64,000 bases of DNA, from the sequence record NC_047995.1; one strand, given 5' to 3'. Below are positions 1-64,000 of the stretch, in pieces; positions within the stretch are counted from its first letter, which is position 1, and every line of letters begins with the position of its first letter. The notes below the pieces were generated by a model. It did not search any database. It worked only from the letters and a program-made list of their open reading frames with translations, and had not been told where the DNA came from. The position numbers and the translations under genes were made by a program.

Positions 1-74
1 AGATATTTATCCTCGAGGAGGTATGGAAGTGCTGCGGATGCTGGCAACAGGAACGAAGTCATGTATACCGGCAT
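1..74 (-). CDS. 5' part of a CDS running off the window (MPVYMTSFLLPASAALPYLLEDKY...), probably virion-associated
   Basis: ATG at 74 with an AAGGAG RBS (81-86) overlapping the stop of the upstream Ig-repeat gene; frame open to the window edge; not in the ORF track. Confidence 0.7.
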   Translation of the reverse strand, partial: MPVYMTSFLLPASAALPYLLEDKY

Positions 75-84
75 CTCTTTCTCC

Positions 85-3000
85 TTACGCGATACCTGAA
101 CTTGGGTTCGATGAACCGTAGGTCAGTTTAAACGTATACGCCAGGTTATCGAACGGGAAGTCGTTACGGTAGATAACGTAATCGACACCATTGATAGTCA
201 CTTCGGCAGGACCAGCAAAGTTGAAGTCATCGAACTCCAACGCACCATCCCATGAACCAGCGAAGCCTTGTGCGGATTCGACGAAGTAACCATAGCCGAG
301 AGACTTAGGCCACGCGACGTAGAAGTACACGCCGTTCGAACTCGTACTGGTATTCGCAGGACAGTTCAGGAGTTGCTCACCTGTCTGAGTTAGCGCAGTT
401 TGCAGACCTGCAACGAATGCAGCGTCATAGCCAGACACAGCGCGAATCTTAGTGTGCGAACCGAAGCGAGCACCCAGAGTAGCAACCTGTTCTGGTTTCA
501 GCGTAACATCTTTCGTTGCAGTGACAGTCTTACCGTTCAGAACAAACGACACGGTGATTGTCACAACGGCGTCAGCAGTAACCTTGTTAGACTTCAAGGA
601 GCCGCCTACAACACTCAGGCCGGTCACAGTACCAGACTTCACAGCTACCGACCACGTTGTACCGCTGTTCGCAGTCACGTCAGGTGTAGTACCATCAGAC
701 AGAGTTGCCGTTGCAGTGTATGCAGTGGTCACGCCGCCGATGATTGAAGCAGGTCCAGTGATGGTCACAGAGTCAGGCGTTGGTGGAGCTGGCGTGTTCG
801 TTACAGTCAACGTTGCCGATTGAGACACGCTGTTGTACGAAGCAGTACCAGTGATGACCGCAGTCTGCACAGTGCTCACAGTGTTACCTGTGATGGTGTT
901 GTTATTGTTGAACGTGAAGCCTGTAGAAGAACCAGAGCTACGCGTAACAACAGGCGTCAGGTCTACCGTGCCGCCACCAGAGAACGTCAGGCGAAGAATG
1001 TACGTACCAGTCTCACCTTTGTTCACAGCAGTAGGACCAATCAGTTCGCGCTTGGTGATTGTTTCCGCGCTATTGATGATCTGCACAACCTTCTCAGGTG
1101 CGTAGGTCTTACCGTCAATAACAACGTTAGCAGCACGAAGCGTTGCTGTCTGGTTCTGCGTGATGGAGTTCGGCTGCGAGGTCAGCTTGGTGCGCGAAGC
1201 CAGAGTACCAGGAGTCAGCGTAACGTAGGCCGCGCCTTGAGGCAGTGACCACGTAGGAGCATTGCCGTATTCGGCAACAGCACCAGACATACGCGTGTAG
1301 CTAACCCAGTAGTCACCAGTCACAGTACCTTCAGGCATTGAATCAGGCCCTAAGATCTCAACCGTGCTCACTTCATCAGTAGGACCAGTCACAGTGAACT
1401 GTACGCTACCAGTCTTGTTCACGCTGCCTACAGTAGCAACAACGTTAAGCTGGAAGGTCAGCAAACCGAAGAAGCCATTGAGTGTTTTCTTGGTGCGAAT
1501 GCGCCAGCCAGTAGTTCCACCAGCAACAATCTCAAAGTATTCCTGAGCGTTGGCGGAAAGCGTATAGCTGAGTTCACCACTTGTACCCTCACGAGTAGAA
1601 GAATCGGAGAACGTCAAGGTGCTATGCAGGTCGCGGGTTACCGCAGCCGCTGTACCAAAGTCAAACACAGGTGCTGGCGCCAGAGGCTGTACGCTCAACA
1701 ATGAGATGACGATGATGTTCTTGACCAGCACAGACTTCTGCGCGTTGCGTCCATCGTAGGCTGCACGAATCAGAACAGTTGTGTCCTGAGTTACTTCCCC
1801 AGCAGACAGTACACCAGTTTGAGCAATGCTCGCAATCGCGCTGCCCTGAATAACAGACCACGTAGGGTTCGTTACCTGTCGCTCTGAACCATTAGAGAGA
1901 ATCTCCCACGCAGTATAGGTCTGCACGGTGTTTTCATTCATCTGGTCAGCACCACGAACTTCCAGTGAAGTCACAACCGGCGGGTTACCGACGATGGTTA
2001 CGTTCAGGGTGGCGTTCTTAGTGATGCCGTTTTCAGTGTACGACGCATAGATCGTTACGCTGGTGTTTGCAATCGGCACTGCGCCAGCAATCAGGTTGGA
2101 GTTGTTGAACTCCGCATAGATTGAAGCCTGTTGCAGACGGAACTCGTTAGGACTGATAGTTGCCGTGTGTCCATCAGAGTATGTAGCCAGCACCGTGTAA
2201 GGGGTAGTGGTCTTCTCTTGAACAGACGACGGGCCGACGATCTTAATGCTCGCCAGATCAACTACAGGCACAACGTTAACGATAACTATATCGAGAGTTG
2301 CGGTCTTAGTGATGCCGTTCTCCGTGTACGTTGCAGACAGCTTCACAGGAATGTCAGAAGACACCTTACCTGCGTTAACAGTCTTGTTCACGATAGTAAC
2401 AACATCCAGACGGTCGGCGGTGAACGTCAGCGGGTCAATCAGCTTGGTGCTATTGTCCGAGTAGGTTGCGAGGAACGTATAGTTCGCGCTTTCTTCGCTG
2501 CGGATTGTGTTCGCACCCTGAATGGCCAGAGAGGTCAGCACAACTGCTTCGGTCTCTTTCAGAATCGTGACGTTCTTCTTACCAGTCACTGTCTGATCGG
2601 CAGTGATGTAAGTTGCAGTCAGAACGATATCACGGTTCGAGGTCGTTTCCTTACGCGCTGTAACTACGTTACCACTGATAGTGGTGTACGTTGTAGGAGC
2701 AGCAACGAAGGAGGTCGGCGTGATCATTTCTGTTTCGCCGTTCGACCAAGTAATACGGAACGTGTAGCTCGCGCTCTGCTGCGAGACAATGGTAGAAGCA
2801 CCAATGACTTCGAGCTGAGTGATTAACTGAGCCTTGACCGTTACGTTCTTGTTCGCCGTGAAGGTAACGCCGTTGTACACATACGTTGCAGTCAGCTTGA
2901 CGATAGTATCGACAGAGACTTTCTTCGCAGTGCCTTGCAGACCAACGAGGCCCAGTGCGTCCACCTTATCAGCCACGAAGTTCGTAGGCATAATAGTGGC

Positions 3001-4095
3001 GACGTTACCAGACTTGTAGCGAGCAGTCACGGTGTACGTTTCTTTCTGCTTGAAGAACAGGGTGTCCGTACCAACGATAGCGATAGATACCAGCTCGTCG
3101 TCGATGATGAACGTGTTCTTAATAAGCAGGTTGTAGGTGGCCGTGACCCAGTTACCGTACACAGGGTCACGCTTACGCGCAGTCACTTTCAACACAACGT
3201 CAGCAGCGAGGTCAGGTGCAGTAACGTTACCGTCCTGATCAATCGTCACACCGATTACGTTTTCTTCGATGGACCACTCAACACCAGCAGGGTTATGCTC
3301 GATGCTGTTAGACCACTCGGCGTCGATGTTCAGCTTGACCGTGCTGTTATCCGACATGTAGCTCGCGTTGCCCGGCAGGCTGATACGCAAGTTCACCAAG
3401 TGAGGAGATTCCCACTCGACGTTATCAGCAGAGGCTTTCACCCACTTGCCGATAAACTTGTTCGGGTTGACAGGGTCCTGATCAACGATGGCCAGCACGT
3501 AACCCTCTTGCGGTTCGTTAGAGCTTGCGACTTCAACGAATGCAGTGGCGTTCAAACGAATCATGGTACGCGCATAGTCTGCGTGATCGTGGTTCGTCGG
3601 ATAACGTGCGTTGCTCATACGTGTATCAGAGCTGGACACAGCAACGGTTTCATCGGCAGAGGCAGGTTCGTCTTTAGTGACTACGCTACCCAGACGGCTG
3701 GTGGTCGCGTGTGCGATTTCCAGATCACCCACTTCGATACCCAGGTCAGCGGCGTTCTCTACCACACGACGGAAGAACTGCTTCTGGCTGAACAACTGAC
3801 CGTAGTCTGTCACAGTAACCCAAGAGCCACGGTGATTACCATCAGACACGCTACTGGTGCGGCGCAGCACGTACATATACTGCGGGCTGCCTGAGTTGGC
3901 ATCAATCCAAATCAGGTTATACGGCTTTTCAGAAAAGGACGGCTCAGTCAGAGACACGACAACCTGATGCACTTCCGTTTGATCGTTCGCGTTAGGGCGG
4001 AACAGGAAAGTGATTGGGTTACGTGGAGTCAGACCTCGTGTACGAGCCAGACCGATATACTGTTTAGCAAAGCCGTCGATCGTGGTTACGCTCAT
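85..4095 (-). CDS. Large Ig-like-repeat virion fibre/whisker protein (1336 aa)
   Basis: At least 8 repeats of about 90-100 aa starting S[IL]x[IV]xG[PA]xx[IV] and followed by Y/FTxxATYSDG-like strands (bacterial Ig-like). Thr/Val-rich. N- and C-terminal domains are shared with neighbouring genes. Lies next to the tail sheath. Confidence 0.8.
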   Translation of the reverse strand: MSVTTIDGFAKQYIGLARTRGLTPRNPITFLFRPNANDQTEVHQVVVSLTEPSFSEKPYNLIWIDANSGSPQYMYVLRRTSSVSDGNHRGSWVTVTDYGQLFSQKQFFRRVVENAADLGIEVGDLEIAHATTSRLGSVVTKDEPASADETVAVSSSDTRMSNARYPTNHDHADYARTMIRLNATAFVEVASSNEPQEGYVLAIVDQDPVNPNKFIGKWVKASADNVEWESPHLVNLRISLPGNASYMSDNSTVKLNIDAEWSNSIEHNPAGVEWSIEENVIGVTIDQDGNVTAPDLAADVVLKVTARKRDPVYGNWVTATYNLLIKNTFIIDDELVSIAIVGTDTLFFKQKETYTVTARYKSGNVATIMPTNFVADKVDALGLVGLQGTAKKVSVDTIVKLTATYVYNGVTFTANKNVTVKAQLITQLEVIGASTIVSQQSASYTFRITWSNGETEMITPTSFVAAPTTYTTISGNVVTARKETTSNRDIVLTATYITADQTVTGKKNVTILKETEAVVLTSLAIQGANTIRSEESANYTFLATYSDNSTKLIDPLTFTADRLDVVTIVNKTVNAGKVSSDIPVKLSATYTENGITKTATLDIVIVNVVPVVDLASIKIVGPSSVQEKTTTPYTVLATYSDGHTATISPNEFRLQQASIYAEFNNSNLIAGAVPIANTSVTIYASYTENGITKNATLNVTIVGNPPVVTSLEVRGADQMNENTVQTYTAWEILSNGSERQVTNPTWSVIQGSAIASIAQTGVLSAGEVTQDTTVLIRAAYDGRNAQKSVLVKNIIVISLLSVQPLAPAPVFDFGTAAAVTRDLHSTLTFSDSSTREGTSGELSYTLSANAQEYFEIVAGGTTGWRIRTKKTLNGFFGLLTFQLNVVATVGSVNKTGSVQFTVTGPTDEVSTVEILGPDSMPEGTVTGDYWVSYTRMSGAVAEYGNAPTWSLPQGAAYVTLTPGTLASRTKLTSQPNSITQNQTATLRAANVVIDGKTYAPEKVVQIINSAETITKRELIGPTAVNKGETGTYILRLTFSGGGTVDLTPVVTRSSGSSTGFTFNNNNTITGNTVSTVQTAVITGTASYNSVSQSATLTVTNTPAPPTPDSVTITGPASIIGGVTTAYTATATLSDGTTPDVTANSGTTWSVAVKSGTVTGLSVVGGSLKSNKVTADAVVTITVSFVLNGKTVTATKDVTLKPEQVATLGARFGSHTKIRAVSGYDAAFVAGLQTALTQTGEQLLNCPANTSTSSNGVYFYVAWPKSLGYGYFVESAQGFAGSWDGALEFDDFNFAGPAEVTINGVDYVIYRNDFPFDNLAYTFKLTYGSSNPSSGIA

Positions 4096-4724
4096 TCATT
4101 ATTCTCCAGAATGTCGGTCGCAATCAGATGGCCGTATGATGCTTTCACGTTAGTGTCAGCAATGAACGTAGAACCGTTGTCACCTACATCGGCGTCCATG
4201 TTCACTTTATCCTGCACGGTCTTCACTTCTACCAGCGGCTTCTCTGGGTGCATTTCATCATGCGGCAGAGGAGTACGCTTGTCAGTGTTACGTGGATCAT
4301 TGATAGACACGAACGTAGGGCGACCAACAGAAGCAGGTTCAGCGGTCAGGCGAGCAATACCGTATTCGTCAACGGACGCATTAGGGATTGTGTCACCACC
4401 ACTGATATCAGACGGGTCGTAATACTGAGGTGCCCAGAATGAGTTGAAGTTAACAACTTCTTCCCAGGTGTTCTGGAAGCCACCAGCAGGCGTCTTAGAC
4501 TTACGCGCAAGGAACTTACGATAGAAAACACTATCGCGTACCATGCACAGCCAGACGACGTTCATCGGCAACACAACACCAACAGGTTCTGCTGACGCGA
4601 CGATGTGCGTACAACTGATGTTGAGGGTAGGGTTAATCTGACGAACGATTTGGTCTTTCGACGTGTCGTCCATAAAACCCGTGACGCTCAACAGAGCAGC
4701 GGCGATATCATTCAGTGTGGTCAT
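4092..4724 (-). CDS. Putative virion structural protein, paralogue of the fibre N-terminal domain
   Basis: Shares LPMNVVWL, W..V..F and DPRNTDKRTPLPH..HPEKP motifs with 4734..5372 and the N-terminus of 85..4095; 4-nt overlap with the next gene. Confidence 0.7.
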   Translation of the reverse strand: MTTLNDIAAALLSVTGFMDDTSKDQIVRQINPTLNISCTHIVASAEPVGVVLPMNVVWLCMVRDSVFYRKFLARKSKTPAGGFQNTWEEVVNFNSFWAPQYYDPSDISGGDTIPNASVDEYGIARLTAEPASVGRPTFVSINDPRNTDKRTPLPHDEMHPEKPLVEVKTVQDKVNMDADVGDNGSTFIADTNVKASYGHLIATDILENNE

Positions 4725-4733
4725 AACCGCTCC

Positions 4734-5372
4734 TTAGTCAGTCGGTTGGCCGAGTTCTGATTCACGCACCTTACGCCACTGAATAGTGTTGTCTTCAATG
4801 ACCATTACCTGATTCACTTGAGGAACCAGCTGGTCTTTGATTGGTACGTGTTCTTCGCCGTAGCTACCATTAATACTGATCATGGTGGCAGGCTTCTCAG
4901 GGTGCGTGTGGTCGAGCGGGTCACGATTGTTAGAGAGCGTTGGATCTCCGTCAATCAGCACACGCGATTCAGCTTCTGGATGAGACAGATAGCCAACACC
5001 ACGAGTTACGCTGGTGGCCAGAGGCGGCAGCGCACGGTTAATGATTTGCAGATCGTTCGGGTCATACGTCTGTTCGGTCATTGCGTCGTCGTAGAAATAC
5101 AGCGCAGTCCAAACATCTTTGTACGGGTCCGAGTTGTCTTTCGAGGTACGCTTGAAAGCGGTACCGAACGTCGGCGACTCAGGGTTGTAGTCAATCCAAA
5201 TCGCATTGATTGGAAGGACCACGTAACGCGGAACTGCATACGAGCAGTAGAACAACAGACCTAACTGAGAGCCTTCCAGTGGAAGACGAATCATGATCGG
5301 GTTCTTGTTCTGCTGGTGGATATTCGTAAGCAACTCAACGTTACTGATGAACTGTTCAAGTTTCAGTTCCAT
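4734..5372 (-). CDS. Putative virion structural protein, paralogue of the fibre N-terminal domain
   Basis: LPINAIWIDYNPESP and DPTLSNNRDPLDHTHPEKP motifs match the neighbours; GGAG RBS. Confidence 0.7.
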   Translation of the reverse strand: MELKLEQFISNVELLTNIHQQNKNPIMIRLPLEGSQLGLLFYCSYAVPRYVVLPINAIWIDYNPESPTFGTAFKRTSKDNSDPYKDVWTALYFYDDAMTEQTYDPNDLQIINRALPPLATSVTRGVGYLSHPEAESRVLIDGDPTLSNNRDPLDHTHPEKPATMISINGSYGEEHVPIKDQLVPQVNQVMVIEDNTIQWRKVRESELGQPTD

Positions 5373-5406
5373 TGTGTTCTCCGTTTACCAGAAGCGGTAG
5401 TTAAAA

Positions 5407-6102
5407 TTATACAGGGTCACCTGACTTCGTACTGGTGGAACCGTATTTAATGCGGAACACGTAGTCAAGACTATCGAACGGGAAGTCGTTACGATAGACG
5501 ACATAATCAAAGCCACCGAGCGATACTTCTGCCGCACCCACGAAGTTGAAGTCGTTAAACTCCATAGCTCCGTCCCACGAACCAGAGAAGCCTTGTGCTT
5601 TCTCTTGGAAATATCCGTAGAGCAAGCGCTTAGGCCAAGCCACGTAGAAGAAGCGGTTGTTATCGGATGTGGACTGATTGGCAGGGCAGACGACTTCTTG
5701 AGGACTCGACTCGCCTAATACGGTAGGCAGCGAACGGAAGAAGGTGTCATTGTAGTCAAGCAGCGACAACACCTTTTCGTGAACACCAAAGCGTGGGCCG
5801 TACTCACCACTGAATGGCACAGACACTCGTACCGCATTTGACGTGGAGTTCAGGACCGTGCTGACGTTATATGCTTTAGCAACGATATCATGCTCGCCTG
5901 TGTCGAAAGGCAGAGTGAAGTCGAAAGCGGCAGTTGTACCAGACGTAGGCATATCAAGTTTCTTGAGCACCGTACCCGCAGCGTTCTCAATCTGGAGTGT
6001 ACCGCGCAGAGGCGGATTGTCCATCGTGACCAAGAAGCGTAGCTCCTTGTTACGCAGCGAGAAGCAGTATTCCAAGTTACCTTGAATGGTCAAAGTAAAC
6101 AT
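5407..6102 (-). CDS. Putative virion protein: one Ig-like domain plus the same C-terminal domain as the 1336-aa fibre
   Basis: C-terminal FYVAWPK..YGYF.E.AQGF.GSWDGA.EF.DFNF.G.AEV...G.DYV.YRNDFPFD.L.Y.F...YGS is near-identical to the fibre C-terminus. Confidence 0.75.
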   Translation of the reverse strand: MFTLTIQGNLEYCFSLRNKELRFLVTMDNPPLRGTLQIENAAGTVLKKLDMPTSGTTAAFDFTLPFDTGEHDIVAKAYNVSTVLNSTSNAVRVSVPFSGEYGPRFGVHEKVLSLLDYNDTFFRSLPTVLGESSPQEVVCPANQSTSDNNRFFYVAWPKRLLYGYFQEKAQGFSGSWDGAMEFNDFNFVGAAEVSLGGFDYVVYRNDFPFDSLDYVFRIKYGSTSTKSGDPV

Positions 6103-6117
6103 AGAACCTCACAATAC

Positions 6118-6144
6118 GAAAAAAGGAGGACCGAAGCCCTCCTT
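6118..6144 (-). terminator. Rho-independent terminator, C(UUCG)G loop
   Basis: Minus strand AGGAGGGC-TTCG-GTCCTCCT followed by a T-run, directly after the tail sheath stop. Confidence 0.85.
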
Positions 6145-6148
6145 ATTG

Positions 6149-7825
6149 TTACAGACTCAGACTTGTGGAGGTACTGCCTGACGGGTTGATGTTGAAACGA
6201 TAGATCAGACGCTTAGTGGTACGCGTCGGGTCTAACACGATATCCAGAATCAGGTCGCCGTTAGCGATAGTCTGGTTCGTGTTGTTGACTTCGTTACAAA
6301 CAACCTGATAGCCCTGCGAGCCAGAAGCACCGCCACGAAGACCACGAGCAAGTTTAATCTCCTCGAGGAACTTCTCAACGATACCCTGCAGGTAGCCGCG
6401 AAGGATAGCATCGTTCGGATCGAACAAGCCAACCTTACAGGTGCGGTGACATACTTCAAGCACGTAACCGACCATACGCTGAATCTGAATCTGCTGGAAG
6501 GCAGAGTTCATGTTATACTGCGTACTGGCTTCCCACACCGCGTAACCACCACCAGCAATGTCTGGCAGCTTACGGATGTAGTTGACCTGCTCACGGGTCA
6601 TAGCATCACGGTCGTCCTGGTCATACTTCTGCGCGATAGCCAAGAAGTCGAGAGGGCTGGATGCAGTGATACCCGCTGGCGCAAACCACGTACCACGGTT
6701 GTTGTCAGTGTACGCGAACACAGCACAGATCTGACCGACACAGGCTGTCCACAGATAGCGGCCAGTATCTTCATCGAAGATTTTAATGTCAGGCGTGTAG
6801 AGTGCCATGTTCGTATCGTTCACGTTCAACGTCTGACGACGATAGCGAATCGCTTTAGACACAGACTGCTCGGCCGATGGGATGCCGCAGATAACGAAGC
6901 AGTTGATGTGCGCAGCAGCAGCCGCTTTCATGCCACGGTGGATGATGTAATCCTGTGTAGGACTAATCAGCAACGTCACACGAACTTCTTCAGGGTCACC
7001 GAAGTAATCCTGATACGCTTGCGCCAGCTGGTCAGAGCTAACCGTGTCACCATCTGAACCACCCTGGAAGAAGATGAAGTCAGTGGTGAAGAAGTCGATA
7101 TCAGTAGTGAAGTACGGGTTACGGATGAAGCGGAAGTTGGAGCTTTCGTTTTCCATCGCGTAATCAATACGGTACTGACGTTCAAATTCATCGGCGTAAT
7201 CAAACAGACTGCACTGGTAGCTGTTTACCGGAGCACTGCCGTTCTGATAGTTTTCGTACTCGTCGATGTAGAACAGTTTCGTGTTGTACGACTTACGGTC
7301 ATCGAACGGGTCGAGGCCACGAGGCGTAGCAGGACGAATCTGCAAGGCCATTGCGTTGTTCCAGTCGCCTGGGTTTTCCAGAATGACATAGCCGAGAATG
7401 TTTTCATTCAGCGGGTCATCAGGCAGGAAGCCCAGTTGATCTGGAGAGTCCACACCAACAATGTCACCATCGTCGTTAGTGTATGGACTAATACGCAGCA
7501 CAGGTTGAACAGCCGATGCGTCATCCACAGTCACGACACCGACCGCGTATTTCGCGTTCTTAGTGATACGGACGTATTTGAGTTGGTTAGTCTGTTTTGA
7601 CACAGGCAGCGCTAAATACAAGCCGAGGCCATACTTGGGATCTTTTGCACCGAAGATGTTTTTCAAATCATCTTTATTACGCACATCAACACGCTGATTG
7701 ACAGGACCTCGACGGGCCTGACCAACGATGCCTACGACGGACGTAGATAAAGACGTTGCACCAACGGAGAGATCCCGTACGCCAGTGTAGACACCAGCAG
7801 AGGAATGCGTTGAGTTAACGGGCAT
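6149..7825 (-). CDS. Contractile tail sheath protein
   Basis: N-terminal AGVYTGVRDLS..STSVVGIVGQARRGPVNQ and C-terminal WFAPAG, R.VGYV..V, LFDPND, NTNQTIANGDLILDIVLDPT are sheath motifs. Start moved to ATG 7825 (AGGAG RBS). Confidence 0.92.
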   Translation of the reverse strand: MPVNSTHSSAGVYTGVRDLSVGATSLSTSVVGIVGQARRGPVNQRVDVRNKDDLKNIFGAKDPKYGLGLYLALPVSKQTNQLKYVRITKNAKYAVGVVTVDDASAVQPVLRISPYTNDDGDIVGVDSPDQLGFLPDDPLNENILGYVILENPGDWNNAMALQIRPATPRGLDPFDDRKSYNTKLFYIDEYENYQNGSAPVNSYQCSLFDYADEFERQYRIDYAMENESSNFRFIRNPYFTTDIDFFTTDFIFFQGGSDGDTVSSDQLAQAYQDYFGDPEEVRVTLLISPTQDYIIHRGMKAAAAAHINCFVICGIPSAEQSVSKAIRYRRQTLNVNDTNMALYTPDIKIFDEDTGRYLWTACVGQICAVFAYTDNNRGTWFAPAGITASSPLDFLAIAQKYDQDDRDAMTREQVNYIRKLPDIAGGGYAVWEASTQYNMNSAFQQIQIQRMVGYVLEVCHRTCKVGLFDPNDAILRGYLQGIVEKFLEEIKLARGLRGGASGSQGYQVVCNEVNNTNQTIANGDLILDIVLDPTRTTKRLIYRFNINPSGSTSTSLSL

Positions 7826-7851
7826 GTTTCGTCTCCTTATATGACTGTCTG

Positions 7852-7858
7852 AAATTAT
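7852..7858 (-). promoter_or_regulatory. Class B promoter-like motif ATAATTT upstream of the tail sheath
   Basis: 27 nt upstream of the ATG, downstream of a terminator. Confidence 0.5.
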
Positions 7859-7879
7859 CGTATAAGCAGCTAGAAACGC

Positions 7880-7906
7880 AAAAGGGGCAGCCGAAGCCAC
7901 CCCTTT
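7880..7906 (-). terminator. Rho-independent terminator, UUCG loop
   Basis: Minus strand AAAGGGGTGGC-TTCG-GCTGCCCCTTTT after the DHH gene. Confidence 0.85.
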
Positions 7907-7909
7907 GTT

Positions 7910-9010
7910 TTAGCAATCACAACCTACTGAGTCGAAGTCCAGTTTCAGGCCAGGATAGAGTTGGTTGAACTCCTCCAGGGGCATATTGAAACCGGCAGCA
8001 CTCGGATGACCATCACCACCACGCGAACGTGCGATGAAACGAGCGCTACCGATATGACCTTCAGGATAACCTTTAGAGCGGCAGCTAACGTAAACCTTGG
8101 TAGGGTCACGATGGCCTTTGCGCACCAGCATCACTGTCTGGAAATGGTCATAGTTCTCGTAGACATACGTGCCTGTCTCGGACGCAATGCCTTTATCACA
8201 AGGCACGACTGCGTGTTTAACGCCAATCAAATGATTGGGTTCCGAGAAGAAGCTGTTGGTATCAATCAGGCCACGAATCGTTTCGTTTCGCGCTTCAATG
8301 TTAATGAAGCCCTGAGCAATGATTGCTTCGATATCACCTGCCAGAATGATCTTGTATGCAGCGCGAACGGTAGGAGGCATTTCAGTGTAGACCAGACCAC
8401 ACTTCTCTACTTCCTTGAACACGTCCTTGACGTAACCTTCATAGAAAGCGAAGGCACGTTTGTTATCACGAATCCACAAGTCACGGTCAGATACCAGTTG
8501 CGCACTGCGAATGATGTTATCAGTGCAGGCGTATTGGTGTTGTTGGAACTCTGACACATGAGCCATGTATGCAAGCAACGTACCACTGCCACCAGCTTTG
8601 AATGTTAAGCCTAACGGAGATACGTCAAGCGCAGCACACTCTTTAGCGTACAGCTCTTGGTCACGGCAGTCATGGTGGTCGAGCACCTTGAAGTTACCGC
8701 CGTAGCGTTTAGTCAGGACAGCCATCTGGCGCTCGGTCAGAGAGAAGTCAACAACGACAACGCGCGTATACTCGGAGGGTTCACCGATTAACTTACCATC
8801 GGCGTCTTTCGTCAGGTCGCTGAGTTTGATACCTTCGAGACCCTTCATGTCTTCGAACTTAGTACCGTCGGCAGTAACGATATCTCCCTGGTCATTCGCG
8901 TAAACAGCAGGGAAGAAGTGGAGAGTATCGTTAGGGTATGCAAGTGCTGTAATGGCAGCAGCGAAACTACCATCAGCACATCCTTGATGATAGACAACAA
9001 GTGTAGTCAT
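7910..9010 (-). CDS. DHH-family phosphoesterase (NrnB/DHHA1-like)
   Basis: YHQGCADG, VVVDFS, LDHH, SDRDLW and C-terminal GGDGHPSAAGF motifs. Confidence 0.88.
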   Translation of the reverse strand: MTTLVVYHQGCADGSFAAAITALAYPNDTLHFFPAVYANDQGDIVTADGTKFEDMKGLEGIKLSDLTKDADGKLIGEPSEYTRVVVVDFSLTERQMAVLTKRYGGNFKVLDHHDCRDQELYAKECAALDVSPLGLTFKAGGSGTLLAYMAHVSEFQQHQYACTDNIIRSAQLVSDRDLWIRDNKRAFAFYEGYVKDVFKEVEKCGLVYTEMPPTVRAAYKIILAGDIEAIIAQGFINIEARNETIRGLIDTNSFFSEPNHLIGVKHAVVPCDKGIASETGTYVYENYDHFQTVMLVRKGHRDPTKVYVSCRSKGYPEGHIGSARFIARSRGGDGHPSAAGFNMPLEEFNQLYPGLKLDFDSVGCDC

Positions 9011-9012
9011 GA

Positions 9013-9873
9013 CTAAACCCAGTGGTTATTGTGATTCGTTCCAGATTGGACACCACGCATATGCTCAAGCATTTGACGCAGGCCCGCCAACGTCTGCTCC
9101 AGTGATAAGCGGTACTGATCAGAAGCCACACTCTCCCCATGGTGCAGCGAAAGAATATAGAGCGACCATTCTTCCGATTGGCGCAGGCGCTCCATTTTCT
9201 TGTAGAGAATCTGACGACGCTCACGAGCACGTAACAGACGCTGCATTAAATTAAGTGGTTCATGAGATTTTCTCAGCAATTCAATATGAATCGCATCCAG
9301 TCGCTCATAATCCAAACGATCCAATGCGTCTTTGGCGTATAGGAAAAGTTTGGAACGACGCAGTGCTTCGTCCACAGGCAGGTTGCGGCACTTATCAGGG
9401 TGAGTGATACGTGCGATAGCCTTATAGATAGCTTTGCATTTCTTGCGCAAGTGCGTCTTAGACCACTGCTCATGCTCGGCCATTTGGTCTGCGTCTGCTT
9501 CGTTGTCCTGAGTTTCGTGCTCAGTATCTTCAACGAACGCTTCGTCCATGACCTTCTTCAAATCTTCTGCGTTGGCTTGATCTTCCAGGTCATCAGAGTC
9601 AGCCATCTCCATCATCAACGCCTGAACCTGATTGTTCAGAATTTCAATCTCGGCGATGATAGGACGATGCTCTTTGTTCAGGCCGTCCACCAGCTTTGTA
9701 ACACGCTCACAGTCAGCGCCATAACGTAGTTCAAGTGCGGCTACTTCTTCGAGGATTTCTTCAAGCGTTTCGCCTGTGTCTTCCTCAAACTGTTCCACCA
9801 CGTCCACCATTTCAGTAGAGTCGGTGTACGGTACAGGGAGTTGAGGGATAACCATCAACTGAGTATTTGTCAT
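9013..9873 (-). CDS. J-domain (DnaJ-like) protein with an acidic coiled-coil N-terminus
   Basis: LRKKCKAIYKAIARITHPDKC: J-domain helix II plus the HPD motif. Confidence 0.7.
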   Translation of the reverse strand: MTNTQLMVIPQLPVPYTDSTEMVDVVEQFEEDTGETLEEILEEVAALELRYGADCERVTKLVDGLNKEHRPIIAEIEILNNQVQALMMEMADSDDLEDQANAEDLKKVMDEAFVEDTEHETQDNEADADQMAEHEQWSKTHLRKKCKAIYKAIARITHPDKCRNLPVDEALRRSKLFLYAKDALDRLDYERLDAIHIELLRKSHEPLNLMQRLLRARERRQILYKKMERLRQSEEWSLYILSLHHGESVASDQYRLSLEQTLAGLRQMLEHMRGVQSGTNHNNHWV

Positions 9874-10064
9874 GGGCGAATAAGCTCCGAGATTGGTTTA
9901 GCTACCAGTTCTGCAATGCGCGGCGGACACTGAGGGTTGCGCTTCAAGTTCTTATGCAACCACTGCAAGTTGTTGCCTGACGTTGACACCTCAACACGGA
10001 AGCTGGGCAGTTTGAGATCGTCACGGTGTTTGTTCAGCAGCGCATTCAGTTCGTTCAGTAACAT
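9870..10064 (-). CDS. Hypothetical protein (64 aa)
   Basis: AAGGA RBS, ATGA overlap with the downstream gene. Confidence 0.7.
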   Translation of the reverse strand: MLLNELNALLNKHRDDLKLPSFRVEVSTSGNNLQWLHKNLKRNPQCPPRIAELVAKPISELIRP

Positions 10065-10073
10065 TATTTTTCC

Positions 10074-10694
10074 TTAAAGAGAAGCAGTCATGAGTTCGAG
10101 TAGGTTTGATACCACATGCGCAGGACCAATCGAGATCCCTGTGTGCGCCTGTAGATGAATACGTTTGGTAAACAATTCAAGCGGGTCTGGACTACCGCCT
10201 GTCACTACGATGCGAGGTATCTTGGGGAACATCTCAAGGATATCTCGCAGCCGTTCAATCTTATAGCTGGTGCTGTCCAGTGTTACGTTGGTCAACACTA
10301 ACAACGATGGTCGCTTGCTTTTGAGTTGTTCATAGTCGAAGCGATCACCATACAGCGTTACCCAGCGTGGCTTTAATGCGGTTGTCTCTGAATCTTCAAC
10401 GGCAGCATTGAAGATAGACAGCGCAGCCATCTTTGCACGATAGTCCGAAGGGAAGCTACTGATTACCGTGATGCGAGGATCAGTTCCAAATGGATTATGA
10501 ATCATCCGAGCAAGGTGCGTAAGCTGTTTCGCTTTACCGACCACCTTGCCTTTGAAGTAAGGCGACATGGACTTGTAGTCCTGTGCGGCTTCTGCCACAT
10601 CAAACTGTTCGCGCTTACCGAATAATAGTTGTGGGTCAACGCCCAGCGTCTGCATCTGCTTTGCTACAGCAGGTTCAAAGTCAAATGTTAGCAC
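10074..10694 (-). CDS. Hypothetical protein, possibly a degenerate DnaC/IstB-like P-loop fold
   Basis: LLVLTNV...STSYKIERLRDILE...PRIVVT resembles the DnaC Walker B region, but no intact Walker A or B; GGAGG RBS. Confidence 0.45.
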   Translation of the reverse strand: MLTFDFEPAVAKQMQTLGVDPQLLFGKREQFDVAEAAQDYKSMSPYFKGKVVGKAKQLTHLARMIHNPFGTDPRITVISSFPSDYRAKMAALSIFNAAVEDSETTALKPRWVTLYGDRFDYEQLKSKRPSLLVLTNVTLDSTSYKIERLRDILEMFPKIPRIVVTGGSPDPLELFTKRIHLQAHTGISIGPAHVVSNLLELMTASL

Positions 10695-10714
10695 AATACC
10701 CTCCGTTGTTCATG

Positions 10715-11077
10715 TTAGGTATTTACAGATTCTGGAGAGCGCTGCCACACGACGAACTTGACGTTCAATACATGTTCCTCAAGCTCAGCCTCACGTCGTG
10801 GGTCATACCTAGGAGTGTACCAACGAAGACTGTCGGCTCGCTCTGGTTGATTGGGAGCGAATCGTTCAATAGGATTTGGTACTTGGCAATACTCATGGCT
10901 CTCAATAATGACGAGGTTATCGAGGTGGAGAACACCAGGAACATCAAACACTTTCGGCAACGCGCCAGGCGCGAACGCATTACCCAAGACTGTCTCATGG
11001 TACTCAACAAGCGCTTTAACTAACGCTCGGCCTGCACACAGAGATAGTGTGAGATTGTACTCGGTACGGAATTCCAT
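10715..11077 (-). CDS. Hypothetical protein (120 aa)
   Basis: GAGGAG RBS; fits the operon packing. Confidence 0.7.
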   Translation of the reverse strand: MEFRTEYNLTLSLCAGRALVKALVEYHETVLGNAFAPGALPKVFDVPGVLHLDNLVIIESHEYCQVPNPIERFAPNQPERADSLRWYTPRYDPRREAELEEHVLNVKFVVWQRSPESVNT

Positions 11078-11093
11078 GGTGTTCTCCTCAGTA

Positions 11094-11462
11094 TTACATC
11101 AGTGCCAGTTCTGGATCGATATACGTGTATTGCCACACGATATTCCAACCAGAGGCGGCATCTTTGTTTGGATGGATGCGATAGCCATAAAGCATGAACT
11201 TGCCTCTGGCGTCTTGGCCAAGAGTAGGTTCATATTCAAGCCACGCAGCTTCGAGCTTCAACTTCTCGGCAATATCTTTCGCCCAGCCGTCGAAGTCGTA
11301 GTCCACTGGCACTTCCCAGGACAGTGAATGCTTACGCCAGTGTTCGGCCTGCATGTCAGTGTCTTTGGAAATCCAGTCCAGATGGTCTACGCCCATGTGA
11401 TAAGAGATGGCGTGTGCATAGCCGTGCTCATTCATGTGGCGTTGTAACTGATCAAGACGCAT
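11094..11462 (-). CDS. Hypothetical protein (122 aa)
   Basis: Start moved to ATG 11462 (MRLDQLQ), which has an AAGGAG RBS. Confidence 0.7.
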   Translation of the reverse strand: MRLDQLQRHMNEHGYAHAISYHMGVDHLDWISKDTDMQAEHWRKHSLSWEVPVDYDFDGWAKDIAEKLKLEAAWLEYEPTLGQDARGKFMLYGYRIHPNKDAASGWNIVWQYTYIDPELALM

Positions 11463-11772
11463 TAGTTTGCTCCTTAAAGCGCGGGAATACTGTAACGCTA
11501 ATGCGCGTAGAATCTTTCTCGTACTCACGCTCATTGTGCGACACAAGCAGGACGTCAGTGACCTCCAGAGTGTTTCGAATGAGAATGAGTAACTGCCCAA
11601 CAACGGACAGCGGATGGATATAGTTGGAGACAGTCATATTGATCTCTGTTACCTGATCAGGATTGCCCACACTAACATCTCCATCCCATTCTTCTACGCG
11701 CATACACGCACGAACTGCCTCACTCTTTAGCAGGTCCATCTCAAGAGTGAAGGGTAAACGCTCTTTCATCAT
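11452..11772 (-). CDS. Hypothetical protein (106 aa)
   Basis: AAGGAG RBS; short overlap with the next gene. Confidence 0.7.
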   Translation of the reverse strand: MMKERLPFTLEMDLLKSEAVRACMRVEEWDGDVSVGNPDQVTEINMTVSNYIHPLSVVGQLLILIRNTLEVTDVLLVSHNEREYEKDSTRISVTVFPRFKEQTNAS

Positions 11773-11811
11773 AAACTCCTTATAGCCTGTTGAAAAGAGA
11801 CAGACTATAAA

Positions 11812-12288
11812 TTAGAGAGCGACACCTTTAAGGAACGTCCGCGCGAACTTAATAAAGATCTTCTGCTTCGCTTCGGGCAGCTTGCGATAGCGCTGGATAA
11901 TGTCTTCCAGCGAATCGTCTTCTACAGGGTTCGCCTCTGGGTCAGAGCCAACAACACCTTCTTCGCCTGCCTGCCAGTTGGCCTTAGTCACGGTCAGCAG
12001 GAAGGTACCGCGATGCTCGTCCACCGCACGATTGCCCGGACCGCCTACAGGACTGCGTACTTTGGTGTGGTCGATATCAGCAACACGCTGTACCGCAAAA
12101 CCATCAGGGAACTGCGCAAACACAGCGGACAGATCGATATCCGCTTTATTGTCAGGCGCAGGAGATTTGGCAACGAACTGCACACGGAACGTTTCACCAC
12201 CTTCAACATCGTACTGACCATCGAAGATGATATTGTCGTGCGCACGTAGCGTATCGGTAATGAGTTTGAAAATCGGATCGCTGAACAT
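11812..12288 (-). CDS. Hypothetical protein (158 aa)
   Basis: GAGGA RBS; tight packing. Confidence 0.7.
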   Translation of the reverse strand: MFSDPIFKLITDTLRAHDNIIFDGQYDVEGGETFRVQFVAKSPAPDNKADIDLSAVFAQFPDGFAVQRVADIDHTKVRSPVGGPGNRAVDEHRGTFLLTVTKANWQAGEEGVVGSDPEANPVEDDSLEDIIQRYRKLPEAKQKIFIKFARTFLKGVAL

Positions 12289-12289
12289 G

Positions 12290-12775
12290 TTATTTCCTCA
12301 GATAGTCCGCGAGCATAGTGATATGATTCTTGATCATATTCTTCTGCTCGTCAGTGAGTGAATTTAGTGGAGGCAAGTCAGGGAAGATGCCCTGCATAGC
12401 CAGATAAGTTGTCTGCATGTTGTTCTCAGGCACACCGCCTCTCTCCAGAACAACTCCACGGAACTTCCATCGCGCAGGCGCAGCAGGATGTGCAGGCTCA
12501 ACAGGTTCGATGCAATCACACGACACAAAACGTATCGTCTTACCGAGAGTCTTCATGAGTTCTGCTGGAATGTCAGCCTCGTACTCCAGATAGGTTGCAT
12601 CGACCGTGCTGGTGGCTGCGCCCTTGACGTGAGCCGTTACGGTGATATCAAGCCGAGCGGAGGCCACATCAAAAACAGCACGGTCAACAACATTGAAGCC
12701 AGCAGCGCGGAATGCCGAACGAAGTATATGTTCAAAATCGTTTCGACACTCACGAGCGCCAGTGAGTAAGTCCAT
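12290..12775 (-). CDS. Hypothetical protein (161 aa)
   Basis: Stop/start overlap with the helicase gene. Confidence 0.7.
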   Translation of the reverse strand: MDLLTGARECRNDFEHILRSAFRAAGFNVVDRAVFDVASARLDITVTAHVKGAATSTVDATYLEYEADIPAELMKTLGKTIRFVSCDCIEPVEPAHPAAPARWKFRGVVLERGGVPENNMQTTYLAMQGIFPDLPPLNSLTDEQKNMIKNHITMLADYLRK

Positions 12776-14376
12776 TAGAATCTCCTCATGCCTAAGTTAG
12801 ACGGCTGACCTTTCACACGCGCTTCTGGTTCAAAGAAGTCAGGCAGTTCTCCATCGAGCGCTTCTTCTCTCGACACGACTCCCATCCAGTCACGCAGTTT
12901 CTTCGGAGTACGCTTCGCTTTCGCGTAACCAAACTTCCAGCACATCTTGAGAACGGAACGAGCACACTGCATTGAGCGGTCCATCTTCTGATCGATGAAC
13001 ATGCGAATGACTGGAGTGCGCTTACCTTCCATTGGCGTCAGAATACGACACGACTCCTGTTTCCAGTTCGGCTCGTTATTCATCGGCATGATGTAGTACA
13101 ACGTGTCCCACTTCGGAACGTTCAGGCCGCGCTGCATCAGCTTACGCATACCGACGACGCAACGAATCTTACCTTCACGCGCTGCATCAATGATTGGCTT
13201 ACGTCGCTTCGCCTCTTTCGCACCACCGAGGAACACTGCCGCAACTTCTTCCATGTAATGCTCATTGATACGCTGCACAAGCCGTCGCGCCTGATCAGTG
13301 AACATGATTGGAATTGCGATACTTCGCCCTGCATCGAGGTCTCTGATAACCCACTCAAAGATTTTGTCGTTACGATCAGGATGGTTAGCGAGGAACTTAC
13401 AGAAACGAACCCAGCCTGCTTTCCCGTTGTACTGCGCACGGGTCTGCACCCTAGTCGAGGTCTTATGCAGAGTTACTTTCGGCACAAGCTCTTCCACGAA
13501 CGCTTCTGCAATCACAGGCCCGAAGATTGATTCAATCAGGTAGTGACGTCCGTCTTTACGCTTAGGCGTTGCAGTTAGACCGAAACGATACTTCATCTTG
13601 AGAGAGGCCAGTGTGCGACTGTAGCAGCTCGCGTTACCAGCATGACATTCATCGACGAACAACGTACCGTAGTTTTCGTTCAACAACTTGAGGCGCTTCT
13701 TCGAGTTCTTACTGTCCGAGATAAGCGACTGGTAAGTAACGAGGATGATCTGGAAGTTCTTGTAGTCGTCGAGAGTCTTCGGGAAGCCATACAGCTTCTT
13801 ACCGTGCTTCTCTTCCAACTCAGGCAGGTTCGTCATCTGCTCGATAGTCTCAAGGAAACCGTCGAGGAAGTCTTTCTGGTCAGCCATAATGACTGTACGG
13901 AATCCAGAGTGACACGCACCAGCAGTACCGATAACTGTCTTACCAGAACGAGGCGGTGCTTTGAACACACCACACAGTTCACCGAACATCTTCTCGAACG
14001 GCTCTTCCTGATAGTCACGCAGCTTGCCAGTGAACTTCACTTTATAGTCATACGGTACGCGACTTGTACCGTTGACGAACTTCACTTCTTTCAGGCTTAA
14101 CCCTGCTGTACGTTCGAAGCGGTGCATCTCGCCGTAAGGAATCGAAACGTAACGCTTACCCTTAATGTCAGAGTATTTGGCCAGCACGGTTATATCAACC
14201 AGTCCACCCTTAGAACATTGACGGCATTCTTCGGACGGACGTATAGAACGAAACTCACAGTTCTTACAAGCGGCGTTGTCGAACTCGTAGTGAGTCATCT
14301 TCTTGATGATGTTGTCAGCGTCTACATGCTTAACGGGAATATGCAGACGGCTATCGACCAATACTTTGGCAGTCAC
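12775..14376 (-). CDS. uvsW: SF2 DEAD/H-box DNA helicase, UvsW-like
   Basis: LRDYQ Q-motif, APPRSGKT Walker A, DECH, GLTATPKRKDG, RGLNVP; N-terminal CxxC..CxxC. Confidence 0.85.
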   Translation of the reverse strand: MTAKVLVDSRLHIPVKHVDADNIIKKMTHYEFDNAACKNCEFRSIRPSEECRQCSKGGLVDITVLAKYSDIKGKRYVSIPYGEMHRFERTAGLSLKEVKFVNGTSRVPYDYKVKFTGKLRDYQEEPFEKMFGELCGVFKAPPRSGKTVIGTAGACHSGFRTVIMADQKDFLDGFLETIEQMTNLPELEEKHGKKLYGFPKTLDDYKNFQIILVTYQSLISDSKNSKKRLKLLNENYGTLFVDECHAGNASCYSRTLASLKMKYRFGLTATPKRKDGRHYLIESIFGPVIAEAFVEELVPKVTLHKTSTRVQTRAQYNGKAGWVRFCKFLANHPDRNDKIFEWVIRDLDAGRSIAIPIMFTDQARRLVQRINEHYMEEVAAVFLGGAKEAKRRKPIIDAAREGKIRCVVGMRKLMQRGLNVPKWDTLYYIMPMNNEPNWKQESCRILTPMEGKRTPVIRMFIDQKMDRSMQCARSVLKMCWKFGYAKAKRTPKKLRDWMGVVSREEALDGELPDFFEPEARVKGQPSNLGMRRF

Positions 14377-14378
14377 AT

Positions 14379-14930
14379 CTATTTCCTTGAGTTCGGCAGT
14401 CCGTACTCACGCTGATTAATCAGGTTCATCACATCGACCAGAGCGCGATAAGCAAACCCACACTTGTCGATATCCTTGATGTACAGGTCAAGCTCTTCCT
14501 TGAGCAGGTCCAGACTATCAGCGTAACGGTAATACTCCGCCATAATGTTTCTGACACAACGCTCACGCTCTTTGGCGGCGCCGACGGCTTTCAGATCTTT
14601 CTGGTACGTCACCGAGGCGTAATCCTGAAAACGCTCCAACATGTCATTTAACAGTTTTGAGGCTGCGTTAACATGCGTCAGGATCTCAGTCATACGGCTT
14701 CGATAAGACTGATCTTGAATTATCGACTCAGCCACCTTGTTGAGTGCGTTAGGGTCACCAGTCACATTCAGCGTTCTGACCTTGCGCATCTTAAACAACT
14801 TACGCGCTTCGTCCTGATACTCTGCGAGAGGCATCTGGAACAGGTCATTGGTCTTGTAGATATCGCGCAACTTCTTGTAGCGCTTATCCTCTTTGACCTT
14901 TATTCGAATACGTTTTAGGTCATCCATCAA
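14379..14930 (-). CDS. Helical hypothetical protein, possibly a UvsY-like recombination mediator
   Basis: All-helical and next to the UvsW-like gene; C-terminal IKDIDKCGFAYRALVD loosely recalls UvsY. Confidence 0.35.
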   Translation of the reverse strand: MMDDLKRIRIKVKEDKRYKKLRDIYKTNDLFQMPLAEYQDEARKLFKMRKVRTLNVTGDPNALNKVAESIIQDQSYRSRMTEILTHVNAASKLLNDMLERFQDYASVTYQKDLKAVGAAKERERCVRNIMAEYYRYADSLDLLKEELDLYIKDIDKCGFAYRALVDVMNLINQREYGLPNSRK

Positions 14931-15361
14931 TCACCTCTGTCCGTTACGAGTAGAGGACTGTCTGGTGTCTTGTGAGGCATAGCGAAGAAGCTACCATGCT
15001 CGTCACGATAAATCAACAGACCCCCAGACGGCCCCTCGATCGGGCATGTGAAGTTAAAGAGTTTTTCAAGTGGAGGAGCGTAGCCCACAGACACATCGTT
15101 AAACGTGCACCACTTGGCAGACACTTCGAGCAATGAACCTACGACTGTATCAGCAAGACGTAGGTAAGACTGGCGGAAGTGGTAACTATGTTCGATAGGA
15201 GCAACGCTATCAATCGTTAACTCGTCTCCGTACACAGCTTTATAAATTAGGCAAAAGCGGCGGCGACCACGCGGTGCATTCGGTATTTCATACAGTACAT
15301 CGTGTATGAGAGATGAAACGTCCCCAATGAGGACGTTCTTCTTGACGATCAAATTGATCAT
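14927..15361 (-). CDS. Hypothetical protein (144 aa)
   Basis: ATGA overlaps at both ends. Confidence 0.65.
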   Translation of the reverse strand: MINLIVKKNVLIGDVSSLIHDVLYEIPNAPRGRRRFCLIYKAVYGDELTIDSVAPIEHSYHFRQSYLRLADTVVGSLLEVSAKWCTFNDVSVGYAPPLEKLFNFTCPIEGPSGGLLIYRDEHGSFFAMPHKTPDSPLLVTDRGD

Positions 15362-16536
15362 GCAGGCAGGTAACCGAAATACAACAGCGTGTGCGTGTCG
15401 AACTTATAGTTCAGGCTGAACGCATTCAATGAGTTTATGCTGCTGCCGTGGAAGCCCATGTTGTGGCGTTCCTCACGACCGATGTTACGCAGCAACTCAC
15501 GAATGATACGCATATCGAGAGAGGTAGTGAACTCCTTCTCAATCGGCTTCGCCAGTTTCAGGCTGTCCTGTACGCTACCGCTATCGTTACCAAACTTGAG
15601 TCGGAACTCTTGTTTCTTCACGTGGAGCTTCGCGTTCGTGTTGCCTTTCTTCTCAATCAACGTCGAGATGTTGGCGAACGGTGCAGACAGGTCACCCTTG
15701 ATCACGCAACCCAGAATAGGTTTGCCGAGCTGTGCAATCATGTTGTCCATGTAGCGATAGTCTTCATCGCTGGCCTGAATTGGAGGCAGAGTCAGTACGA
15801 ACGATTCGGCTTCGGCAGCAAACGATGTGCTGTCAACGTGGAACGTCACCTTCTCTTCACCGCAGAAACGATAAACAAGGTCGAACATCTCACCTGTCAT
15901 GCTGAAACGGAACGCAGGCACTTTCTTCTTCAACTCGAAACGATAACGAGATGAAGTCCAGTGACCCGGACTGACAAGGCTCAGGCTCTTACCGTCGCAG
16001 ATAACACGACACATAACAGTCTGACCAGTGATGGTATCTTTCAGTCGAGTCAGCTTAACGCCTTGAGTCATCGCGTCGATTACTTCACGCGTCATCTCAT
16101 GGCCACCTTCAATGTGGTGATGCAGACCCTGTTCAACCATCGGGATTTGCTCGGCAGATACTGGACGCAGTTTCACTTCTGCTTTGTACTTGCCTTTCTG
16201 CTCGCTGATGTTCAACGTCTTACCGTCAAACACAACGTCCAGTTCTTTGCGCTTGTTAATCAAGCCTGTCAACTGAATAGGATCGATGTTCATGATCGTA
16301 TCTTCGTCGGCAGTTGCGCCCGGCACCAGATACGCAACGAAGGTATCAGGCGTACGGCCCAGCACGAACACGTCAGACTTGTACGTTACCAGCAAGTGGA
16401 TATGCGTCAACTTATCGTCCGACTCAGAGAAGCGTGTCACAAGGTCAACACGTTTCAGAATGTCCGACAGGAACGTACCATTCAATGTCAGATTGCACTT
16501 CTTAGCGGGATTCTTCGGCAGTCGGCAAGTCTTCAT
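15358..16536 (-). CDS. dnaN: DNA sliding clamp, bacterial beta-clamp (DnaN)-like
   Basis: 392 aa, about three repeated alpha/beta domains; ELDVVFDGKTLNISEQKGKYKAEVKLRPVSAEQIP matches the DnaN domain I end; next to the polymerase. Confidence 0.65.
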   Translation of the reverse strand: MKTCRLPKNPAKKCNLTLNGTFLSDILKRVDLVTRFSESDDKLTHIHLLVTYKSDVFVLGRTPDTFVAYLVPGATADEDTIMNIDPIQLTGLINKRKELDVVFDGKTLNISEQKGKYKAEVKLRPVSAEQIPMVEQGLHHHIEGGHEMTREVIDAMTQGVKLTRLKDTITGQTVMCRVICDGKSLSLVSPGHWTSSRYRFELKKKVPAFRFSMTGEMFDLVYRFCGEEKVTFHVDSTSFAAEAESFVLTLPPIQASDEDYRYMDNMIAQLGKPILGCVIKGDLSAPFANISTLIEKKGNTNAKLHVKKQEFRLKFGNDSGSVQDSLKLAKPIEKEFTTSLDMRIIRELLRNIGREERHNMGFHGSSINSLNAFSLNYKFDTHTLLYFGYLPA

Positions 16537-16798
16537 CTCTATCCTCTAAAACAAATTGTAGTGTGCCCTGTATATTTACAGCTTCAAGGCGCTTACCTGT
16601 TGGCATTAACAGACCGTTCAACAGGCCAACGAAGTCAGCGCTGTGGCAGTCTGGAGCGATCTGGTGGACGTAGATATCGTCAGGAACATCCTGAGGATTA
16701 AGCTGCCAAGATGTTCTCAAGGCAGCACCCATGAATGCAGGACGCTCGACCAGATGCCTGTTCAGAAACGAACAAATATCTTCGGCGCTTAACGTCAT
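16502..16798 (-). CDS. Hypothetical protein (98 aa)
   Basis: ATGA overlap with the polymerase stop; overlaps the clamp start by 35 nt. Confidence 0.55.
   Translation of the reverse strand: MTLSAEDICSFLNRHLVERPAFMGAALRTSWQLNPQDVPDDIYVHQIAPDCHSADFVGLLNGLLMPTGKRLEAVNIQGTLQFVLEDRDEDLPTAEESR
16573..16581 (-). promoter_or_regulatory. Class A motif CTGTAAATA upstream of the clamp
   Basis: 37 nt upstream of the ATG. Confidence 0.55.
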
Positions 16799-19700
16799 TT
16801 CTTACCAATCCCCTTGAGTGCGTTCTTGAGCATTGACTTACTGATTTTGATTTTCTTCGGAGCACCATCACCGGCAGCAGCGGCAGCCTTCTTAGCGGCT
16901 TCTTCTGCTTTATATTTCTCAAAGGTCTTGGTGTTCTTCGGAAGTTCAGCCAGCCATTCTTCGACGTTCTTCTTGTCTTTGTTGGTGAGAGGATTGACTT
17001 TGTCCATCGAGCGAATCTTAATGCTGTTGGCCCAAAGCTGTTTCTTCATCCAATCGGACATGAGGTGATACTGGTCTTCCATGATGCTGTCAACAGTCTT
17101 GTCAACATCAAGGTCCTTCTCACCAAGTTCATCGCGCTTGATCATCAGGCCGTCACGAACGAGTTTACGGAGCTGAACATACGAGAAGTTCCAGCCCTGC
17201 ACATCTTTCTCTGACGCGCCAATTTCAAAGTCAATCTCAGGCACGGACGTGAACTCAAACCCTTCATGACGCTTCTGCACAACTTCGACCACTGCGCTGG
17301 TCATCGCACGTTCGATCATATCGAGCGCAAGGAAGATCCATTTGTAATCGCAGTCTACGGTCAAGGAGTCGTGTACCGATACGTTCATGTCGAAGTCAGG
17401 ATAGTCACCGTTAGCTTTCCAGTATTCATACTTCATGCGGTCCAGAATACGAATCGCGGACATCATCAAGTCAGAACCGAAGCCCTGCACTGGACTGTTT
17501 ACTGCACGACGGTCACAGGCTGCGTGAACCATGTTAGCTTCACGATGCGACTCAGGCAGCATTAAGCCCCAGAGGTGACGACGACGACCGACAGGCGATT
17601 CAACAAAGAAGTTCTCGTGTGCAAACTTCTTGATCTTGTCGAACCATTTTAAGCCAACAGGGAAACGTGTTAAGAACTTGCCTTTGATTTCTGCAATCTC
17701 TTTCACGTCACGACCAGTAGACTTCGCAAGACCTTTATCACCCTGCTGGTAAATCAAGCCGAAGATAACTGTCTTAACCGCGTTACGTACGGACTTGGTT
17801 ACGTCCATTACGTTTGGAATACCGAAGAAGTATGCGGCGTTGATTTTGTGAACGTCACCCTCTGCTTCGACGCGGTGTTCGATCCACGGGTCAGGTACGG
17901 TACGGAAACGATGACGCAACTTACGGCCTTGCTCGAATACGTCTGCAACGCCCTGGTCACCAGAGATGATCGACCAGCCCCTTACTTCGTGGGCTGAGTA
18001 GTCGACCTTGATTAGTAAACGGTTCTTACGTGCAATCAAGATACGCTTGATCAGTTTACCCATCTCACTACGACTCGGTACCTGTTGCAAGTTCGGGTCA
18101 GACGCTGAGGTACGACCCGTTACAACTCCAAGATAACCATACGTAGGTCGGATTGACCTGTCGTGCTTGAAGTCTTCCGATTCGCCCCAGAGCTTGAGCA
18201 GGCTGTTAACGTAGGCGTTCTTGAGCTTGTAGGCTTTTCCGAGTTTTGAGTAGAGAGCCACAAGCGGTATATCTGCATACGCCGCCTGGAAGTCCTTGTC
18301 CAGCTTGCCTGTCTTCTTACCGTTCTCACGTAGCTGTTCCCCTTCTTTCAGAGGCTTGAGTTTCATCACATCGAAGAACAGGATTTGCTTATGCTCTGAC
18401 TTCGACATATCAAACTTAGTCACCTCGACTTTGCCCATAAGACCCATCTTAGGAACATTGTCGTCTTGGCAAATCAGTTTGTTCGCAGCCTTAACCTCAG
18501 GGCTGTTCATGAACTCACGCTCTACGTTTCGAATCTCCTCGTTGATTGGAGAGTTCGGCAGGTTGAGCTTAAACAGGTAGTCGATATCAGCACCAGCGCC
18601 AGTCGTCTCCAGAATCGAGAACGCATGAATCTGGTCGGAGATTTGCTCACTGACCATAGACTCATACTTGGCGTACTTGATATCGTTCGCACGAAGCATC
18701 TGCTTCTCGGCGATACGGAACGGCACGATAACGTCGAGGCCTGCGTATTCCTGAACACTCTCGTCCAAGTCAACGTCTGCAATCGTCGCTCGCATCTCTT
18801 TACCAAACGATACTTCATGGTACACCTGACAGCCGTACTGCATTGTCAGGTTCGCTAAGTTGTAGTAACCAGCACCAGTAACGTTGAGCAATGACTTCGC
18901 GTTTTCATCGTTCGCAAACTCACCCGCCTGAATATCCCAGACGTTCGCTGCATAACTACGAATGCCAAAGTTAGAACGCATTACGTTCAGGTCGAACTTC
19001 GCGTTGGTGTAGATCTGATACTTGTTGGAGTTATCCTCGAAGTAGTCTTTCAGCATCTCACTTACGCGGCGCAGTTCCTTCGGCGTGAACGGACTGTCAC
19101 GGTGATAGATTGGAATGACATACGCTTTCTGACCGTCAGAGGATAACTGCACCGTCAAGATTTTATTCTTGATACGATTCAGGTTCTCTGTTTCGGTATC
19201 GACTGCAACCTTCTTGGCGCGCTTCATACGCTTCAAGATTTTCTCAAGTTGCTTGACCTTCGTTACATACACCAGGTCCCAGTTACGCTTCTTACCGCAC
19301 GTAACCTCGTCGATCTTATAGCGCATCCCTTTGTTCAGCCAAGGCAACATCCAACGCGCCATGTAGCCGAGAGTGTACGATGAACCAGCAATGTGCATTG
19401 GGTTCAGCACGGTGTGATAGCTCACGTTCGGCAGATGGATGAAGCTATGCTTCTTACCCTCAAACTTAACCTTCGTGGGAATCTCTACGCCATACCAATG
19501 CTCATAGTGGTCTTTCGAGAACTGAATCTTCTCGTTGTTCAGTGCCTTGAACGGAGCCTTACCGAATGTCAGGACGTAATCAGGTTTGTAGTCTACAATG
19601 ATTTCACGAATACGTGCGGCGAATGCAACGTCTGCGTCCTCTTTGAACTGCTCACCTTTCTCATACGTCTTGAACATGTTGTATGAGACAACAAGGAAGC

Positions 19701-19965
19701 TCCAATCGTCGAGCGTTGTCTTGACCGGAAACGTATCTTCAAGATACTGCATCTGGTTCAGGAACAACTCACCTTCGGTCGAGGTAAAGATCTTACCGTT
19801 ACGTAGGTCTTCGGATGGCATGTGATCAAGGACGAGTAGTGCTTTGCCGCCTTTAGCGCTTTTACTTACGCTTTTTAAAAGTCGCACACCGTCGTAGGTC
19901 TGCATGTCTGCAAACTGCTCCGGCGGGTCGAAGTCGAGAGCTATAAACTTTGGTTTGTTCACCAT
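16795..19965 (-). CDS. polA: Family A DNA polymerase: N-terminal UDG-like domain, 3'-5' exonuclease, polymerase
   Basis: Exo motifs VAVDTET, NAKFDL, YAGLD. Pol motifs TGRTSASDPNLQQVP, DYSAHEVR, AVKTVIFGLIY, NSPVQG, VHDS. N-terminal YKPDYVLTFGKAPFKAL resembles the UDG fold. Confidence 0.95.
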   Translation of the reverse strand: MVNKPKFIALDFDPPEQFADMQTYDGVRLLKSVSKSAKGGKALLVLDHMPSEDLRNGKIFTSTEGELFLNQMQYLEDTFPVKTTLDDWSFLVVSYNMFKTYEKGEQFKEDADVAFAARIREIIVDYKPDYVLTFGKAPFKALNNEKIQFSKDHYEHWYGVEIPTKVKFEGKKHSFIHLPNVSYHTVLNPMHIAGSSYTLGYMARWMLPWLNKGMRYKIDEVTCGKKRNWDLVYVTKVKQLEKILKRMKRAKKVAVDTETENLNRIKNKILTVQLSSDGQKAYVIPIYHRDSPFTPKELRRVSEMLKDYFEDNSNKYQIYTNAKFDLNVMRSNFGIRSYAANVWDIQAGEFANDENAKSLLNVTGAGYYNLANLTMQYGCQVYHEVSFGKEMRATIADVDLDESVQEYAGLDVIVPFRIAEKQMLRANDIKYAKYESMVSEQISDQIHAFSILETTGAGADIDYLFKLNLPNSPINEEIRNVEREFMNSPEVKAANKLICQDDNVPKMGLMGKVEVTKFDMSKSEHKQILFFDVMKLKPLKEGEQLRENGKKTGKLDKDFQAAYADIPLVALYSKLGKAYKLKNAYVNSLLKLWGESEDFKHDRSIRPTYGYLGVVTGRTSASDPNLQQVPSRSEMGKLIKRILIARKNRLLIKVDYSAHEVRGWSIISGDQGVADVFEQGRKLRHRFRTVPDPWIEHRVEAEGDVHKINAAYFFGIPNVMDVTKSVRNAVKTVIFGLIYQQGDKGLAKSTGRDVKEIAEIKGKFLTRFPVGLKWFDKIKKFAHENFFVESPVGRRRHLWGLMLPESHREANMVHAACDRRAVNSPVQGFGSDLMMSAIRILDRMKYEYWKANGDYPDFDMNVSVHDSLTVDCDYKWIFLALDMIERAMTSAVVEVVQKRHEGFEFTSVPEIDFEIGASEKDVQGWNFSYVQLRKLVRDGLMIKRDELGEKDLDVDKTVDSIMEDQYHLMSDWMKKQLWANSIKIRSMDKVNPLTNKDKKNVEEWLAELPKNTKTFEKYKAEEAAKKAAAAAGDGAPKKIKISKSMLKNALKGIGKK

Positions 19966-20004
19966 CTAGTCCTATCAAAGTGTGTATCACAATATGATGG
20001 CTGT

Positions 20005-20013
20005 TATTTACAG
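20005..20013 (-). promoter_or_regulatory. Class A promoter-like motif CTGTAAATA upstream of the DNA polymerase
   Basis: Same 9-mer 23-40 nt upstream of several replication genes. Confidence 0.6.
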
Positions 20014-20024
20014 ATTTAGAAATG

Positions 20025-20049
20025 AAAAAGGGCACCCGAAGGCACCCTC
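20025..20049 (-). terminator. Rho-independent terminator, UUCG loop
   Basis: Minus strand GAGGGTGCC-TTCG-GGTGCCCTTTTT. Confidence 0.85.
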
Positions 20050-20059
20050 TTGGATTAAA

Positions 20060-20806
20060 TTACATTCGAAGCTCGGCAGCAGTACGTTCGCCTTTCTTGG
20101 CGGCAGCGGCAATCTGCGCATCAGTTGCGTCTTTGGTAGACAGCAATTTGATGACGTTTTGAATAGAGCGCAATTCACCGAGATGAATTTGAACTTTCTT
20201 GACTCGCTTCAAATGATCGCCGATGAAGGTCATCAACCAACCTTTCTGCTGCATAACAACCGCGACTTCCAGTTTCTTGTACTTAAACGAGAACTGTTTG
20301 TCGGTAGCATGGAGAAACTCTCCAGCGCCAGCCACAGGTTCAACAGCACGAATGAACTCAGGTGCGTAGTCACGAGCACTTTGACGGCGCAAGGAAGAGA
20401 ACGCAGGTGAGAATGTAGTTGTTGAAGCTACAGGCTTAGCGGTCTTACTTGCGCGTACGGGCTTTCCCGCTGTGGCGTTCGCAGCTTCAGGCTTGACCTT
20501 AATAGCACGAAGCGCGTTGATGGTGGCCACCAGCGTCTTCGCCTTATACAGGTTCTTGATCGCAGTGACAGCGCTCTTGCCCGCAGCTTTCTTGGCGAAG
20601 GCCGTAGTCGCGTCAGTATCGCGCAGGATATCGAGAATGGTTTCGAGCTTAGACGTGTCCAGCTCTTTGATCTTCACCAGTTCGTCGATGCGCTTGATCA
20701 GCACTTTGGCGTTCTTGCCAAAGAGGATATCAGCGTTAGCAACCTGCGCCTTTGTAGCAGCGGAGATTGACACCACTGAACCGCTGTTCATTGTCATATC
20801 GTACAT
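20060..20806 (-). CDS. Basic Lys/Ala-rich hypothetical protein with an N-terminal VSISA motif
   Basis: AAGGA RBS; K/A-rich; VVSISAATK near the N-terminus. Confidence 0.75.
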   Translation of the reverse strand: MYDMTMNSGSVVSISAATKAQVANADILFGKNAKVLIKRIDELVKIKELDTSKLETILDILRDTDATTAFAKKAAGKSAVTAIKNLYKAKTLVATINALRAIKVKPEAANATAGKPVRASKTAKPVASTTTFSPAFSSLRRQSARDYAPEFIRAVEPVAGAGEFLHATDKQFSFKYKKLEVAVVMQQKGWLMTFIGDHLKRVKKVQIHLGELRSIQNVIKLLSTKDATDAQIAAAAKKGERTAAELRM

Positions 20807-20815
20807 AGCAGTTCC

Positions 20816-21361
20816 TTATCGCTTTTTGGTCCAGTTGGAGTTGTGCTTACCTTGAGCAGGCGCGGTGTTTTCTTCCGTGAGTTCTTCGCTCTCAACGTCG
20901 TTTTCTTCCTCGTCAACGACTGGCGCAGGCTTTGGTTCTTCTACCTGCGTGTTAAGAACGGTAGCAATCAGTGGTGCTTGCTGTATAGTGTTTACAGTAG
21001 CAACAGGCTCCTGCGCAGCGACCACACGCGCTTTGGCAACTTCACCGACAGCGTGTTCGTGGATAAGGTCAACCGTAATCAGATTGCCTTTCTCTGCGAG
21101 GATAGCATCAGCGCGAGGCTGGTCCCATTGATCCCAGAGAATGTCCAGACCTTTGTGCATGTAGTTCATACCCTTCGGCAGCTTACCGCGACCGTTGAAA
21201 GGCAGACCGTTTGAAGGAGTAGCTGGCTCGAACTCGTCCATCATCTCCCACTTACGTTTCGCTTCGATACACTTCGGGCCCCAGACGCCATCGCACTGTC
21301 CGTCATACAGACCGAGCATTGTCATGATCAACTGGAGCTTTTGATAGAATGCACTGAGCAT
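20816..21361 (-). CDS. Peptidoglycan-binding (PGBD-like) domain protein
   Basis: YQKLQLIMTMLGLYDGQCDGVWGPKCIEAKRKWE matches the PG_binding_1 pattern; low-complexity acidic tail. Confidence 0.7.
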   Translation of the reverse strand: MLSAFYQKLQLIMTMLGLYDGQCDGVWGPKCIEAKRKWEMMDEFEPATPSNGLPFNGRGKLPKGMNYMHKGLDILWDQWDQPRADAILAEKGNLITVDLIHEHAVGEVAKARVVAAQEPVATVNTIQQAPLIATVLNTQVEEPKPAPVVDEEENDVESEELTEENTAPAQGKHNSNWTKKR

Positions 21362-21377
21362 ACATAGTCCTCTTAAT

Positions 21378-21402
21378 AAGAGAGGGGCCGAAGCCCCATC
21401 TC
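21378..21402 (-). terminator. Probable terminator hairpin, UUCG loop
   Basis: Minus strand GAGATGGGGC-TTCG-GCCCCTCTC then TTATT, right after the SNF2 stop. Confidence 0.7.
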
Positions 21403-21404
21403 AA

Positions 21405-24400
21405 TTACACAGCTTTGCTTTTCGAAGTGGTCAGTTTCAGACGCTCAAGAGCCGTCGTCACTTTCTTGATGTTCGTGACGTTGTAGCCTGCTTTCACGAT
21501 CTTATTGATACGTGCTTTAGCGCCAGAGACATTTTTCACGAAACCAATCCACATCCCAGGTGCGGAGTCGAAGGTACCAAACTTACGAGTGTTCGGAATC
21601 TTCGTACCGATGAAGCGTTTCATCTGCGGGTTAGTGTTCAGGTCGAACATGATACGCAAACGATCTTCCATCACCATCGGGTATGCCTTGACGTGTTTCT
21701 TATCAGAGGCTGCCTTGTGGCGTACCAGGAAGAACTGCTTCAATTGCTCTTGGGATTTCAGAGCCAGCTTGATGTTAAAGCCCATACGCGGCGTAGACTC
21801 GTCGAAGAAGTCCAGAACAAACTCCAGGCGTTTCTCGGAGAGTTTGTCGAAGGACAGTTTCTTCTTGATCTCAATGAAGTCGAGCAGCTTCTCGAAGTCT
21901 TCATAGTAGGCGCAGTCGTAATACACGTAGTCACCGAACTCCACGAAGTCGAAGGCCTTGAGAGCTTTCGAATCAGGGTCGGTAGCGTTCGCGTAAATAG
22001 CCACGAAGCCGTTGTACACGGTAGGCGTCAGTTCGAGCGCCATGTCCGCACCACCCATGTCGTCCAGAGCAGCAGCAACAGGTTTCTTACGACGAGTTGT
22101 GTTGTCCAGCACAGGCAGGTCAGCAGGCTTACGACGACGAACACGGCCAGCAGCCTCAGCAACACCTTCGTTGATTGGCTTACCTTGCTCTTTGTTCTCT
22201 ACGCGTTTCTTAACACGGGCAGCTTTACGCTCCTGTACCTCGACCTTCTTCTCTGTCTCAACGGTATCGGCCGTCTGAGTCTCGTCCGCAATCGTGTCTT
22301 CAACTTCGATACGATTAGCTTCGGCGGTAGCACGTTTGCGATCCTTCTCATTCGCCCACGGCTTACGAACCTCGAAAAACTTCTTGAGGTCAGACTTATC
22401 AACTTTCGTTGCGATGTGAACCTTAGACGCAGGGAAGCTGACGGTCTCGCCAGTACCAGCCAGACGCACACGCACGGTGCTGATAGGACTGTCTGCACGG
22501 AGTTTACCGTCAACAGTACGCACAGTCACAGACACCACAACACCGTTACCGTACTCAGTAACGACAGGCGCACGGTTCAGAGAGTCTTTCAGCCCTTCGC
22601 CGCTTGTGAAGTTACGGTTACGTGCCCAGTCAAGCAGACGCTCAAGGCCCCAGCCGTAGCGGTCAGGGATCTTCTGGTTGGCAACGAATGGAGTTTGCTC
22701 CATCACACGGAAGTCGTTCAGAGCAGGAGTGGCAGGCAAGGCTTGCATTGCTGCAATCGTCGTCTTACGCATTTCCTGGAACTCTTGGGACTCGATATCG
22801 TTCAGTTCTTTCTTCGCGAGGAAGTAATCCTTGAAGTCTGCCAGAGTGTTGTTGTCAATCAGGAGCTTGGCGCTCATTTTGATTGGAGCCAGTTTGAACT
22901 GGTCGAGTGCTTCATAACGCTGGTTGCCTTTCTCGTCGAAACGAGTTTTCTCCAGTGTCTTCCACATCAGACGAGCGACCTTACCAACTTCGAGGGTCTT
23001 GTTCGTCATTACCCAGTCGATGAACACAACTTCACGAGCCATATCGCCAGGCTTACCGTTCTCGTCGAGCTTCGCAGCAGCAACGTCAGGACGGAAGATA
23101 CGCGCAGTAGACTGGTCGTATGTACCTGGTGACCACGGAGTATCGCAGCGGATGATACGGCTACCCATCTGCATGTTGTGGCCTTCGGAGATTGCCTGTT
23201 CGTTCGCAATCAGAATCTGGACGTTGTTGTCCGTCTTGAATGCGTCGAGGTTAGCGTCTTTGTTCTGGCCCAGCTTACCAACTTCACCGTGATACACTAC
23301 AGCGACTTTCTTGTAGTTCTCAGGCAGAGCATTGTAGATAGCGTTGGCGGCACGAACGTAACGCGTGAAGACAATCAGTTTACCCTGCACCTCAGGCTTC
23401 CAGTAATCTGGATCTTCTGGTGGAGGAGTCATTGACGGAGGCAGTGTCTGACGAGCGAACTCTTCGGACTGCTTACGAGCCAGATACTTCTGACCGTTGA
23501 ATACAGCAATGTCCAGTTCACGAGGAACAACACCAGGCTTCCATTCGAAGATCTGCTGTTCACTAACCATCTGGTCACGTTCAGGCTGCACTTCGAAGTG
23601 CTTCTTGATGCGGTCGATGATGGTCAGGACTTTGGCCGACGTGAAGTTGGTGACGCCAGCGGCTTCAAACGTCATACGTGCAACGTCATCACCCATAGGG
23701 TCGGTCAACATCATTTCCATACGCTGGAAGTACATGTTGAGGTCACCGTTAGTCGCTAACAGTGCTCCGAGGTCATCGCCTTCTTCGATATCGTCTTCGT
23801 CAATGTCAGAAGCGTTGTCACCATCGCCACCAGCATCTTCATCGTCGTCATCGCTGCCCGCAGAGGCTTTGCGCTTCGCAGCGTTGGCTGCTTCCTGCAA
23901 TTTCTCTAGCACCTGTGCATACATCGCGTTATACACCTCTTGGTGCAGCGCAGAGTTCGGTACAGATGGGTCATCGATCTCAACCTGAATGAAGGTATCA
24001 ATCGGGTTAGGCAGCATGAACGCCCAGTGCTTACGCTTGAACGAGATGAATGCAGTGTGGTTCGCCATACGAGAGTGAGCACGACGAATCATTTCGATAT
24101 CGTCCTTAGCACCATCATATGCAACATCCAGTGAGTCACCGAACATAGCAGGCGTCATCAGCGCAGCCTGACCAACGATATCGCGCACACGGTCCGTTAC
24201 CAGCGTACCAGTAGCGATACGTGCATAGCGAACAGATGGAGCAGTGAATACAGCTTTGGTGTTGAAGTGAACCTGAGAGCCTTGCTGGCCGCCAGAGAAG
24301 TTCTTCACCTTGTGTGATTCATCAAGCAGCACGTAGCTGAAACGGAAGCGGTTAACGAACTCTACCGCGCCGCGAATACGAACGCGCACACCACCAATGT

Positions 24401-27254
24401 CAACGTTGAACGTACCAGTCTGCAAGAAGCTCAGGCCGACAATGTAGAGCGTATTACGAGGAGCCTGTTGGATCACATCGTACATACGGTCTTCGCCCCA
24501 CGTGTTAACTGTGTCAGCAGTGATAGGCACTGCGTTCCAGCCGTCGACAATTTTGTGGAGGTCGTCACACCAGTTCGCTACGAGGTTAGACGGGCAGATG
24601 ATCAGAGGACGAATCGTTTCTTCGCCGAGGTCATCCAGCTCTTTAATCAGAGCAGCAACGTCAGACAGACCGATGATTGTCTTACCACCACCAGGCGCGA
24701 TGAAGATAGTCGCAAAGCGTGGACGCCGACGCAACGTTTTGTGCGCTTCAACCTGATGTGGAAGTAACGCGGCACCGTCACGTAAACCAGGGATACGGAT
24801 ATCGTCAATCGTGATACCGCTATCTGGTTTCAGTTTCTCAATCTCCACCTCAGCCTGTTCGAAATATTCGAGCGACTTAGGAATCACTTCGCTATACAGC
24901 GCGGCGAATGGAAGAATGATCTGTTGCAGACGGTCAGAGCCCGGTGCAGTGTCGCTGTCAATCAGAGAGCTGAACAGTTTCTTACGGTCAGACTTGGTGA
25001 TCGCGTTAGTCAGTTCACGGTACACCGCACCCCCGAAGTAGTTGTTCAGGCGTGCCATGTCAGCCAGCTTAGACGATTCACCCATCACGAAGTAGTGAGT
25101 GTGGGACGGCAGCGATTCGGTAGCGGCCTGAATGCTTCCCATCTCATTGAGAGAGGTCGTAATCAGGTTAGAGCCACGCAGACCAGCAGCATCGTTCAGC
25201 ACCCGCAGCATGATACGCAGCACTGTCATCGCAGGACGTTCGTCAGAGATCTCAGGAACCGTGAAGTCGTTCTCAATCAGGTTCTGATACAGGTTCTGGT
25301 CCATCGGGCTTTCTGCCAACGAAGCATTCTCTGCGTCCATGCCGACTGCGACACGCGCTTGCTGAATCAGAGTTTTCAGGTCAGGAACTTGTTTGTTCCG
25401 GAGCATGAACTCATACGTCTGACAGGTAGACGCGATGATCTGAATCAGTTCGTGGATGTTGGAGCCTTCGGTGCTGTTATACTTGATGGTGCTCTCAGAC
25501 ACAGCCTCCACCAGACGACCCGCACCAGATTCTGCTTTCGCCGCTTCAATCATCATGTCGTTTGATGTGCGATACGCAGCCATCATACCAGACGATTGAT
25601 TGTGATGGATGTTACCAATCACGTTAGCGACTGAACGGAAGTTAGGCGCTTCACCAGGCTCTGCGAAGTCGTAGCCCAGTGAGTCAGCGACGTCCAGAGC
25701 GTTCGGTGACTTCATACCGACAGTACGCGTTTCTTTAACGTCAAGGCCGCCGCCATTGGAGGTGTTCACGATCAGCGCGAAGTCAGGGTCGATACCGATA
25801 CACACGTTGCTAAAACGGTTAAGGGTCTTAGCCTTAGTCTGCACGTCACGGTCGAAGTCCAGATTACCGTTCTGAATAGCGAACATGTTGGTACGCAGGG
25901 TGTCGTGGTCAGTAGACAGCGGCACGCCTTTCTGGAACAGGTCATCGAGAACGTTGTTGAGCGTGGCTTCGTATGTCTTAACCATCTCAATGTCGATATC
26001 TTCACGACGAGGCAGCACAGCCAGAGTACCGTTCGGCATGATCGTCAGACCATTGTCGTCGGCAACAACGTCGTTAACCACGTAACCAAACTTCTCACGG
26101 AGTTTCTTCAACTCAGGCAGAGTGGTTGCAGAGGTAACGTAACGCGGGATACGCGCAGCACGGGTAATACCCGTACGAGTCGAACCAGCAACGCGGAAGT
26201 AGTAGCTCGCCCAACCCTGGAACCAACGATACAGACACATGGTCTGCGTGTCAGCGCCCTGACTGATGTACTCTACCATTTCCTTTTCGAAGTTAACGAT
26301 CAGGCCGCCTTCAACACGAATGTCGGTTGCGAGTGCGACTGCGTTAAAATCGACAGGCGTATCAGGACTGATCTTCATCGCCTGAATCTTGCGATCAATC
26401 ATCTGCTTGCCTGGGATAGGACGAATACCGATCGTCATGAAATCGCCCAGTGCTTCGGCAGTACCTTTGTCCAGATTACGGAACAGGTCGATATCAATGC
26501 CAGTCATTGCTGGGTGGATAGAACGCAGTGCCGCGTTATATACAGACCAGTCTTTGTCGAGAGGGATGCGAACCATCTTCGTATCAAACGCGTTGGAGTT
26601 GGTGCGCTCCACGCCGAAGATATCTTTGTACAGCGTCTTCGCAATGCGAATAGCAGCCTGCGCGATCTCAGAACTGTAGGTCTGGAGATTAGCACGTTCG
26701 AAATGCGCATCGTTGTCTACACGAGGACGGTCGCTACCCTGGTTGTTCAGAACGTTGAAGTTACCGTTCGAAGCCAGTGGGCTGGTAGGACATGGTGTGC
26801 CAGACATGATGATATCACGGCCGCCTGGGAAGCGCGTACTGTTTTCAATGATAGCACCAGACGACGCGGACAGATGCTCGGCCAGAGAACTCTTAATCTC
26901 ACGGCTCAGCTTGTCGCCATTCAGCGTCATGTTGATACGCATCACCGACAGGTCGATGTTCGCCTTAACACGCTTGGTGAAGTCTTCTGGTGCGACCTCC
27001 AGCATGTCTTCGAACTCTGCACCGTTAACAACGATGTAGTTGATCAGGTCGAATGCGGCATAGATACGAGCGACGGTTGATGCAGTGAACACAGCGAGAG
27101 TTTCGTAGTTGCGACGAGACTTCCCTGTGGCATACATCTTCGACATTTTTCCGTCGAACTCGGGCGGCAACGTTTTAACAGCAAGAGCCTGATTGAAGGT
27201 ATCGGCGATCTGCTGCGTGGCGGTTGCTGAGGTACTGATCATTTGATTCATCAT
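21405..27254 (-). CDS. Very large SNF2/SF2 helicase-domain protein (1949 aa)
   Basis: LLPHQVEA, APGGGKT, LLDESH, ATGT, ISEGHNMQ and DTPWSPGTYDQSTARIFR are SNF2 motifs; about 800 aa of unknown N-terminal sequence and an unknown C-terminal region. Confidence 0.85.
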   Translation of the reverse strand: MMNQMISTSATATQQIADTFNQALAVKTLPPEFDGKMSKMYATGKSRRNYETLAVFTASTVARIYAAFDLINYIVVNGAEFEDMLEVAPEDFTKRVKANIDLSVMRINMTLNGDKLSREIKSSLAEHLSASSGAIIENSTRFPGGRDIIMSGTPCPTSPLASNGNFNVLNNQGSDRPRVDNDAHFERANLQTYSSEIAQAAIRIAKTLYKDIFGVERTNSNAFDTKMVRIPLDKDWSVYNAALRSIHPAMTGIDIDLFRNLDKGTAEALGDFMTIGIRPIPGKQMIDRKIQAMKISPDTPVDFNAVALATDIRVEGGLIVNFEKEMVEYISQGADTQTMCLYRWFQGWASYYFRVAGSTRTGITRAARIPRYVTSATTLPELKKLREKFGYVVNDVVADDNGLTIMPNGTLAVLPRREDIDIEMVKTYEATLNNVLDDLFQKGVPLSTDHDTLRTNMFAIQNGNLDFDRDVQTKAKTLNRFSNVCIGIDPDFALIVNTSNGGGLDVKETRTVGMKSPNALDVADSLGYDFAEPGEAPNFRSVANVIGNIHHNQSSGMMAAYRTSNDMMIEAAKAESGAGRLVEAVSESTIKYNSTEGSNIHELIQIIASTCQTYEFMLRNKQVPDLKTLIQQARVAVGMDAENASLAESPMDQNLYQNLIENDFTVPEISDERPAMTVLRIMLRVLNDAAGLRGSNLITTSLNEMGSIQAATESLPSHTHYFVMGESSKLADMARLNNYFGGAVYRELTNAITKSDRKKLFSSLIDSDTAPGSDRLQQIILPFAALYSEVIPKSLEYFEQAEVEIEKLKPDSGITIDDIRIPGLRDGAALLPHQVEAHKTLRRRPRFATIFIAPGGGKTIIGLSDVAALIKELDDLGEETIRPLIICPSNLVANWCDDLHKIVDGWNAVPITADTVNTWGEDRMYDVIQQAPRNTLYIVGLSFLQTGTFNVDIGGVRVRIRGAVEFVNRFRFSYVLLDESHKVKNFSGGQQGSQVHFNTKAVFTAPSVRYARIATGTLVTDRVRDIVGQAALMTPAMFGDSLDVAYDGAKDDIEMIRRAHSRMANHTAFISFKRKHWAFMLPNPIDTFIQVEIDDPSVPNSALHQEVYNAMYAQVLEKLQEAANAAKRKASAGSDDDDEDAGGDGDNASDIDEDDIEEGDDLGALLATNGDLNMYFQRMEMMLTDPMGDDVARMTFEAAGVTNFTSAKVLTIIDRIKKHFEVQPERDQMVSEQQIFEWKPGVVPRELDIAVFNGQKYLARKQSEEFARQTLPPSMTPPPEDPDYWKPEVQGKLIVFTRYVRAANAIYNALPENYKKVAVVYHGEVGKLGQNKDANLDAFKTDNNVQILIANEQAISEGHNMQMGSRIIRCDTPWSPGTYDQSTARIFRPDVAAAKLDENGKPGDMAREVVFIDWVMTNKTLEVGKVARLMWKTLEKTRFDEKGNQRYEALDQFKLAPIKMSAKLLIDNNTLADFKDYFLAKKELNDIESQEFQEMRKTTIAAMQALPATPALNDFRVMEQTPFVANQKIPDRYGWGLERLLDWARNRNFTSGEGLKDSLNRAPVVTEYGNGVVVSVTVRTVDGKLRADSPISTVRVRLAGTGETVSFPASKVHIATKVDKSDLKKFFEVRKPWANEKDRKRATAEANRIEVEDTIADETQTADTVETEKKVEVQERKAARVKKRVENKEQGKPINEGVAEAAGRVRRRKPADLPVLDNTTRRKKPVAAALDDMGGADMALELTPTVYNGFVAIYANATDPDSKALKAFDFVEFGDYVYYDCAYYEDFEKLLDFIEIKKKLSFDKLSEKRLEFVLDFFDESTPRMGFNIKLALKSQEQLKQFFLVRHKAASDKKHVKAYPMVMEDRLRIMFDLNTNPQMKRFIGTKIPNTRKFGTFDSAPGMWIGFVKNVSGAKARINKIVKAGYNVTNIKKVTTALERLKLTTSKSKAV

Positions 27255-27748
27255 TCACCCAGTTTAATGTATTTGTCGATCACAGACGTCCACACTTCAG
27301 GTACTGGAAGGCGACGGTCCGCAGCGATATCAGAAAGCACGATGGCCAGAGCATAGGCGCGAAGTGGTTTCAGACCCTCGAACTTATCACGCGTAAACAC
27401 AGACGTGAGTTGGTCGTTGGTTAGTGACTGATACTGCGCACGATACTCTGACAGGTATACACGATACAGACCATCATCCACAGGTGTGGTGTCAGGTGTC
27501 TGTTGCACGTACAGCAGTGCTTTGCCCAATGCGTCCATAATCAGCAGCAGGTCTGCTTGATCATACGGAGCAATATCAGGGACATTGGAAGTGCCCATCA
27601 GTTCGAGGACTGATTGAGGCAATTGAATAGGCTCTCGCGCCTCAGAGATGGACTCGATAATCCCTTGTGCAGCATTTGCGTATCGCTTATCACTCAGCGC
27701 AATGCCAGACAGTAAGGAATGGAGCCGCGTACTTACGTCGTGTGTCAC
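27251..27748 (-). CDS. Hypothetical protein (165 aa)
   Basis: Start moved to GTG 27748 (MTHDVSTRL), which has an AGGAG RBS. Confidence 0.65.
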   Translation of the reverse strand: MTHDVSTRLHSLLSGIALSDKRYANAAQGIIESISEAREPIQLPQSVLELMGTSNVPDIAPYDQADLLLIMDALGKALLYVQQTPDTTPVDDGLYRVYLSEYRAQYQSLTNDQLTSVFTRDKFEGLKPLRAYALAIVLSDIAADRRLPVPEVWTSVIDKYIKLGE

Positions 27749-27758
27749 GGTTCTTCTC

Positions 27759-28541
27759 CTAGATAAAAATGCTCTTGACCAGAGTGTTGAGTCGCTTCTC
27801 CACAGCATGACGCTTATACGTGGACAGGAAACAACACAGGCGTCGGGACTGTAGATGCAACGCAATGGCATTGCCCTTGACACGCATACAATCAACGCCA
27901 AGATCAATATTCCACGGATGCCAAGCACGAGGTGCCAGCATCGCCTGTTGGATATTTGGATAAGTGTCCATCACCACAGGTATCGCAGACTTTGCCAGTT
28001 TCTTAGTCAAATTATCAGTTTTGAACAACGCCTTAGGCTGTTTGTTCGAAAACCAGTAAGGAACCTGCTTGTGCAGTAGCTCCCCGACTTTCGGGATTCC
28101 ACCACGAGTTGTCTGCGGTACATACACCAGATAGATATCGATCGTGGTGTTGATGCAGTTCGCCACACGGTTATAGTCACTATTAGTGCGGCTTTGCACC
28201 TCAGCGAGTCTGAACTTGTTGCTGAACTCAATACGCTGTAACCACTGGCGTAGGTCCTGTTGTTGAATCTTGAGCAAAGCCTTAGCCTGATCAAGGGAGT
28301 GCTTCGTCACAGAAGGGACAGGCCGCAAGAGATACTTGGTGCTGGTCTTCGAGAGCGACGACATAAACCCTTCAACCACACGCTGCATCCCTAGAGGCTG
28401 AGGCAGTGAGTGGAATAGATCGACTGCGGTTTGTGTCGTGATGAACGCACCCCACGCTTCGATGTACTCAGGACTAACGCAGTCAGGGAAGGTCTGTAGG
28501 CTTAGACCTACTTCGGAGCCATAGCGTTTCAAACGACTCAC
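27759..28541 (-). CDS. Hypothetical protein (260 aa)
   Basis: GTGA overlap with the HNH stop; long ORF in the operon. Confidence 0.65.
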   Translation of the reverse strand: MSRLKRYGSEVGLSLQTFPDCVSPEYIEAWGAFITTQTAVDLFHSLPQPLGMQRVVEGFMSSLSKTSTKYLLRPVPSVTKHSLDQAKALLKIQQQDLRQWLQRIEFSNKFRLAEVQSRTNSDYNRVANCINTTIDIYLVYVPQTTRGGIPKVGELLHKQVPYWFSNKQPKALFKTDNLTKKLAKSAIPVVMDTYPNIQQAMLAPRAWHPWNIDLGVDCMRVKGNAIALHLQSRRLCCFLSTYKRHAVEKRLNTLVKSIFI

Positions 28542-28903
28542 TTTCTACCCCCGTGAAGTAAACGAGAACCACGTCGGTTAGCGGTTCCTATTTGGTTGTT
28601 GTCGCACGTATAGCAAAGCAGCTCGAGGTTATGCTTCATGTTCGAACCGCCATTGGCATGTGCAATCTTATGGTTGAGAATAAGCTCGCGTGTAGGCTTA
28701 CCACAACGTTCGCAGTAGTAACCACGCTCGTCGATGATACTCATTTTGAGTTTAGTCCAGTCTGCTCTGTCCATACGGACGTGAGTACCTGCACGAGCAC
28801 GTTCAAATCCAGTAACACCAGCAAGACGCTGAGAGGTAGACAGGCTGCGTCCACGTCCTCCTTGAGTTCTTGCTGCAATACCACCTCTCGGTCTGTATGC
28901 CAT
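28538..28903 (-). CDS. HNH endonuclease
   Basis: CERCG...NHKIAHANGGSNMKHNLELLCYTCDN; Arg/Gly-rich N-terminus. Confidence 0.85.
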   Translation of the reverse strand: MAYRPRGGIAARTQGGRGRSLSTSQRLAGVTGFERARAGTHVRMDRADWTKLKMSIIDERGYYCERCGKPTRELILNHKIAHANGGSNMKHNLELLCYTCDNNQIGTANRRGSRLLHGGRK

Positions 28904-28936
28904 GTCAATCTCCTAAATACAATGTTATTTACAGAC

Positions 28937-29752
28937 TTATGCAGAGGCGGAGAAGATCTGCACTGTTTTCTCAAGGCCTGCCTGATAGGACTGCTCTACA
29001 TCTTTAGCAGCACGGCGGATAATACCTTGTGTGGAGTTCGATGCCGCAGCAATCAACTCTACAGGCAGATTCTTTTTGTTCCATGCGTTAATCTGGTGGA
29101 AGACACCGACCAGAATAGTACCAGCAGACTCAGCGAACGGACCGAGTACCTCAGCGTTAAGAATCTCACCGAGCTGACCTACGTCACGCAGCGCACGAAG
29201 GTCTGCGATGATCTCACGCATCTGGTTGTACAGTTGCATAAGCGCGTAGATATCACGGCTCTGTTTCTTATCTTTGTATGCGTCTTCGCATATGCGCGCC
29301 ATGCTCTGACACTGCTTGAACATGGTCATGTATTCTTGAATCTGGTCGTTCTCCTGTTTGATAACGTCAGGGATTTCGTCCAAGACTTCCATCAACTGAC
29401 CTTCGAGAACAGCCACGTCGGTAATGCCTTTCTTAGCCTTGTCTTTCTTTTTGGTCTTCTTGATCGTATCTACCGCGTTTTCTTTCTTCTTCTTCTTTTT
29501 CTTCTTCGGCTTCTCGTCAAGAGTGGACAATGCCTTTTGCGAGCTGGCGATATCAGCGTAAAGTTCTTCGGGGTTAAGCACACCAGGCATGATATCTTTC
29601 GAAGGGTCGCGCTTTTTCTTCTTTTTGACCTTAACGCCTTTGCTAACTGTCTTAGCTTTAACGGCGGTGGTCTTAGCTTTAACTTTCGCCTTACCTGCTT
29701 TTTTAACAGGCTGGGCGTATGAGCCAATGTCATCCAAGCTTATGGCCGCCAT
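28937..29752 (-). CDS. Hypothetical protein with a poly-Lys N-terminal half and a helical C-terminal half
   Basis: KPKKKKKKKKE tracts; GAGGA RBS. Confidence 0.75.
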   Translation of the reverse strand: MAAISLDDIGSYAQPVKKAGKAKVKAKTTAVKAKTVSKGVKVKKKKKRDPSKDIMPGVLNPEELYADIASSQKALSTLDEKPKKKKKKKKENAVDTIKKTKKKDKAKKGITDVAVLEGQLMEVLDEIPDVIKQENDQIQEYMTMFKQCQSMARICEDAYKDKKQSRDIYALMQLYNQMREIIADLRALRDVGQLGEILNAEVLGPFAESAGTILVGVFHQINAWNKKNLPVELIAAASNSTQGIIRRAAKDVEQSYQAGLEKTVQIFSASA

Positions 29753-29774
29753 GTGAAAATCCTCTGTGGAAACG

Positions 29775-29802
29775 AAAAAGGGAACCCCGCGAGGCTCCCT
29801 TT
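29775..29802 (-). terminator. Rho-independent terminator
   Basis: Minus strand AAAGGGAGCC...GGTTCCCTTTTT. Confidence 0.8.
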
Positions 29803-29811
29803 AGGGTTTGA

Positions 29812-30612
29812 TTAGAAGCTGTGACCTTTGATGATATCAGCAACCTTGCCGTAGTAGTCAGGGCTGTAGCGGAACACCTGAGCGTAGTAGCTCAACAGCT
29901 TAGACACGTCAACGCCAGCGGCGGCAGACACGCTATCAACCGCAGGGAACTGGTTCGGGTCCAGCTCGTCACCAGACAGAACAGCAACCATAGACATGGA
30001 GCTAATCTGTTCTTCGGTACCTTCCTGATCAACCACCAGCATGGTGTTGTCGTCAGTAACGTTAGCCGCAACGAAACCAATCTTCAACGCGCCTGAGTTA
30101 GACACGAAGCTGACCATGTCACCACCAACAGCAGCAGCCAAAATCGCTTCATTGCGCAGGATAGCCTGAGCCAGTTCAGGACGCTGTGCAGCGAAGTTAA
30201 CGCCAGAAGCACCACTGACAGAACGAATCATATCGATCAGTTCAGCATTGTCGTTCGCAGAGCTATCACGCACCAGAACGTCTTCACCAGACTCGGACTT
30301 GCGCACATGCCACATGCGTTCGCCTTTGTCCATGTACATGTTCTTGGACAGCGCCTGGAACTCGTCACCCATCTGAGACACAGGGATAATATCCTGCATA
30401 CGGTTCAGAATGGTACGCACGAAGCTGGTGGTCTTGCCGCCTTCGATCAGAGTAGAAGCACCCTGAACAGGAAGGTATTCGCGGTTGCACGAAGCAGACA
30501 CGATAGCGCCGAAGTTATCAGCGATGTTCTCACCTTGTGCGTGAGTTACTTGTACGATGGCCACGCTCTGGTTATCGGTGAGCTGGTCAATCTGTTTGAT
30601 GAAAGCCTTCAT
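29812..30612 (-). CDS. Putative virion/head protein with repeated SxSA-like motifs
   Basis: AGGAG RBS (start 30612 or 30618); upstream CTAATTT motif; internal VSAS, SVSGA and SVSAA. Confidence 0.65.
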   Translation of the reverse strand: MKAFIKQIDQLTDNQSVAIVQVTHAQGENIADNFGAIVSASCNREYLPVQGASTLIEGGKTTSFVRTILNRMQDIIPVSQMGDEFQALSKNMYMDKGERMWHVRKSESGEDVLVRDSSANDNAELIDMIRSVSGASGVNFAAQRPELAQAILRNEAILAAAVGGDMVSFVSNSGALKIGFVAANVTDDNTMLVVDQEGTEEQISSMSMVAVLSGDELDPNQFPAVDSVSAAAGVDVSKLLSYYAQVFRYSPDYYGKVADIIKGHSF

Positions 30613-30659
30613 TGTCATCTCCTGAATATTTCGACAATATGAAATTAGTATACTTAGGG

Positions 30660-31823
30660 TTAGCCAGTGACGCGATAACGTGCATTGACCCAGATACTGC
30701 GGTTACCAACAGTAGCCCATTTGGTGGTCGGGCTGTTTGTGATGCCCAGCTTGCCGAGTGAACGTGCCCCGTCAATCGCATTGGCACCCTGAGAACCATC
30801 ACCGTCGTTTATTCCAGCTTTAGACAGTTTGTTCTTCAAGTTTGTAACAGGACCTTGAATCTCGGTCTCGATACGCCCTAAAGCAGATTCGATAGACGGA
30901 GTACGGTCCATGTTTAAGTTGACGACCTGACCAGTGAAGTCAAACGCCAACTGACCTTCTGCTTGCAGTTGAGCAGCAAGCGCGTAATACGACGCGCAGA
31001 TAACCCAACCGTTAAGAATGGTTCCCTGCATGTTCGTACCGTTGAAGCCTGTAACACGAGGACCAATCGTGTTGAACAGCGCAAGGCCACGGTAGAGGTA
31101 GTTCATGATATCTGCCTGAGTGTATTCCAACTCAGGGATAACGTTCATCGCTCGGGCTTTGTTGATATGGTCTTCAACCATCGACGCTGCAATGAGAATC
31201 TGCGGCGTTACGACCCAGAGCTTGTACGTGAACATCTTCGTGGTCTTGCGAGTCTTCGAGGTGTGCTGTGCGATTAAGCTGATAGGCTCCAATCGACGAA
31301 CAGCAACCCACACAGGAATCTGGAACACACAGGTCTTGGCTCGGTTAACGACCATCTTCACACCAGAATCGCCAGAGTCGATATCAGATGCAATGATTTG
31401 GTTATTGAGCGCCAGTTGGAATTTCAGCTTATCGCCACGCGTGTCATAGTGAAACGGCAACGTCATCTCAAACGTTTCGTCGTCACCGAACAGGCACACG
31501 ATATCTGTCACACGGTTTTCAGTCAGTGGCTCAACAATGAGTTCCTGACGAGACTGCATGATTCCTTCTTCGGACTCATAGCGCCAAGAGAGCAGCAGAC
31601 GCTTATCGTCCACCAACCCCATGTTTGGTATAGCAACGTCAGCAGTCCACGAGCCAGGGATTTCCCCAGGCGTTGCGACTACTTGCGCAAGCACTGACTT
31701 ATCTTCGGGATCAATGAGGTTTACGACAGGCCCCATGTCATCCGATAGAGGGTACAGCGGTTCGTCGAGGTCGTTGTAGAACGTTTCCTCGACTACCAGT
31801 ACGTTACCTTCTGTTGTGCGCAT
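30660..31823 (-). CDS. Putative virion structural protein (possible neck/adaptor)
   Basis: Long ORF; start probably ATG 31823, just after the upstream stop; beta-rich N-terminal part and helical C-terminal part; function inferred from context only. Confidence 0.55.
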   Translation of the reverse strand: MRTTEGNVLVVEETFYNDLDEPLYPLSDDMGPVVNLIDPEDKSVLAQVVATPGEIPGSWTADVAIPNMGLVDDKRLLLSWRYESEEGIMQSRQELIVEPLTENRVTDIVCLFGDDETFEMTLPFHYDTRGDKLKFQLALNNQIIASDIDSGDSGVKMVVNRAKTCVFQIPVWVAVRRLEPISLIAQHTSKTRKTTKMFTYKLWVVTPQILIAASMVEDHINKARAMNVIPELEYTQADIMNYLYRGLALFNTIGPRVTGFNGTNMQGTILNGWVICASYYALAAQLQAEGQLAFDFTGQVVNLNMDRTPSIESALGRIETEIQGPVTNLKNKLSKAGINDGDGSQGANAIDGARSLGKLGITNSPTTKWATVGNRSIWVNARYRVTG

Positions 31824-31824
31824 A

Positions 31825-32931
31825 TCAGTCTGCCTTAGTGAGTCCCAGATACTCAATCAAGTTGCGTAGCTGATCGTTATACCCACCTTCGATTAGCGCT
31901 CTCGCCATTGCGACGTGGTTGGAGTTCGCTGTACGCACTACCTTAGCCTGATACTCAGGAACGTTCTGCATGTTCTGACTCAGGTTGTAGAAGTAGCTAC
32001 GCACGAAGTTCGTTCGCTCCACGTTACTCGCTTCCATGTCGCTAGTGTCCTGTGTAGGAGTCAGCAGCAGGTAGAGAGCAGCAAGCAGTTCAGGGCTTTG
32101 GTCAACCATCGGCGATGCAAGAGAAGCAGCAATCTTCATCAGGCCTTTCGCAACGAAGTCAACCACGGTCTTGTCGATGTACGCTGTACCAGACTTGCCA
32201 ACCTTAGGAAGATACAGGCCAGGCAGAATGTAGATGCAGAAATACAGCGGGAAGTCTTTACGCATCACGTCAGAGATAAGCATCTCCGAGTAGTCTTTCC
32301 AGATGTTTGCGTTGAAGTGCCATTCGTCGTAAGGCACGGTACGCATCAGGTTCGACACAGCGAGGTCCTTCACTTGATTCGCCTGCGATGCAAGATCGCG
32401 AACGCTCTGAGAAGGAGTCAAGGACGAACTCGATACCAGTTGAACGTAGTTGCGGGTGACGGCACCCACAGTGTTGTACACAACGTTCAACATCTCAACG
32501 CCGTTACCATTCAGTCCGAAGATAACAGAACGAGGAAGACCGATAGTGATGTACTCGTTGTTATTGTCCTCGCCCCACAAGCGCCAGTATTTCCCGCGTC
32601 CAAGTTGAGTCATAGGAGTAGGGAGAATACGGTTTGCTCGTGATTTCAGGCAGAACGTGAAACAGATACCGCTGTCAATCATGATCACCGAATCATCAGG
32701 ACGATTCGAATAACCCATCGACATTTCGTTGTCGGTGCTGTACACGTTCACCAGCGTGAAGTTCAGCGCCTTTGTGAAAGGCATCTGCGCTTCAATCAAA
32801 TAACCGAGGACTTGGCGCACGATAGTATCAAGCACATATGGACTGGCGTTACGCATTTGTTGCGGACGATACTGCCCGCTGAATGTGTTCGGCTTAAATG
32901 TGCGATCTACCTTGAAGTGCGTCAACGGCAT
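31825..32931 (-). CDS. Hypothetical protein (368 aa)
   Basis: TAATG-type coupling with the upstream gene. Confidence 0.7.
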   Translation of the reverse strand: MPLTHFKVDRTFKPNTFSGQYRPQQMRNASPYVLDTIVRQVLGYLIEAQMPFTKALNFTLVNVYSTDNEMSMGYSNRPDDSVIMIDSGICFTFCLKSRANRILPTPMTQLGRGKYWRLWGEDNNNEYITIGLPRSVIFGLNGNGVEMLNVVYNTVGAVTRNYVQLVSSSSLTPSQSVRDLASQANQVKDLAVSNLMRTVPYDEWHFNANIWKDYSEMLISDVMRKDFPLYFCIYILPGLYLPKVGKSGTAYIDKTVVDFVAKGLMKIAASLASPMVDQSPELLAALYLLLTPTQDTSDMEASNVERTNFVRSYFYNLSQNMQNVPEYQAKVVRTANSNHVAMARALIEGGYNDQLRNLIEYLGLTKAD

Positions 32932-34220
32932 TACTTAACCGATTGCTTGAGCAAACGTTTCTGCGCTGGGTTCAGGCCCATGACCTCTGAGATTTCATCA
33001 ATCTTACGCAGAGTCAGGACACCCTTAGCAGTACCGCCAGAACCTGTCAGGCTGATCTTAACCAGTTCACGTCCGTTACGACCGTTGACGATCTGATGGA
33101 TAACGCTGTTCTTACCGCCACGCCCTGCGCGAAGTACGGTAGACGCCATGCCCAGGATTTCAGTGATAGCTTCTTTCTTCTCGGTAGGACTAAGGCCCGG
33201 TACCAGACGAACATACAGGCTATCGTTCTGCACACGCACGTTGTCGAAGATCTCTTTCTTACGACCGCGAATCATGTGCTGCGCATTACCCAGCTGAGTG
33301 GTGTCACGCAGGTTCTGAGTAGTACGGTTAATCGGTTTACGCTCGCTGTAGTTCAGGAAGCCGTCAACAGCCATAAGCTGGTTGATAGTACGCTTCATTT
33401 CTGGAGCAGTACCAATCAGACGACCCATAGGGAACGAGCCAGGAACTTTCTCATCCACCAGCGAAGTCAGGAAGTTTTCGCTGATACCAGAAGCAACCGC
33501 GATCGTGGTAGACAGCACCAGTGCGTAGTTCGGGTAATGCAGGCCGTCAGAGTTCACGAAGTTATCAATGAACACATAGGTCTGGAAGCAGATAGGGTCA
33601 GTACCAGAAGCGATGAAGGTACGTGTACGAATCTTCGAATAGTCTTCTTTATTCAGAATCTTCGACAGGTAGTTCGCAATCGTTGCGGCAAGTTTGGTGT
33701 GCTCTTTAGGCGCGCCATTCTTAACGTCGATGCTCATGAGGCGTACCAGTTTTTGCTGCTGGTCTTTAGCCTGCTCGATGACGCTCAACAGGGACTTAGC
33801 GGCTGCGTTCTGATCTTTGAATGCGCTGAAAGTCTTGCTGCTGAGAATCTGATAAGCAACGGACAGTTCACCAATCGCCTGAGACAGTTGGCTCACTTGA
33901 TTGTTGTACTGCGCTTTACTGCGGACGTCGGAGATATCAATCTTAGACAGGTCGATAACCTGATTCAGATCGATAGCCTTGGCCTGTTTACCTTTGATAG
34001 TACCTTCGAGGTCTGCGAGTTCAACCGCTTTAGGGCTAGCACTAACAGACAGGAGTTTCTTCGGGATAACGACCGAAGTGGCCTGAGAGATTACAGCGTC
34101 GAGCACGTTGCGGAACTCTTTCGCTGTACGCGCCTGACGTAATGCAGTCATATTCCCAGAGCCATAGTCAACAGATGCGCTGATGCTGCTAACTTCATTG
34201 TTTTTGGCAGTCTTAGCCAT
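32931..34220 (-). CDS. Hypothetical protein, probably virion-associated, with SISA/SVSA motifs
   Basis: GAGG RBS; upstream CTAATTT motif; EVSSISASVD and LLSVSASP. Confidence 0.7.
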   Translation of the reverse strand: MAKTAKNNEVSSISASVDYGSGNMTALRQARTAKEFRNVLDAVISQATSVVIPKKLLSVSASPKAVELADLEGTIKGKQAKAIDLNQVIDLSKIDISDVRSKAQYNNQVSQLSQAIGELSVAYQILSSKTFSAFKDQNAAAKSLLSVIEQAKDQQQKLVRLMSIDVKNGAPKEHTKLAATIANYLSKILNKEDYSKIRTRTFIASGTDPICFQTYVFIDNFVNSDGLHYPNYALVLSTTIAVASGISENFLTSLVDEKVPGSFPMGRLIGTAPEMKRTINQLMAVDGFLNYSERKPINRTTQNLRDTTQLGNAQHMIRGRKKEIFDNVRVQNDSLYVRLVPGLSPTEKKEAITEILGMASTVLRAGRGGKNSVIHQIVNGRNGRELVKISLTGSGGTAKGVLTLRKIDEISEVMGLNPAQKRLLKQSVK

Positions 34221-34332
34221 GATCATCCTCTACTGGGTCTAGTATTCATGTCGAGTAAAAATTAGCGACTAAGGGCCGTTTTGCCCGACATAGTTCTCGC
34301 ATAGACTTTACAAATTTTAGGCATTGGAATAC

Positions 34333-34362
34333 AAAAAGGGGCAGCCGAAGCCACCCCTTTTT
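34333..34362 (-). terminator. Rho-independent terminator, UUCG loop (possibly bidirectional)
   Basis: AAAAAGGGGCAGCCGAAGCCACCCCTTTTT: A-tract and T-tract on both sides. Confidence 0.85.
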
Positions 34363-34392
34363 GTTTGCGTAACGTCCTACCGACCAGGTCGA

Positions 34393-35058
34393 TTAAACAG
34401 TCACTTTACCTTTTTTCTTGGTCTTAGCAGCTTTCTTACCAGCCGCTTTCTGCGCCGCAGTACCAGTGTGCTTCACAGCCTTAGCAGTGGTTTCTTTACC
34501 ACCTTTCAGGCGCGGCATTGGTTTCAGCTTAGGCTTAACCAGAGTTACGGTTTTCGGCTGAACTTTTGGAGTTACCAGCTTACCGTCTTTGATGCCAGGC
34601 TTACGAGCTTTACGCGCGGCCAGACGAGCTTTCTGCTTCATGATCAGGTTTTTGTAGCTTGCTTTCTGCTTGGCAGCCAGGTTGCTTTTCGCAACGGATT
34701 GGCGACGCAGCAGCAGCTTACGTACGGTAGCCTGAGACTTGGCAGTGTTTTTCAGACCAGCCTGGTATTTAGCCAGACGCTCTTTCAGGCGCTGCTCGAT
34801 AGACTTCGCTTTACCTTTTGCTTTCTGCTTACGCAGGTGGGTAGAGCGCTCACCGTCGAATTTTTTCTCGGCGGCGGTTTTCTTTGCAGCAGCTTTCTTC
34901 GGCTTAGCAGCCTTAGGTGCAGCGGCTTTCTTCGGCTTAGCAGCCTTAGGTGCAGCAGCTTTTTTAGCAGCAGGCTTTTTGGTACCTTTTGCTTTCTTAG
35001 CTTTGGAACCGCCTTTAACCGGGTCGGTCGGGGAAGTCAGTTTACGTTGTACGGCCAT
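34393..35058 (-). CDS. Histone H1-like Lys/Ala/Pro-rich DNA-binding protein
   Basis: KKPAAKKAAAPKAAKPKKAAAPKAAKPKKAAAKK; very basic; GAGG RBS. Confidence 0.8.
   Translation of the reverse strand: MAVQRKLTSPTDPVKGGSKAKKAKGTKKPAAKKAAAPKAAKPKKAAAPKAAKPKKAAAKKTAAEKKFDGERSTHLRKQKAKGKAKSIEQRLKERLAKYQAGLKNTAKSQATVRKLLLRRQSVAKSNLAAKQKASYKNLIMKQKARLAARKARKPGIKDGKLVTPKVQPKTVTLVKPKLKPMPRLKGGKETTAKAVKHTGTAAQKAAGKKAAKTKKKGKVTV
34892..34956. repeat. 33-bp-period tandem duplication encoding KKAAAPKAAKP twice
   Basis: gctttcttcggcttagcagccttaggtgcagc at 34892 and again at 34925. Confidence 0.9.
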
Positions 35059-35176
35059 GGTTGTATCCTCAAGTTACAATTGAAACTTCGTCCTGTGGAC
35101 ATTAAGTTTTTGAAATCAGCATGTAAAAATTAGTATAATCTTCCTGGGTTTGTGCAGGAAATTTCCTAAAAACTTT

Positions 35177-36250
35177 TTACATTGCAGCATACCCTATTTC
35201 AGATAACACCGCGTTAAGTTCCTTGCGGGCACTAACTCGCAAAGACTTTTTAATTCCCGAAGCCTTCAGGTAATCCTTTAGGCCATCGCGTGGGTCAATG
35301 TCCGCGAGCGTTAACTCGCTAACATCAACTGTATCTATATTATCGAGATCAACGCGTTTATTCGTGGAATTTATTTGGGAAATATTTGGGACGCGAGTAC
35401 GAATATCTGCGGGAATCGACACGGTATCTTTAACGATAACACGGTAACGAATCGCAGGGTTTACCTCAAGGCGTGACCAATCCTTTTGGTTTTCAATCAT
35501 AACGGTTTCGAGTCTAAAGCCAGGCTTACTATCAACAAACTTCCGCTTAACCACCAGCTCTTTGCTCTTATACTGAGCACGGATATGAATGAATCCTTTC
35601 GGCAACGCCTCGCCAAAGGTCTTCTGATACGGAGAGCCGCAATACTCGAAGCGCTTCTTCTCCAGTACTTGCGCCAAGTGAATGTGACCGCTTATCGTAT
35701 AGTCACGTGGGTCAACCCTGATATCGTGTTTCGCTTTAAGGGGACGACCGTTGTCACCCAGAGCACCAACAGCTTCTACGTGACAGAAGTTCAGGCACGG
35801 CTTCTTATGCTTAATGCTTTCCTGTGCAGGGTGCGGCAGGAAGTTCACAACGATGCCGTCAATCTCTACCTGCTCAGGACGGAGGTAGATGTGCAGCGAC
35901 TTGAGGAAGTCCCACTCGCAGAATGTTTTGATAAGGTCCATACTGGTGTTCGACATATCCGCCCAGTCATGGTTGCCGCCACAGTACCAAGTGTCGATGA
36001 TACCTTCGTACTTGAGGAAGAACTGGAGCAGCTTGCGTTTAGTCTCGTCGTCCATCTTGAACTTATCAGTGATATCACCTGGAACGAATACGTGGCGAAT
36101 GCCGTGCTCCAGTGCATACTGATAGATGCGGTCAATCGTTTCTAGTTGACGGTCAACGTGATCGACAGGGAAGTGATTAGCGAGTCCTTCGAAGTGCCAG
36201 TCAGCAGTCACAAGAGCTTCGAGGAATGCCGCTACTTTGTTCTTTTTCAT
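35177..36250 (-). CDS. sbcD: SbcD/Mre11/gp47-like metallophosphoesterase nuclease
   Basis: TADWH, PGDITD, GGNHD, CHVE and SGHIH motifs. Confidence 0.88.
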   Translation of the reverse strand: MKKNKVAAFLEALVTADWHFEGLANHFPVDHVDRQLETIDRIYQYALEHGIRHVFVPGDITDKFKMDDETKRKLLQFFLKYEGIIDTWYCGGNHDWADMSNTSMDLIKTFCEWDFLKSLHIYLRPEQVEIDGIVVNFLPHPAQESIKHKKPCLNFCHVEAVGALGDNGRPLKAKHDIRVDPRDYTISGHIHLAQVLEKKRFEYCGSPYQKTFGEALPKGFIHIRAQYKSKELVVKRKFVDSKPGFRLETVMIENQKDWSRLEVNPAIRYRVIVKDTVSIPADIRTRVPNISQINSTNKRVDLDNIDTVDVSELTLADIDPRDGLKDYLKASGIKKSLRVSARKELNAVLSEIGYAAM

Positions 36251-36279
36251 CAGTGTAATCCGCAGGTTTCAATGACTGC

Positions 36280-36288
36280 TATTTACAG
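36280..36288 (-). promoter_or_regulatory. Class A motif CTGTAAATA upstream of the SbcD-like gene
   Basis: 30 nt upstream of the ATG, just downstream of a terminator. Confidence 0.6.
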
Positions 36289-36316
36289 AAAAATGGGCAG
36301 CCGAAGCCACCCATTT
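36289..36316 (-). terminator. Rho-independent terminator, UUCG loop
   Basis: Minus strand AAATGGGTGGC-TTCG-GCTGCCCATTTTT. Confidence 0.85.
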
Positions 36317-36320
36317 GGTT

Positions 36321-38210
36321 TTATTTCTTGGCTTTCATCTTCGCCCTGTAGGCTTTAGCGTCGGCGCGCATCTCGTCAACCTGTTCCAGAGCTTCCTGCA
36401 TGCCTAGCTCAAGAGCACGGTTAATGATAGCCTGTCTGATCACCTCAGGAGATTGCTGAGAGTCAACAAGCAAGTAGATAGCAGAGCGAGACATGTTAGA
36501 AGAATCAGGATAGAGTTCTTCCGCAGCCTGCTGGAGCATATCATCGCCCATGACCTTGTAGCGCAGCTTGGCTCGTTCCGATGCAGTCAGCTTCGGCTTA
36601 GTCAAGTTCGCTAAAGCCTCTTTCATCTTAGGATTGAAGTCTTCTCGGTCGTCGAGAGATATGACCTTTTCACCTTCGAATACGCGAGTCGCCACGCGAT
36701 AGTAAGAGCCTGTCAGCATGTCCTTGTGTCGGCGCAAACTTTCGAGTGTCGCAGCAGGGCACTTTGGGTTCTGTGCAGCAAGTGATGCAATGGCCGGCGT
36801 CAACACGTAGTCACGATAGGAGCTACTGTTTTCTTCGCCGAACTCCTCGTCCACGTACTGGGTCTGTGTACGAGCCGAGTTGATACGACACGCGTTGTAC
36901 CAGAACATCTGCTCGGGGTTCTTGGAGTACTTGGCGAAAGACCAAATCTCAGACAGAGCGGCAGGGAATGCACCGTTAACAATAGCGCTTTGCGTATCAC
37001 GATACAGGTCCATTTCACCGAGATTCGCATCAAGGAAACTATCGCGCTGGGCATTCGGTATAGCGTCAATAAACATCGAGAGCGCTTGTGGTTTTCCTGA
37101 CAGATACTCCCACACTTTGGACATAACGGCATCGTCAAGCACGAAGTTTTTGAACAGCACATCAAAGAAACGACGAAGTTCAGTGAAGTGTCCGCCTGCC
37201 ACCAGTTCCGCAGTACATCGTTGATAGAAACGAGGCTGTCCCCATTTCTTCTGCGCCAGCATAGTAGCAATCTGAGGATGACGTTCCATGTACTGGAGAG
37301 CGGAGTCTTCTGCGTCTTTGGACTTAGTAGTCACCAGACGCTCAACGAAACCATTCACGTCATTACGCAGCATAGGACCTTCAACGTCATAGTCGAATGT
37401 GTCATGGCGTTGGTCGACGTACAGCTTGCTGCCCAGTTCGAACACGCCTTTGCGTTCTGTGGTTGCGATGAATGGATTGATTTGTTCGTTCAACCAATCT
37501 TGCAGCGTGTGGACGAAAGGCATCTTAGAATCTGGATATGCGAACTCAACCAGATACAGCGCATTCACTTTCTCTGAGCCTACGAAGCGTTCAGAGGCTT
37601 TCGCTTTCTGGCGCTGGAAGAATGGCTTAGCGAGGCAACGTGCGATAGGCTTGTTGATGTTCTTATCCTGAGGTTCAATCAGATAAGCAATCAGCGTACC
37701 ACCAGCAATGTCCTGCTTAACGTACTTCTTGTTTGAACCTGTTTTCAAGTTCATGCAGCTCACCCAACCACGATCGGTACTCATGCCTGCGATATCATAC
37801 GGGTGCATGGAGATACAGATCAGCTGGTGGTTGCGCGTTGCGTTGACGAGTGACTTACGCTTAGGGTCGGAGTCAAACATCTTCTTGAGGTCAGGGTCCT
37901 TCGCAAGGTACTTACCGATCTTAACGATACGACCATGCGAGTCCTTGCCTGTGCCAGCAACGTAGTCCACCAGCACGATGTTCTTTTCCATAAGAGCATC
38001 AACGATCTCAACAGGCGCTACAACACCTTGCGTGACGTTCTTGATCACTGCGTCGGTCTTGGCGTCGATGTAAATGCGCATCGCCTTGTGACCTTTCTTG
38101 CCGCTAATCTTTTCAAACAGCTTGAGCAGCGTAGGATTGGGCTTCCATCCCTTTCTGTATTTGCGATACATTGAAGGAGGCAGAGCCGATAAGCTAACCA
38201 TTAATTCCAT
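36321..38210 (-). CDS. Hypothetical protein (629 aa) with an N-terminal VSLSA motif
   Basis: MELMVSLSALP start; ISMHPYDIAGMSTDRGWVSCM block; helical-repeat-like C-terminus; upstream CTAATTT. Confidence 0.75.
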   Translation of the reverse strand: MELMVSLSALPPSMYRKYRKGWKPNPTLLKLFEKISGKKGHKAMRIYIDAKTDAVIKNVTQGVVAPVEIVDALMEKNIVLVDYVAGTGKDSHGRIVKIGKYLAKDPDLKKMFDSDPKRKSLVNATRNHQLICISMHPYDIAGMSTDRGWVSCMNLKTGSNKKYVKQDIAGGTLIAYLIEPQDKNINKPIARCLAKPFFQRQKAKASERFVGSEKVNALYLVEFAYPDSKMPFVHTLQDWLNEQINPFIATTERKGVFELGSKLYVDQRHDTFDYDVEGPMLRNDVNGFVERLVTTKSKDAEDSALQYMERHPQIATMLAQKKWGQPRFYQRCTAELVAGGHFTELRRFFDVLFKNFVLDDAVMSKVWEYLSGKPQALSMFIDAIPNAQRDSFLDANLGEMDLYRDTQSAIVNGAFPAALSEIWSFAKYSKNPEQMFWYNACRINSARTQTQYVDEEFGEENSSSYRDYVLTPAIASLAAQNPKCPAATLESLRRHKDMLTGSYYRVATRVFEGEKVISLDDREDFNPKMKEALANLTKPKLTASERAKLRYKVMGDDMLQQAAEELYPDSSNMSRSAIYLLVDSQQSPEVIRQAIINRALELGMQEALEQVDEMRADAKAYRAKMKAKK

Positions 38211-38241
38211 GATGTTCTCTTTGTTCTGAATGTCGTGCTAA

Positions 38242-38248
38242 AAATTAG
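38242..38248 (-). promoter_or_regulatory. Class B motif CTAATTT
   Basis: CGCTAATTTT context, about 32 nt upstream of the ATG, downstream of a terminator. Confidence 0.55.
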
Positions 38249-38260
38249 CGTTGAAATGAC

Positions 38261-38282
38261 AAACGCCCCGTTAGGAGCGTTT
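38261..38282 (-). terminator. Probable terminator hairpin, TAAC loop
   Basis: Minus strand AAACGCTCC-TAAC-GGGGCGTTT. Confidence 0.7.
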
Positions 38283-38285
38283 TCA

Positions 38286-39155
38286 TCATAAAGACAACGA
38301 ATGTGTCCAACCTTTCGGCGCGACACGTAGGTTTGTTCCTGGCTCTATATCAGTCTTGCTAGGCTCAAAGTCTTTATCGTCCAGCACAAACATTGTGCTG
38401 TCTTGAACGTGAATCATACGATCTAAATTCACGATTTCAGGAGGGTCCGAACTCAAAAAGCGCAACGTATGTTCTTTAAGAGGAATATGCACCTGTCTAA
38501 GATAAGACATAACTGGTCCCCCAAAGTAAACGAATCTAGGAACAGCGCCGTGAGTAAAATCAATGTTACGCACGACGTCCTGAATAGCATAGTTATATTG
38601 ACCACTAATATTTGAAAGAGGTGCTCGCATGGTCAGGTCTAACTCCACACCAGACTCTCCATTCATCATAGAGTTCGAAGTGTTGCCATAATACGAGGCT
38701 CCAAGTCCTTGTGCGTATACAGGAGCACATCGAACGGTGAACGTTCTGTTCTTATATTTTTCTGTCACCGTATATAAGGTATGCGTCTGACCAGTAGAGC
38801 CACTAGGTACAGTCGCGTATGTATACGCAGGGTCATCTGAGATTATTCTTGGGTAAGGGACAACAGTGGTATTCGAGGAAAACAAAGCAGTCAATGTAGG
38901 CACAGGGTAATCAGCAGCCATACGAAACGGCATTGTGTTCGCGTATATCGTGCCGTCATTTGCAACACCTTGAACAGGAGTTGTTATTCCCAACATAGTT
39001 GCAGCAGATAGACAGGCTCTGGCCGTACGCATCATATTTGGAACAGAGTTTATATCCATCTCCCCTTTCGAGGAGTCGTACAGAAAGTTCCAGCGCAGCC
39101 TATCAGACCGTGCAGGAAACTTCCTAAAGTCAGGTTGAGCACAACAGTATTGCAT
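38286..39155 (-). CDS. 'MQY' paralogue family member 1 (289 aa)
   Basis: MQY start, FLYD, AR..LG and C-terminal LDDKDF...PG motifs shared with three other ORFs. Confidence 0.7.
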   Translation of the reverse strand: MQYCCAQPDFRKFPARSDRLRWNFLYDSSKGEMDINSVPNMMRTARACLSAATMLGITTPVQGVANDGTIYANTMPFRMAADYPVPTLTALFSSNTTVVPYPRIISDDPAYTYATVPSGSTGQTHTLYTVTEKYKNRTFTVRCAPVYAQGLGASYYGNTSNSMMNGESGVELDLTMRAPLSNISGQYNYAIQDVVRNIDFTHGAVPRFVYFGGPVMSYLRQVHIPLKEHTLRFLSSDPPEIVNLDRMIHVQDSTMFVLDDKDFEPSKTDIEPGTNLRVAPKGWTHSLSL

Positions 39156-39156
39156 A

Positions 39157-39675
39157 TCATGTCCTTTTCAGGCGCTCGTTATATCGTTGCCAGTCTTTCC
39201 ACCAGTACTCGACCGACTTACCGGTACGAAGCGCATAGTCGATGCAGTTCTGTGTCCCAGAAGGAGCACCACAACAAAGAGAAGCAAGACGGTCAGTGTT
39301 ATCGACCATGTAGTGGTTGCGCTTATTTAGTGCGAACACCTCTTGGCCGTCCATATGTACCCAGTCCTCTTTGGACGTCACGATACGGACTTCATGGCTT
39401 TTGTTCAACAGACCGTCAAGCTCAAATATGCTCGACATTTTCCAGAGCTTGTTGAATCCTAAGAAAGGCAAACAGGACACAACACGGTGTCCTTGCTCGA
39501 TAGCAGCAGTGGCGATTGCCATGTCAAAGCCGAGAGCGCAACCAACCCAAATTTCAGTGTCTGCCTCAAGACGTAGCATTCGTCTGTGCGCGAAAGTATA
39601 GAGGCGACGTTTTGCCTCAGGGCCAAAGCCGCCTAGATACTGCGGACGATGACCTGTAAAGGATATTTTTTCCAT
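39157..39675 (-). CDS. SLOG-superfamily YspA-like (DUF1273) protein
   Basis: KISFTGHRP, GCALGFDMAIA, KRNHYMVDNTD and GTQNCIDYA are typical YspA motifs. Confidence 0.85.
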   Translation of the reverse strand: MEKISFTGHRPQYLGGFGPEAKRRLYTFAHRRMLRLEADTEIWVGCALGFDMAIATAAIEQGHRVVSCLPFLGFNKLWKMSSIFELDGLLNKSHEVRIVTSKEDWVHMDGQEVFALNKRNHYMVDNTDRLASLCCGAPSGTQNCIDYALRTGKSVEYWWKDWQRYNERLKRT

Positions 39676-39692
39676 ACAGGTCATTTACAGCA

Positions 39693-40559
39693 TTAAAGCA
39701 AGAAGACCTGGCGCGAAGGCGTGAAGTCAATCTGATACGACATGCCAGCCTGACAATCATCAGGCGCAACATAGTCCAGACCTTTCTTGAGCCGGACCAG
39801 AACTTTAGGGAAACTCAAACACGCATCAGTCAGGTTAAACACTTCCGATGAAGGCTTTATTTGCTGTTTGATTCTAATCCCACGAACATCGGCCTCTACG
39901 TTAGGGTATACTACCGAAGGGCCATAACCTGTGTCTGAAATAGTCACACCTGCAGGCCAGGCGAAATGGGTTACGTTATTCGCTATCGTAAACGTGTTGT
40001 TCTCGCCTTGTGCGACAGTGCCTCCGGATGGAGACGACGGAGGTGCGTAGTAGCCATACGAATATGAGTTCTCCAACACCAAACTCGTGTTCATTGTGCG
40101 AACTGTGACTGTCACCGTGTACGTTCGAGAAGATGGTATGCCTGAACGTACACCCAACATAGGCATAGAGCCTGTACGCGCAGCTTGCAACGCACTCGGA
40201 ACAAGCGTGATAACTCTGTTATTGTTATTTGGTACGCCCATACCATAAGACCACGATGCGTGAACGCCGTAGTAAGGAGCATCTGGGCCTATCAAACTTC
40301 CAAGCCTAAGCAGTTCTGTGCTGCCTATGTTTCGTGCAAGCTCCGTCAAGTAGTAGACAGAATCCTTTTGACCACGAGTGATCATAGTATTCTTGGAATT
40401 ACCTAAGACGGTACGTGCGTCACGCAACGTAGTCTCAAGTGCGGTCAGGCTGGTGGCTGCCGTATCAAGGTCGACTCTATCCTGTACGGCGTCGAAGAAA
40501 AACAGTTCTGGTGATGTTGGTACTACGAAAGCATTTCCAGGAGCAGCAATGTATTGCAT
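39693..40559 (-). CDS. 'MQY' paralogue family member 2 (288 aa)
   Basis: MQYIAAP, FFFDA, ARTVLG; C-terminal LKKGLDY. Confidence 0.7.
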   Translation of the reverse strand: MQYIAAPGNAFVVPTSPELFFFDAVQDRVDLDTAATSLTALETTLRDARTVLGNSKNTMITRGQKDSVYYLTELARNIGSTELLRLGSLIGPDAPYYGVHASWSYGMGVPNNNNRVITLVPSALQAARTGSMPMLGVRSGIPSSRTYTVTVTVRTMNTSLVLENSYSYGYYAPPSSPSGGTVAQGENNTFTIANNVTHFAWPAGVTISDTGYGPSVVYPNVEADVRGIRIKQQIKPSSEVFNLTDACLSFPKVLVRLKKGLDYVAPDDCQAGMSYQIDFTPSRQVFLL

Positions 40560-40598
40560 AAAATGTTCCTTATATAAGCACGTCCATGTGCTCCTAAC

Positions 40599-40964
40599 TT
40601 AGACCACTACTTCAAGTTCGCGATCCCCAGAAGACCATACGAGTTCACGAATATTGCGGGGCATGATGATGCAGCCGCTCGATGCAGTTCCCGGAGCTTT
40701 GATGCTGTCTCCGTGAATCTGAAACGAAGCACGACCAAACATCACGTTCTCTTTCGCAGGCGTTAAGTCCATTGCGTAAGGACCTGTCTTCTGACTTGTG
40801 CGAGGTGCGTTGATGGTGTAACGACCTTGAGGCAGAGGGCCTGTACCTACGATGTTCTGTGAGGCAGGCTTGTTCTTGTGCTCACCTTTACCTGCGTAGC
40901 CCGTAGCTACTACTTTACCATTCTTGTCAGACAGGCGACCTGTTGACTGTTCATATTTCCACAT
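40599..40964 (-). CDS. DUF2778/Tlde1-like L,D-transpeptidase-fold protein
   Basis: MWKYEQSTG, GYAGKG, GPLPQGRY and FQIHGDS..PGTASSGCII (HxxxxxxxxSxGC). Confidence 0.85.
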   Translation of the reverse strand: MWKYEQSTGRLSDKNGKVVATGYAGKGEHKNKPASQNIVGTGPLPQGRYTINAPRTSQKTGPYAMDLTPAKENVMFGRASFQIHGDSIKAPGTASSGCIIMPRNIRELVWSSGDRELEVVV

Positions 40965-40974
40965 AGAATACTCC

Positions 40975-41826
40975 TTAGATGTGTATAGTGGATTTGCTTA
41001 GTTGGATGTAAGGACGTGTACCTGGCGTCAGGTACACGTCCACTTCGAAATCAACACCTTTAAGCAAACGCATAAAGACATTATCTGCCATGACCATAAC
41101 AGCATGACTCAGATTGATGGCCTCATTCTCAGCAGTGAGATTCTCACCAGTAGCTCTATACTGGACAGGCCCCGAATTTTGATACGGCCTGTGTACTCCG
41201 TTCTGTGAAGCACTGTTTGGATATGTCCACATTGACAGGCAATCGACAAACAAAACAGAATCAGTCACGTCAGAAAATACAGGTGAGATATCTAAGATAC
41301 CGCCGGCGGGGCTGTTAGTGAACGGTATACTTTTTGTCGATAGCGTGGCGCCGTCCGAATACAGACCACGAACAGAATAACTTCTACCTAGAAATGTACC
41401 GCTGTCCTCTGCTTTCCATGTAGGATATAAGATTGATTCTACATATCCTGGATTTAATACAGACACGCGGTTCTGCGCAGCCTGATAGGAGTACGCTGTA
41501 GGACCTTGTCGGTACTCGTCACCTCCATTAGAAACATGGTGGTGTATAACACCTACATTTGATGAAGCTGTAGATATAGTTGGAGGCGCTGAATAAGGGC
41601 TCTCACCATTTTTCGCGTACTTCAAGAAGGTGAGATAGTAGTTGTCGTCCGCACGGCCACGAACTGGATTGAGTTGGTTGTTGGTGCCTAAGACCGTACG
41701 CGCTAAACGCAACGTATCGTCGATGGTGTCTACGGCAAATTCAGGAAGGTCATCATGATCGTCAAAGAACATGACTGCTGGATGTACCGCCTCATTCAGA
41801 GGGGTGAAACTGGATAAATATTGCAT
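40975..41826 (-). CDS. 'MQY' paralogue family member 3 (283 aa)
   Basis: Start moved to MQYLSS at 41826; MFFDD, ARTVLG, LNPVRG; C-terminal LLKGVDF...PGTRP. Confidence 0.7.
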   Translation of the reverse strand: MQYLSSFTPLNEAVHPAVMFFDDHDDLPEFAVDTIDDTLRLARTVLGTNNQLNPVRGRADDNYYLTFLKYAKNGESPYSAPPTISTASSNVGVIHHHVSNGGDEYRQGPTAYSYQAAQNRVSVLNPGYVESILYPTWKAEDSGTFLGRSYSVRGLYSDGATLSTKSIPFTNSPAGGILDISPVFSDVTDSVLFVDCLSMWTYPNSASQNGVHRPYQNSGPVQYRATGENLTAENEAINLSHAVMVMADNVFMRLLKGVDFEVDVYLTPGTRPYIQLSKSTIHI

Positions 41827-41869
41827 ATGAATATACCTTGGTTTTATCGTAGGACCACGGCATAGCACA

Positions 41870-41900
41870 AAAGGGCCTACACCTCTCGATGCAAGCCCTT
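41870..41900 (-). terminator. Terminator hairpin with a GAGA tetraloop
   Basis: Minus strand AAGGGCTTGCATC-GAGA-GGTGTAGGCCCTT then TTG; G-U pairs fit the minus strand. Confidence 0.7.
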
Positions 41901-41907
41901 AATAGTG

Positions 41908-42045
41908 TCAGACTATGATTGTCTTGATCACGTTACGGTTCTTCTTTGGGTCGAACCATACTTCTTCAATAATCTTGCCCATGCCGAAGTTGATCATCTG
42001 CACCGTGCGTCGTCGTACTAAGAGCAGACGTTTTGACTGGAACAT
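41908..42045 (-). CDS. Small protein (45 aa, MFQSKRLLLVRRRTVQMINFGMGKIIEEVWFDPKKNRNVIKTIIV)
   Basis: Translated by hand; AAGGAG RBS 5 nt upstream; fills the gap before a terminator; not in the ORF track. Confidence 0.6.
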   Translation of the reverse strand: MFQSKRLLLVRRRTVQMINFGMGKIIEEVWFDPKKNRNVIKTIIV

Positions 42046-42073
42046 GATTACTCCTTAATCTGGCAGTCAGTCG

Positions 42074-42697
42074 TTAAGGACGAGGCATACGTTTCTTAGG
42101 AGGAACGGTACGCTTCTTGCCCTGGACCTCAGACGCCATCTTGCGACGTTTCGTTTTAGCAGCAATCACTTCAGGCTTAACGCCGTTTGCTGCGGCCACT
42201 TCTGCCCACTTAACAAACTTAGGCTTCATGAACTTCGTACCACCACGAACGCTATAAGTACCGATAGCGTTTTTAGAGATAGCTTTCAGGTCGAGAGCTT
42301 TTACGTCAGCAGAAGTGAAAGGCAGAACGATACTGGACAGGCCTGCGTTCGCATTCATTTCGTCACGAGCGCGAGTCATGAAGTTCAGCGCACTGCTTTT
42401 CAGCATAGCCACTTTGGCCTTAGCAACGTCGTACTTAGCTTTATAGCTTTTACGTGCGTCACTACCTTTTGCCATACCTTCCAGCTTCGTTTTCATCGCA
42501 GGCAGTTTCTGGGCCTGAGAGATATGAGAGGTGATATACTTCTTCGCGCTACGCAAGCATTTGGTTGCTTCTTCGAAGTTGCCACTTACGCGCTTACTCA
42601 CCAGAAGCTGAGTGCCTTTAACCGCATACATTGCATCTTCTTTCTTTGCGGACACGGACTCTACTGCTCCTGCCAGATTGATTTTAATGAGAGCCAT
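42074..42697 (-). CDS. Basic Lys/Ala-rich protein, paralogue of 43215..43946
   Basis: MALIKINL...ESVSAKK; KFMKPKF matches GYIKPKF in the paralogue. Confidence 0.75.
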   Translation of the reverse strand: MALIKINLAGAVESVSAKKEDAMYAVKGTQLLVSKRVSGNFEEATKCLRSAKKYITSHISQAQKLPAMKTKLEGMAKGSDARKSYKAKYDVAKAKVAMLKSSALNFMTRARDEMNANAGLSSIVLPFTSADVKALDLKAISKNAIGTYSVRGGTKFMKPKFVKWAEVAAANGVKPEVIAAKTKRRKMASEVQGKKRTVPPKKRMPRP

Positions 42698-42701
42698 CTA
42701 T

Positions 42702-43211
42702 TTAATCCTTAATCATTTTGACGCGCGTGTGGTCGAAAATACCGAACGTAGGCACATCGTGGTTATCGCCTTCATTTCCTTTAATGGAGTCATATCCGGC
42801 GAGGCGTAAGATCTTGCTAATCTCGGTGTACTCGTCCCACCACATGTAGACACGCTTGTGTTTACTTGCAGGAATGAGCTGGTTGAGTTTATCAAGGCGG
42901 GAGACTAATGTTAGAGCTTCGTCGCGGCCAACACGCTTATCCTGAAACGCTTCCATGATAAGTTTTTTGACCCGACTATGAATCTCAGCGAACTTGACCT
43001 CAGTCCAGAGAGAACGAAAGTTCAGGCTGGCATAGCGTCCAGGGTCCGCGTGAAATTTGTAGAGGCGCCCATCCTCTGCATACAATTCAGCGTACTCACG
43101 ATCTGGTGTTACCCAAGTCATGTGTTGCTTCTTCGCATGTTCATCGTTCCAGTCTTCTGCAAGACCACGATAGTAGATTTTGGGCGCACTCAGGCTGACG
43201 AAGACCTGCAA
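42702..43211 (-). CDS. Putative ADP-ribosyltransferase-fold protein (ART-PolyVal-like) with a VSLSA leader
   Basis: YYRG...WVTPDREYAELYA..G.LY...AGYDSI...FGIFDHTRVK pattern. Confidence 0.5.
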   Translation of the reverse strand: MQVFVSLSAPKIYYRGLAEDWNDEHAKKQHMTWVTPDREYAELYAEDGRLYKFHADPGRYASLNFRSLWTEVKFAEIHSRVKKLIMEAFQDKRVGRDEALTLVSRLDKLNQLIPASKHKRVYMWWDEYTEISKILRLAGYDSIKGNEGDNHDVPTFGIFDHTRVKMIKD

Positions 43212-43214
43212 CTG

Positions 43215-43946
43215 TTATTTGCCCAGGCGTTTGGCCGACAGTTGAGCTCCATCGGATTTTTTCCCAGATGCGCGTGGTCCACGCAGAGCTTTCTCTGGTA
43301 CTTTGTCTAAAGGCGACTCATTCATGCCCTGCTGCGCCTTAGACTTCTTGGCGTTCTGAACACGCTTAACAGCAGCACGAGGTCCACTACCCTTAGGTTT
43401 GGCTGTAGACACTTTCTGGCCAAGCGCCTCGAACTTAGAAGCAGCCAGGAACTTAGGCTTGATGTAACCTTTACGCCCCGTCACAACCAGAGAATCAACC
43501 TGCGCCGCAGTCACTGTGCGTAGGTATCTGCCCGGGGTGTCTGCGAGAGAAATATCGGTTGCTTTCAGCGGAGAAGACAGAGAACTCAAACCAGCGGCGC
43601 GCATCGCAGCTTTACCTTCACGCAGCAGAGACTTGGCCTCTTTTGCATTAGCAGAAGATCGAGCTTTCAGAGATTTTATCTGATCACGCAATTTGGCTTT
43701 ACGCGTAGGGTTTTCTTCTTTCTTAACTTTAGTTGTCAGTGAGATCAGTGAGATACGATCTTTCAGTGCGGACGTTGCCAGCTTTTTGGCCTTACGTGCG
43801 TTAGTGATGCACTTGCCGACAGCGGCTTTGTGTGCGCTGTTGATAACCAGAGCCTGAGCGCCGCCAACTTTGGCAACTTTATATCCTGGTGCTTTGGCTG
43901 ATTCGGACAGTACCGAATCACCCAGACTGATTTTAATGAGAGCCAT
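43215..43946 (-). CDS. Basic Lys/Ala-rich protein, paralogue of 42074..42697
   Basis: MALIKISL...LSESAKA; AAGGA RBS. Confidence 0.75.
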   Translation of the reverse strand: MALIKISLGDSVLSESAKAPGYKVAKVGGAQALVINSAHKAAVGKCITNARKAKKLATSALKDRISLISLTTKVKKEENPTRKAKLRDQIKSLKARSSANAKEAKSLLREGKAAMRAAGLSSLSSPLKATDISLADTPGRYLRTVTAAQVDSLVVTGRKGYIKPKFLAASKFEALGQKVSTAKPKGSGPRAAVKRVQNAKKSKAQQGMNESPLDKVPEKALRGPRASGKKSDGAQLSAKRLGK

Positions 43947-43956
43947 TTATTGTTCC

Positions 43957-44562
43957 TTACACCAGCGCTCGGCCGGGCAGATCAAAGTTTTTACCTGCGG
44001 AGTAATCACCCAGCGCACGGTATAGGGAGTCGCGCAGCATTTGCTCGATGATATCCGAGTTGTGTGCTGAGGCGTCTTTGAAAGCAACCTCGATTGATTC
44101 AGTTCTCGGATTCACTACTGCATAACGCAGCGGGCTGATTGTCTGTGTGTTACACCACGCATCGATCTTGGGTTGCAAGTCTGGCGTTAGTGGAATGCGG
44201 AAATCAGCGAGAGAAAACACCACACTCTGAATTGGAGGTGGGGACGATTGCGACATGTACTTGCCGTTAGGACTCAAGCGTTCCATGGCCATCGAGGCTT
44301 CGAAGATCGACTGATACCCTTCGCTTACGGTCGTGATATTGTTGAGCTTGAAGCTATGCGTTGTAAGACCTTTGCGAATCAGTTTGGCGACTTTCAGATC
44401 ATAATCACCTGAGTCATCCTGTGCAAAGGTAACCAGCGCGTAGTAGGAGAACCCAGAGTCTTCGCGTAGCAGACGATGATCCAATACACGAAAGCCCACG
44501 ACACTTTGCAGTGCCTGGGCTGTGATCTGAATTCCCTTAGCTAAGGAAACAAAGATTTCCAT
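43957..44562 (-). CDS. Hypothetical protein with an MEIFVSL leader
   Basis: TAATG coupling; first 7 residues identical to 51847..52383. Confidence 0.7.
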   Translation of the reverse strand: MEIFVSLAKGIQITAQALQSVVGFRVLDHRLLREDSGFSYYALVTFAQDDSGDYDLKVAKLIRKGLTTHSFKLNNITTVSEGYQSIFEASMAMERLSPNGKYMSQSSPPPIQSVVFSLADFRIPLTPDLQPKIDAWCNTQTISPLRYAVVNPRTESIEVAFKDASAHNSDIIEQMLRDSLYRALGDYSAGKNFDLPGRALV

Positions 44563-44900
44563 TAACGCAGGGTTTTCAACGCCTGTCTAGCTTTCGCCAA
44601 ATCGGAGAAGTATTTAGCTTCGTCATCGAACTCAGGCTCCATGCGGATTTCGATGCCAGATACGTTGAAGCCTATATCTTCATCTTCATCCTTGGTGACC
44701 ATACCAAAGCGAGCGACACCGTTCTTGTAGCTGATGAAACGGAAGTCGATGATATCTTCGGGACCAGAGAGGTCAGACGGCATACCATCATCCAGCAGAT
44801 CGAAGAACTCTTTCTTCGACAGGCCAGTGAACACGCTCGCCATTGCGTTGGCGGAAGTGGATTTGACAGCTTCGTCCAGATTCAGTTTGATTAGACACAT
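44562..44900 (-). CDS. Acidic hypothetical protein with an MCLIKLNL...STSA leader (112 aa)
   Basis: Start moved to 44900 (GGAG RBS). Confidence 0.7.
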   Translation of the reverse strand: MCLIKLNLDEAVKSTSANAMASVFTGLSKKEFFDLLDDGMPSDLSGPEDIIDFRFISYKNGVARFGMVTKDEDEDIGFNVSGIEIRMEPEFDDEAKYFSDLAKARQALKTLR

Positions 44901-44902
44901 GG

Positions 44903-45475
44903 TTAGTGTACTCCAACTTGTTTGGTGATTGTGATAACACGCTGGTACCAACCATAAATGTTATCTTCTTGAGTTTCATCTACCTTCGCGATGTTTTTCA
45001 ACTTCGCAATACGGCAGCCGTTGTAGGCGTAAGCCAATACTTTAATGTCACGCACTTTGACGTATGCGGCGAGAGCAGCAATAGTCTTAGGTCCAACATT
45101 CGCAGCAGGTGCAAAATCAGGGTACAACTTACCCCGTTGATTCAGGATGTTCAACTGGTCTTGCAGTTCAGCAATCGCAGCTGGTGGCCCTGAGTTAACC
45201 GCGTAGTCAAATACCCACAGAGCCAGCTCTTGTGAGAACTTCGCAATTTCATCACACTTGCAGAAGTCCCAGAAGTTAGCGCTGTAGATAGCATACGCAA
45301 TCTCATACGGCAGGTTTTGCATATCGCCTTTATAGCCATATGCGCGAGCGTTCTTTTCAGTGACACCCCAACGAGTAGGGCCGCCACGGTCAGCCGCTCG
45401 ATTCGTGTACGTTGAGCCACCTTCGCGATCAATTACTTCTGCGATGGCGTTCTTACGAAACGTTAAAGCGTCCAT
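44903..45475 (-). CDS. Glycoside hydrolase family 108 muramidase with a PG-binding C-terminus (endolysin candidate)
   Basis: EGGSTYTNRAADRGGPTRWGVT, FDYAVNSGP, VGPKTIAAL, YGWYQR; start moved to MDALTF (45475, AAGAGGA RBS). Confidence 0.9.
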   Translation of the reverse strand: MDALTFRKNAIAEVIDREGGSTYTNRAADRGGPTRWGVTEKNARAYGYKGDMQNLPYEIAYAIYSANFWDFCKCDEIAKFSQELALWVFDYAVNSGPPAAIAELQDQLNILNQRGKLYPDFAPAANVGPKTIAALAAYVKVRDIKVLAYAYNGCRIAKLKNIAKVDETQEDNIYGWYQRVITITKQVGVH

Positions 45476-45500
45476 ATTAGGTCCTCTTATTGACGTACTA

Positions 45501-45507
45501 AAATTAG
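45501..45507 (-). promoter_or_regulatory. Class B motif CTAATTT upstream of the lysin/leader-protein operon
   Basis: CGCTAATTTT context, 26 nt upstream of the ATG. Confidence 0.55.
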
Positions 45508-45509
45508 CG

Positions 45510-46394
45510 TTAGATGGACAATCTTGTAGCCTTGAACTTAAATGCAGGGCGTGTTCCTGGAACGAGTTCAGAGGGCACGTCATAGTCATTATCATCCAGC
45601 ATGACCAGCGTGTTTAGTGCTTTCCAGTAGAAAAGGCCGAACGCCAGATTGACTGTTTCATCAGCAGCTTCCCTAGGAGCCCAGAAGAGTCCATCATCTC
45701 TGTACGGCAGGTGCATGTCCGCGAAGTTACCACCATCAGTACCAACAGAACAGGCTTTCATTGCCATGGCATATTGGAAGTTAACATCCGTAGTCGTGTA
45801 CACATCAGTAGGTGCAATAGACGGAAAACCGAAACCTGTTTTAAACTGGTCAGAGTTTGTAGGTGCAGTAGTGGTGACAGAACCGTTATACGTTTTCAAA
45901 TGCAGCGTACTGGGGAAGCGTCCGTACTGGCTGCTTGTACCAGACGTTGCGGCAGCAGCACACTTAGGGAAGTGCATCTTAACATCAAACGGACAGTTAA
46001 AGATTACCGTGCCTTTCCGAATTGTGTAGTCAGGGAAATACTCAGCTCTCGTGGCATCATAGCTTTGGTAGTCTGTGGTCTCAGGGTCCGACACATGGAT
46101 AGAGAAACCTATGGTGTTCTCTTGCATTATGATATCGTAGGTCGCTGGCGCCCAGTTCTTATCTGAGGCGTACTTGGCAAAAGTTGGGAAGTATTTGTTT
46201 CCGTGCTGCCCTGCGACTGGATTGAGCTTACTGCCTACGCCAAGAACCGAGCGAGCCTTGTGCGCATTCTGTTTCGCAAAGGTCATATCCCGCATTTGAG
46301 TTTTGGTGATGCCGTCTCTTGCATCAAAGAAAAGAACGTTAGGCATGTTCGTTTCTTTCGAGGCCAAGCCAAAGAGTGTTGCTATGTATTGCAT
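45510..46394 (-). CDS. 'MQY' paralogue family member 4 (294 aa)
   Basis: MQYIAT, LFFDA, ARSVLG, LNPVAG; C-terminal LDDNDY...PGTRP. Confidence 0.7.
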   Translation of the reverse strand: MQYIATLFGLASKETNMPNVLFFDARDGITKTQMRDMTFAKQNAHKARSVLGVGSKLNPVAGQHGNKYFPTFAKYASDKNWAPATYDIIMQENTIGFSIHVSDPETTDYQSYDATRAEYFPDYTIRKGTVIFNCPFDVKMHFPKCAAAATSGTSSQYGRFPSTLHLKTYNGSVTTTAPTNSDQFKTGFGFPSIAPTDVYTTTDVNFQYAMAMKACSVGTDGGNFADMHLPYRDDGLFWAPREAADETVNLAFGLFYWKALNTLVMLDDNDYDVPSELVPGTRPAFKFKATRLSI

Positions 46395-46462
46395 GGTGTG
46401 TCACCTCAATGGTCTGTCGAATGTACTACGCGCTTGTGCCTAAAATTAGCTCCAAGATCGAC

Positions 46463-46482
46463 AAAAGGGGCCGAAGCCCCTT
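46463..46482 (-). terminator. Rho-independent terminator, UUCG loop
   Basis: Minus strand AAGGGGC-TTCG-GCCCCTTTT. Confidence 0.85.
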
Positions 46483-46822
46483 AGAATGTCCAACGCGTAG
46501 CCCAAGCGATTAGGCCTGAGATAATACCGATGTGCGACAGATAACCGTACTGCAATACATAGCCTCTGACATAGTGCTTCATGCCACCCTCATACGCACC
46601 ATCGTACACGGCAGAGATCATCGTGAACGACATAACGTAGGTGAACACATGCCACGTTGTCATCTCCATAACTTCGTTGCAGAACACTATCAGAAATAAG
46701 GAGACGGCCATGATGTATACCGTGCGTTTGGTCTCGGTCAGATTGATACCCAGCACAACAGGACGCATCATGAAGGACGCGAGTATCGAAACCAGCATTA
46801 GCGTTTCATAGTCGGCTGACAT
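46481..46822 (-). CDS. Small integral membrane protein (3-4 hydrophobic segments)
   Basis: Hydrophobic stretches LMLVSILASFMM, YIMAVSLFLIVF, VFTYVMSFTMISAV, IGIISGLIAW. Confidence 0.65.
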   Translation of the reverse strand: MSADYETLMLVSILASFMMRPVVLGINLTETKRTVYIMAVSLFLIVFCNEVMEMTTWHVFTYVMSFTMISAVYDGAYEGGMKHYVRGYVLQYGYLSHIGIISGLIAWATRWTF

Positions 46823-47130
46823 ACCGCGTCCACCTGGGCAGGAGTGATAGAAGACTTAGAGCGACGTAGGTCGAGTGCGAGTTGTGCCTTACGACCAATG
46901 CGAGCATACGACTCAAGGTCTTCATCGGAGTAGCCGCTCATGCTTTCGCGCACATGAGACAGCTCGGCCATTTGACGAGGACTCAGTGCGTTCGAAGGCG
47001 CATAGAAGGAAGCGTGTTCAATACTTCCCAGTCCTTTTCCAGGACACACGTTCCAGATGGGCTCAGCCTTAGGATCGGTCTGCACCATCAACGTATCGTG
47101 ACGTTCAACGTCATGAATGTTACGACTCAT
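46798..47130 (-). CDS. Hypothetical protein (110 aa)
   Basis: Start moved to MSRNIH (47130, GGAG RBS). Confidence 0.65.
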   Translation of the reverse strand: MSRNIHDVERHDTLMVQTDPKAEPIWNVCPGKGLGSIEHASFYAPSNALSPRQMAELSHVRESMSGYSDEDLESYARIGRKAQLALDLRRSKSSITPAQVDAVCQPTMKR

Positions 47131-47131
47131 A

Positions 47132-47845
47132 TCAAACTCCCTGATTAGAAACGTAGGTGTCGGTGATGTTCGCAGTCTTCTCCACGTTACCGCGAATGTA
47201 ACCGATCTCAAACACCTGCACGTTATGTTTGACCACTGCTTCGCCTACTGTCTCACACGCACCACTGTGCAGATCGAGGAAGGCCTGACACAAACGTTCA
47301 GCAACAGGCTTCGCCAGTATCTTCATCAGCGTATGCCTTTGGACAGCAGACAGCTTGATAGGCATCGCGTCGATTTCGCGCTCGATGTTCTTGCGACCAC
47401 CGTTGAATATCCACTTACAGATCGTTGCTGTCAATGGCTTCTGGTGTGTCTTGGACGGCAGCGTATAGATGAAGGTCATCAGGCTGTAGAACAGGCTGCC
47501 GTCAATCGCACGTCGCTTGAGATCATCGAGGTACTGACCAACAGGCTGCAACTTACCCCGCTGGGGTTCCATGTCGTCGAGTTTAAGATCAACGTCAAGG
47601 CCGAAGCGCTTCAACAGCTCCGAGTGACCGAACACAAACACGATATGATCAGGCATGTCTCGGATTGCTACGGCGTTGCGACTGTACTCACGCGCACCTA
47701 CAACGAACAGGTACTTACGATATTTCTTCGAAGGGTCAATCGTGCCGCTCAGTGGAACGAACGTCACACGATCTGCCTGACCTTTCTTTTTGAGCCAGCC
47801 CAGCACCTGCTCTGGGCTTTGGCGTGTCACAGCGATTACAGGCAT
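47132..47845 (-). CDS. Hypothetical protein (237 aa)
   Basis: GGAG RBS; tight packing. Confidence 0.7.
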   Translation of the reverse strand: MPVIAVTRQSPEQVLGWLKKKGQADRVTFVPLSGTIDPSKKYRKYLFVVGAREYSRNAVAIRDMPDHIVFVFGHSELLKRFGLDVDLKLDDMEPQRGKLQPVGQYLDDLKRRAIDGSLFYSLMTFIYTLPSKTHQKPLTATICKWIFNGGRKNIEREIDAMPIKLSAVQRHTLMKILAKPVAERLCQAFLDLHSGACETVGEAVVKHNVQVFEIGYIRGNVEKTANITDTYVSNQGV

Positions 47846-47847
47846 CG

Positions 47848-48171
47848 TTACTCCACCGTGTCGAGTGCTTTGGCCGTATACTCACGCAGAGTACGTTCGA
47901 TGTTAGTCGCCAACGTAGGATGACAGATAAGCTGGTGGTCTTTCATGTACACACGCAGAGAAGGACGCATCACCTTACGCGTTCTGGCATTCATGCGCAG
48001 CATACGATGCACAGGAGAGGTGAAGTATTCCTCTTCCACCTCTGACATGCAGTTAACATTGGCGACCACTTCGTACTTCGCAAAGATTTGTGGATTGCGA
48101 TTGATGAACGTAGGGTCCATCGGTACGCTATTCTTTTCGTAATCACGATTGAGTTGACCGAAGATCATCAT
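47848..48171 (-). CDS. Hypothetical protein (107 aa)
   Basis: ATGA overlap with the SbcC-like gene. Confidence 0.65.
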   Translation of the reverse strand: MMIFGQLNRDYEKNSVPMDPTFINRNPQIFAKYEVVANVNCMSEVEEEYFTSPVHRMLRMNARTRKVMRPSLRVYMKDHQLICHPTLATNIERTLREYTAKALDTVE

Positions 48172-50495
48172 ATCACCTTACGAGACAGACTGGACGTTCC
48201 ACCTTGTTTGGTCACTGTCCATTGATTGTTAGAGAAGTGCTCAACGTCATTCGGAGTTATCCAGTAGATGTTCGGGATAATCTGTTTGAGTATCGGCAGG
48301 AAGTTTTCAACGATGTGCTCGCTCACTGCTGGGCTGCAACTGTTATCAGGCTCGTCGAGGATGATGAAGTTCGTGCGGCGGTTAGCAGGGATGAACGGCA
48401 TGATCGCAACAGCAAACAACAGTCGGAAGCAGTTAGTCTCTGCACCACTCATGATACCAATGTCCGTAGTCTTCTTAGAAGTCATACGAGTCACGGTAGC
48501 ACCAACACCCTGTTTGGTGGTGAACAGTTCGAAACGCATCGGCTCAGGGAAGACAAGGCTGGAGTATTCGTTCAGCTTGTTTTCGATCTGCTTCAATCGG
48601 CTTTCGACCGCTTTCAATTTGAGAGCGTTGTTCGAGTATGCCTTATACAGGACTTCGAACACCTTGCGCTTATCGATCAGAGGCTGGAGCTTGGATAACT
48701 TACCACGGAGTTCACGCAGTGTTTCCTCGTAGTGTTCATGCTCCTGAATACGCATCTGGATGCCTTGCGCTTTGCGTTCCTTCTTGTCGATATCATTACG
48801 CAGTGCTTCGGATTTCGTTTCGATATCCTTGTAACGACCATCAAGCAGGTAGAACGGATCTTCTGGCTCACCGATAGCTTTCATCGCAGCAGTCAGGTCT
48901 TTCAGAATCTCAAGGTCCTTGATGCGGTTCTTGATCGTCTTGCGAGCTTTCTTAGGCTGCTTAACCGCTTTAGGTTTTTTGAGCGCTGCCTTACGTGCTT
49001 GCAGCTTCTCCAGCTTCTTCGCCTGTTCGAATTGTTCTTCGATGGCGTCGAGTTGCTTACCTAGTTTCTTGAGTTGTTTCTCAAGGGCAGCACGGTCATG
49101 CTTCGGCTTCTTCACCTTGTCGTCTTGCAACGCAGTGAGTTCGGCATTCAGCTTGTGGTAGTCGATAGCCTCAATACATTCGTCAATGATCGCTTGTGCT
49201 TTGGTTGCAGCGCGAGCCATTGCTTTGAGGTTGACACCCTGGCCACAGGTAGGGCAAGAGTTACCATCGTGATCGTGTTCTTCAAACGCACGATAAGCCT
49301 GAACTATTGCTTTGGACTCTGCTCGGGCATCTTGTGCCTCTTCCTGAGTTCGTTTAGGACTTTTGAGCTTAGACAGTCGCTTGGTGAGCTTCGCACAGGC
49401 TTCTCGCCAGTCGTCGTACTCTTCCTGTTGTTCATCTACTTTCTCCAGTAGTTCCTGGGCCGCTTCTTCCTCTTTAACCAGCTTGCCGTGTTGCTTACGC
49501 AGCTTTTTGTTATCGAGGTCCGCAACGTCACCGAGTGCTTTGATTCGTTTCTTAACGTCGGAGAGTTCCTGTTCGTACTCTTCCAGCGCTTCAACATAAT
49601 CATCGTACTTGTCATGATCAATCAATTGACCACGCAGGTCGTTCAGTTCGCCTTTGAGATCAGTTGTCTCAATGCCGAGAGTGTCCAGCTGGTGTTTCAG
49701 CTTCTCATACTTACGCGCATTACTACGCGCCGTACTAAGCTCCAGCAGTTCTTCGTTCAGGCGATTACGCCGCGCTTTCATCTTGTCCAGATGTTCGATG
49801 ATTGCTTTCAGCGTGTTCTTTTCTTCGGCGTGAATGGACAGCGCGTTCTGCTTACGCTGCGTCACGTCTAACATGTCAGCCAGACCTTTCGATTCTGTCT
49901 CGGCGTCTTTGGCCAAGTCCAGTTTCTTCTTCAACGCCATGCGAATGTTATCGAAGATATCGAGGTTGAACAGGCGAGTCAGATAGACCAAACGCTCTGC
50001 TGGTGTAGCGCGTTGGAACGGATGCGATATCTGCGACTGAATGTAGCAGTAGCTATAGAACTCTTCCTTAGAAAGAGGCCAGTGCTTCTGCACCCAACCG
50101 CGCGCTACGTCCTGACGACCAACCTTCTGGTCTTCTTTGTTGTAGTACACCTGATACTTCGTGGCTGTCTGCACGATACGCACAACGCCACCAAGAGGCG
50201 AGTTCCATGACAGATCAATCGAACTACCTTTGCCGAGCATGTTCCCCTTGTCTTTCTTCTTCATTGCAAGAGGGTCAGCTTCATACAGCAAGGTAGGTAT
50301 CGCAGCGAACAGCATACTCTTACCTACGCCGTTCGTGTTATCCTTAACGTTAGGGCTATCGAGGTTCTTTCCGCAGATTGTTGCGAAGCCCTCTTTGTCC
50401 AGGCCCGTGATATCGAGTTCCTTGTACACGCCAACGTCGCGCAAGTGAATCTCTTTCAGGCCGATGCCGTGCTGCTGTACTTTCTTTTTGGCCAT
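48168..50495 (-). CDS. sbcC: SbcC/Rad50/gp46-like SMC ATPase
   Basis: Walker A NGVGKS, Q-loop YIQSQ, coiled coils with a CPTCG zinc hook, signature MSGAE, Walker B IILDEPD. Confidence 0.92.
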   Translation of the reverse strand: MAKKKVQQHGIGLKEIHLRDVGVYKELDITGLDKEGFATICGKNLDSPNVKDNTNGVGKSMLFAAIPTLLYEADPLAMKKKDKGNMLGKGSSIDLSWNSPLGGVVRIVQTATKYQVYYNKEDQKVGRQDVARGWVQKHWPLSKEEFYSYCYIQSQISHPFQRATPAERLVYLTRLFNLDIFDNIRMALKKKLDLAKDAETESKGLADMLDVTQRKQNALSIHAEEKNTLKAIIEHLDKMKARRNRLNEELLELSTARSNARKYEKLKHQLDTLGIETTDLKGELNDLRGQLIDHDKYDDYVEALEEYEQELSDVKKRIKALGDVADLDNKKLRKQHGKLVKEEEAAQELLEKVDEQQEEYDDWREACAKLTKRLSKLKSPKRTQEEAQDARAESKAIVQAYRAFEEHDHDGNSCPTCGQGVNLKAMARAATKAQAIIDECIEAIDYHKLNAELTALQDDKVKKPKHDRAALEKQLKKLGKQLDAIEEQFEQAKKLEKLQARKAALKKPKAVKQPKKARKTIKNRIKDLEILKDLTAAMKAIGEPEDPFYLLDGRYKDIETKSEALRNDIDKKERKAQGIQMRIQEHEHYEETLRELRGKLSKLQPLIDKRKVFEVLYKAYSNNALKLKAVESRLKQIENKLNEYSSLVFPEPMRFELFTTKQGVGATVTRMTSKKTTDIGIMSGAETNCFRLLFAVAIMPFIPANRRTNFIILDEPDNSCSPAVSEHIVENFLPILKQIIPNIYWITPNDVEHFSNNQWTVTKQGGTSSLSRKVI

Positions 50496-50695
50496 TAGAA
50501 ATACTCGACAGTTTCTTCCTGCACAAGATTGGTACCGTGAGTCTGCGCAAACACATCGATCTCGTCTTGAGTGTAAGGCGTGGATGACTCGGCGATAACA
50601 TCATACGAAATGGATTCGTCACGGGTGTTAGATTCAACAGGCTTGACGATACGCCACAGTGGAAGTGCAATTGGGTCACGATTAATCTTAGGCAT
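50495..50695 (-). CDS. Hypothetical protein (66 aa)
   Basis: TAATG coupling on both sides. Confidence 0.65.
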   Translation of the reverse strand: MPKINRDPIALPLWRIVKPVESNTRDESISYDVIAESSTPYTQDEIDVFAQTHGTNLVQEETVEYF

Positions 50696-50904
50696 TAGTG
50701 GAACACCGCCGTTGGTTCTACCCAGAGTTCAGGGTTGTTGTATTTAGCGCGAAGCTCGTTCATCTGATCATCAGTCAGAGGGCTGTCGGAGATGTGGATG
50801 CACTGAGGAACTTTTTCCTCTTGGCCTGTAACAGGATGAATGTCACGGTCATTGCGCATGACTGCCCAGCGTTTGGTTACGGTTATATGAATGGTGCGTT
50901 CCAT
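50695..50904 (-). CDS. Hypothetical protein (69 aa)
   Basis: Coupled to the next gene; upstream GTAAATA motif. Confidence 0.65.
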   Translation of the reverse strand: MERTIHITVTKRWAVMRNDRDIHPVTGQEEKVPQCIHISDSPLTDDQMNELRAKYNNPELWVEPTAVFH

Positions 50905-50967
50905 AGTGATGGCCTATGTATAGTGTATGGATGATACTCGCTATTTACAGTTTTAACGGCTATAGAC

Positions 50968-50996
50968 AAAAAGAAGGGCCACCGTTAGGCAGCCCC
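50968..50996 (-). terminator. Rho-independent terminator, TAAC loop
   Basis: Minus strand GGGGCTGCC-TAAC-GGTGGCCCT then TCTTTTT. Confidence 0.75.
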
Positions 50997-51269
50997 TGCG
51001 AATACTTTACGCACCCCATTATCCAGATAGTGGTCTGCATAGAAAGGTCCGTTTTCATTTTCAATACCAATACGACGACAGAGCTGTCTACGCAAGCGCT
51101 TGGGCCACACCATCTCGTCATCCAGCAGATGGATAACAGCAGGCATAGCTTCAAGCTGAGTCATTGTCAGATCGCGAATCTTATCGTCAATCCTACACAA
51201 CTCTGCATAGTCCTGTTCAGGCGTAGGCACGTTGCGTTCAGGTTTCGAAAGGTCAACAGTGAGTTCCAT
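50985..51269 (-). CDS. Hypothetical protein (94 aa)
   Basis: TGATG coupling; GGAG RBS. Confidence 0.65.
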   Translation of the reverse strand: MELTVDLSKPERNVPTPEQDYAELCRIDDKIRDLTMTQLEAMPAVIHLLDDEMVWPKRLRRQLCRRIGIENENGPFYADHYLDNGVRKVFAGAA

Positions 51270-51715
51270 CAGTATCTCCGAGGCTTCTTGATCTTCTTAA
51301 TCGTGGACTTAGGACGCTTGATTGCTCGCAGTGCCTTACGCGCTTCGATAATCTTTTTGGACAAGTCAGAGCGTTGTGCCTTGACTGCATCCGTGTCCTG
51401 CTCAGTGCCTTTGAGTTTCTCAAGGCGATTCCACTCTCTAACCAAACGATCAACGACGTTAGCCCTAGACACACGCTGCTGGTTGGTGCGCACAATGTCC
51501 TGCTGCGTCTTCACCGAGATGCGCGTTGCATCGACTTCGGCGCGGGCGGACTTCACGCCTTTCGTATCACCGTCGGACTGCTTCTCGTTCAGCTTTTTAC
51601 GTGCTAACTGCGAACGGCGTTGAGCACCTTTGAGATCATCTTTCGAGTTCTCCAAAGATACTTTGGTGTCTTCAAGTGGGCTGGTTCGCACACTCAAACT
51701 AATGAGTATTTTCAT
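51269..51715 (-). CDS. Basic coiled-coil protein with an ISLS leader (148 aa)
   Basis: Start moved to MKILISLS (51715, GAGG RBS). Confidence 0.7.
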   Translation of the reverse strand: MKILISLSVRTSPLEDTKVSLENSKDDLKGAQRRSQLARKKLNEKQSDGDTKGVKSARAEVDATRISVKTQQDIVRTNQQRVSRANVVDRLVREWNRLEKLKGTEQDTDAVKAQRSDLSKKIIEARKALRAIKRPKSTIKKIKKPRRY

Positions 51716-51730
51716 ACTGACCTCAAATAG

Positions 51731-51755
51731 AAAAGGGCGACCCGAAGGCCACCCT
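51731..51755 (-). terminator. Rho-independent terminator, UUCG loop
   Basis: Minus strand AGGGTGGCC-TTCG-GGTCGCCCTTTT. Confidence 0.85.
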
Positions 51756-51846
51756 GTATAGAATGGCGCGCTATGCACCCGACTGGTTAGGTCTACTACG
51801 ATTATTTAACCTCGCAGTAGTGAGCGAGGAGATGGGGATCACCTCC

Positions 51847-52383
51847 TCATGCGGATTGAAGTTGAAGTAATTCTTCGTCTTCGATATCCGCGCCAGACCA
51901 CGAACGAATCACGGATGCGTTACCACGATTGCCCGTCAGCATTGACTTAACTGCTGGACGTGCTTCGCGTTCTGCATAGTGGTCGATAAGAGCTTTGTCA
52001 TTAGCGAACCACAGAATGGAGTGACCACCTTTAGGGCAGATCAGGAATTGCGCAGGACGCTGGGGAACGTTCAGCGTCATATAAAAGTCACCAGCGCCGT
52101 TGGGACTCATCATCGGCATTGGCTTCATGAACTGCAAGAAGTCGTTTGAATCTTTAAGACGCACATCTCCCAGCAACCAGACGGCACCCTCTTCACCTTC
52201 ACGCACCGCACTCAGTGGGCCTTTACGTGTTGTGATTGAACCAAAAACATCTTGGTCGAAGCGGGCAAGACCGAAGATAAGCGATGCGAGTTTCTTCAGG
52301 TCAGGCGTGGTACATGGACTGTCGATTTTAGCCATGCCCTCGGACCCTACTGTAATCTTCGATAATGATACAAAGATTTCCAT
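51847..52383 (-). CDS. Hypothetical protein with an MEIFVSLS leader
   Basis: Upstream CTAATTT motif; 178-aa ORF. Confidence 0.7.
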   Translation of the reverse strand: MEIFVSLSKITVGSEGMAKIDSPCTTPDLKKLASLIFGLARFDQDVFGSITTRKGPLSAVREGEEGAVWLLGDVRLKDSNDFLQFMKPMPMMSPNGAGDFYMTLNVPQRPAQFLICPKGGHSILWFANDKALIDHYAEREARPAVKSMLTGNRGNASVIRSWSGADIEDEELLQLQSA

Positions 52384-52450
52384 ATTGTCTTCCAGAGCTG
52401 TATGATTAATTGTGTTATGAAATTAGTGTACGGTCAGACAATTCTGAAAC

Positions 52451-52482
52451 AAAAATGGGCAGCACAAAGGCCACCCATTTTT
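52451..52482 (-). terminator. Rho-independent terminator
   Basis: Minus strand AAAATGGGTGGC-CTTTGT-GCTGCCCATTTTT. Confidence 0.8.
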
Positions 52483-52489
52483 CGCTTAT

Positions 52490-53770
52490 TTACTTCTTCT
52501 TCTTTTTCTTTTTAGCAGGCTTGTCGTCTTCGTCGTCTTCGCCCATCTTAACCGCGAGCTTACCTTCATAGATATCAGCCATGAGAGTAAGCACCTTGGA
52601 CTCCAGCATAATGTCTGCTGGTACGGACGTTGAGTTGAAAGCCACTTCGGCATCAGCCAGTGCAGATTGCAGATAGACCATGCTGACCAGATTGACTTTG
52701 ATGTTGTCTTTCTTGGTCATGTTCATGAACATCTTGAGGCCAGCCGACTGCCACTTATTCGTTTCGGCATAATGCCCTAACACGCCGTGAATAATCCAAC
52801 GAGCTTTCGCAACGATTGCACGTGGGTTGTTCGCTTCACGCAGGAACTGAATTACGGCAATCAGGTCCATCGACAGATACGCACCAATCATCTGGACAGC
52901 TTTCGCTTCCATGTCGATTTCTGGATCTGCTGCTGCGAGTTCGGCAACGAGGTTCTTATCGAACTCCTCACCACCTTTGACCGACGCATAGATGTTCTGC
53001 AACATCGTGATTGCGCCGCGCATCTGACCACCAGCATACTCAGCTACCTGATGAAGTGCAGACGTAGCCTTATCAAGCGCTTTGTCTTTCTTCGGCAGGA
53101 TGGAGAGTTGCTCGCTGATCTCGACCAAACGTTTATGAATCACGTCAGTCGGAATAGGTCTGATAGGCAGTTGCGTCATGCGGCTGATCATCGTGTTCTT
53201 CATCTTCTCAGGGTTCGTGGTTACGAAGATAAATACAACGTGAGCTGGTGGTTGCTCAGTGATTTTCAACAGCTTGGATTCTGCTGCGCTGGACATTAAG
53301 TGGGATTCATCGAAGATGAACACACGGCGTTTGAACATCGGACTCAGCGGTGCGCTGTCCACAATCTTCTGGCTGCCGTCCACTTTACCAGCATCGCCAC
53401 CCATGTCGAACTCTTGCTCGTCAGGGTGTGCACCACGGTCGTGCATCTCACATGAACGACACTTGCCACAGGCACTGAACGTTTCGCAGTTGATGTACTT
53501 AGCCACCAGACGTGCGAACGTTGTCTTACCAGAACCGAGATGACCAGTGATGATCATCGTAGACGGAACTGTCTTCGACTTCTGCCAGCCCTTCATGATC
53601 TTAACGATGTGGTCTTGTCCCACATAGTCTTCGATACGTTTCGGTCTAAACTGATCAGCAAAGTTAATCGTGGTCAGTTCAACAGACTCGGAAGAATCGC
53701 CTTTCTTTTTCTTCGGCTTGTCACCGTCGAAACTACGCGCCTTCTTCTTTTTCTTTTCTTCTTTAGCCAT
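52490..53770 (-). CDS. dnaX: Clamp loader AAA+ subunit, DNA Pol III gamma/tau (DnaX)-like
   Basis: FRPKRIEDYVGQDH, GHLGSGKTTFARLVAKYINC, CGKCRSC zinc module, DESHLMS, LLKITEQPP, TMISR; Lys-rich termini. Confidence 0.92.
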   Translation of the reverse strand: MAKEEKKKKKARSFDGDKPKKKKGDSSESVELTTINFADQFRPKRIEDYVGQDHIVKIMKGWQKSKTVPSTMIITGHLGSGKTTFARLVAKYINCETFSACGKCRSCEMHDRGAHPDEQEFDMGGDAGKVDGSQKIVDSAPLSPMFKRRVFIFDESHLMSSAAESKLLKITEQPPAHVVFIFVTTNPEKMKNTMISRMTQLPIRPIPTDVIHKRLVEISEQLSILPKKDKALDKATSALHQVAEYAGGQMRGAITMLQNIYASVKGGEEFDKNLVAELAAADPEIDMEAKAVQMIGAYLSMDLIAVIQFLREANNPRAIVAKARWIIHGVLGHYAETNKWQSAGLKMFMNMTKKDNIKVNLVSMVYLQSALADAEVAFNSTSVPADIMLESKVLTLMADIYEGKLAVKMGEDDEDDKPAKKKKKKK

Positions 53771-53806
53771 TTCAATTCGCCCTTAGTTCTAATGCGTTAC
53801 TCAGTC

Positions 53807-53815
53807 TATTTACAG
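53807..53815 (-). promoter_or_regulatory. Class A motif CTGTAAATA upstream of the clamp loader
   Basis: 37 nt upstream of the ATG, downstream of a terminator. Confidence 0.6.
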
Positions 53816-53834
53816 TTTTTGCACCGATTTAGAC

Positions 53835-53870
53835 AAAAAGAAAGGACCACATCCAAAACGGAGGGTCCTT
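53835..53870 (-). terminator. Probable terminator
   Basis: Minus strand AAGGACC...GGTCCTT then TCTTTTT. Confidence 0.65.
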
Positions 53871-53923
53871 ACGTGTAAGAGTAAAGTTTGGAATGATAAC
53901 GCATCGGCAGTGGGCGCTGGCGA

Positions 53924-54121
53924 TTAGGCAAAGCTGAACTCCCAACGTGGTACCACGCGGAAGAACTGCTTAAAGTGAGATGGTGGATCATTCTTGATTG
54001 ACTCAAGTTTCTGTTCCACTTCATCATAATCTTTTATGCCACTCTGAACTGTGTGAGTGGTGAACGTACCGTCAGCTTCAATCAAGTCAGCGACAACACG
54101 GTAGCTTGGTTTAACTCGCAT
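53924..54121 (-). CDS. Hypothetical protein (65 aa)
   Basis: AGGAG RBS; upstream GTAAA motif. Confidence 0.7.
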   Translation of the reverse strand: MRVKPSYRVVADLIEADGTFTTHTVQSGIKDYDEVEQKLESIKNDPPSHFKQFFRVVPRWEFSFA

Positions 54122-54169
54122 CTATTCTCCTGCAATTAAATTCTCGTTGCTCTGAATTAGTTTTACAGA

Positions 54170-54590
54170 TTACTGGAGTAGTCACAAAAGAATAAAGTCA
54201 GACAAATCTTAAACTCCAATAGGGACTCGTTGGAATTCCTATTGGAGTTCACCCTCTCACCGATGACGGTCGGCAGAAGGTGTTCTCCCCGTGCTTTTCG
54301 AATGCGCCAGCACGGTAGCGCTCGCGGTCTTACGCTCTTTTGTTTGCAGCGCGGTGGCAGCAGGTAGCAGGGTACGCGCAGCAAAGAGCAGCCGCTATCG
54401 GCCATTAGCGATAACGCGGTGTTACGCTTAACGGCCTAGGGTGACTCTGGCCGAGTCTGTACAAAAAAGAGTTCGGCCTATCCCCAATTCGGCAAAAGAA
54501 ACAGGCCGAACTAAACAGTCAACGCAAACTCCGTATGCGCTGTTTTGTACTGTAACAAATTAGAAACATCTCGCAATATTCAGACAATTC
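54170..54590. other. Structured non-coding region (ncRNA or origin candidate)
   Basis: No credible CDS; 12-bp perfect inverted repeat at 54212-54223/54238-54249; 10-bp inverted repeat AGTTCGGCCT/AGGCCGAACT; further nested helices. Confidence 0.45.
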
Positions 54591-55178
54591 TTAGTTCAAC
54601 ATCGGCACTAAGTTTTGCAGGAAATGTTGGCGATCAAATGAACTAATTCGGTGCGGATGGTTGATGTGCATGTTCCATCCTTTGTTGAACAGCAACACGT
54701 TCTTCGGCAGAGTGACGTTAACGCCAACGCGAGTGAACGAATCACGCACGGCAGTAACTGGATTGTCGTCTACCAGAATCCAAGTACCTTCACCGTAAGT
54801 CGCATTCAGGAATGCAACCTTGTCGGGATGCTCACGGCTGTCGAGGCAGTGAATGTGATCGAACAACGACAGGTGCTTGGACAGTGCCTTGCGTGTGAAG
54901 CGTTCTCCCTTCGCATGGTAACCACGATGCGTACAAATGCCTACGCTGAATCCGTCACGCACCAACATCGCTACTGTCTGGATGAAGTAGTCACGCATGT
55001 TAGCCTGATACATGAAGCGGCCATCAGCCAGCATTTCCGTGAAAGGCTCACCGCCGTTCTCTGGTGTGATGTACGTGTCAACGCCTGGATAGATTCCCCA
55101 GTTCATCAGGAAACACAACATGAAGTTGTGCGTGTCGAACGCCGTGTCGTCCATGTCAAAGAAAATGTATTTGATCAT
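54591..55178 (-). CDS. HAD-superfamily 5'(3')-deoxyribonucleotidase-like phosphatase
   Basis: IFFDMDDT (DxDxT), ICTHR, DK, LVDDNP, FNKGWN. Confidence 0.8.
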   Translation of the reverse strand: MIKYIFFDMDDTAFDTHNFMLCFLMNWGIYPGVDTYITPENGGEPFTEMLADGRFMYQANMRDYFIQTVAMLVRDGFSVGICTHRGYHAKGERFTRKALSKHLSLFDHIHCLDSREHPDKVAFLNATYGEGTWILVDDNPVTAVRDSFTRVGVNVTLPKNVLLFNKGWNMHINHPHRISSFDRQHFLQNLVPMLN

Positions 55179-55522
55179 TAATGCCTCGTGCTCTTAACTA
55201 CCAGAGGAATATCGTTAATGAATGCCAGCGTCAGCGACTCGCGGTTGAAGCGCAGTCTCATTTCATCGGCATTCGTAACAAGGATAATAGTGGACAGAGG
55301 GTCAACCTTGAAGATTGGAACCTCAATAAGAACGGTGGCGTCTTCACAATCATCTTCATCGACAATGAAGTAACCTCCGTACATTAAAACAGTATCACCA
55401 GAATCGACGAGATGACCAACGATTGCGTCCTCTCCGTCCACGATCATGTGCAGAGGTTGATCGATATAGTAGCCACTATCATCGTCTGCTCCGAACTCAA
55501 AGTGGAAATCATCCTCGCTCAT
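55178..55522 (-). CDS. Acidic hypothetical protein (114 aa)
   Basis: TAATG coupling. Confidence 0.65.
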   Translation of the reverse strand: MSEDDFHFEFGADDDSGYYIDQPLHMIVDGEDAIVGHLVDSGDTVLMYGGYFIVDEDDCEDATVLIEVPIFKVDPLSTIILVTNADEMRLRFNRESLTLAFINDIPLVVKSTRH

Positions 55523-55524
55523 GG

Positions 55525-56097
55525 CTATGCCCTCAGATCAACCAGTATCGAAGCACTCAGGTCTCGGAGCATATCACGCCCGAGAGATGTGTACATCGTC
55601 TGCGATACAACTATTCGTTCGAGGAACAGGCGAGAGCCAATAACATCCCTGCCTGTCTTTTGATGAACGAACTCAATGATTGAAGACGGAGGCTGAATGA
55701 GGAACGTGAGTATCTCGGCATCGTGCAGCACGTTACCCATCGCAGTCACAGGACGCATTTCTGTTTCCTGATCGAGGATGTATGAGATGACTCGGTCTTC
55801 ATTGCCTATGTTTGGAAACAGCTTGAAGAACTTACGCGCTGCCGCAACGGTGTGCATGAAATCGTAATCAGGCTTCGTGGGCATACGCAGGAAAAGAGAA
55901 GCGAGCAGCAAGTTTATTTCTAACTGCGGGCCTTGTTCGATGTTTAGCATTGCATGTGAAGTCAATACGACATTCAACGAGAAGTCCCGAGTGTAGAGCG
56001 GGTGAGAGGTCGCTGTTTGATCAAAGTAGTCAAGGGCGGAACGTAACCCTTGACGCGTTAACAGGTGCTCTGCTTTGATGCGAGTAAGGCGTTGCAC
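55525..56097 (-). CDS. Hypothetical protein, possibly a degenerate HD-domain fold
   Basis: LLLASLFLR stands where LxAALFHD is expected; later VLHDAEIL; GTG start with GGAG RBS. Confidence 0.45.
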   Translation of the reverse strand: MQRLTRIKAEHLLTRQGLRSALDYFDQTATSHPLYTRDFSLNVVLTSHAMLNIEQGPQLEINLLLASLFLRMPTKPDYDFMHTVAAARKFFKLFPNIGNEDRVISYILDQETEMRPVTAMGNVLHDAEILTFLIQPPSSIIEFVHQKTGRDVIGSRLFLERIVVSQTMYTSLGRDMLRDLSASILVDLRA

Positions 56098-57072
56098 TTA
56101 CTCCGCACCACGAATCTCTTTCAGGCTATTCTTGATCGCTTTGCGCAGCGTCTTGCCTACGTCGATGCCGTCAATGTGACGAGCAAACACGTTAGCGAAT
56201 AGCGTGGTAGGATTCTTCATGATTGCCTTGTCCAGGTCAGGACGACCTTCAGCAACTTGAATCTCACCTGGCCACAATTCAGCAACTGCCTGACTGTCGT
56301 TAGCCGCAATCAGTTCCAGTTCACGGACGCTCATGCTAGACTGACGGGCAATTGTGCGGAAGATAAGATCGACGAACGGAAGCAGTTCTTCGCTGACCAC
56401 GTTCTTCACGTCCTTCGCATCGCCAGCACGTTGGAAATCTTCCATCAGATCGTTAAGCGTCTTCTGGTCGATCTTGTGGACGTTGCGCAGTTTGTTGAAC
56501 AGCATCATCCAACGGACTTTGCGTTTGGAACTCAGCAGGTGCGTCCACACAGATTCACCGAGAGCAATCATAAGACGGTTATACACGTCAACGCTCACGC
56601 TGTCACGATCAACGAACACGGTCATTTCATCCGACCATTCATCTTTCTTGAACTTGCTGCGGAACGCATGAGTCTTCGACCCTGACTGCTGGACAAAGTT
56701 GATTTGTTTGCAGCGACGAATAGCTTCCTGCAGGCCGTACTTCTCAATGACCTTCGGAAGTTTCTTAACGCCGATACGACACGCTTTTGCTACTTCGGAC
56801 TCACGCCCGAAAAGAGACAGACGAGGCAGTCCACCGTAGACAGGCATTGACGCATACGGTCTTACCGTTACGCCGCACACTGACATACCAGGTTCTGGAT
56901 CAGGACCGAGTACGCAGAGCACGTCACCTGCTTTAGGACTGAACTTGATTGTCTCAGGGTCTGGCGTACCCATCGTGTTAGCCAACAGACCAACAGTGTT
57001 ACCGGTAGCCAGTACCAAATGGTTTTTGTTACCCTGCCTTACGACAAGGTAATCGTTTTCACTGTGTTTCAT
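56098..57072 (-). CDS. Hypothetical protein (324 aa)
   Basis: Long ORF with AAGG RBS; see findings for a possible inactive zincin fold. Confidence 0.7.
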   Translation of the reverse strand: MKHSENDYLVVRQGNKNHLVLATGNTVGLLANTMGTPDPETIKFSPKAGDVLCVLGPDPEPGMSVCGVTVRPYASMPVYGGLPRLSLFGRESEVAKACRIGVKKLPKVIEKYGLQEAIRRCKQINFVQQSGSKTHAFRSKFKKDEWSDEMTVFVDRDSVSVDVYNRLMIALGESVWTHLLSSKRKVRWMMLFNKLRNVHKIDQKTLNDLMEDFQRAGDAKDVKNVVSEELLPFVDLIFRTIARQSSMSVRELELIAANDSQAVAELWPGEIQVAEGRPDLDKAIMKNPTTLFANVFARHIDGIDVGKTLRKAIKNSLKEIRGAE

Positions 57073-57080
57073 AACGACCT

Positions 57081-57617
57081 TTACTGTGGGATTTGATCAA
57101 CGATATCGAACGTATGGACTTCGGCTGTGTAGCCCTGTCTAAACATACGACCTTCCGAACGAGCGGCAGCTTGCTCAAACGATGGGGGCGACCAACTGAT
57201 TGCAGCTTCGACCGAGATAAGAACTTGCTCGTCCCACATATCACCGTCTTCAAGGTAGTCGGCAATCAACTGGAGAGCAGCAGGACGATCGAGGCCCAGA
57301 TGCGCAAGCTCGGCGATAATGAGTTTCGGAGCAGTGCTGTCTTTCATCTCGTCGAGTTCGTATTGCAGGTCAGACAGAGAGTTAACCTGATGTGCGCTAA
57401 CTTCCGACAGACCTTCATACGGCTCTGCTCCGAAATAAGCAATTGCAAAGTCAGGGATATCGGTTTGACTAACAAAAAAGTGAGGTGCGTCCACCAGAAT
57501 CGAAGGCGAGGCGCACATCTGGAGAAAACCCATATACGGATGTTTAATCTCATGGGCTTCTACCGAGCAGGACTTCCCAGCAAGATCTTGCATTATGCTG
57601 TGTGCGAGATTATTCAT
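57081..57617 (-). CDS. Hypothetical protein (178 aa)
   Basis: Start moved to MNNLAH (57617, GAGG RBS). Confidence 0.65.
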   Translation of the reverse strand: MNNLAHSIMQDLAGKSCSVEAHEIKHPYMGFLQMCASPSILVDAPHFFVSQTDIPDFAIAYFGAEPYEGLSEVSAHQVNSLSDLQYELDEMKDSTAPKLIIAELAHLGLDRPAALQLIADYLEDGDMWDEQVLISVEAAISWSPPSFEQAAARSEGRMFRQGYTAEVHTFDIVDQIPQ

Positions 57618-57624
57618 TGTAACC

Positions 57625-57837
57625 TCATTTCTCAGGAGTAGGGGTAAAGGGACTGTGGACAAACGGGTTAGTCTTATCGACATACAGGAACCCGAATGCG
57701 TTTTGTTTGTAAGACTGACGCGCAGCCGATTGCTTGCGTTTGGCTTCGGCACGTTGCGCGTCCTGCTCGTCAAAGATACCTCGACGATGGAACTTAAAAT
57801 CAGGGTGTACTGAAATATCTTTGACGATAGCTGTCAT
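57625..57837 (-). CDS. Hypothetical protein (70 aa)
   Basis: AAGGA RBS. Confidence 0.6.
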   Translation of the reverse strand: MTAIVKDISVHPDFKFHRRGIFDEQDAQRAEAKRKQSAARQSYKQNAFGFLYVDKTNPFVHSPFTPTPEK

Positions 57838-57847
57838 ACGTTATTCC

Positions 57848-58345
57848 TTATACTGGCTTAAGGTTAAGGTGGTGCCACGGGAAGTCTGCTTTCTCCACCA
57901 GCTCGTTCGCTGTACCCATCTCCGAGAACTTATCGAACACATGGCCATACATCGCGGCGAACTCTGCGTTCTCCAACTCTGCCTGCCAGTCTTCATCATC
58001 GGTAACATGTTTCTGCCACACTTCGTCGTGCAACTTAGTGAAGGTGTCAGAACGCTTTGGGTAAAGCATGGAGAACAGGTCACGCGCAAAACAAACGCGA
58101 TACGTGCCTTTCTCTTTAAGAGCCTGCAAGGATGTCAGGGGATGCGCTGCATCAAAAGCAGCAAGCACTTCTCCATACTGTTTGAATAGACGCTTGTTCT
58201 TTACAGCAATCAATTCTAACGGACAATCTTGGATTAGACGCTTCACGGTTTTCTTAGAACGCAACTCTGGCCATTCGGTTGGTGGGAGCACAGCACTTTG
58301 AGATAACTTGAACTCAAGTCGAAACAGAATTTCAATAGGGCTCAT
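57848..58345 (-). CDS. Hypothetical protein (165 aa)
   Basis: ATGA overlap; GAGG RBS. Confidence 0.7.
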   Translation of the reverse strand: MSPIEILFRLEFKLSQSAVLPPTEWPELRSKKTVKRLIQDCPLELIAVKNKRLFKQYGEVLAAFDAAHPLTSLQALKEKGTYRVCFARDLFSMLYPKRSDTFTKLHDEVWQKHVTDDEDWQAELENAEFAAMYGHVFDKFSEMGTANELVEKADFPWHHLNLKPV

Positions 58346-59919
58346 TCTGCGTCCTCTAAAAATGTAAGGTGGTCGGAGAATTGCTTCTTAAGGAATAACG
58401 CACCGTCAGAATGAACCGAGTCACCGACCGTTTCCATTAAAGCGCCATCATGTTCCAGAGAATAAACATGCTTCACCTGCGTGTCATCCACGATAAGACG
58501 GAACAGACACTCAGACTCTATGCCGCTGAAAATGTGGTTGAGCACCTTTCGTCTGCGACGTTCTGATATTCTTGCTTTCTTGAGATCGTACTTAACGCCA
58601 GACTTGCACGTTAAAGTTTTTTCGCCATGTTTTGTCTCGCGGACCGAGTCAATATAAATATCGGTCAATGATTTAAGCGCTACGCTCAGTGGCAGCGCGT
58701 TGTTATTCCATTTACGCAAGAAGTCGAACACCTTCCGGAACTCTATGTGATTGGTAAGTTCCTGGAAGACACGACTCTTATACGATATGGCAAGTTGTCC
58801 CATTGAAAAGAGCGTGGCATAGAAACAAATCTTGGTCGCAGCTTTTGGCAAATCATTCCTGTGTGCGATATCGTCAACGGAGGTTACGTCGTCCATAAAC
58901 GAACAATGAATCCCGTGTGTTTCGAGTTCACGCAACAGAATGTTGAGCTGGCTGCTGGACATATCCCAGTTAGTACCTATCGCACTGCACTCCTGTTTAA
59001 GTTCAGCAGGGAATGACTGGAAGCCACCACCCTTCTCAAACAATCGTCCACCAATCTTCGCCAGACGGTAGACAGGCATGTAGCGAATAGTCAGAGGATG
59101 CTCACGCACAATCTGCACAGGTCCGCTCAGGATAGATTGAAGACTCGACAGCACATGATGGTACTGCCCCTGTGATCGCTGCGACTTCATATACGACTTA
59201 TGCTCAAGGTAAGCCAGAATGGGATCGATTAGAATTTCATTCGGAGCCAACTTGTTGAGCACGGACGTATAGAGTTTCTTCGCTTCACGGTCCCTGTTAG
59301 AACATAGCGCGGTGAGATCGTGTCGAGGCCATTTGAACGGCTTCTTCACTGCCTCCTCCAGCATGTCCTTAATCGTCTGACCATATTGTTCATTGACCAA
59401 ACGCAGGGGACTGTACAAGCGAGTTACCGACAACAGGTCTTTGCTTGTCTGCGGATTCTCAGGGTACATGCAGCCTAACACTCCCGGTTTTATGCGGAAG
59501 CGACGGCACACACCAGCCTTACCTACTTTGAATATGTGGCTTTTGTATTCGAGAACATTTTCGAGCAACCAATCAAGGGCTCTGCTAAAATGCTGATCTG
59601 TTTTTGCAAAGTTAGGCGATACAGGTCCGCCCCTTTGAGATTTTACCCCGAACACCATAGGCAACACTTTACGCCCGAACGTTGAAGGGAAAGGTGTCCA
59701 AACCTCACCGAACTTAGCGTTACGCTGTTTGCTCTTTGTTGGCGTATAGATTGACAATTGAAGCACATGCCAGAAGAACAGATTTATCTGGCGTCTGTAC
59801 TCCGCTTCGAATTTCTTAGGCCCATCGTAAGGACAGGCATAAACTACGTGGTGCTGAACCCATTGTATCGGAAACATCTCTTGATACGTGGGATTCTTGA
59901 CTAAATACGGAGAAGCCAT
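58342..59919 (-). CDS. Divergent superfamily-A polymerase palm protein (TV-Pol-like, possible primase/polymerase)
   Basis: Ordered motifs GGRLFEKGGGFQSFP, WDMSSSQLNIL, KAATKICFYATLF, NHIFSGIESECL and LEHDGAL parallel the PolA motifs; no exonuclease domain. Confidence 0.6.
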   Translation of the reverse strand: MASPYLVKNPTYQEMFPIQWVQHHVVYACPYDGPKKFEAEYRRQINLFFWHVLQLSIYTPTKSKQRNAKFGEVWTPFPSTFGRKVLPMVFGVKSQRGGPVSPNFAKTDQHFSRALDWLLENVLEYKSHIFKVGKAGVCRRFRIKPGVLGCMYPENPQTSKDLLSVTRLYSPLRLVNEQYGQTIKDMLEEAVKKPFKWPRHDLTALCSNRDREAKKLYTSVLNKLAPNEILIDPILAYLEHKSYMKSQRSQGQYHHVLSSLQSILSGPVQIVREHPLTIRYMPVYRLAKIGGRLFEKGGGFQSFPAELKQECSAIGTNWDMSSSQLNILLRELETHGIHCSFMDDVTSVDDIAHRNDLPKAATKICFYATLFSMGQLAISYKSRVFQELTNHIEFRKVFDFLRKWNNNALPLSVALKSLTDIYIDSVRETKHGEKTLTCKSGVKYDLKKARISERRRRKVLNHIFSGIESECLFRLIVDDTQVKHVYSLEHDGALMETVGDSVHSDGALFLKKQFSDHLTFLEDAE

Positions 59920-60416
59920 TGCATACTCCAGAAAAAGTGCTTCTTGCTCTTGTTTTTTACAGTTTTAGGTGCTTTCGACCATTTTCTTTTGCTTTAGGTA
60001 CAAAACAGAGTCACATCTAACCCGTATTCAACCCATACACACCTCTACAGGGCCATCCGCCCCTCCCAACCAGGGGACCTGCTCACCGCAACAGCTAACT
60101 CATAGCTTCGCTGGGCAACTAGCAGCTAGGCGGGCTGGGATAGCGGGTAGATAGCGCTAGATTCATCAAGGACAATAGGGCTTTAATGGGTATCCGGAGT
60201 AGCAATTTAGCGCCTTCGTAGATCGCCGTATGAAGCTCCACGCGTATAGGGATTACGCCGTAGATGCCTTAAAAGCGAAAAGTCTTAGGCTGAATTTGGG
60301 TCAAAAATACCATGTAACTTTTTTTCGAAAACTCGCACTCAACTGTAGATTAGAGATGAATTTTATGAAAAACAGAGGAAAACCCGAATAAAATCAAGGA
60401 CTTTCCTCCGCGATCA
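59920..60416. other. About 500 bp non-coding region (origin or ncRNA candidate)
   Basis: No credible CDS; a C-rich block (about 60015-60090) is followed by a G-rich block (about 60120-60195), then an AT-rich tail. Confidence 0.35.
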
Positions 60417-61067
60417 TCACTTTTTCTGCGAAACACGCTTCCCGAGCTTAACTCCAATCTGCGTCAGAATGCGTTTCACTGTTTCACCGTCGTGTTCTTC
60501 CATTGCAGCGCCTAAACGCTCGCCCTGTTCACGCGATAGCTCCGGCATAATCATTTTCAGCATCATAGAGCGCTGTTTGGCTGCTTTAGACTTGCCTTTC
60601 GATACAGACACGCCATCATTCGCTGCTAACGCGCTGCTAATCGCCTTTTGCACACGACGATTGCCGAAGATATCGCCGAATATGTCACCGAACAGGTCTT
60701 TGAACGACATACCGCCGCTCATGATATCGTTCTTGGTGAAACGCACAGGCTGTCCAAGCGCGTTCGTGCTATGCGTCGATTCAACCTGATTCGTTGTACG
60801 CCCACCAGCACGGAAGTTCTCGTCAGGACGTGACGCTTTGCCTTCTGCACCTGGCTTAGTGTTGCCGTTGCGTAAATCAGGGTCACCTTCAACAGCCTTA
60901 TCAGGGTCGAACATATCGTCCGCTGTTTCGCTCTGGTTAGGGTCGAAGGGAATCTTGCCTGTCAGCTTATTCGGGTCAGGCCAGCTATCAGGAATGTCTG
61001 ACGCTGGTTGTGGCTTATTGGTCATATCGCCGTTCGCTTCGCTGTTCAGGCTGATTTTGACTTTCAT
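60417..61067 (-). CDS. Hypothetical protein with a Pro/Asp-rich N-terminal half and a KISL leader
   Basis: AGGAG RBS; MKVKISLNSEA. Confidence 0.7.
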   Translation of the reverse strand: MKVKISLNSEANGDMTNKPQPASDIPDSWPDPNKLTGKIPFDPNQSETADDMFDPDKAVEGDPDLRNGNTKPGAEGKASRPDENFRAGGRTTNQVESTHSTNALGQPVRFTKNDIMSGGMSFKDLFGDIFGDIFGNRRVQKAISSALAANDGVSVSKGKSKAAKQRSMMLKMIMPELSREQGERLGAAMEEHDGETVKRILTQIGVKLGKRVSQKK

Positions 61068-61075
61068 GGTTGCTC

Positions 61076-62182
61076 CTATCGGATTTTATAGCCTTTGAAA
61101 ATGTTGTACGCAATCTCTTTGCGCTGTACAGGACGAGTGGTGCACACCCATTCCCATTGTTCGTTGCGAGCCGTACGCTTCTTAGGTGCTTCCATTACTT
61201 TCAGCACATAGTTCTTGAACGGCAGGACGAGAATGTCCTCAGGCTCAATAGCGCCGCTACGTGCAGGCAGAACTATCGTGATGTTACCGACAGTCAGTTC
61301 CTGATCGTAGTTCAACACGTTCGCTTCTTCGCTGATGTTGCCTTTAACAGCCGGCACACCTAAATCGAAGATGATCGTTGCGTGTGTGAATGCCTCAACG
61401 CTTTTAACGCGGACAGTCACATGCTTACCTCGCCACGGCTCCAGATTTGCAGCAGTCAGTTCCTGCTCAACACCATTGATAACCAGCACAGGGCGAGGGA
61501 ATGCAGGCAGCATCTTCTCATTCAGCCTCACCGAATAAGTCGCCTGCGTAAAGTATTTTGGAATAAGCTGATCGAAATCAACGTGTCCGTCTTTACGCAC
61601 CTGCCTAAACGTCGCAGGGCTGGTGGACTGATCGAGCGTGTACGCTGTCAATGACTTTGCGTGGTGGTGCGTCATAACGTTGTACACGAAGCCTGTGCTG
61701 ATAAACCCAGGCACAATACCCTGACGGAAACAGATGCCACAGTTGACGTTGTTACCTGCATCCCATCCGTTTGAAACTTCTTCGTCGCCGTTGCCCATGA
61801 GGTCAGCAGCGTCCATAACTGCGTTCATACCGTCGTCGATATCGTCCAGTGACACTGCTTGGCGTCCACCGCCGAACATGCCTTTCGATACCGTACCGAT
61901 TTTAACACCAGCGTCCATCGCAGATGATTCACGGCCGAGCGACTTCATACCTCCGACCTGTTCGTCGAAGATATCGTTGTCCACTTTGTTGCAGCTACAG
62001 GTTAGGCCCATCTTCGCTTTCTTGAAGATGATGATATCGGTGGCGTCCACCTGCAATGCCTGTTCCACTTTCGACTGCACAACCTTCTGCACCGAGTCGA
62101 GGCGTTGCTGGACACGTTCCGTTTCGTAAGTCTTATGGCGGTCGTAAGCATTCCGAGGGCGTCCTCGTTCAATCCAGCTCAT
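61076..62182 (-). CDS. Putative virion head-completion/neck-type protein with Cys motifs
   Basis: TCSC and CGICFRQG Cys pairs; upstream CTAATTT; function is a guess from context. Confidence 0.45.
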   Translation of the reverse strand: MSWIERGRPRNAYDRHKTYETERVQQRLDSVQKVVQSKVEQALQVDATDIIIFKKAKMGLTCSCNKVDNDIFDEQVGGMKSLGRESSAMDAGVKIGTVSKGMFGGGRQAVSLDDIDDGMNAVMDAADLMGNGDEEVSNGWDAGNNVNCGICFRQGIVPGFISTGFVYNVMTHHHAKSLTAYTLDQSTSPATFRQVRKDGHVDFDQLIPKYFTQATYSVRLNEKMLPAFPRPVLVINGVEQELTAANLEPWRGKHVTVRVKSVEAFTHATIIFDLGVPAVKGNISEEANVLNYDQELTVGNITIVLPARSGAIEPEDILVLPFKNYVLKVMEAPKKRTARNEQWEWVCTTRPVQRKEIAYNIFKGYKIR

Positions 62183-62205
62183 AATCGTTCTCCTCTGTGT
62201 GGTTT

Positions 62206-62212
62206 AAATTAG
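62206..62212 (-). promoter_or_regulatory. Class B motif CTAATTT
   Basis: 24 nt upstream of ATG 62182, in the divergent intergenic region. Confidence 0.5.
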
Positions 62213-62280
62213 TGTGGAGAATTTAGGACCTTGACCCTAGTAAATACTTATTTAGAGTACGTTAAAACACGGAGCCTTTT

Positions 62281-62829
62281 ATGCGTATTCTTTCAGGCGA
62301 CCCGGGCAAGGTTAACTTTGCGTTGGCTGTTCAGGAGTTCAAGGACAAACGCATTACCGTGTTAGGGACGCGGATGTTTCAACATCCTATCCAGAATCTG
62401 CACCACGACATGCGACAGCCCACCAAGGAGTTCTTGGCTGAGTTAGAGCTGATGTGGAAGCTATACGGACCATTCGACGCGATGTGCTTCGAGCGCTTTC
62501 AGTCGCGTGGTCTAGGTGGTAACACCATTGAAGCAATCAGTCTGATGCTTGGTGTCATATCGTTCTTTGCTCTCAAAAAGAAATGCCCGCTCGATTTGAT
62601 TACGGCGAGCCAGTGGAAGAACGCGTTCAACCGTACAATGGACCTCAAGGGTTATTACGCACAACATAACCTGACGTCCAAAAAGAGTCGCAAAGCGATT
62701 CACGAATTTGATGCCAGCCTTATTGGCGTCTACACCTTCTACCGCCATTCAGGAATCAAACCATTTACTGGCTTCGCTCGCATCATTGATGTGTACGTGC
62801 CTAAATTCCTGGACGCACCTGTACTGTGA
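62281..62829 (+). CDS. ruvC: RuvC-like Holliday junction resolvase
   Basis: ILSGDPGKVNFA (D), CFERFQ (E), HEFDASLIG (D): RNase H-fold catalytic acids. Confidence 0.8.
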   Translation: MRILSGDPGKVNFALAVQEFKDKRITVLGTRMFQHPIQNLHHDMRQPTKEFLAELELMWKLYGPFDAMCFERFQSRGLGGNTIEAISLMLGVISFFALKKKCPLDLITASQWKNAFNRTMDLKGYYAQHNLTSKKSRKAIHEFDASLIGVYTFYRHSGIKPFTGFARIIDVYVPKFLDAPVL

Positions 62830-62835
62830 GGACAT

Positions 62836-63201
62836 ATGGAAAAGATTGAATTGTTACGCGTAGTGAAAGAGATTCTCAGCGCGTATGGCAAGGTTGAGTT
62901 TCTGGATCAAGGCCAAGTTGGCGTGAATACAGAACACCGCGCAACTTATGAAACGTTAATCACTGTGGTATCGGACAGCGACACAACTTTCCCAGAAGCG
63001 GATTTCCGCGCTAAGATTGCAGCGCAGATTGACGAATACCGTGTGGTGGGATTCAAGCGCACCTACAACGAACAGACCAGAGAGTTCGTTCTGCAACTGA
63101 CCGACCCTGTGTTCACCTACCGTGACCCTTCGGTATGCGATGCAAACGGCAAAACTCTGTACTCAATTTCCGTTGGTTTCCCGTTCGTGTCCACCAATTA
63201 A
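62836..63201 (+). CDS. Hypothetical protein (121 aa)
   Basis: GAGGA RBS. Confidence 0.7.
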   Translation: MEKIELLRVVKEILSAYGKVEFLDQGQVGVNTEHRATYETLITVVSDSDTTFPEADFRAKIAAQIDEYRVVGFKRTYNEQTREFVLQLTDPVFTYRDPSVCDANGKTLYSISVGFPFVSTN

Positions 63202-63202
63202 T

Positions 63203-63211
63203 CTGTAAATA
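63203..63211 (+). promoter_or_regulatory. Class A motif CTGTAAATA on the plus strand
   Basis: Orientation flips with the coding strand; 37 nt upstream of ATG 63248. Confidence 0.6.
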
Positions 63212-63247
63212 TCCTTACTAGGTTAATGTGCGTGTGGGATATTGAAA

Positions 63248-63928
63248 ATGGCGAAGTTAAAGAAAGAACGAGCGACCGCAGTATCGAAAAAGAAGGCTGT
63301 CGTCAAAACAAAGAAAGCGAAAGTACAAGCAATTCCTGTTCGTGTCGTGCAGGACACACGGCCGATCATCAACTGTCCTGAGATGGAAGAGAAGCCTCAA
63401 CCGTTTCGCTTTCGTGGCCAGTGCCCAATCGTTACCTGTCAGTATTGCACACGCGAAACCCCGACAGGCTGCATGGCGCTTGACCGCAAAGAGTCTGCTG
63501 ACCGTTCAATCTCTAACAAGGAGATCGCTTATTACAAACGTGGCCTCTTCCCAGAACTCAAAGAGATGGATCAAAAGCAGTTGGACAACACGATTCGACG
63601 CGCACAGAATCGTACCCGCACTGCTATCTGTCTTACTATGTTTATTGCCGGGATCGATGATTCTGATTGTGACCGCTCTTTTGCGTATGTAGAAGGACGG
63701 TCCCGCATTGTCGATCAGGTCCACAACTATTTGATTCAGACGTTCAACGACTACCGTCCGTGGATGCTTGCGTATCTTGACGACGAAGAACGATTCAATC
63801 AGATGGTTGGCAAAATAACCAATTCCGACTTTAATTTAGGTATGGCACTGCGCTTGACGCCTCGTAAGTATCAGACGTTCTGCCAGTCGCTACAAAACCT
63901 TAAAAATTCTGGAGACTCTCATGAGTAA
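63248..63928 (+). CDS. Basic hypothetical protein with a Cys cluster (possible Zn-binding regulator)
   Basis: Lys-rich N-terminus; CPIVTCQYC...GCM; upstream CTGTAAATA. Confidence 0.65.
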   Translation: MAKLKKERATAVSKKKAVVKTKKAKVQAIPVRVVQDTRPIINCPEMEEKPQPFRFRGQCPIVTCQYCTRETPTGCMALDRKESADRSISNKEIAYYKRGLFPELKEMDQKQLDNTIRRAQNRTRTAICLTMFIAGIDDSDCDRSFAYVEGRSRIVDQVHNYLIQTFNDYRPWMLAYLDDEERFNQMVGKITNSDFNLGMALRLTPRKYQTFCQSLQNLKNSGDSHE

Positions 63929-64000
63929 CTTTATTACCCTCGATCAGTATCGCGCTATTCTCAAGCGCAACATTCTGAAAGAGCCTCAGATGCTTGTCAT
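63921..64000 (+). CDS. 5' part of a CDS cut by the window end (MSNFITLDQYRAILKRNILKEPQMLV...)
   Basis: GGAGA RBS at 63911; overlaps the upstream stop. Confidence 0.65.
   Translation, partial: MSNFITLDQYRAILKRNILKEPQMLV

Follow-up and report, generated by a model that had tools for sequence, protein, structure and literature searches.

Genes with a common N-terminus in the window

The window, that is, the whole stretch of DNA analysed, is 64,000 nucleotides long and corresponds to bases 124001-188000 of the genome of the Erwinia jumbo phage vB_EamM_Alexandra (NC_047995.1). A sequence-only reading of this DNA had pointed to a dozen proteins that start alike, and all 12 of the N-termini that it cited are present as given in the window ORFs and annotation. 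The positions it attached to them are the low, stop-codon ends because the carrier genes lie on the minus strand; the leaders are encoded at the high ends. Two forms can be told apart, a short one, M-x-h-x-h-S-x-S, and a long one in which M-A-L-I-K-I-N-L is followed by a spacer and h-S-x-S. All leaders below are on the minus strand, in window coordinates, and an arrow marks the predicted cut.

The short form begins gp189 (MELMVSLS↓A, 38187..38210; gene 36321-38210, 629 aa) and gp197 (MQVFVSLS↓A, 43188..43211; gene 42702-43211, 169 aa), whose start codon is TTG. It also begins gp199 (MEIFVSLA↓K, 44539..44562; gene 43957-44562), with MKIFVSLA↓A in the Y3 orthologue and MEKVVSLS↓A in a Yoloswag fusion, and gp211 (MKILISLS↓V, 51692..51715; gene 51269-51715), with MKILISLS↓A in Y3, MEILISLS↓Q in Yoloswag and MQVLISLS↓K in JA11. 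The leader of gp212 (MEIFVSLS↓K, 52360..52383; gene 51847-52383) is kept in the Y3 orthologue; the Yoloswag orthologue is without it and has a stop codon upstream. The largest carrier is gp178 (MNQMISTS↓A, 27228..27251; gene 21405-27251), a 1948-aa, 215-kDa SNF2-type helicase (Pfam SNF2-rel_dom and Helicase_C) annotated from its second Met (MNQMISTSA), with orthologues carrying MINISTS↓A (Y3), MLISTS↓K (Yoloswag), MQIFSTS↓A (JA11) and ..LNSLS↓A (PaBG). Two genes encode weaker variants: gp223 (MKVKISLN↓S, 61044..61067; gene 60417-61067; MRVMISLN↓S in Y3), whose membership is uncertain because the Asn at the second small position departs from the motif, and gp210 (MELTVDLS↓K, 51246..51269; gene 50985-51269; MEIVISFS↓A in Yoloswag), absent from the earlier list. 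The departure of these two from the motif was counted against reading the common start as a leader.

The long form is seen in gp196 (MALIKINLAGAVESVS↓A, 42650..42697; gene 42074-42697; basic, pI 10.4) and its paralogue gp198 (MALIKISLGDSVLSES↓A, 43899..43946; gene 43215-43946; basic, pI 10.7; blastp E=2e-11). The gp198 leader has an internal counterpart in a 545-aa Yoloswag fusion, with which it aligns at residues 219-236 (MSLIRLTIPGQELVSES↓AKAP). In gp200 (MCLIKLNLDEAVKSTS↓A, 44853..44900; gene 44562-44900) the stretch VKSTSANA is almost identical to VHSTSANA of the capsid-protein linker. The basic protein gp176 carries ..SGSVVSIS↓A (20762..20806; gene 20060-20806), and in its orthologues the long leader is complete, with MPLINLNLNTGVASTS↓A in Yoloswag and MSLIKLGNLDGDVVESTS↓A in Y3; gp252 is likely its paralogue because one Yoloswag protein matches both. 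Finally, gp186 (MAKTAKNNEVSSIS↓A, 34179..34220; gene 32931-34220), encoded next to a head-tail connector gene, has orthologues with ..VINSIS↓T (Yoloswag) and ..EVSSIS↓T (Y3). MALIKINL is common to the long leaders of Alexandra, Yoloswag, Y3 and PaBG.

A late-promoter-like motif, CTAATTT, lies upstream of gp189 (38242..38248, minus strand) and starts at 34259, 45501, 52420 and 62206 elsewhere in the window, where all 11 of its matches are on the gene strand. It stands 37 nt upstream of gp212 and 39 nt upstream of gp186. Genome-wide, 18 of its 23 copies precede a gene start on the same strand by 24-69 nt, tail and leader genes among them. The motif is common to leader, tail and lysis genes.

Enrichment at protein starts

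The motif is found at N-termini far more often than by chance. Of the 60 S.SA occurrences in the Alexandra genome, 18 begin at residues 1-21, where the frequency in the remaining proteome predicts 3.9 (Poisson P=1.7e-7). Within the window the corresponding figures are 9 and 0.81 (P=2e-7), and the short-form pattern [ILVM].[ILV]S[LIT][SA] was seen 8 times with 0.56 expected. When residues 2-60 were shuffled 2000 times, a count as high as the observed one never arose, and the control patterns A.AA, T.TA, S.SG and A.SA showed no N-terminal enrichment. The Ser codons of the leaders come from both families, AGY and TCN; with codons varying in this way, the conservation, and thus the selection, is at the amino-acid level.

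There are about 20 carriers genome-wide, 11-13 of them in the window; those outside it are gp078, gp122 (Nudix), gp135, gp151, gp234, gp243 (from an internal Met) and gp252. They range from 94 to 1948 aa and from pI 4.5 to 10.7. Their description as otherwise unrelated is mostly right: an all-versus-all blastp search among the carriers found no similarity past the leader except for gp196/gp198, to which the probable gp176/gp252 pair should be added. The tag is present in some orthologues and absent in others, and it is internal in one Yoloswag fusion protein. Like its position ahead of the NUDIX domain of gp122 and its disorder in the gp197 model (both below), this marks the leader as a modular element.

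A switch between lineages

The leader is also lineage-specific. Relatives infecting Erwinia and Dickeya have h-S-x-S, whereas the Pseudomonas relatives Lu11, HRDY3 and PaBG have h-A-x-A on the same protein families. N-terminal h-S-x-S is enriched in Alexandra (27 versus 8.7 expected) and Yoloswag (8 versus 0.9), where h-A-x-A is not; N-terminal h-A-x-A is enriched in Lu11 (21 versus 5.0), HRDY3 (18 versus 3.3) and PaBG (16 versus 6.1), where h-S-x-S is not. Alexandra and Lu11 have equal GC content and equal Ser/Ala usage. Orthologous families exchange the leader only, as in gp189 (MELMVSLS↓ALP versus MRIQLAVA↓AVP) and in a 150-aa Lu11 family (MKIQLAVA↓TAKVYYHGT versus MEIRLSLS↓ADVYYHGT) whose mature part is 63% identical. 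S-x-S holds only for the enterobacterial branch of the group; what is conserved overall is h-[S/A]-x-[S/A]. Uncultured contigs include S-type leaders at high GC as well as mixed S/A types, and these mixed lineages were counted against the leader reading.

Topoisomerase I and LigT are among the tagged proteins in relatives. The earlier statement that no replication enzyme carries the motif holds only in part: gp178 is annotated as a DNA helicase, and topoisomerase I is tagged in Lu11, HRDY3 and probably PaBG. Enzyme carriers without an evident reason for packaging, namely the Nudix protein and, in relatives, LigT and topoisomerase I, were also counted against the leader reading.

The same motif in head proteins and the putative prohead protease

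A small-x-small motif was found in the major capsid protein, the portal and the putative prohead protease, the three proteins in which the sequence-only reading had suggested looking for it. The capsid-protein linker contains HSTS, HSHS, QSTS or VSES in S-type phages and VATA, IATA, MATA or VAAA in A-type phages. The portal N-terminus is ASQS↓AGG versus LATA↓AGN, and that of the protease RSES↓FD, PSHS↓FD or SKS↓FD versus MATA↓FN. Covariation of capsid linker and leader gives a Fisher P of 0.045 on unique linkers, drawn from few independent lineages, and the position of the capsid-protein site differs by a few residues among lineages; both points were counted against the reading. The acidic, scaffold-like gp143 has four S.SA sites (P=5e-4). 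Judged from sequence, the leader of this phage ends in the same motif as the capsid linker, the portal, the protease and gp143.

The protease candidate is gp145, encoded outside the window near gp143 and the capsid gene gp141. It has no Pfam match, and His124 and Ser181 are invariant in it. Its AlphaFold model (pLDDT 81) has T4 gp21 (5JBL) as its top three Foldseek PDB matches and its sole specific one, a weak match (E=0.04, prob 0.80, TM 0.34/0.48) that suggests a distant fold of the gp21/assemblin type.

A T4-type counterpart and the virion of PaBG

Leaders of gp189 orthologues read MEIxVSLS↓ALPPS in Erwinia and Dickeya phages and MRIQLAVA↓AVP in Lu11; those of T4-like phages read h-x-E↓ALKPS. 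Homologues of gp189 in contigs of the T4-like type have h-x-E↓ALKPSxYR at the aligned position, and neighbouring genes share h-x-E-type leaders. Proteases of the T4 type cleave on the C-terminal side of Glu, and the head-internal proteins of T4 are directed by a capsid-targeting sequence (CTS) (PMC5694885). The T4-style leader at the aligned position of gp189 would therefore place the cut after residue 8 (VSLS↓A). Of the earlier view that SxS-A is the protease site, the small-residue site survives, while the cut probably precedes the Ala rather than following it. No Glu was found at P1 in the leaders and head-protein sites, which have Ser or Ala at the aligned position, so the leader would work like a CTS but belong to a different specificity class.

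Two proteins of this kind were found in virions of PaBG: gp202 (221 kDa), the orthologue of gp178 here, and gp83 (PMC7412058), whose leader is of the long form, MLIKINLLEAVAA↓KA. The PaBG capsid protein shows a mass loss of about 20% (PMC7412058), which fits cleavage near residues 78-80 of its 368. The virion list consists of 14 Coomassie-visible bands and contains no cleavage positions (PMC7412058).

Taken together, the shared N-terminus is probably a capsid-targeting propeptide, this clade's counterpart of the T4 CTS, a reading to which we give a probability of about 0.72. The packaging and protease function first suggested for it is thus supported by several independent lines of comparison.

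Alternative explanations

The tag could be read by machinery outside the head, for degradation or processing by a peptidase such as gp218 or for recognition by a host factor, its likeness to head sites being coincidental. Certain carriers are indeed metabolic or nucleic-acid enzymes, gp218 is a second annotated peptidase within the window, and the split between S and A roughly tracks host genus. We consider this unlikely, since the motif stands at the capsid linker and the N-termini of the portal and prohead protease and covaries there, gp218 has no relationship with the family of the prohead protease, the leaders align with T4-type h-x-E leaders, two leader-type proteins are found in PaBG virions, and uncultured contigs have S-type leaders at high GC and mixed types. 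Slightly less probable again is that the motif is a cleavage site only, trimmed by the prohead protease, with packaging achieved through other features. The putative cut site coincides with the core that the motif conserves, but the residues upstream of it are conserved too (M-[EKQ]-[IVL]-x-[VIL] in short leaders, MALIKINL in long ones), beyond the needs of a 4-residue protease site, and a protease confined to the prohead would reach only proteins already inside.

It is very improbable that the carriers are diverged paralogues whose common start is the first beta-strand of one fold. The alternating hydrophobic/small pattern is strand-like and the gp196/gp198 and gp176/gp252 pairs point this way, but the blastp result and the spread of lengths and pI given above argue against it, as do the orthologues with and without the leader and the joint change of all carriers from Ser to Ala across lineages. 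In gp122 the leader precedes a Pfam NUDIX domain. In the AlphaFold model of gp197 (pLDDT 89) pLDDT stays <50 over residues 1-7 and the chain first forms a strand at 12-16, which leaves the leader disordered and outside the fold. The Foldseek matches of that model are mostly ART-fold domains but weak (all E>0.2), no match was found in Pfam or NCBIfam, and the conserved residues are Y-[RH]-G, Y40..Y44 and E147 (versus the ART signature [H/R]-[Y/S]-E), so that gp197 is possibly ART-like.

A signal peptide of the Sec or lipoprotein type, or an element acting at the nucleotide level, be it promoter, RBS or translation ramp, that overlaps the start codon, can practically be dismissed: small-x-small is reminiscent of A-x-A, the site of signal peptidase I, and a DNA motif recurs upstream of the leader genes, but the leaders have 8-16 residues (only 8 in the short form) without the 10-15-residue hydrophobic core that in such signals stands between a positively charged n-region and A-x-A or a lipobox, their longest apolar/small run is 3-11 residues versus 17-19 in the genuine signal peptides of gp300 and gp074, their codons differ, even between AGY and TCN for Ser, and CTAATTT lies upstream of the start, not within the leader.

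Comparison with known systems

The closest parallel to a capsid-targeting propeptide is the T4 CTS with the gp21-cleaved propeptides of IPI-III, Alt, gp67 and gp68. There too an N-terminal peptide of about 6-20 residues is borne by unrelated proteins and ends in a prohead protease cut site (a predicted one here) that recurs in the capsid protein and scaffold. Basic internal proteins belong to the cargo in T4, together with an ADP-ribosyltransferase to which gp197 may correspond here. Unlike in T4, whose sites read (L/I)-x-E with Glu at P1, P1 and P3 are Ser in the Erwinia/Dickeya phages or Ala in the Pseudomonas branch; the putative protease resembles gp21 only remotely in predicted structure, there is a second, longer leader class (MALIKINL...), and the tagged proteins are more numerous, with a greater share of enzymes. 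In phiKZ, 201phi2-1 and SPN3US, likewise jumbo myoviruses, many head and ejection proteins lose N-terminal propeptides at a short motif (S/A/G-x-E or A-x-E; MEROPS S80 proteases), and phiKZ-like phages have identical N-termini on paralogous head proteins (PMC5694885). Their proteases all cut after Glu, unlike the Glu-free sites here, and the ‘Lupandier’ group (PaBG, Lu11, Y3, Yoloswag, Alexandra) is a different clade, for which neither a virion RNA polymerase nor an inner body has been reported.

Cleavage after a small residue has a precedent in the superfamily of the gp21 fold, where herpesvirus assemblin cuts (V/L)-x-A↓S sites after Ala with a hydrophobic P3 or P4, but at C-terminal scaffold sites rather than in N-terminal cargo leaders. 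The Dar antirestriction system of phage P1 packages DarB, a large helicase/methylase, in the head, and in this resembles the very large helicase-domain proteins PaBG gp202 and, by inference, Alexandra gp178; its packaging relies on a hierarchy of Dar proteins and not on a common N-terminal tag. Cargo-loading peptides of encapsulins also bring unrelated enzymes into an HK97-fold shell by a short peptide, but are usually C-terminal and uncleaved, with no protease.

Proposed role of the leader

The best reading, supported by these comparisons, is that the leader would serve for capsid targeting and as a propeptide, as in T4, but with a protease that would cut after Ser or Ala. During prohead assembly the leader would dock its protein to the scaffold/protease core, and gp145 would cut after the second small residue (VSLS↓A). 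In the major capsid protein the same site, at about residue 68, would be cut as well, and so would those of the portal, the protease itself and gp143. The tagged set includes basic, Lys/Ala-rich ‘internal’ proteins (gp176, gp196 and gp198) and enzymes (gp178, gp189, the possibly ART-like gp197 and, outside the window, the Nudix protein gp122). We infer that these proteins would remain in the head of Alexandra and that some of them probably enter the host with the DNA.

An N-Terminal Leader Shared by Otherwise Unlike Proteins

The window is 100% identical to bases 124001-188000 of the Erwinia jumbo phage vB_EamM_Alexandra (NC_047995.1; 266,532 bp), whose gp numbers are used here unless another phage is named. 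Alexandra falls within the "Lupandier" group of jumbo myoviruses, which includes PaBG, Lu11, NCTB, the Dickeya phages JA/AD1 and the Erwinia phages Y3, Yoloswag and Alexandra (PMC7412058). Because nearly all genes of the window lie on the minus strand, the positions used in an earlier sequence-only reading are stop-codon ends, and the leader sits at the high-coordinate end of each gene. That reading had proposed that a shared S-x-S-A start serves as a packaging signal and/or protease site, and the twelve N-termini it quoted were all confirmed as given. They follow a short form of about 8 residues or a long form (MALIKINL..h-S-x-S) of about 16. Among the 345 annotated Alexandra proteins, rebuilt from the genome, S-x-S-A occurs 60 times, with 18 occurrences starting in residues 1-21 against 3.9 expected (P=1.7e-7); the window holds 9 N-terminal copies versus 0.81 expected. 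At N-termini the short-form pattern is 14 times as frequent as expected, none of 2000 local shuffles attained the observed motif count, and the controls A.AA, T.TA, S.SG and A.SA showed no N-terminal enrichment. Serine is encoded by both AGY and TCN, and the codons are unlike between leaders. Selection therefore acts at the peptide level, and this codon variation rules out a nucleotide-level repeat or promoter as the origin of the shared start.

Carriers outside the window are gp078, gp122 (Nudix), gp135, gp151, gp234, gp243 (from an internal Met) and gp252. The annotated start of gp243 (genome 198087-198452) is probably wrong, the internal Met giving a canonical leader, MEMIVSLS↓H (the arrow marks the inferred cut). 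Apart from the pairs gp196/gp198 and gp176/gp252, blastp among carriers detected no likeness past the leader. Scans of the carriers against Pfam, PHROGs and NCBIfam gave no functional match except for gp178 (SNF2/Helicase_C) and gp122 (NUDIX), and a homologue search with gp197 returned close relatives only.

The leader is a module that lies outside the protein fold. The Pfam NUDIX domain of gp122 begins at residue 20, after the leader, and the PaBG homologue has no leader and begins right at the aligned "RKQSG". The Yoloswag orthologue of gp212 also has no leader, with a stop codon upstream. In the AlphaFold model of gp197 (pLDDT 89 overall), residues 1-7 score below 50 and the first strand starts from residue 12. 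Long-leader and short-leader genes alternate in the gp200-gp196 cassette (window 42074-44900). In its Yoloswag counterpart (locus L008, 15443-17080), a single ORF of 545 aa joins the gp199-like gene to the gp198-like one and has the long leader within it, at residues 219-236 (MSLIRLTIPGQELVSES↓AKAP); a nested start or an organisation resembling a polyprotein may be the explanation.

Position of the Putative Cut

Our search of IMG/VR with the N-domain of gp189 returned 76 loci sharing the conserved core A-L-[KP]-P-S-x-Y-R. This core is preceded by MEIxVSLS, MINISTS, MKRIRVNLESIS or MRIQLAVA in Lupandier-type contigs, and by MKLAELLE, MRIQELVE, MKIKQITE or MQYTDLIE in many other contigs, including that of Agrobacterium phage Atu_ph07. 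The h-x-E ending of the latter is the recognised type of site at which T4-type proteases cut. Cleavage follows a Glu for the proteases of T4, phiKZ, 201phi2-1 and SPN3US; in T4, Alt is trimmed at ITE-6 and all head-internal proteins use the capsid-targeting sequence (CTS) (PMC5694885). Alignment of the gp189 family with these h-x-E leaders therefore places the predicted Alexandra cut after residue 8 (VSLS↓A), so that the originally proposed S-x-S-A site would probably be cut before the Ala. The position after the predicted cut may hold A, K, V, Q, H, S, G or N, and the proposed motif, while supported as a packaging and protease signal, is better written as h-[S/A]-x-[S/A] with the next position left variable.

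At loci where the gp189-like protein has an h-x-E leader, the neighbouring genes have similar leaders. In four T4-like contigs (L054, L036, L084 and L089, the last being Atu_ph07), the genes next to the gp189-like one encode proteins with a common N-terminus of the type MK..F..YLE or ..L.E, some of these proteins being ART-like ("xYHG[ST]"). Judged by sequence, a homologous set of cargo proteins there seems to carry a CTS in the style of T4.

Serine and Alanine Versions of the Leader

The proposal that S-x-S is the site of the whole group holds for the enterobacterial branch, but the Pseudomonas-phage relatives Lu11, HRDY3 and PaBG use h-A-x-A. At least 13 neighbouring genes of Lu11 start with MKIQLAVA, MKIQLATA or MKIMLAVA, the gp189 orthologue among them (MRIQLAVA↓AVP). 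HRDY3 leaders read MEMMLALA or MELQLALA, those of PaBG ..EAVAA, ..IAMA or ..NSLSA, and Yoloswag, Y3 and JA11 have h-S-x-S as in Alexandra. The N-termini of Alexandra and Yoloswag are enriched in h-S-x-S and not in h-A-x-A, and the reverse is true of Lu11, HRDY3 and PaBG. Base composition and Ser/Ala usage are ruled out as the cause of this switch, as Alexandra and Lu11 both have a GC content of 0.50 and the same Ser and Ala frequencies; one uncultured S-type phage has a GC content above that of Lu11. Where the mature parts of orthologues are 63-66% identical, it is exactly the small leader residues that differ (MKIQLAVA↓TAKVYYHGT, MEIRLSLS↓ADVYYHGT and MEMMLALA↓SVQ..LLYHGT). A second IMG/VR search, with the protease as query, yielded 61 loci and many more leader dialects, such as MKIKVFVSES↓A and MKIQLSLS↓A, as well as mixed S/A types.

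Another recurrent N-terminus, M..I[ST]AA..RL..[ST]EV.AG, was seen in Ralstonia phage RSL1 (L017) on ORF120, 123, 124, 127 and 133, a number of small proteins near its head genes, and may be that clade's own leader. The MCP linker of RSL1-type phages has no clear match to this different leader, and for this reason our claim stops short of Mieseafarmvirus.

Matching Motifs in Head Proteins and the Prohead Protease

The sequence-only reading had suggested looking for the motif in the capsid protein, portal and prohead protease, and the sequences of all three contain each phage's own version. In the capsid protein (gp141), it lies in the linker that joins the HK97-type body to a conserved domain at the N-terminus. 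The Alexandra linker, VHSTS↓A, is near-identical to the gp200 leader, VKSTS↓A. Other S-type phages have HSHS, HSVS, HSQS, QSTS or VSES, Lu11-type phages VATA, IATA or MATA, PaBG EAVAAA, and contigs with mixed leaders SALS or SAVAS. A Fisher test by contig of capsid linker against leader type gave a marginal P=0.045, on which we do not rely alone. The portal N-terminus reads FASQS↓AGG in Alexandra, LATA↓AGN in Lu11 and LATA↓ASGG in HRDY3, and that of the protease has the motif followed by a conserved Phe (RSES↓FD, PSHS↓FD, SKS↓FD or SRS↓FA). One A-type contig pairs a protease starting MATA↓FN with a capsid protein containing QMATA↓SS.

The candidate protease itself, gp145, had no match in Pfam, and a PDB sequence search gave spurious zinc-finger matches only. 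In its model (pLDDT 81) the first 19 residues are disordered, and T4 gp21 was the sole specific Foldseek match, a weak one (E=0.04, prob 0.80). The "peptidase" gp218 was tested as a paralogue of the prohead protease and rejected. Between the protease and capsid genes sits gp143 (genome 105484-107514), annotated "ATPase". Its product is extremely acidic and repetitive, carries four S.SA sites (P=5e-4) and looks like a scaffold protein.

Virion proteins are available for PaBG, in which SDS-PAGE and MALDI identified 14 proteins, among them the helicase-like gp202 of 221 kDa; the capsid protein loses ~20% of its mass on maturation, and several proteins give multiple processing products (PMC7412058). 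With 29% identity to gp178 across 1,850 residues, PaBG gp202 is its orthologue, and it has NSLS↓A in its N-terminal part. PaBG virion protein gp83 begins with a long leader, MLIKINLLEAVAA↓KA, and the capsid mass loss fits a cut near residues 78-80 of 368. Our literature search found no description of leader strings or a CTS in this phage clade.

Gene Context of the Leader Proteins

The claim that most leader genes lie downstream of CTAATTT, directly or within an operon, agrees with our counts. The window has 11 copies, all on the gene (minus) strand (window 34259, 35127, 38242, 45501, 46443, 52420, 54557, 62206, 30642, 11809 and 15244), often within GCTAATTT. Of the 23 copies in the whole genome, 18 precede a gene start on their own strand by 24-69 nt; six leader genes follow such copies, as do the endolysin operon gp201-gp196 and the tail genes gp113, gp117 (PAAR) and gp137. 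This distribution agrees with late co-expression, and CTAATTT is probably a late promoter element. An unannotated 80-aa ATG ORF (window 54163-54405, minus) occupies the gp214/gp215 gap, ~150 nt downstream of the copy at 54557.

A second paralogue family, gp190, gp192, gp194 and gp202 (window 38286-39155, 39693-40559, 40975-41826 and 45510-46394, all minus), begins with MQY (MQF or MQL in Y3 and Yoloswag). Blastp relates its members to one another (gp194/gp202 E=1e-10), and the S-x-S motif is absent from them. Two further genes lie among the cargo genes and have no leader: gp193 (window 40599-40964), whose orthologues in Yoloswag, Y3 and JA11 are annotated DUF2778, and gp191 (window 39157-39675), annotated "GTP-binding domain" and starting MEKISFTGHRPQYLGG. 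The gp187 gene (window 34393-35058), between SbcD and gp186, has its own CTAATTT motif; its product is very basic, with Lys/Ala/Pro-rich repeats and no leader. The PaBG gene at the corresponding position, matched by position alone, encodes a virion protein (PaBG gp191 in the numbering of PMC7412058, 35 kDa).

A Possibly Retuned Prohead Protease

We infer that the leader proteins of Alexandra would be cleaved and packaged, and some of them probably ejected. The system would work like the T4 CTS, a propeptide removed by gp21, but does not show the Glu specificity that defines the T4 system. A bolder reading, to which we give a probability of about 0.5, is that throughout the clade (PaBG, Lu11, Y3, Yoloswag, Alexandra and many uncultured relatives) a gp21-type prohead protease has shifted its preference at P1 and P3 away from Glu and towards small residues, with sub-lineages fixed on Ser, fixed on Ala or tolerating both. 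All substrates (~20 cargo leaders, capsid protein, portal, scaffold and also the protease as its own substrate) would have co-evolved with the enzyme. Sequence alone would then define, by this tag of 8 residues, a large arsenal of packaged, probably injected enzymes, comprising an SNF2 helicase, ART-like proteins, a Nudix hydrolase, topoisomerase I and LigT.

The analysis would correct the start of gp243, the "ATPase" label of gp143 and that of the "DNA helicase" gp178, likely a virion protein. It would document a prohead protease lineage with non-Glu specificity, and the natural S-to-A switches among relatives offer a ready-made system for studying protease-substrate co-evolution. As the T4 CTS already has been, the leader might be used to carry foreign proteins into large capsids. 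Fire blight and soft rot are diseases for whose biocontrol these phages are candidates, which gives practical value to knowing what they inject. If the reading is true, the tag lists the packaged, possibly injected proteins of a poorly studied jumbo-phage clade, most of the ~20 per genome now being annotated "hypothetical".

What the first reader, a model, noticed from the sequence alone, without database searches (positions are those of the whole stretch)
58342..59919. A second, highly divergent family-A polymerase palm protein (TV-Pol-like) with no exonuclease
Compared by eye with the phage's own PolA, five motifs occur in the same order: GGRLFEKGGGFQSFP vs TGRTSASDPNLQQVP; WDMSSSQLNIL vs VDYSAHEVRGW (motif A Asp); KAATKICFYATLF vs RNAVKTVIFGLIY (motif B Lys); NHIFSGIESE vs NSPVQGFGSD; LEHDGAL vs SVHDSLT (motif C HD). 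The catalytic aspartates appear intact. The N-terminal 250 aa or so are unrelated and could bind DNA. The TV-Pol family, related to PolA and T7 RNAP, was described in phages and mobile elements as a predicted primase/polymerase. Automated annotation would probably call this ORF hypothetical.
Basis: partly seen in the sequence, partly recalled or inferred. Interest (0 to 1): 0.8.

Follow-up and report, generated by a model that had tools for sequence, protein, structure and literature searches.

The report
Swappable second polymerase in jumbo phage
This unannotated gene of an Erwinia jumbo phage encodes a stripped-down relative of DNA polymerase I (TV-Pol family, no proofreading domain) with an intact active site, and together with the small gene behind it and the DNA in front of it, it is exchanged as a unit between otherwise nearly identical phages.

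Summary
The window is Erwinia phage vB_EamM_Alexandra. The ORF at 58342-59919 (-) is gp222, 525 aa, annotated hypothetical. All five motif strings exist in gp222 and in the phage's PolA (16795-19965 -), in the same order.

[quoted passage not shown] Outside its own clade, some of its best viral matches are virophage TV-Pol-helicase proteins. Across 44 relatives at 15-25% identity the only invariant residues are R292, D319, K363, G466, E468, D491 and G492. My family profiles hit one ORF in Microcystis phage Ma-LMM01 (gp030, beside transposases), a phage that Iyer et al. 2008 name as a TV-Pol carrier. No exonuclease domain is present.

New here: the non-coding region, gp222 and the abutting gene gp221 (57838-60418) form a cassette. 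It is swapped between phages whose flanking proteins are 84-96% identical, while polymerase identity falls to about 22% and the partner becomes unrelated. The phage also has PolA, a DnaG-type primase, a helicase, a clamp loader and SSB, so gp222 is accessory.

Membership of the TV-Pol family is well supported. The primase-polymerase role is inferred, not shown. This is a new member of a known, almost uncharacterised family, in an unusual genomic setting.

The parts
57838..60418 (-). Exchangeable cassette: upstream non-coding region + TV-Pol-like gene gp222 + abutting partner gene gp221
   Evidence: blastn against pEa_SNUABM_35 (same genus): 86% identity runs up to 60419 (stop of gp223) and resumes at 57837 (start of gp220), with nothing alignable between. 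Flanking proteins are 84-96% identical, the polymerase about 22%, and the partner is replaced by an unrelated 343-aa protein. It is among the lowest-GC stretches of its size in the window: 46.9% against 49.6 +/- 1.3%, lowest 0.7% of same-size windows.
58342..59919 (-). gp222, 525 aa: TV-Pol-family (N-domain subtype) exonuclease-less family-A polymerase homolog
59320..59919 (-). Residues 1-200: N-terminal domain conserved across the wider family (FFWH, LPMVFG, RALDWL, CREFRI motifs). It probably corresponds to the 'TV-PolN' domain of Iyer et al. A winged-helix-like helix + beta-hairpin at about 114-143 is only a weak inference.
   Evidence: The N-terminal alignment includes mobile-element members and Ma-LMM01 gp030. 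Secondary structure is mostly helical, with a hairpin at 123-128/138-143. A weak ArsR-family match at E 0.86. No PDB hit for the domain on its own.
59125..59319 (-). Residues 201-265: helical segment preceding the palm, probably the thumb
   Evidence: Helices 211-222, 231-243 and 247-264. The global hhalign alignment covers 202-525 and starts at the first residue of my PolA polymerase-domain segment (PolA residue 520 onwards).
59008..59052 (-). Residues 290-304, GGRLFEKGGGFQSFP: beta-hairpin with invariant R292, counterpart of PolA TGR...LQQVP
   Evidence: R292 is invariant in 44 sequences. hhalign pairs it with PolA TGRTSASDPNLQQVP. Strands 284-286 and 293-295.
58936..58971 (-). Residues 317-328, NWDMSSSQLNIL: motif A with invariant D319 (codon 58963-58965)
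   Evidence: D319 is invariant and N317 and Q324 nearly so. D319 lies at the end of strand 316-320, followed by helix 323-334. hhalign does not put this motif in register with PolA.
58804..58845 (-). Residues 359-372, KAATKICFYATLFS: motif B (O-helix) with invariant K363 and Y367
   Evidence: Aligned to PolA RNAVKTVIFGLIY and to T7 DNA polymerase RDNAKTFIYGFLYGAG (E 2.5, not significant on its own).
58510..58539 (-). Residues 461-470, NHIFSGIESE: helix motif with invariant G466 and E468, counterpart of PolA NSPVQGFGSD
58438..58461 (-). Residues 487-494, SLEHDGAL: motif C hairpin with invariant D491 and G492 (D491 codon 58447-58449)
   Evidence: Global hhalign pairs EHD with PolA VHD. Hairpin 482-488/492-497.
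57848..58345 (-). gp221, 165 aa: partner gene. Its ATG overlaps the gp222 stop codon (ATGA), which suggests translational coupling. Fold and function unknown.
   Evidence: Coordinates. Only 3 homologs (100, 80, 65%), and they track the closest polymerase subtype. In 20 related genomes an ORF always starts -3 to +38 nt from the polymerase stop. AF2 pLDDT 44, unusable. No PHROG, NCBIfam or PDB match.
59920..60416 (-). 497-bp non-coding region upstream of gp222. Conserved blocks: 60379-60404, 60305-60324, 60268-60284, 60146-60194, 59920-59975. They are separated by non-conserved sequence.
   Evidence: Three-way alignment with pEa_SNUABM_40 and metagenomic locus L038. A gap of 257-497 bp is present in all 20 related genomes, and gaps of 367-1072 bp in more distant phage members. 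No Rfam match. No excess of sigma-70 promoter-like sites. GTCCTTGAT occurs twice here.

Best explanation
gp222 is a catalytically competent member of the TV-Pol family. It is a minimal polymerase of the family-A fold (thumb, palm, fingers) with no proofreading domain, preceded by the roughly 200-aa N-terminal domain typical of the mobile-element subset of that family.

It is an accessory enzyme. The phage has its own PolA, DnaG-type primase, helicase, clamp loader and SSB. gp222 is expressed as a unit with the gene that abuts its stop codon (gp221) and a long non-coding leader, and the three parts are exchanged together between related jumbo phages.

The most likely activity is template-directed DNA synthesis that the enzyme can start itself or with its partner's help, that is, primase-polymerase activity. 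This follows the original prediction for TV-Pols and the one biochemically studied protein that Iyer et al. placed in the family (CCPol-MP, a dNTP-using primase that needs a small partner protein). A plausible role is to start or restart DNA synthesis at particular sites, with polymerase, partner and possibly the adjacent non-coding DNA co-adapted.

Shown: fold, invariant catalytic residues, family membership, absence of an exonuclease, cassette exchange, co-variation with the partner, presence of a canonical replisome. Inferred: enzymatic activity, priming, dNTP use, physical interaction with gp221, and any binding to the upstream region.
For: [quoted passage not shown] In BFVD the matches outside its own clade include virophage TV-Pol-helicase proteins such as Zamilon (E 1.7e-5) and the Qinghai Lake virophage 'helicase/primase/polymerase', interleaved with phage Pol I proteins and unnamed entries.

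Active site: R292, D319, K363, G466, E468, D491 and G492 are the only invariant columns in 44 sequences at 15-25% identity. They are kept in every cassette type.

Family: HMM hits to Ma-LMM01 gp030, unique in that genome, at E 7e-6 and 1.6e-26. Relatives lie beside a resolvase, integrase, AlpA, R-M systems and an OLD nuclease, as in PMC2579912. 392 cluster representatives match at E<=1e-3.

No exonuclease: no PF01612 or NCBIfam hit, while the phage PolA and its relatives carry PF01612+PF00476.

Accessory status: primase gp230 (phrog_47, E 9e-24) and the helicase; PolA and the DnaX-like clamp loader; SSB annotated.

Cassette and co-variation.

Precedent for partner-dependent priming with dNTPs: PMC7581432, read.
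Against: No activity data exist for any N-domain TV-Pol (PMC7581432 says so).

The contexts that led to the primase prediction are absent around gp222: there is no D5-like helicase, resolvase, integrase or transposase.

The phage already has a DnaG-type primase, so a second primase is not obviously needed.

The partner shows no sign of an OB fold. It is predicted all-helical, though at unusable confidence. Partner types are mutually unrelated, which is odd for a conserved mechanistic role.

CCPol is much closer to canonical PolA than gp222 is (PMC10201439), so the analogy is loose.

No convincing iterons were found in the upstream region. The N-terminal domain is not more variable than the catalytic domain, which gives no support for co-evolution of a DNA-recognition domain with its site.
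Confidence: 0.45

Rival explanations
1. Primer-dependent accessory DNA polymerase for repair, gap filling or lesion bypass. It would be an exonuclease-less family-A enzyme like Pol theta or Pol nu that never primes, and the partner would be a processivity or targeting factor.
For: Pol theta and Pol nu are among the top structural matches. CCPol without its partner only extends primers (PMC7581432). The gene sits in a DNA-metabolism region with a Holliday-junction resolvase, clamp loader and Rad50-like ATPase. Close phage relatives sit beside a 5'-3' exonuclease, a DHHA1-domain (RecJ-like) protein and ThyX.
Against: A housekeeping repair enzyme would not be expected to be swapped as a cassette between near-identical genomes, or to diverge to 22% while the main PolA stays 76-89% identical. 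The long conserved leader and the co-varying partner point to a specificity function.
Confidence: 0.2
2. Conflict module, meaning phage-phage competition, superinfection exclusion or counter-defence. The polymerase would make a DNA product de novo or without a template (decoy, signal or toxic DNA), and the variable partner would act as regulator, immunity factor or target-recognition factor. Diversity would be kept up by frequency-dependent selection.
For: The pattern is that of a hypervariable island in a conserved backbone. For backbones >=85% identical, polymerase identity ranges 11-100% (median 44%) and partner identity has a median of 13%. Exchange crosses genera: pEa_SNUABM_2 polymerase is 76% identical to Y3's and 73% to the Yersinia phage's, but 47% to Alexandra's. 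Bacterial relatives sit in islands with R-M systems, an OLD-family nuclease and AAA_15/21 ATPases. The cassette has low GC.
Against: No PADLOC model matches any of 44 family members at a meaningful level. No toxin, nuclease or sensor domain was found in any partner. The gene is present at the same locus in all 44 related phage records, which fits a core function better than an optional weapon.
Confidence: 0.2
3. Small single-subunit RNA polymerase, or RNA-primer synthase, related to T7 RNA polymerase. It would transcribe a subset of phage genes or make RNA primers from a promoter in the adjacent non-coding region.
For: T7 RNAP and mitochondrial RNAP are structural matches. Some of them cover more of the query (TM normalised to query up to 0.41) than the DNA polymerases do (about 0.33). 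Iyer et al. link TV-Pols to both lineages. The steric-gate position could not be assigned, because motif A is not in register.
Against: The DNA polymerase matches have better E-values (1.5e-4 against 6e-3 and worse) and far lower rmsd. Motif B has Tyr at K+4, as in T7 DNA polymerase. 525 aa leaves no room for the promoter-recognition domains of T7-like RNAPs. The phage encodes its own sigma factor, which implies use of host RNAP. CCPol prefers dNTPs.
Confidence: 0.08
4. Inactive remnant of a mobile element, or a pseudo-enzyme kept for a structural or regulatory role.
For: The family is typical of transposon-like elements (PMC2579912). There is no recombinase next to gp222, so if it came from an element, that element is no longer mobile.
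Against: The catalytic residues are the only invariant positions across 44 very divergent sequences and across all cassette types. The ORF is intact in all 44 phage records. That is the signature of selection on catalysis.
Confidence: 0.04

Closest known systems
TV-Pol family, subset with the N-terminal 'TV-PolN' domain (Iyer, Abhiman & Aravind 2008, PMC2579912), e.g. the element in Microcystis phage Ma-LMM01 (gp030)
   Same: Domain order is the same: N-terminal helical domain, thumb, Arg-bearing hairpin, palm with two Asp, and fingers with the motif-B Lys. There is no exonuclease. Size is about 500 aa. Homology is detectable with HMMER (E 1.6e-26 to gp030) and extends into the N-terminal domain. 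The gene co-exists with a complete canonical replication set.
   Different: No resolvase, integrase, transposase or D5-like helicase is adjacent. The gene sits at a fixed locus of a lytic jumbo phage lineage, always with a long non-coding leader and an abutting, hypervariable partner gene. It is exchanged between phages as a cassette rather than being part of a transposon.
CCPol-MP primase of staphylococcal SCCmec elements / PolA-SSB primases (PMC7581432, PMC10061031)
   Same: An exonuclease-deficient family-A polymerase encoded directly upstream of a small partner protein. CCPol was included in TV-Pol by Iyer et al. It provides the only biochemistry in the family: dNTP-dependent de novo priming that requires the partner.
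   Different: [quoted passage not shown] MP is an OB-fold beta-barrel, whereas gp221 is predicted helical at low confidence and has no detectable relatives outside its subtype. No helicase is present in the operon.
Canonical family-A DNA polymerases (Pol I/Klenow, Taq, Bst, T7 DNA polymerase, and the phage's own PolA at 16795-19965)
   Same: Same fold of the polymerase domain. The motifs come in the same order, with equivalent Arg, Asp, Lys and Asp.
   Different: No 3'-5' exonuclease domain. No PF00476 or NCBIfam hit. About 12-15% identity in structural alignments. The fingers are much shorter (41 against 73 residues between motifs A and B). Motif C reads EHDG. It evolves far faster than the PolA in the same phages (36-47% against 76-89% identity).
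Virophage replication proteins (Sputnik V13 / Zamilon type: TV-Pol fused to a D5-like helicase)
   Same: They are among the better structural matches outside gp222's own clade (Zamilon E 1.7e-5, Qinghai Lake virophage).
   Different: Those proteins have a C-terminal helicase and are the sole replicative enzyme of their genome. gp222 has no helicase domain and is accessory.

Membership tests
TV-Pol (Iyer et al. 2008) | Sequence-profile homology to a named member of the family | tested here: met
   An HMM of the Alexandra clade (A1) hits Ma-LMM01 gp030 at E 7e-6, and the wider profile (A2) hits it at E 1.6e-26, over the N-domain, the central motifs and the HDG motif. No other ORF of the 162-kb genome is hit, and the canonical PolA profile hits a different gene, gp178. 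Caveat: the part of the paper I could read names the phage, not the gene. gp030 is identified by its uniqueness and by the adjacent transposases.
TV-Pol (Iyer et al. 2008) | [quoted passage not shown] | tested here: met
   R292 is invariant in 44 sequences, lies in hairpin 284-286/293-295, and is aligned with the PolA TGR motif.
TV-Pol (Iyer et al. 2008) | RRM-like palm with two conserved metal-binding aspartates | tested here: met
   D319 and D491 are invariant. Strand and hairpin positions are as in family A. Foldseek matches PolA palm-containing domains. The Asp-Asp distance was not measurable because no coordinates are available.
TV-Pol (Iyer et al. 2008) | Fingers module with the RxxxK motif, plus a conserved aspartate | tested here: inconclusive
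   K363 is invariant. Alexandra has K359 at the -4 position, but that position is not conserved across the family. The conserved fingers aspartate was not identified.
TV-Pol (Iyer et al. 2008) | Thumb built on two antiparallel helices N-terminal to the hairpin | tested here: inconclusive
   Helices 211-222, 231-243 and 247-264 precede the hairpin and lie within the globally aligned span 202-525. Packing could not be inspected without coordinates.
TV-Pol (Iyer et al. 2008) | No fusion or linkage to a nuclease/proofreading domain | tested here: met
   No PF01612, NCBIfam or PHROG exonuclease hit in gp222 or in the cassette genes.
TV-Pol (Iyer et al. 2008) | Association with a D5-like helicase, or with a resolvase/integrase/transposase in a mobile element | tested here: not met
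   None of these lies next to gp222 or its orthologs. The feature is met for distant members: resolvase, integrase/AlpA island, and transposases in Ma-LMM01. This is a contextual feature, not a structural one.
TV-Pol (Iyer et al. 2008) | Combined primase and DNA polymerase activity (predicted for the family) | not testable with these tools
   Needs biochemistry.
Canonical family-A DNA polymerase (PF00476 / Pol I-like) | Match to the curated PolA sequence models | tested here: not met
   No Pfam domain on record for any of 26 homologs. No NCBIfam hit. The PDB profile search gives T7 DNA polymerase only at E 2.5. The family HMM does not hit the phage PolA (E 5.3).
Canonical family-A DNA polymerase (PF00476 / Pol I-like) | Polymerase-domain fold with motifs A, B and C | tested here: met
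   Foldseek E 1.5e-4 to 1e-2 against Taq, Klenow, Bst, Pol theta/nu and DpoZ. Global hhalign P 8e-5.
Canonical family-A DNA polymerase (PF00476 / Pol I-like) | 3'-5' exonuclease (or vestigial exonuclease) domain N-terminal to the polymerase domain | tested here: not met
   The N-terminal 200 aa are mostly helical, with no PF01612 hit. PolA relatives of this phage all carry PF01612.
PolA-SSB primase (CCPol-MP type) | Small OB-fold ssDNA-binding partner encoded immediately downstream | tested here: inconclusive
   An abutting partner gene is always present. The gp221 model has pLDDT 44 and is predicted all-helical. There is no sequence match to anything.
PolA-SSB primase (CCPol-MP type) | Helicase in the same operon, and a polymerase retaining part of the exonuclease domain | tested here: not met
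   No helicase in the cassette or its immediate flanks. No exonuclease remnant was detected.
T7-like single-subunit RNA polymerase | Best structural and sequence affinity to RNAPs, with a large N-terminal promoter-binding domain and specificity loop | tested here: not met
   RNAP hits are weaker (E 6e-3 to 0.4) and have rmsd of about 7-21 A, most of them 14-21 A. The protein is 525 aa, against about 880 aa or more for T7-like RNAPs (established knowledge).

The most novel reading that the evidence does not exclude
The three-part cassette (non-coding region, exonuclease-less family-A polymerase, hypervariable partner) is a self-contained specificity module. The polymerase would start DNA synthesis de novo at, or under control of, its own cis region with the help of its cognate partner. 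The module would be kept diverse by selection, either as an origin/initiator 'incompatibility' unit or as a weapon or shield in phage-phage or phage-host conflict. That would be a new functional class for family-A polymerases in viruses: a modular, exchangeable initiator alongside a complete canonical replisome.
Probability: 0.25. Interest if true: 0.8.

Novelty: new member of a known kind. Interest (0 to 1): 0.55.

Why it matters
Apart from CCPol, which is atypical and close to canonical PolA, no TV-Pol has been studied biochemically. The N-domain subtype is widespread: 392 cluster representatives at 50% identity, found in phages, cyanobacteria, Desulfobacterales, Bacteroidota and others.

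These jumbo phages offer a tractable natural experiment. At least five cassette types, with intact active sites but different partners, sit in near-isogenic backbones. Cognate and non-cognate polymerase/partner/leader combinations can therefore be compared directly.

If the enzyme primes DNA synthesis, that would extend the short list of primases outside the DnaG and AEP families and help explain how family-A polymerases can start chains.

In practical terms, 44 deposited genomes and PHROG 30690 could be re-annotated from 'hypothetical' to 'TV-Pol family polymerase-like protein'.

Tried and rejected
Sequence-only links to known proteins failed:
- phmmer and two profile searches against PDB
- NCBIfam
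- hhalign of the family against the single PolA sequence (prob 0.16%)
- local hhalign against a PolA profile (prob 7%, E 0.005)

PADLOC defence models: no meaningful hit for 44 members.

Partner gene:
- only 3 homologs
- AF2 pLDDT 44, so I ran no further search on it
- no PHROG, NCBIfam or PDB match for any partner type
- no homology between partner types by hhalign

N-terminal domain: a profile of 14 N-terminal fragments found nothing in PDB. The winged-helix idea rests only on secondary structure and one E 0.86 match, and I do not claim it. The domain is not more variable than the catalytic domain, so I dropped the argument that a recognition domain co-evolves with its site.

Upstream region:
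- no Rfam family
- sigma-70-like sites are not enriched (4 found, 3.5 expected)
- no convincing iterons; the short repeats are near chance level except GTCCTTGAT
- TTACATGGTATTT is not a recurrent phage promoter motif in the window

Other dead ends:
- The supplement of the TV-Pol paper, which holds the family alignment, is not held.
A narrower alignment found 18 bacterial loci but none of the species named in the 2008 paper.
Full report
**What is there.** The window is a stretch of Erwinia phage vB_EamM_Alexandra (NC_047995.1; window position = record position minus 124000), a 266.5-kb jumbo phage. The ORF at 58342-59919 on the minus strand is real. It has an ATG start preceded by GGAG, it is 525 aa long, and it is annotated as hypothetical protein gp222. 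Its only family assignment is PHROG 30690, 'unknown function'. The phage's own PolA is the 1056-aa ORF at 16795-19965 (-).

**Checking the observation.** Ordinary sequence searches do not connect the two proteins. There is no PDB hit with the single sequence or with profiles. There is no NCBIfam hit. hhalign against the single PolA sequence is not significant. Three independent lines show that the resemblance is real.

- An AlphaFold2 model built on 26 homologs is confident (mean pLDDT 87.3, pTM 0.82). Every one of its top 50 Foldseek matches in PDB is a family-A DNA polymerase or a T7-like/mitochondrial RNA polymerase. These include Taq at E 1.5e-4, apicoplast Pol, Klenow, Bst, Pol theta, Pol nu and DpoZ.
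- A profile of 44 family members was aligned globally to a profile of the PolA polymerase domain, built from 41 sequences (the phage's PolA plus 40 relatives). The result is P = 8e-5. It pairs GGR with TGR, FQSFP with LQQVP, K363 with the motif-B lysine, NHIFSGIES with NSPVQGFGSD, and EHD with VHD. Only motif A is out of register.
- In those 44 sequences, which are 15-25% identical to gp222, the only invariant columns are R292, D319, K363, G466, E468, D491 and G492. Y284, G299, Q301, K308, N317, Q324, E489 and H490 are nearly invariant.

Secondary structure places D319 at the end of a strand followed by a helix. It places D491 at the tip of a beta-hairpin. Both match family-A palms.

**Which family.** An exhaustive profile search finds 392 cluster representatives at E <= 1e-3. 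Most of them match only the C-terminal 250 residues strongly, but the closer ones match full length. Distant members are encoded directly after a serine resolvase and next to an OLD-family nuclease. Others sit in an integrase/AlpA island followed by a type I restriction-modification system. These are the contexts that Iyer, Abhiman and Aravind described for the TV-Pol subset with an N-terminal domain (PMC2579912).

As a direct test I fetched the whole genome of Microcystis phage Ma-LMM01, which that paper names as carrying a TV-Pol element. One ORF, gp030, matches my profiles. It is 506 aa, hypothetical, and adjacent to two transposase genes. It scores E 7e-6 with the Alexandra-clade profile alone and E 1.6e-26 with the wider one. 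The match covers the N-terminal domain, the central motifs and the HDG motif. The canonical PolA profile hits a different gene, gp178.

In the viral structure library, the matches beyond gp222's own clade include virophage TV-Pol-helicase proteins (Zamilon, Qinghai Lake virophage). They are interleaved with phage Pol I proteins and unnamed entries.

gp222 therefore belongs to the TV-Pol lineage by sequence and to family A by fold. It has no exonuclease domain, whereas the phage PolA and all its relatives carry PF01612 plus PF00476. The one adjustment is that only about 200 residues, not 250, lie outside the polymerase fold. Those residues form a domain conserved throughout the wider family.

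I compared Alexandra with pEa_SNUABM_35, a member of the same genus. Nucleotide identity is 86% up to the stop codon of gp223 (60419) and again from the start codon of gp220 (57837). Nothing is alignable in between. Flanking proteins are 84-96% identical. The polymerase is about 22% identical. The downstream gene is replaced by an unrelated 343-aa protein.

The exchange crosses genus boundaries. pEa_SNUABM_2 has an Alexandra-like backbone (91-96% identity). Its polymerase is 47% identical to Alexandra's. That same polymerase is 76% identical to that of Y3 and 73% to that of a Yersinia phage whose backbone is only about 63% identical.

In 20 genomes the arrangement is constant:
- 257-497 bp of non-coding DNA upstream
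- the polymerase gene
- a partner ORF starting -3 to +38 nt from the polymerase stop (in Alexandra an ATGA overlap)

For genome pairs with backbones at least 85% identical, polymerase identity ranges from 11 to 100% (median 44%) and partner identity has a median of 13%. When polymerases are at least 70% identical, partners are at least 48% identical.

There are at least five partner types: three of 155-174 aa and two related ones of 343-390 aa. Apart from those two longer, mutually related ones, the types are unrelated to each other by profile comparison, and none matches any library. gp221 itself has only three homologs, and they track the closest polymerase subtype.

Every cassette type keeps the catalytic residues. 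In the pEa_SNUABM_35 type, only His490 becomes Phe. The cassette is among the lowest-GC stretches of the window. The main PolA of the same phages stays 76-89% identical.

**The upstream region.** Alignment of three type-A cassettes shows five sharply conserved blocks separated by scrambled sequence. The first blocks are shared with type-C cassettes. The region has no Rfam match, no excess of sigma-70-like sites and no convincing iterons. The motif GTCCTTGAT occurs twice, inside conserved blocks. More distant phage members also have a 367-1072 bp gap upstream and a small ORF abutting the stop codon. The region is probably regulatory. Whether the polymerase binds it is untested.

**Function.** The phage does not need gp222 for a basic replisome. 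It has the following:
- PolA and a DnaX-like clamp loader
- a 1949-aa helicase, and a DnaG-type primase (gp230, phrog_47, E 9e-24, annotated hypothetical)
- SSB, UvsX and a sigma factor
- relatives with an annotated primase, helicase and SSB (PMC6143709)

The invariance of the active site argues for a working enzyme. The best-supported activity is DNA synthesis that can start without a pre-existing primer, possibly with the partner's help. That is by analogy with the family prediction and with CCPol-MP, a dNTP-using primase that needs its small partner (PMC7581432). The analogy is loose. CCPol is close to canonical PolA (PMC10201439). Its partner is an OB-fold barrel, whereas gp221 is predicted helical at unusable confidence. 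No helicase or recombinase accompanies gp222.

The cassette behaviour equally fits a specificity or conflict module. No PADLOC model matches. An RNA polymerase role is unlikely but not excluded, because the steric-gate position could not be assigned.

I put about 0.9 on 'active TV-Pol-family polymerase without proofreading'. I put about 0.45 on the full statement that includes priming.

**Novelty and verdict.** The TV-Pol family has been known since 2008, and a phage-borne member was part of its description. gp222 is therefore a new member of a known kind. It is unannotated in all 44 deposited genomes that carry it.

What is new is the setting. The locus is fixed in a lytic jumbo phage lineage, and the polymerase, a hypervariable partner and a leader are exchanged as a unit while the active site is conserved. 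No paper found with the literature tools describes this. Interest is moderate to good: not a new fold or system, but a clean and experimentally approachable entry into an almost unstudied polymerase family.

Noticed in passing
window 48168-50495 (-): gp207, annotated hypothetical, is a Rad50/SbcC-like SMC-family ATPase (NCBIfam NF003034, E 2e-17, with several other Rad50/SMC models).
   Followed up: no
L012:2458-3540 (-) = record 190457-191539, just outside the window: gp230, annotated hypothetical, matches DnaG-type DNA primase families (phrog_47, E 9e-24, and five other primase PHROGs). It is the phage's canonical primase.
   Followed up: partly
window 59929-59939 and 60418-60428: An 11-nt perfect inverted repeat (CAGAAAAAGTG / CACTTTTTCTG) brackets the whole non-coding region, from the stop of gp223 to just upstream of the gp222 start. 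The rough chance expectation is about 0.05. The proximal arm is conserved in pEa_SNUABM_40 and partly in L038.
   Followed up: partly
window 60165-60173 and 60393-60401: GTCCTTGAT occurs 4 times in the window against 0.4 expected. Two copies lie in conserved blocks of the leader of gp222.
   Followed up: partly
window 16795-19965 (-), residue 863 onward: Motif C of the phage's main PolA reads VHDS rather than the usual HDE. Some PolA relatives in other phages (P0239, P0242, P0270, P0286) carry inteins (PF14528 + PF14890).
   Followed up: no
window 21405-27254 (-): A very large (1949 aa) helicase, phrog_21391. The helicase core lies in roughly residues 800-1690, and the remainder is uncharacterised.
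   Followed up: no
L010:4527-4918 and L013:3034-3195: The Yersinia phage fHe-Yen9-02 (118c, 119c) and pEa_SNUABM_40 (00223) records annotate small ORFs inside the region that is non-coding in the other phages. These are probably over-calls.
   Followed up: no
L042:5929-7000; L043:194-2944: More distant family members show variations: a 644-aa version with a 1072-bp upstream gap on a 56-kb phage-like contig that has a clamp loader, and a 916-aa version with N- and C-terminal extensions of unknown nature.
   Followed up: no
window 60417-61067 (-) and 61076-62182 (-): The two genes upstream of the cassette (gp223, gp224; PHROGs 31583 and 21298, unknown function) are conserved in all relatives. 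gp223 is low-complexity and acidic in its N-terminal half.
   Followed up: no
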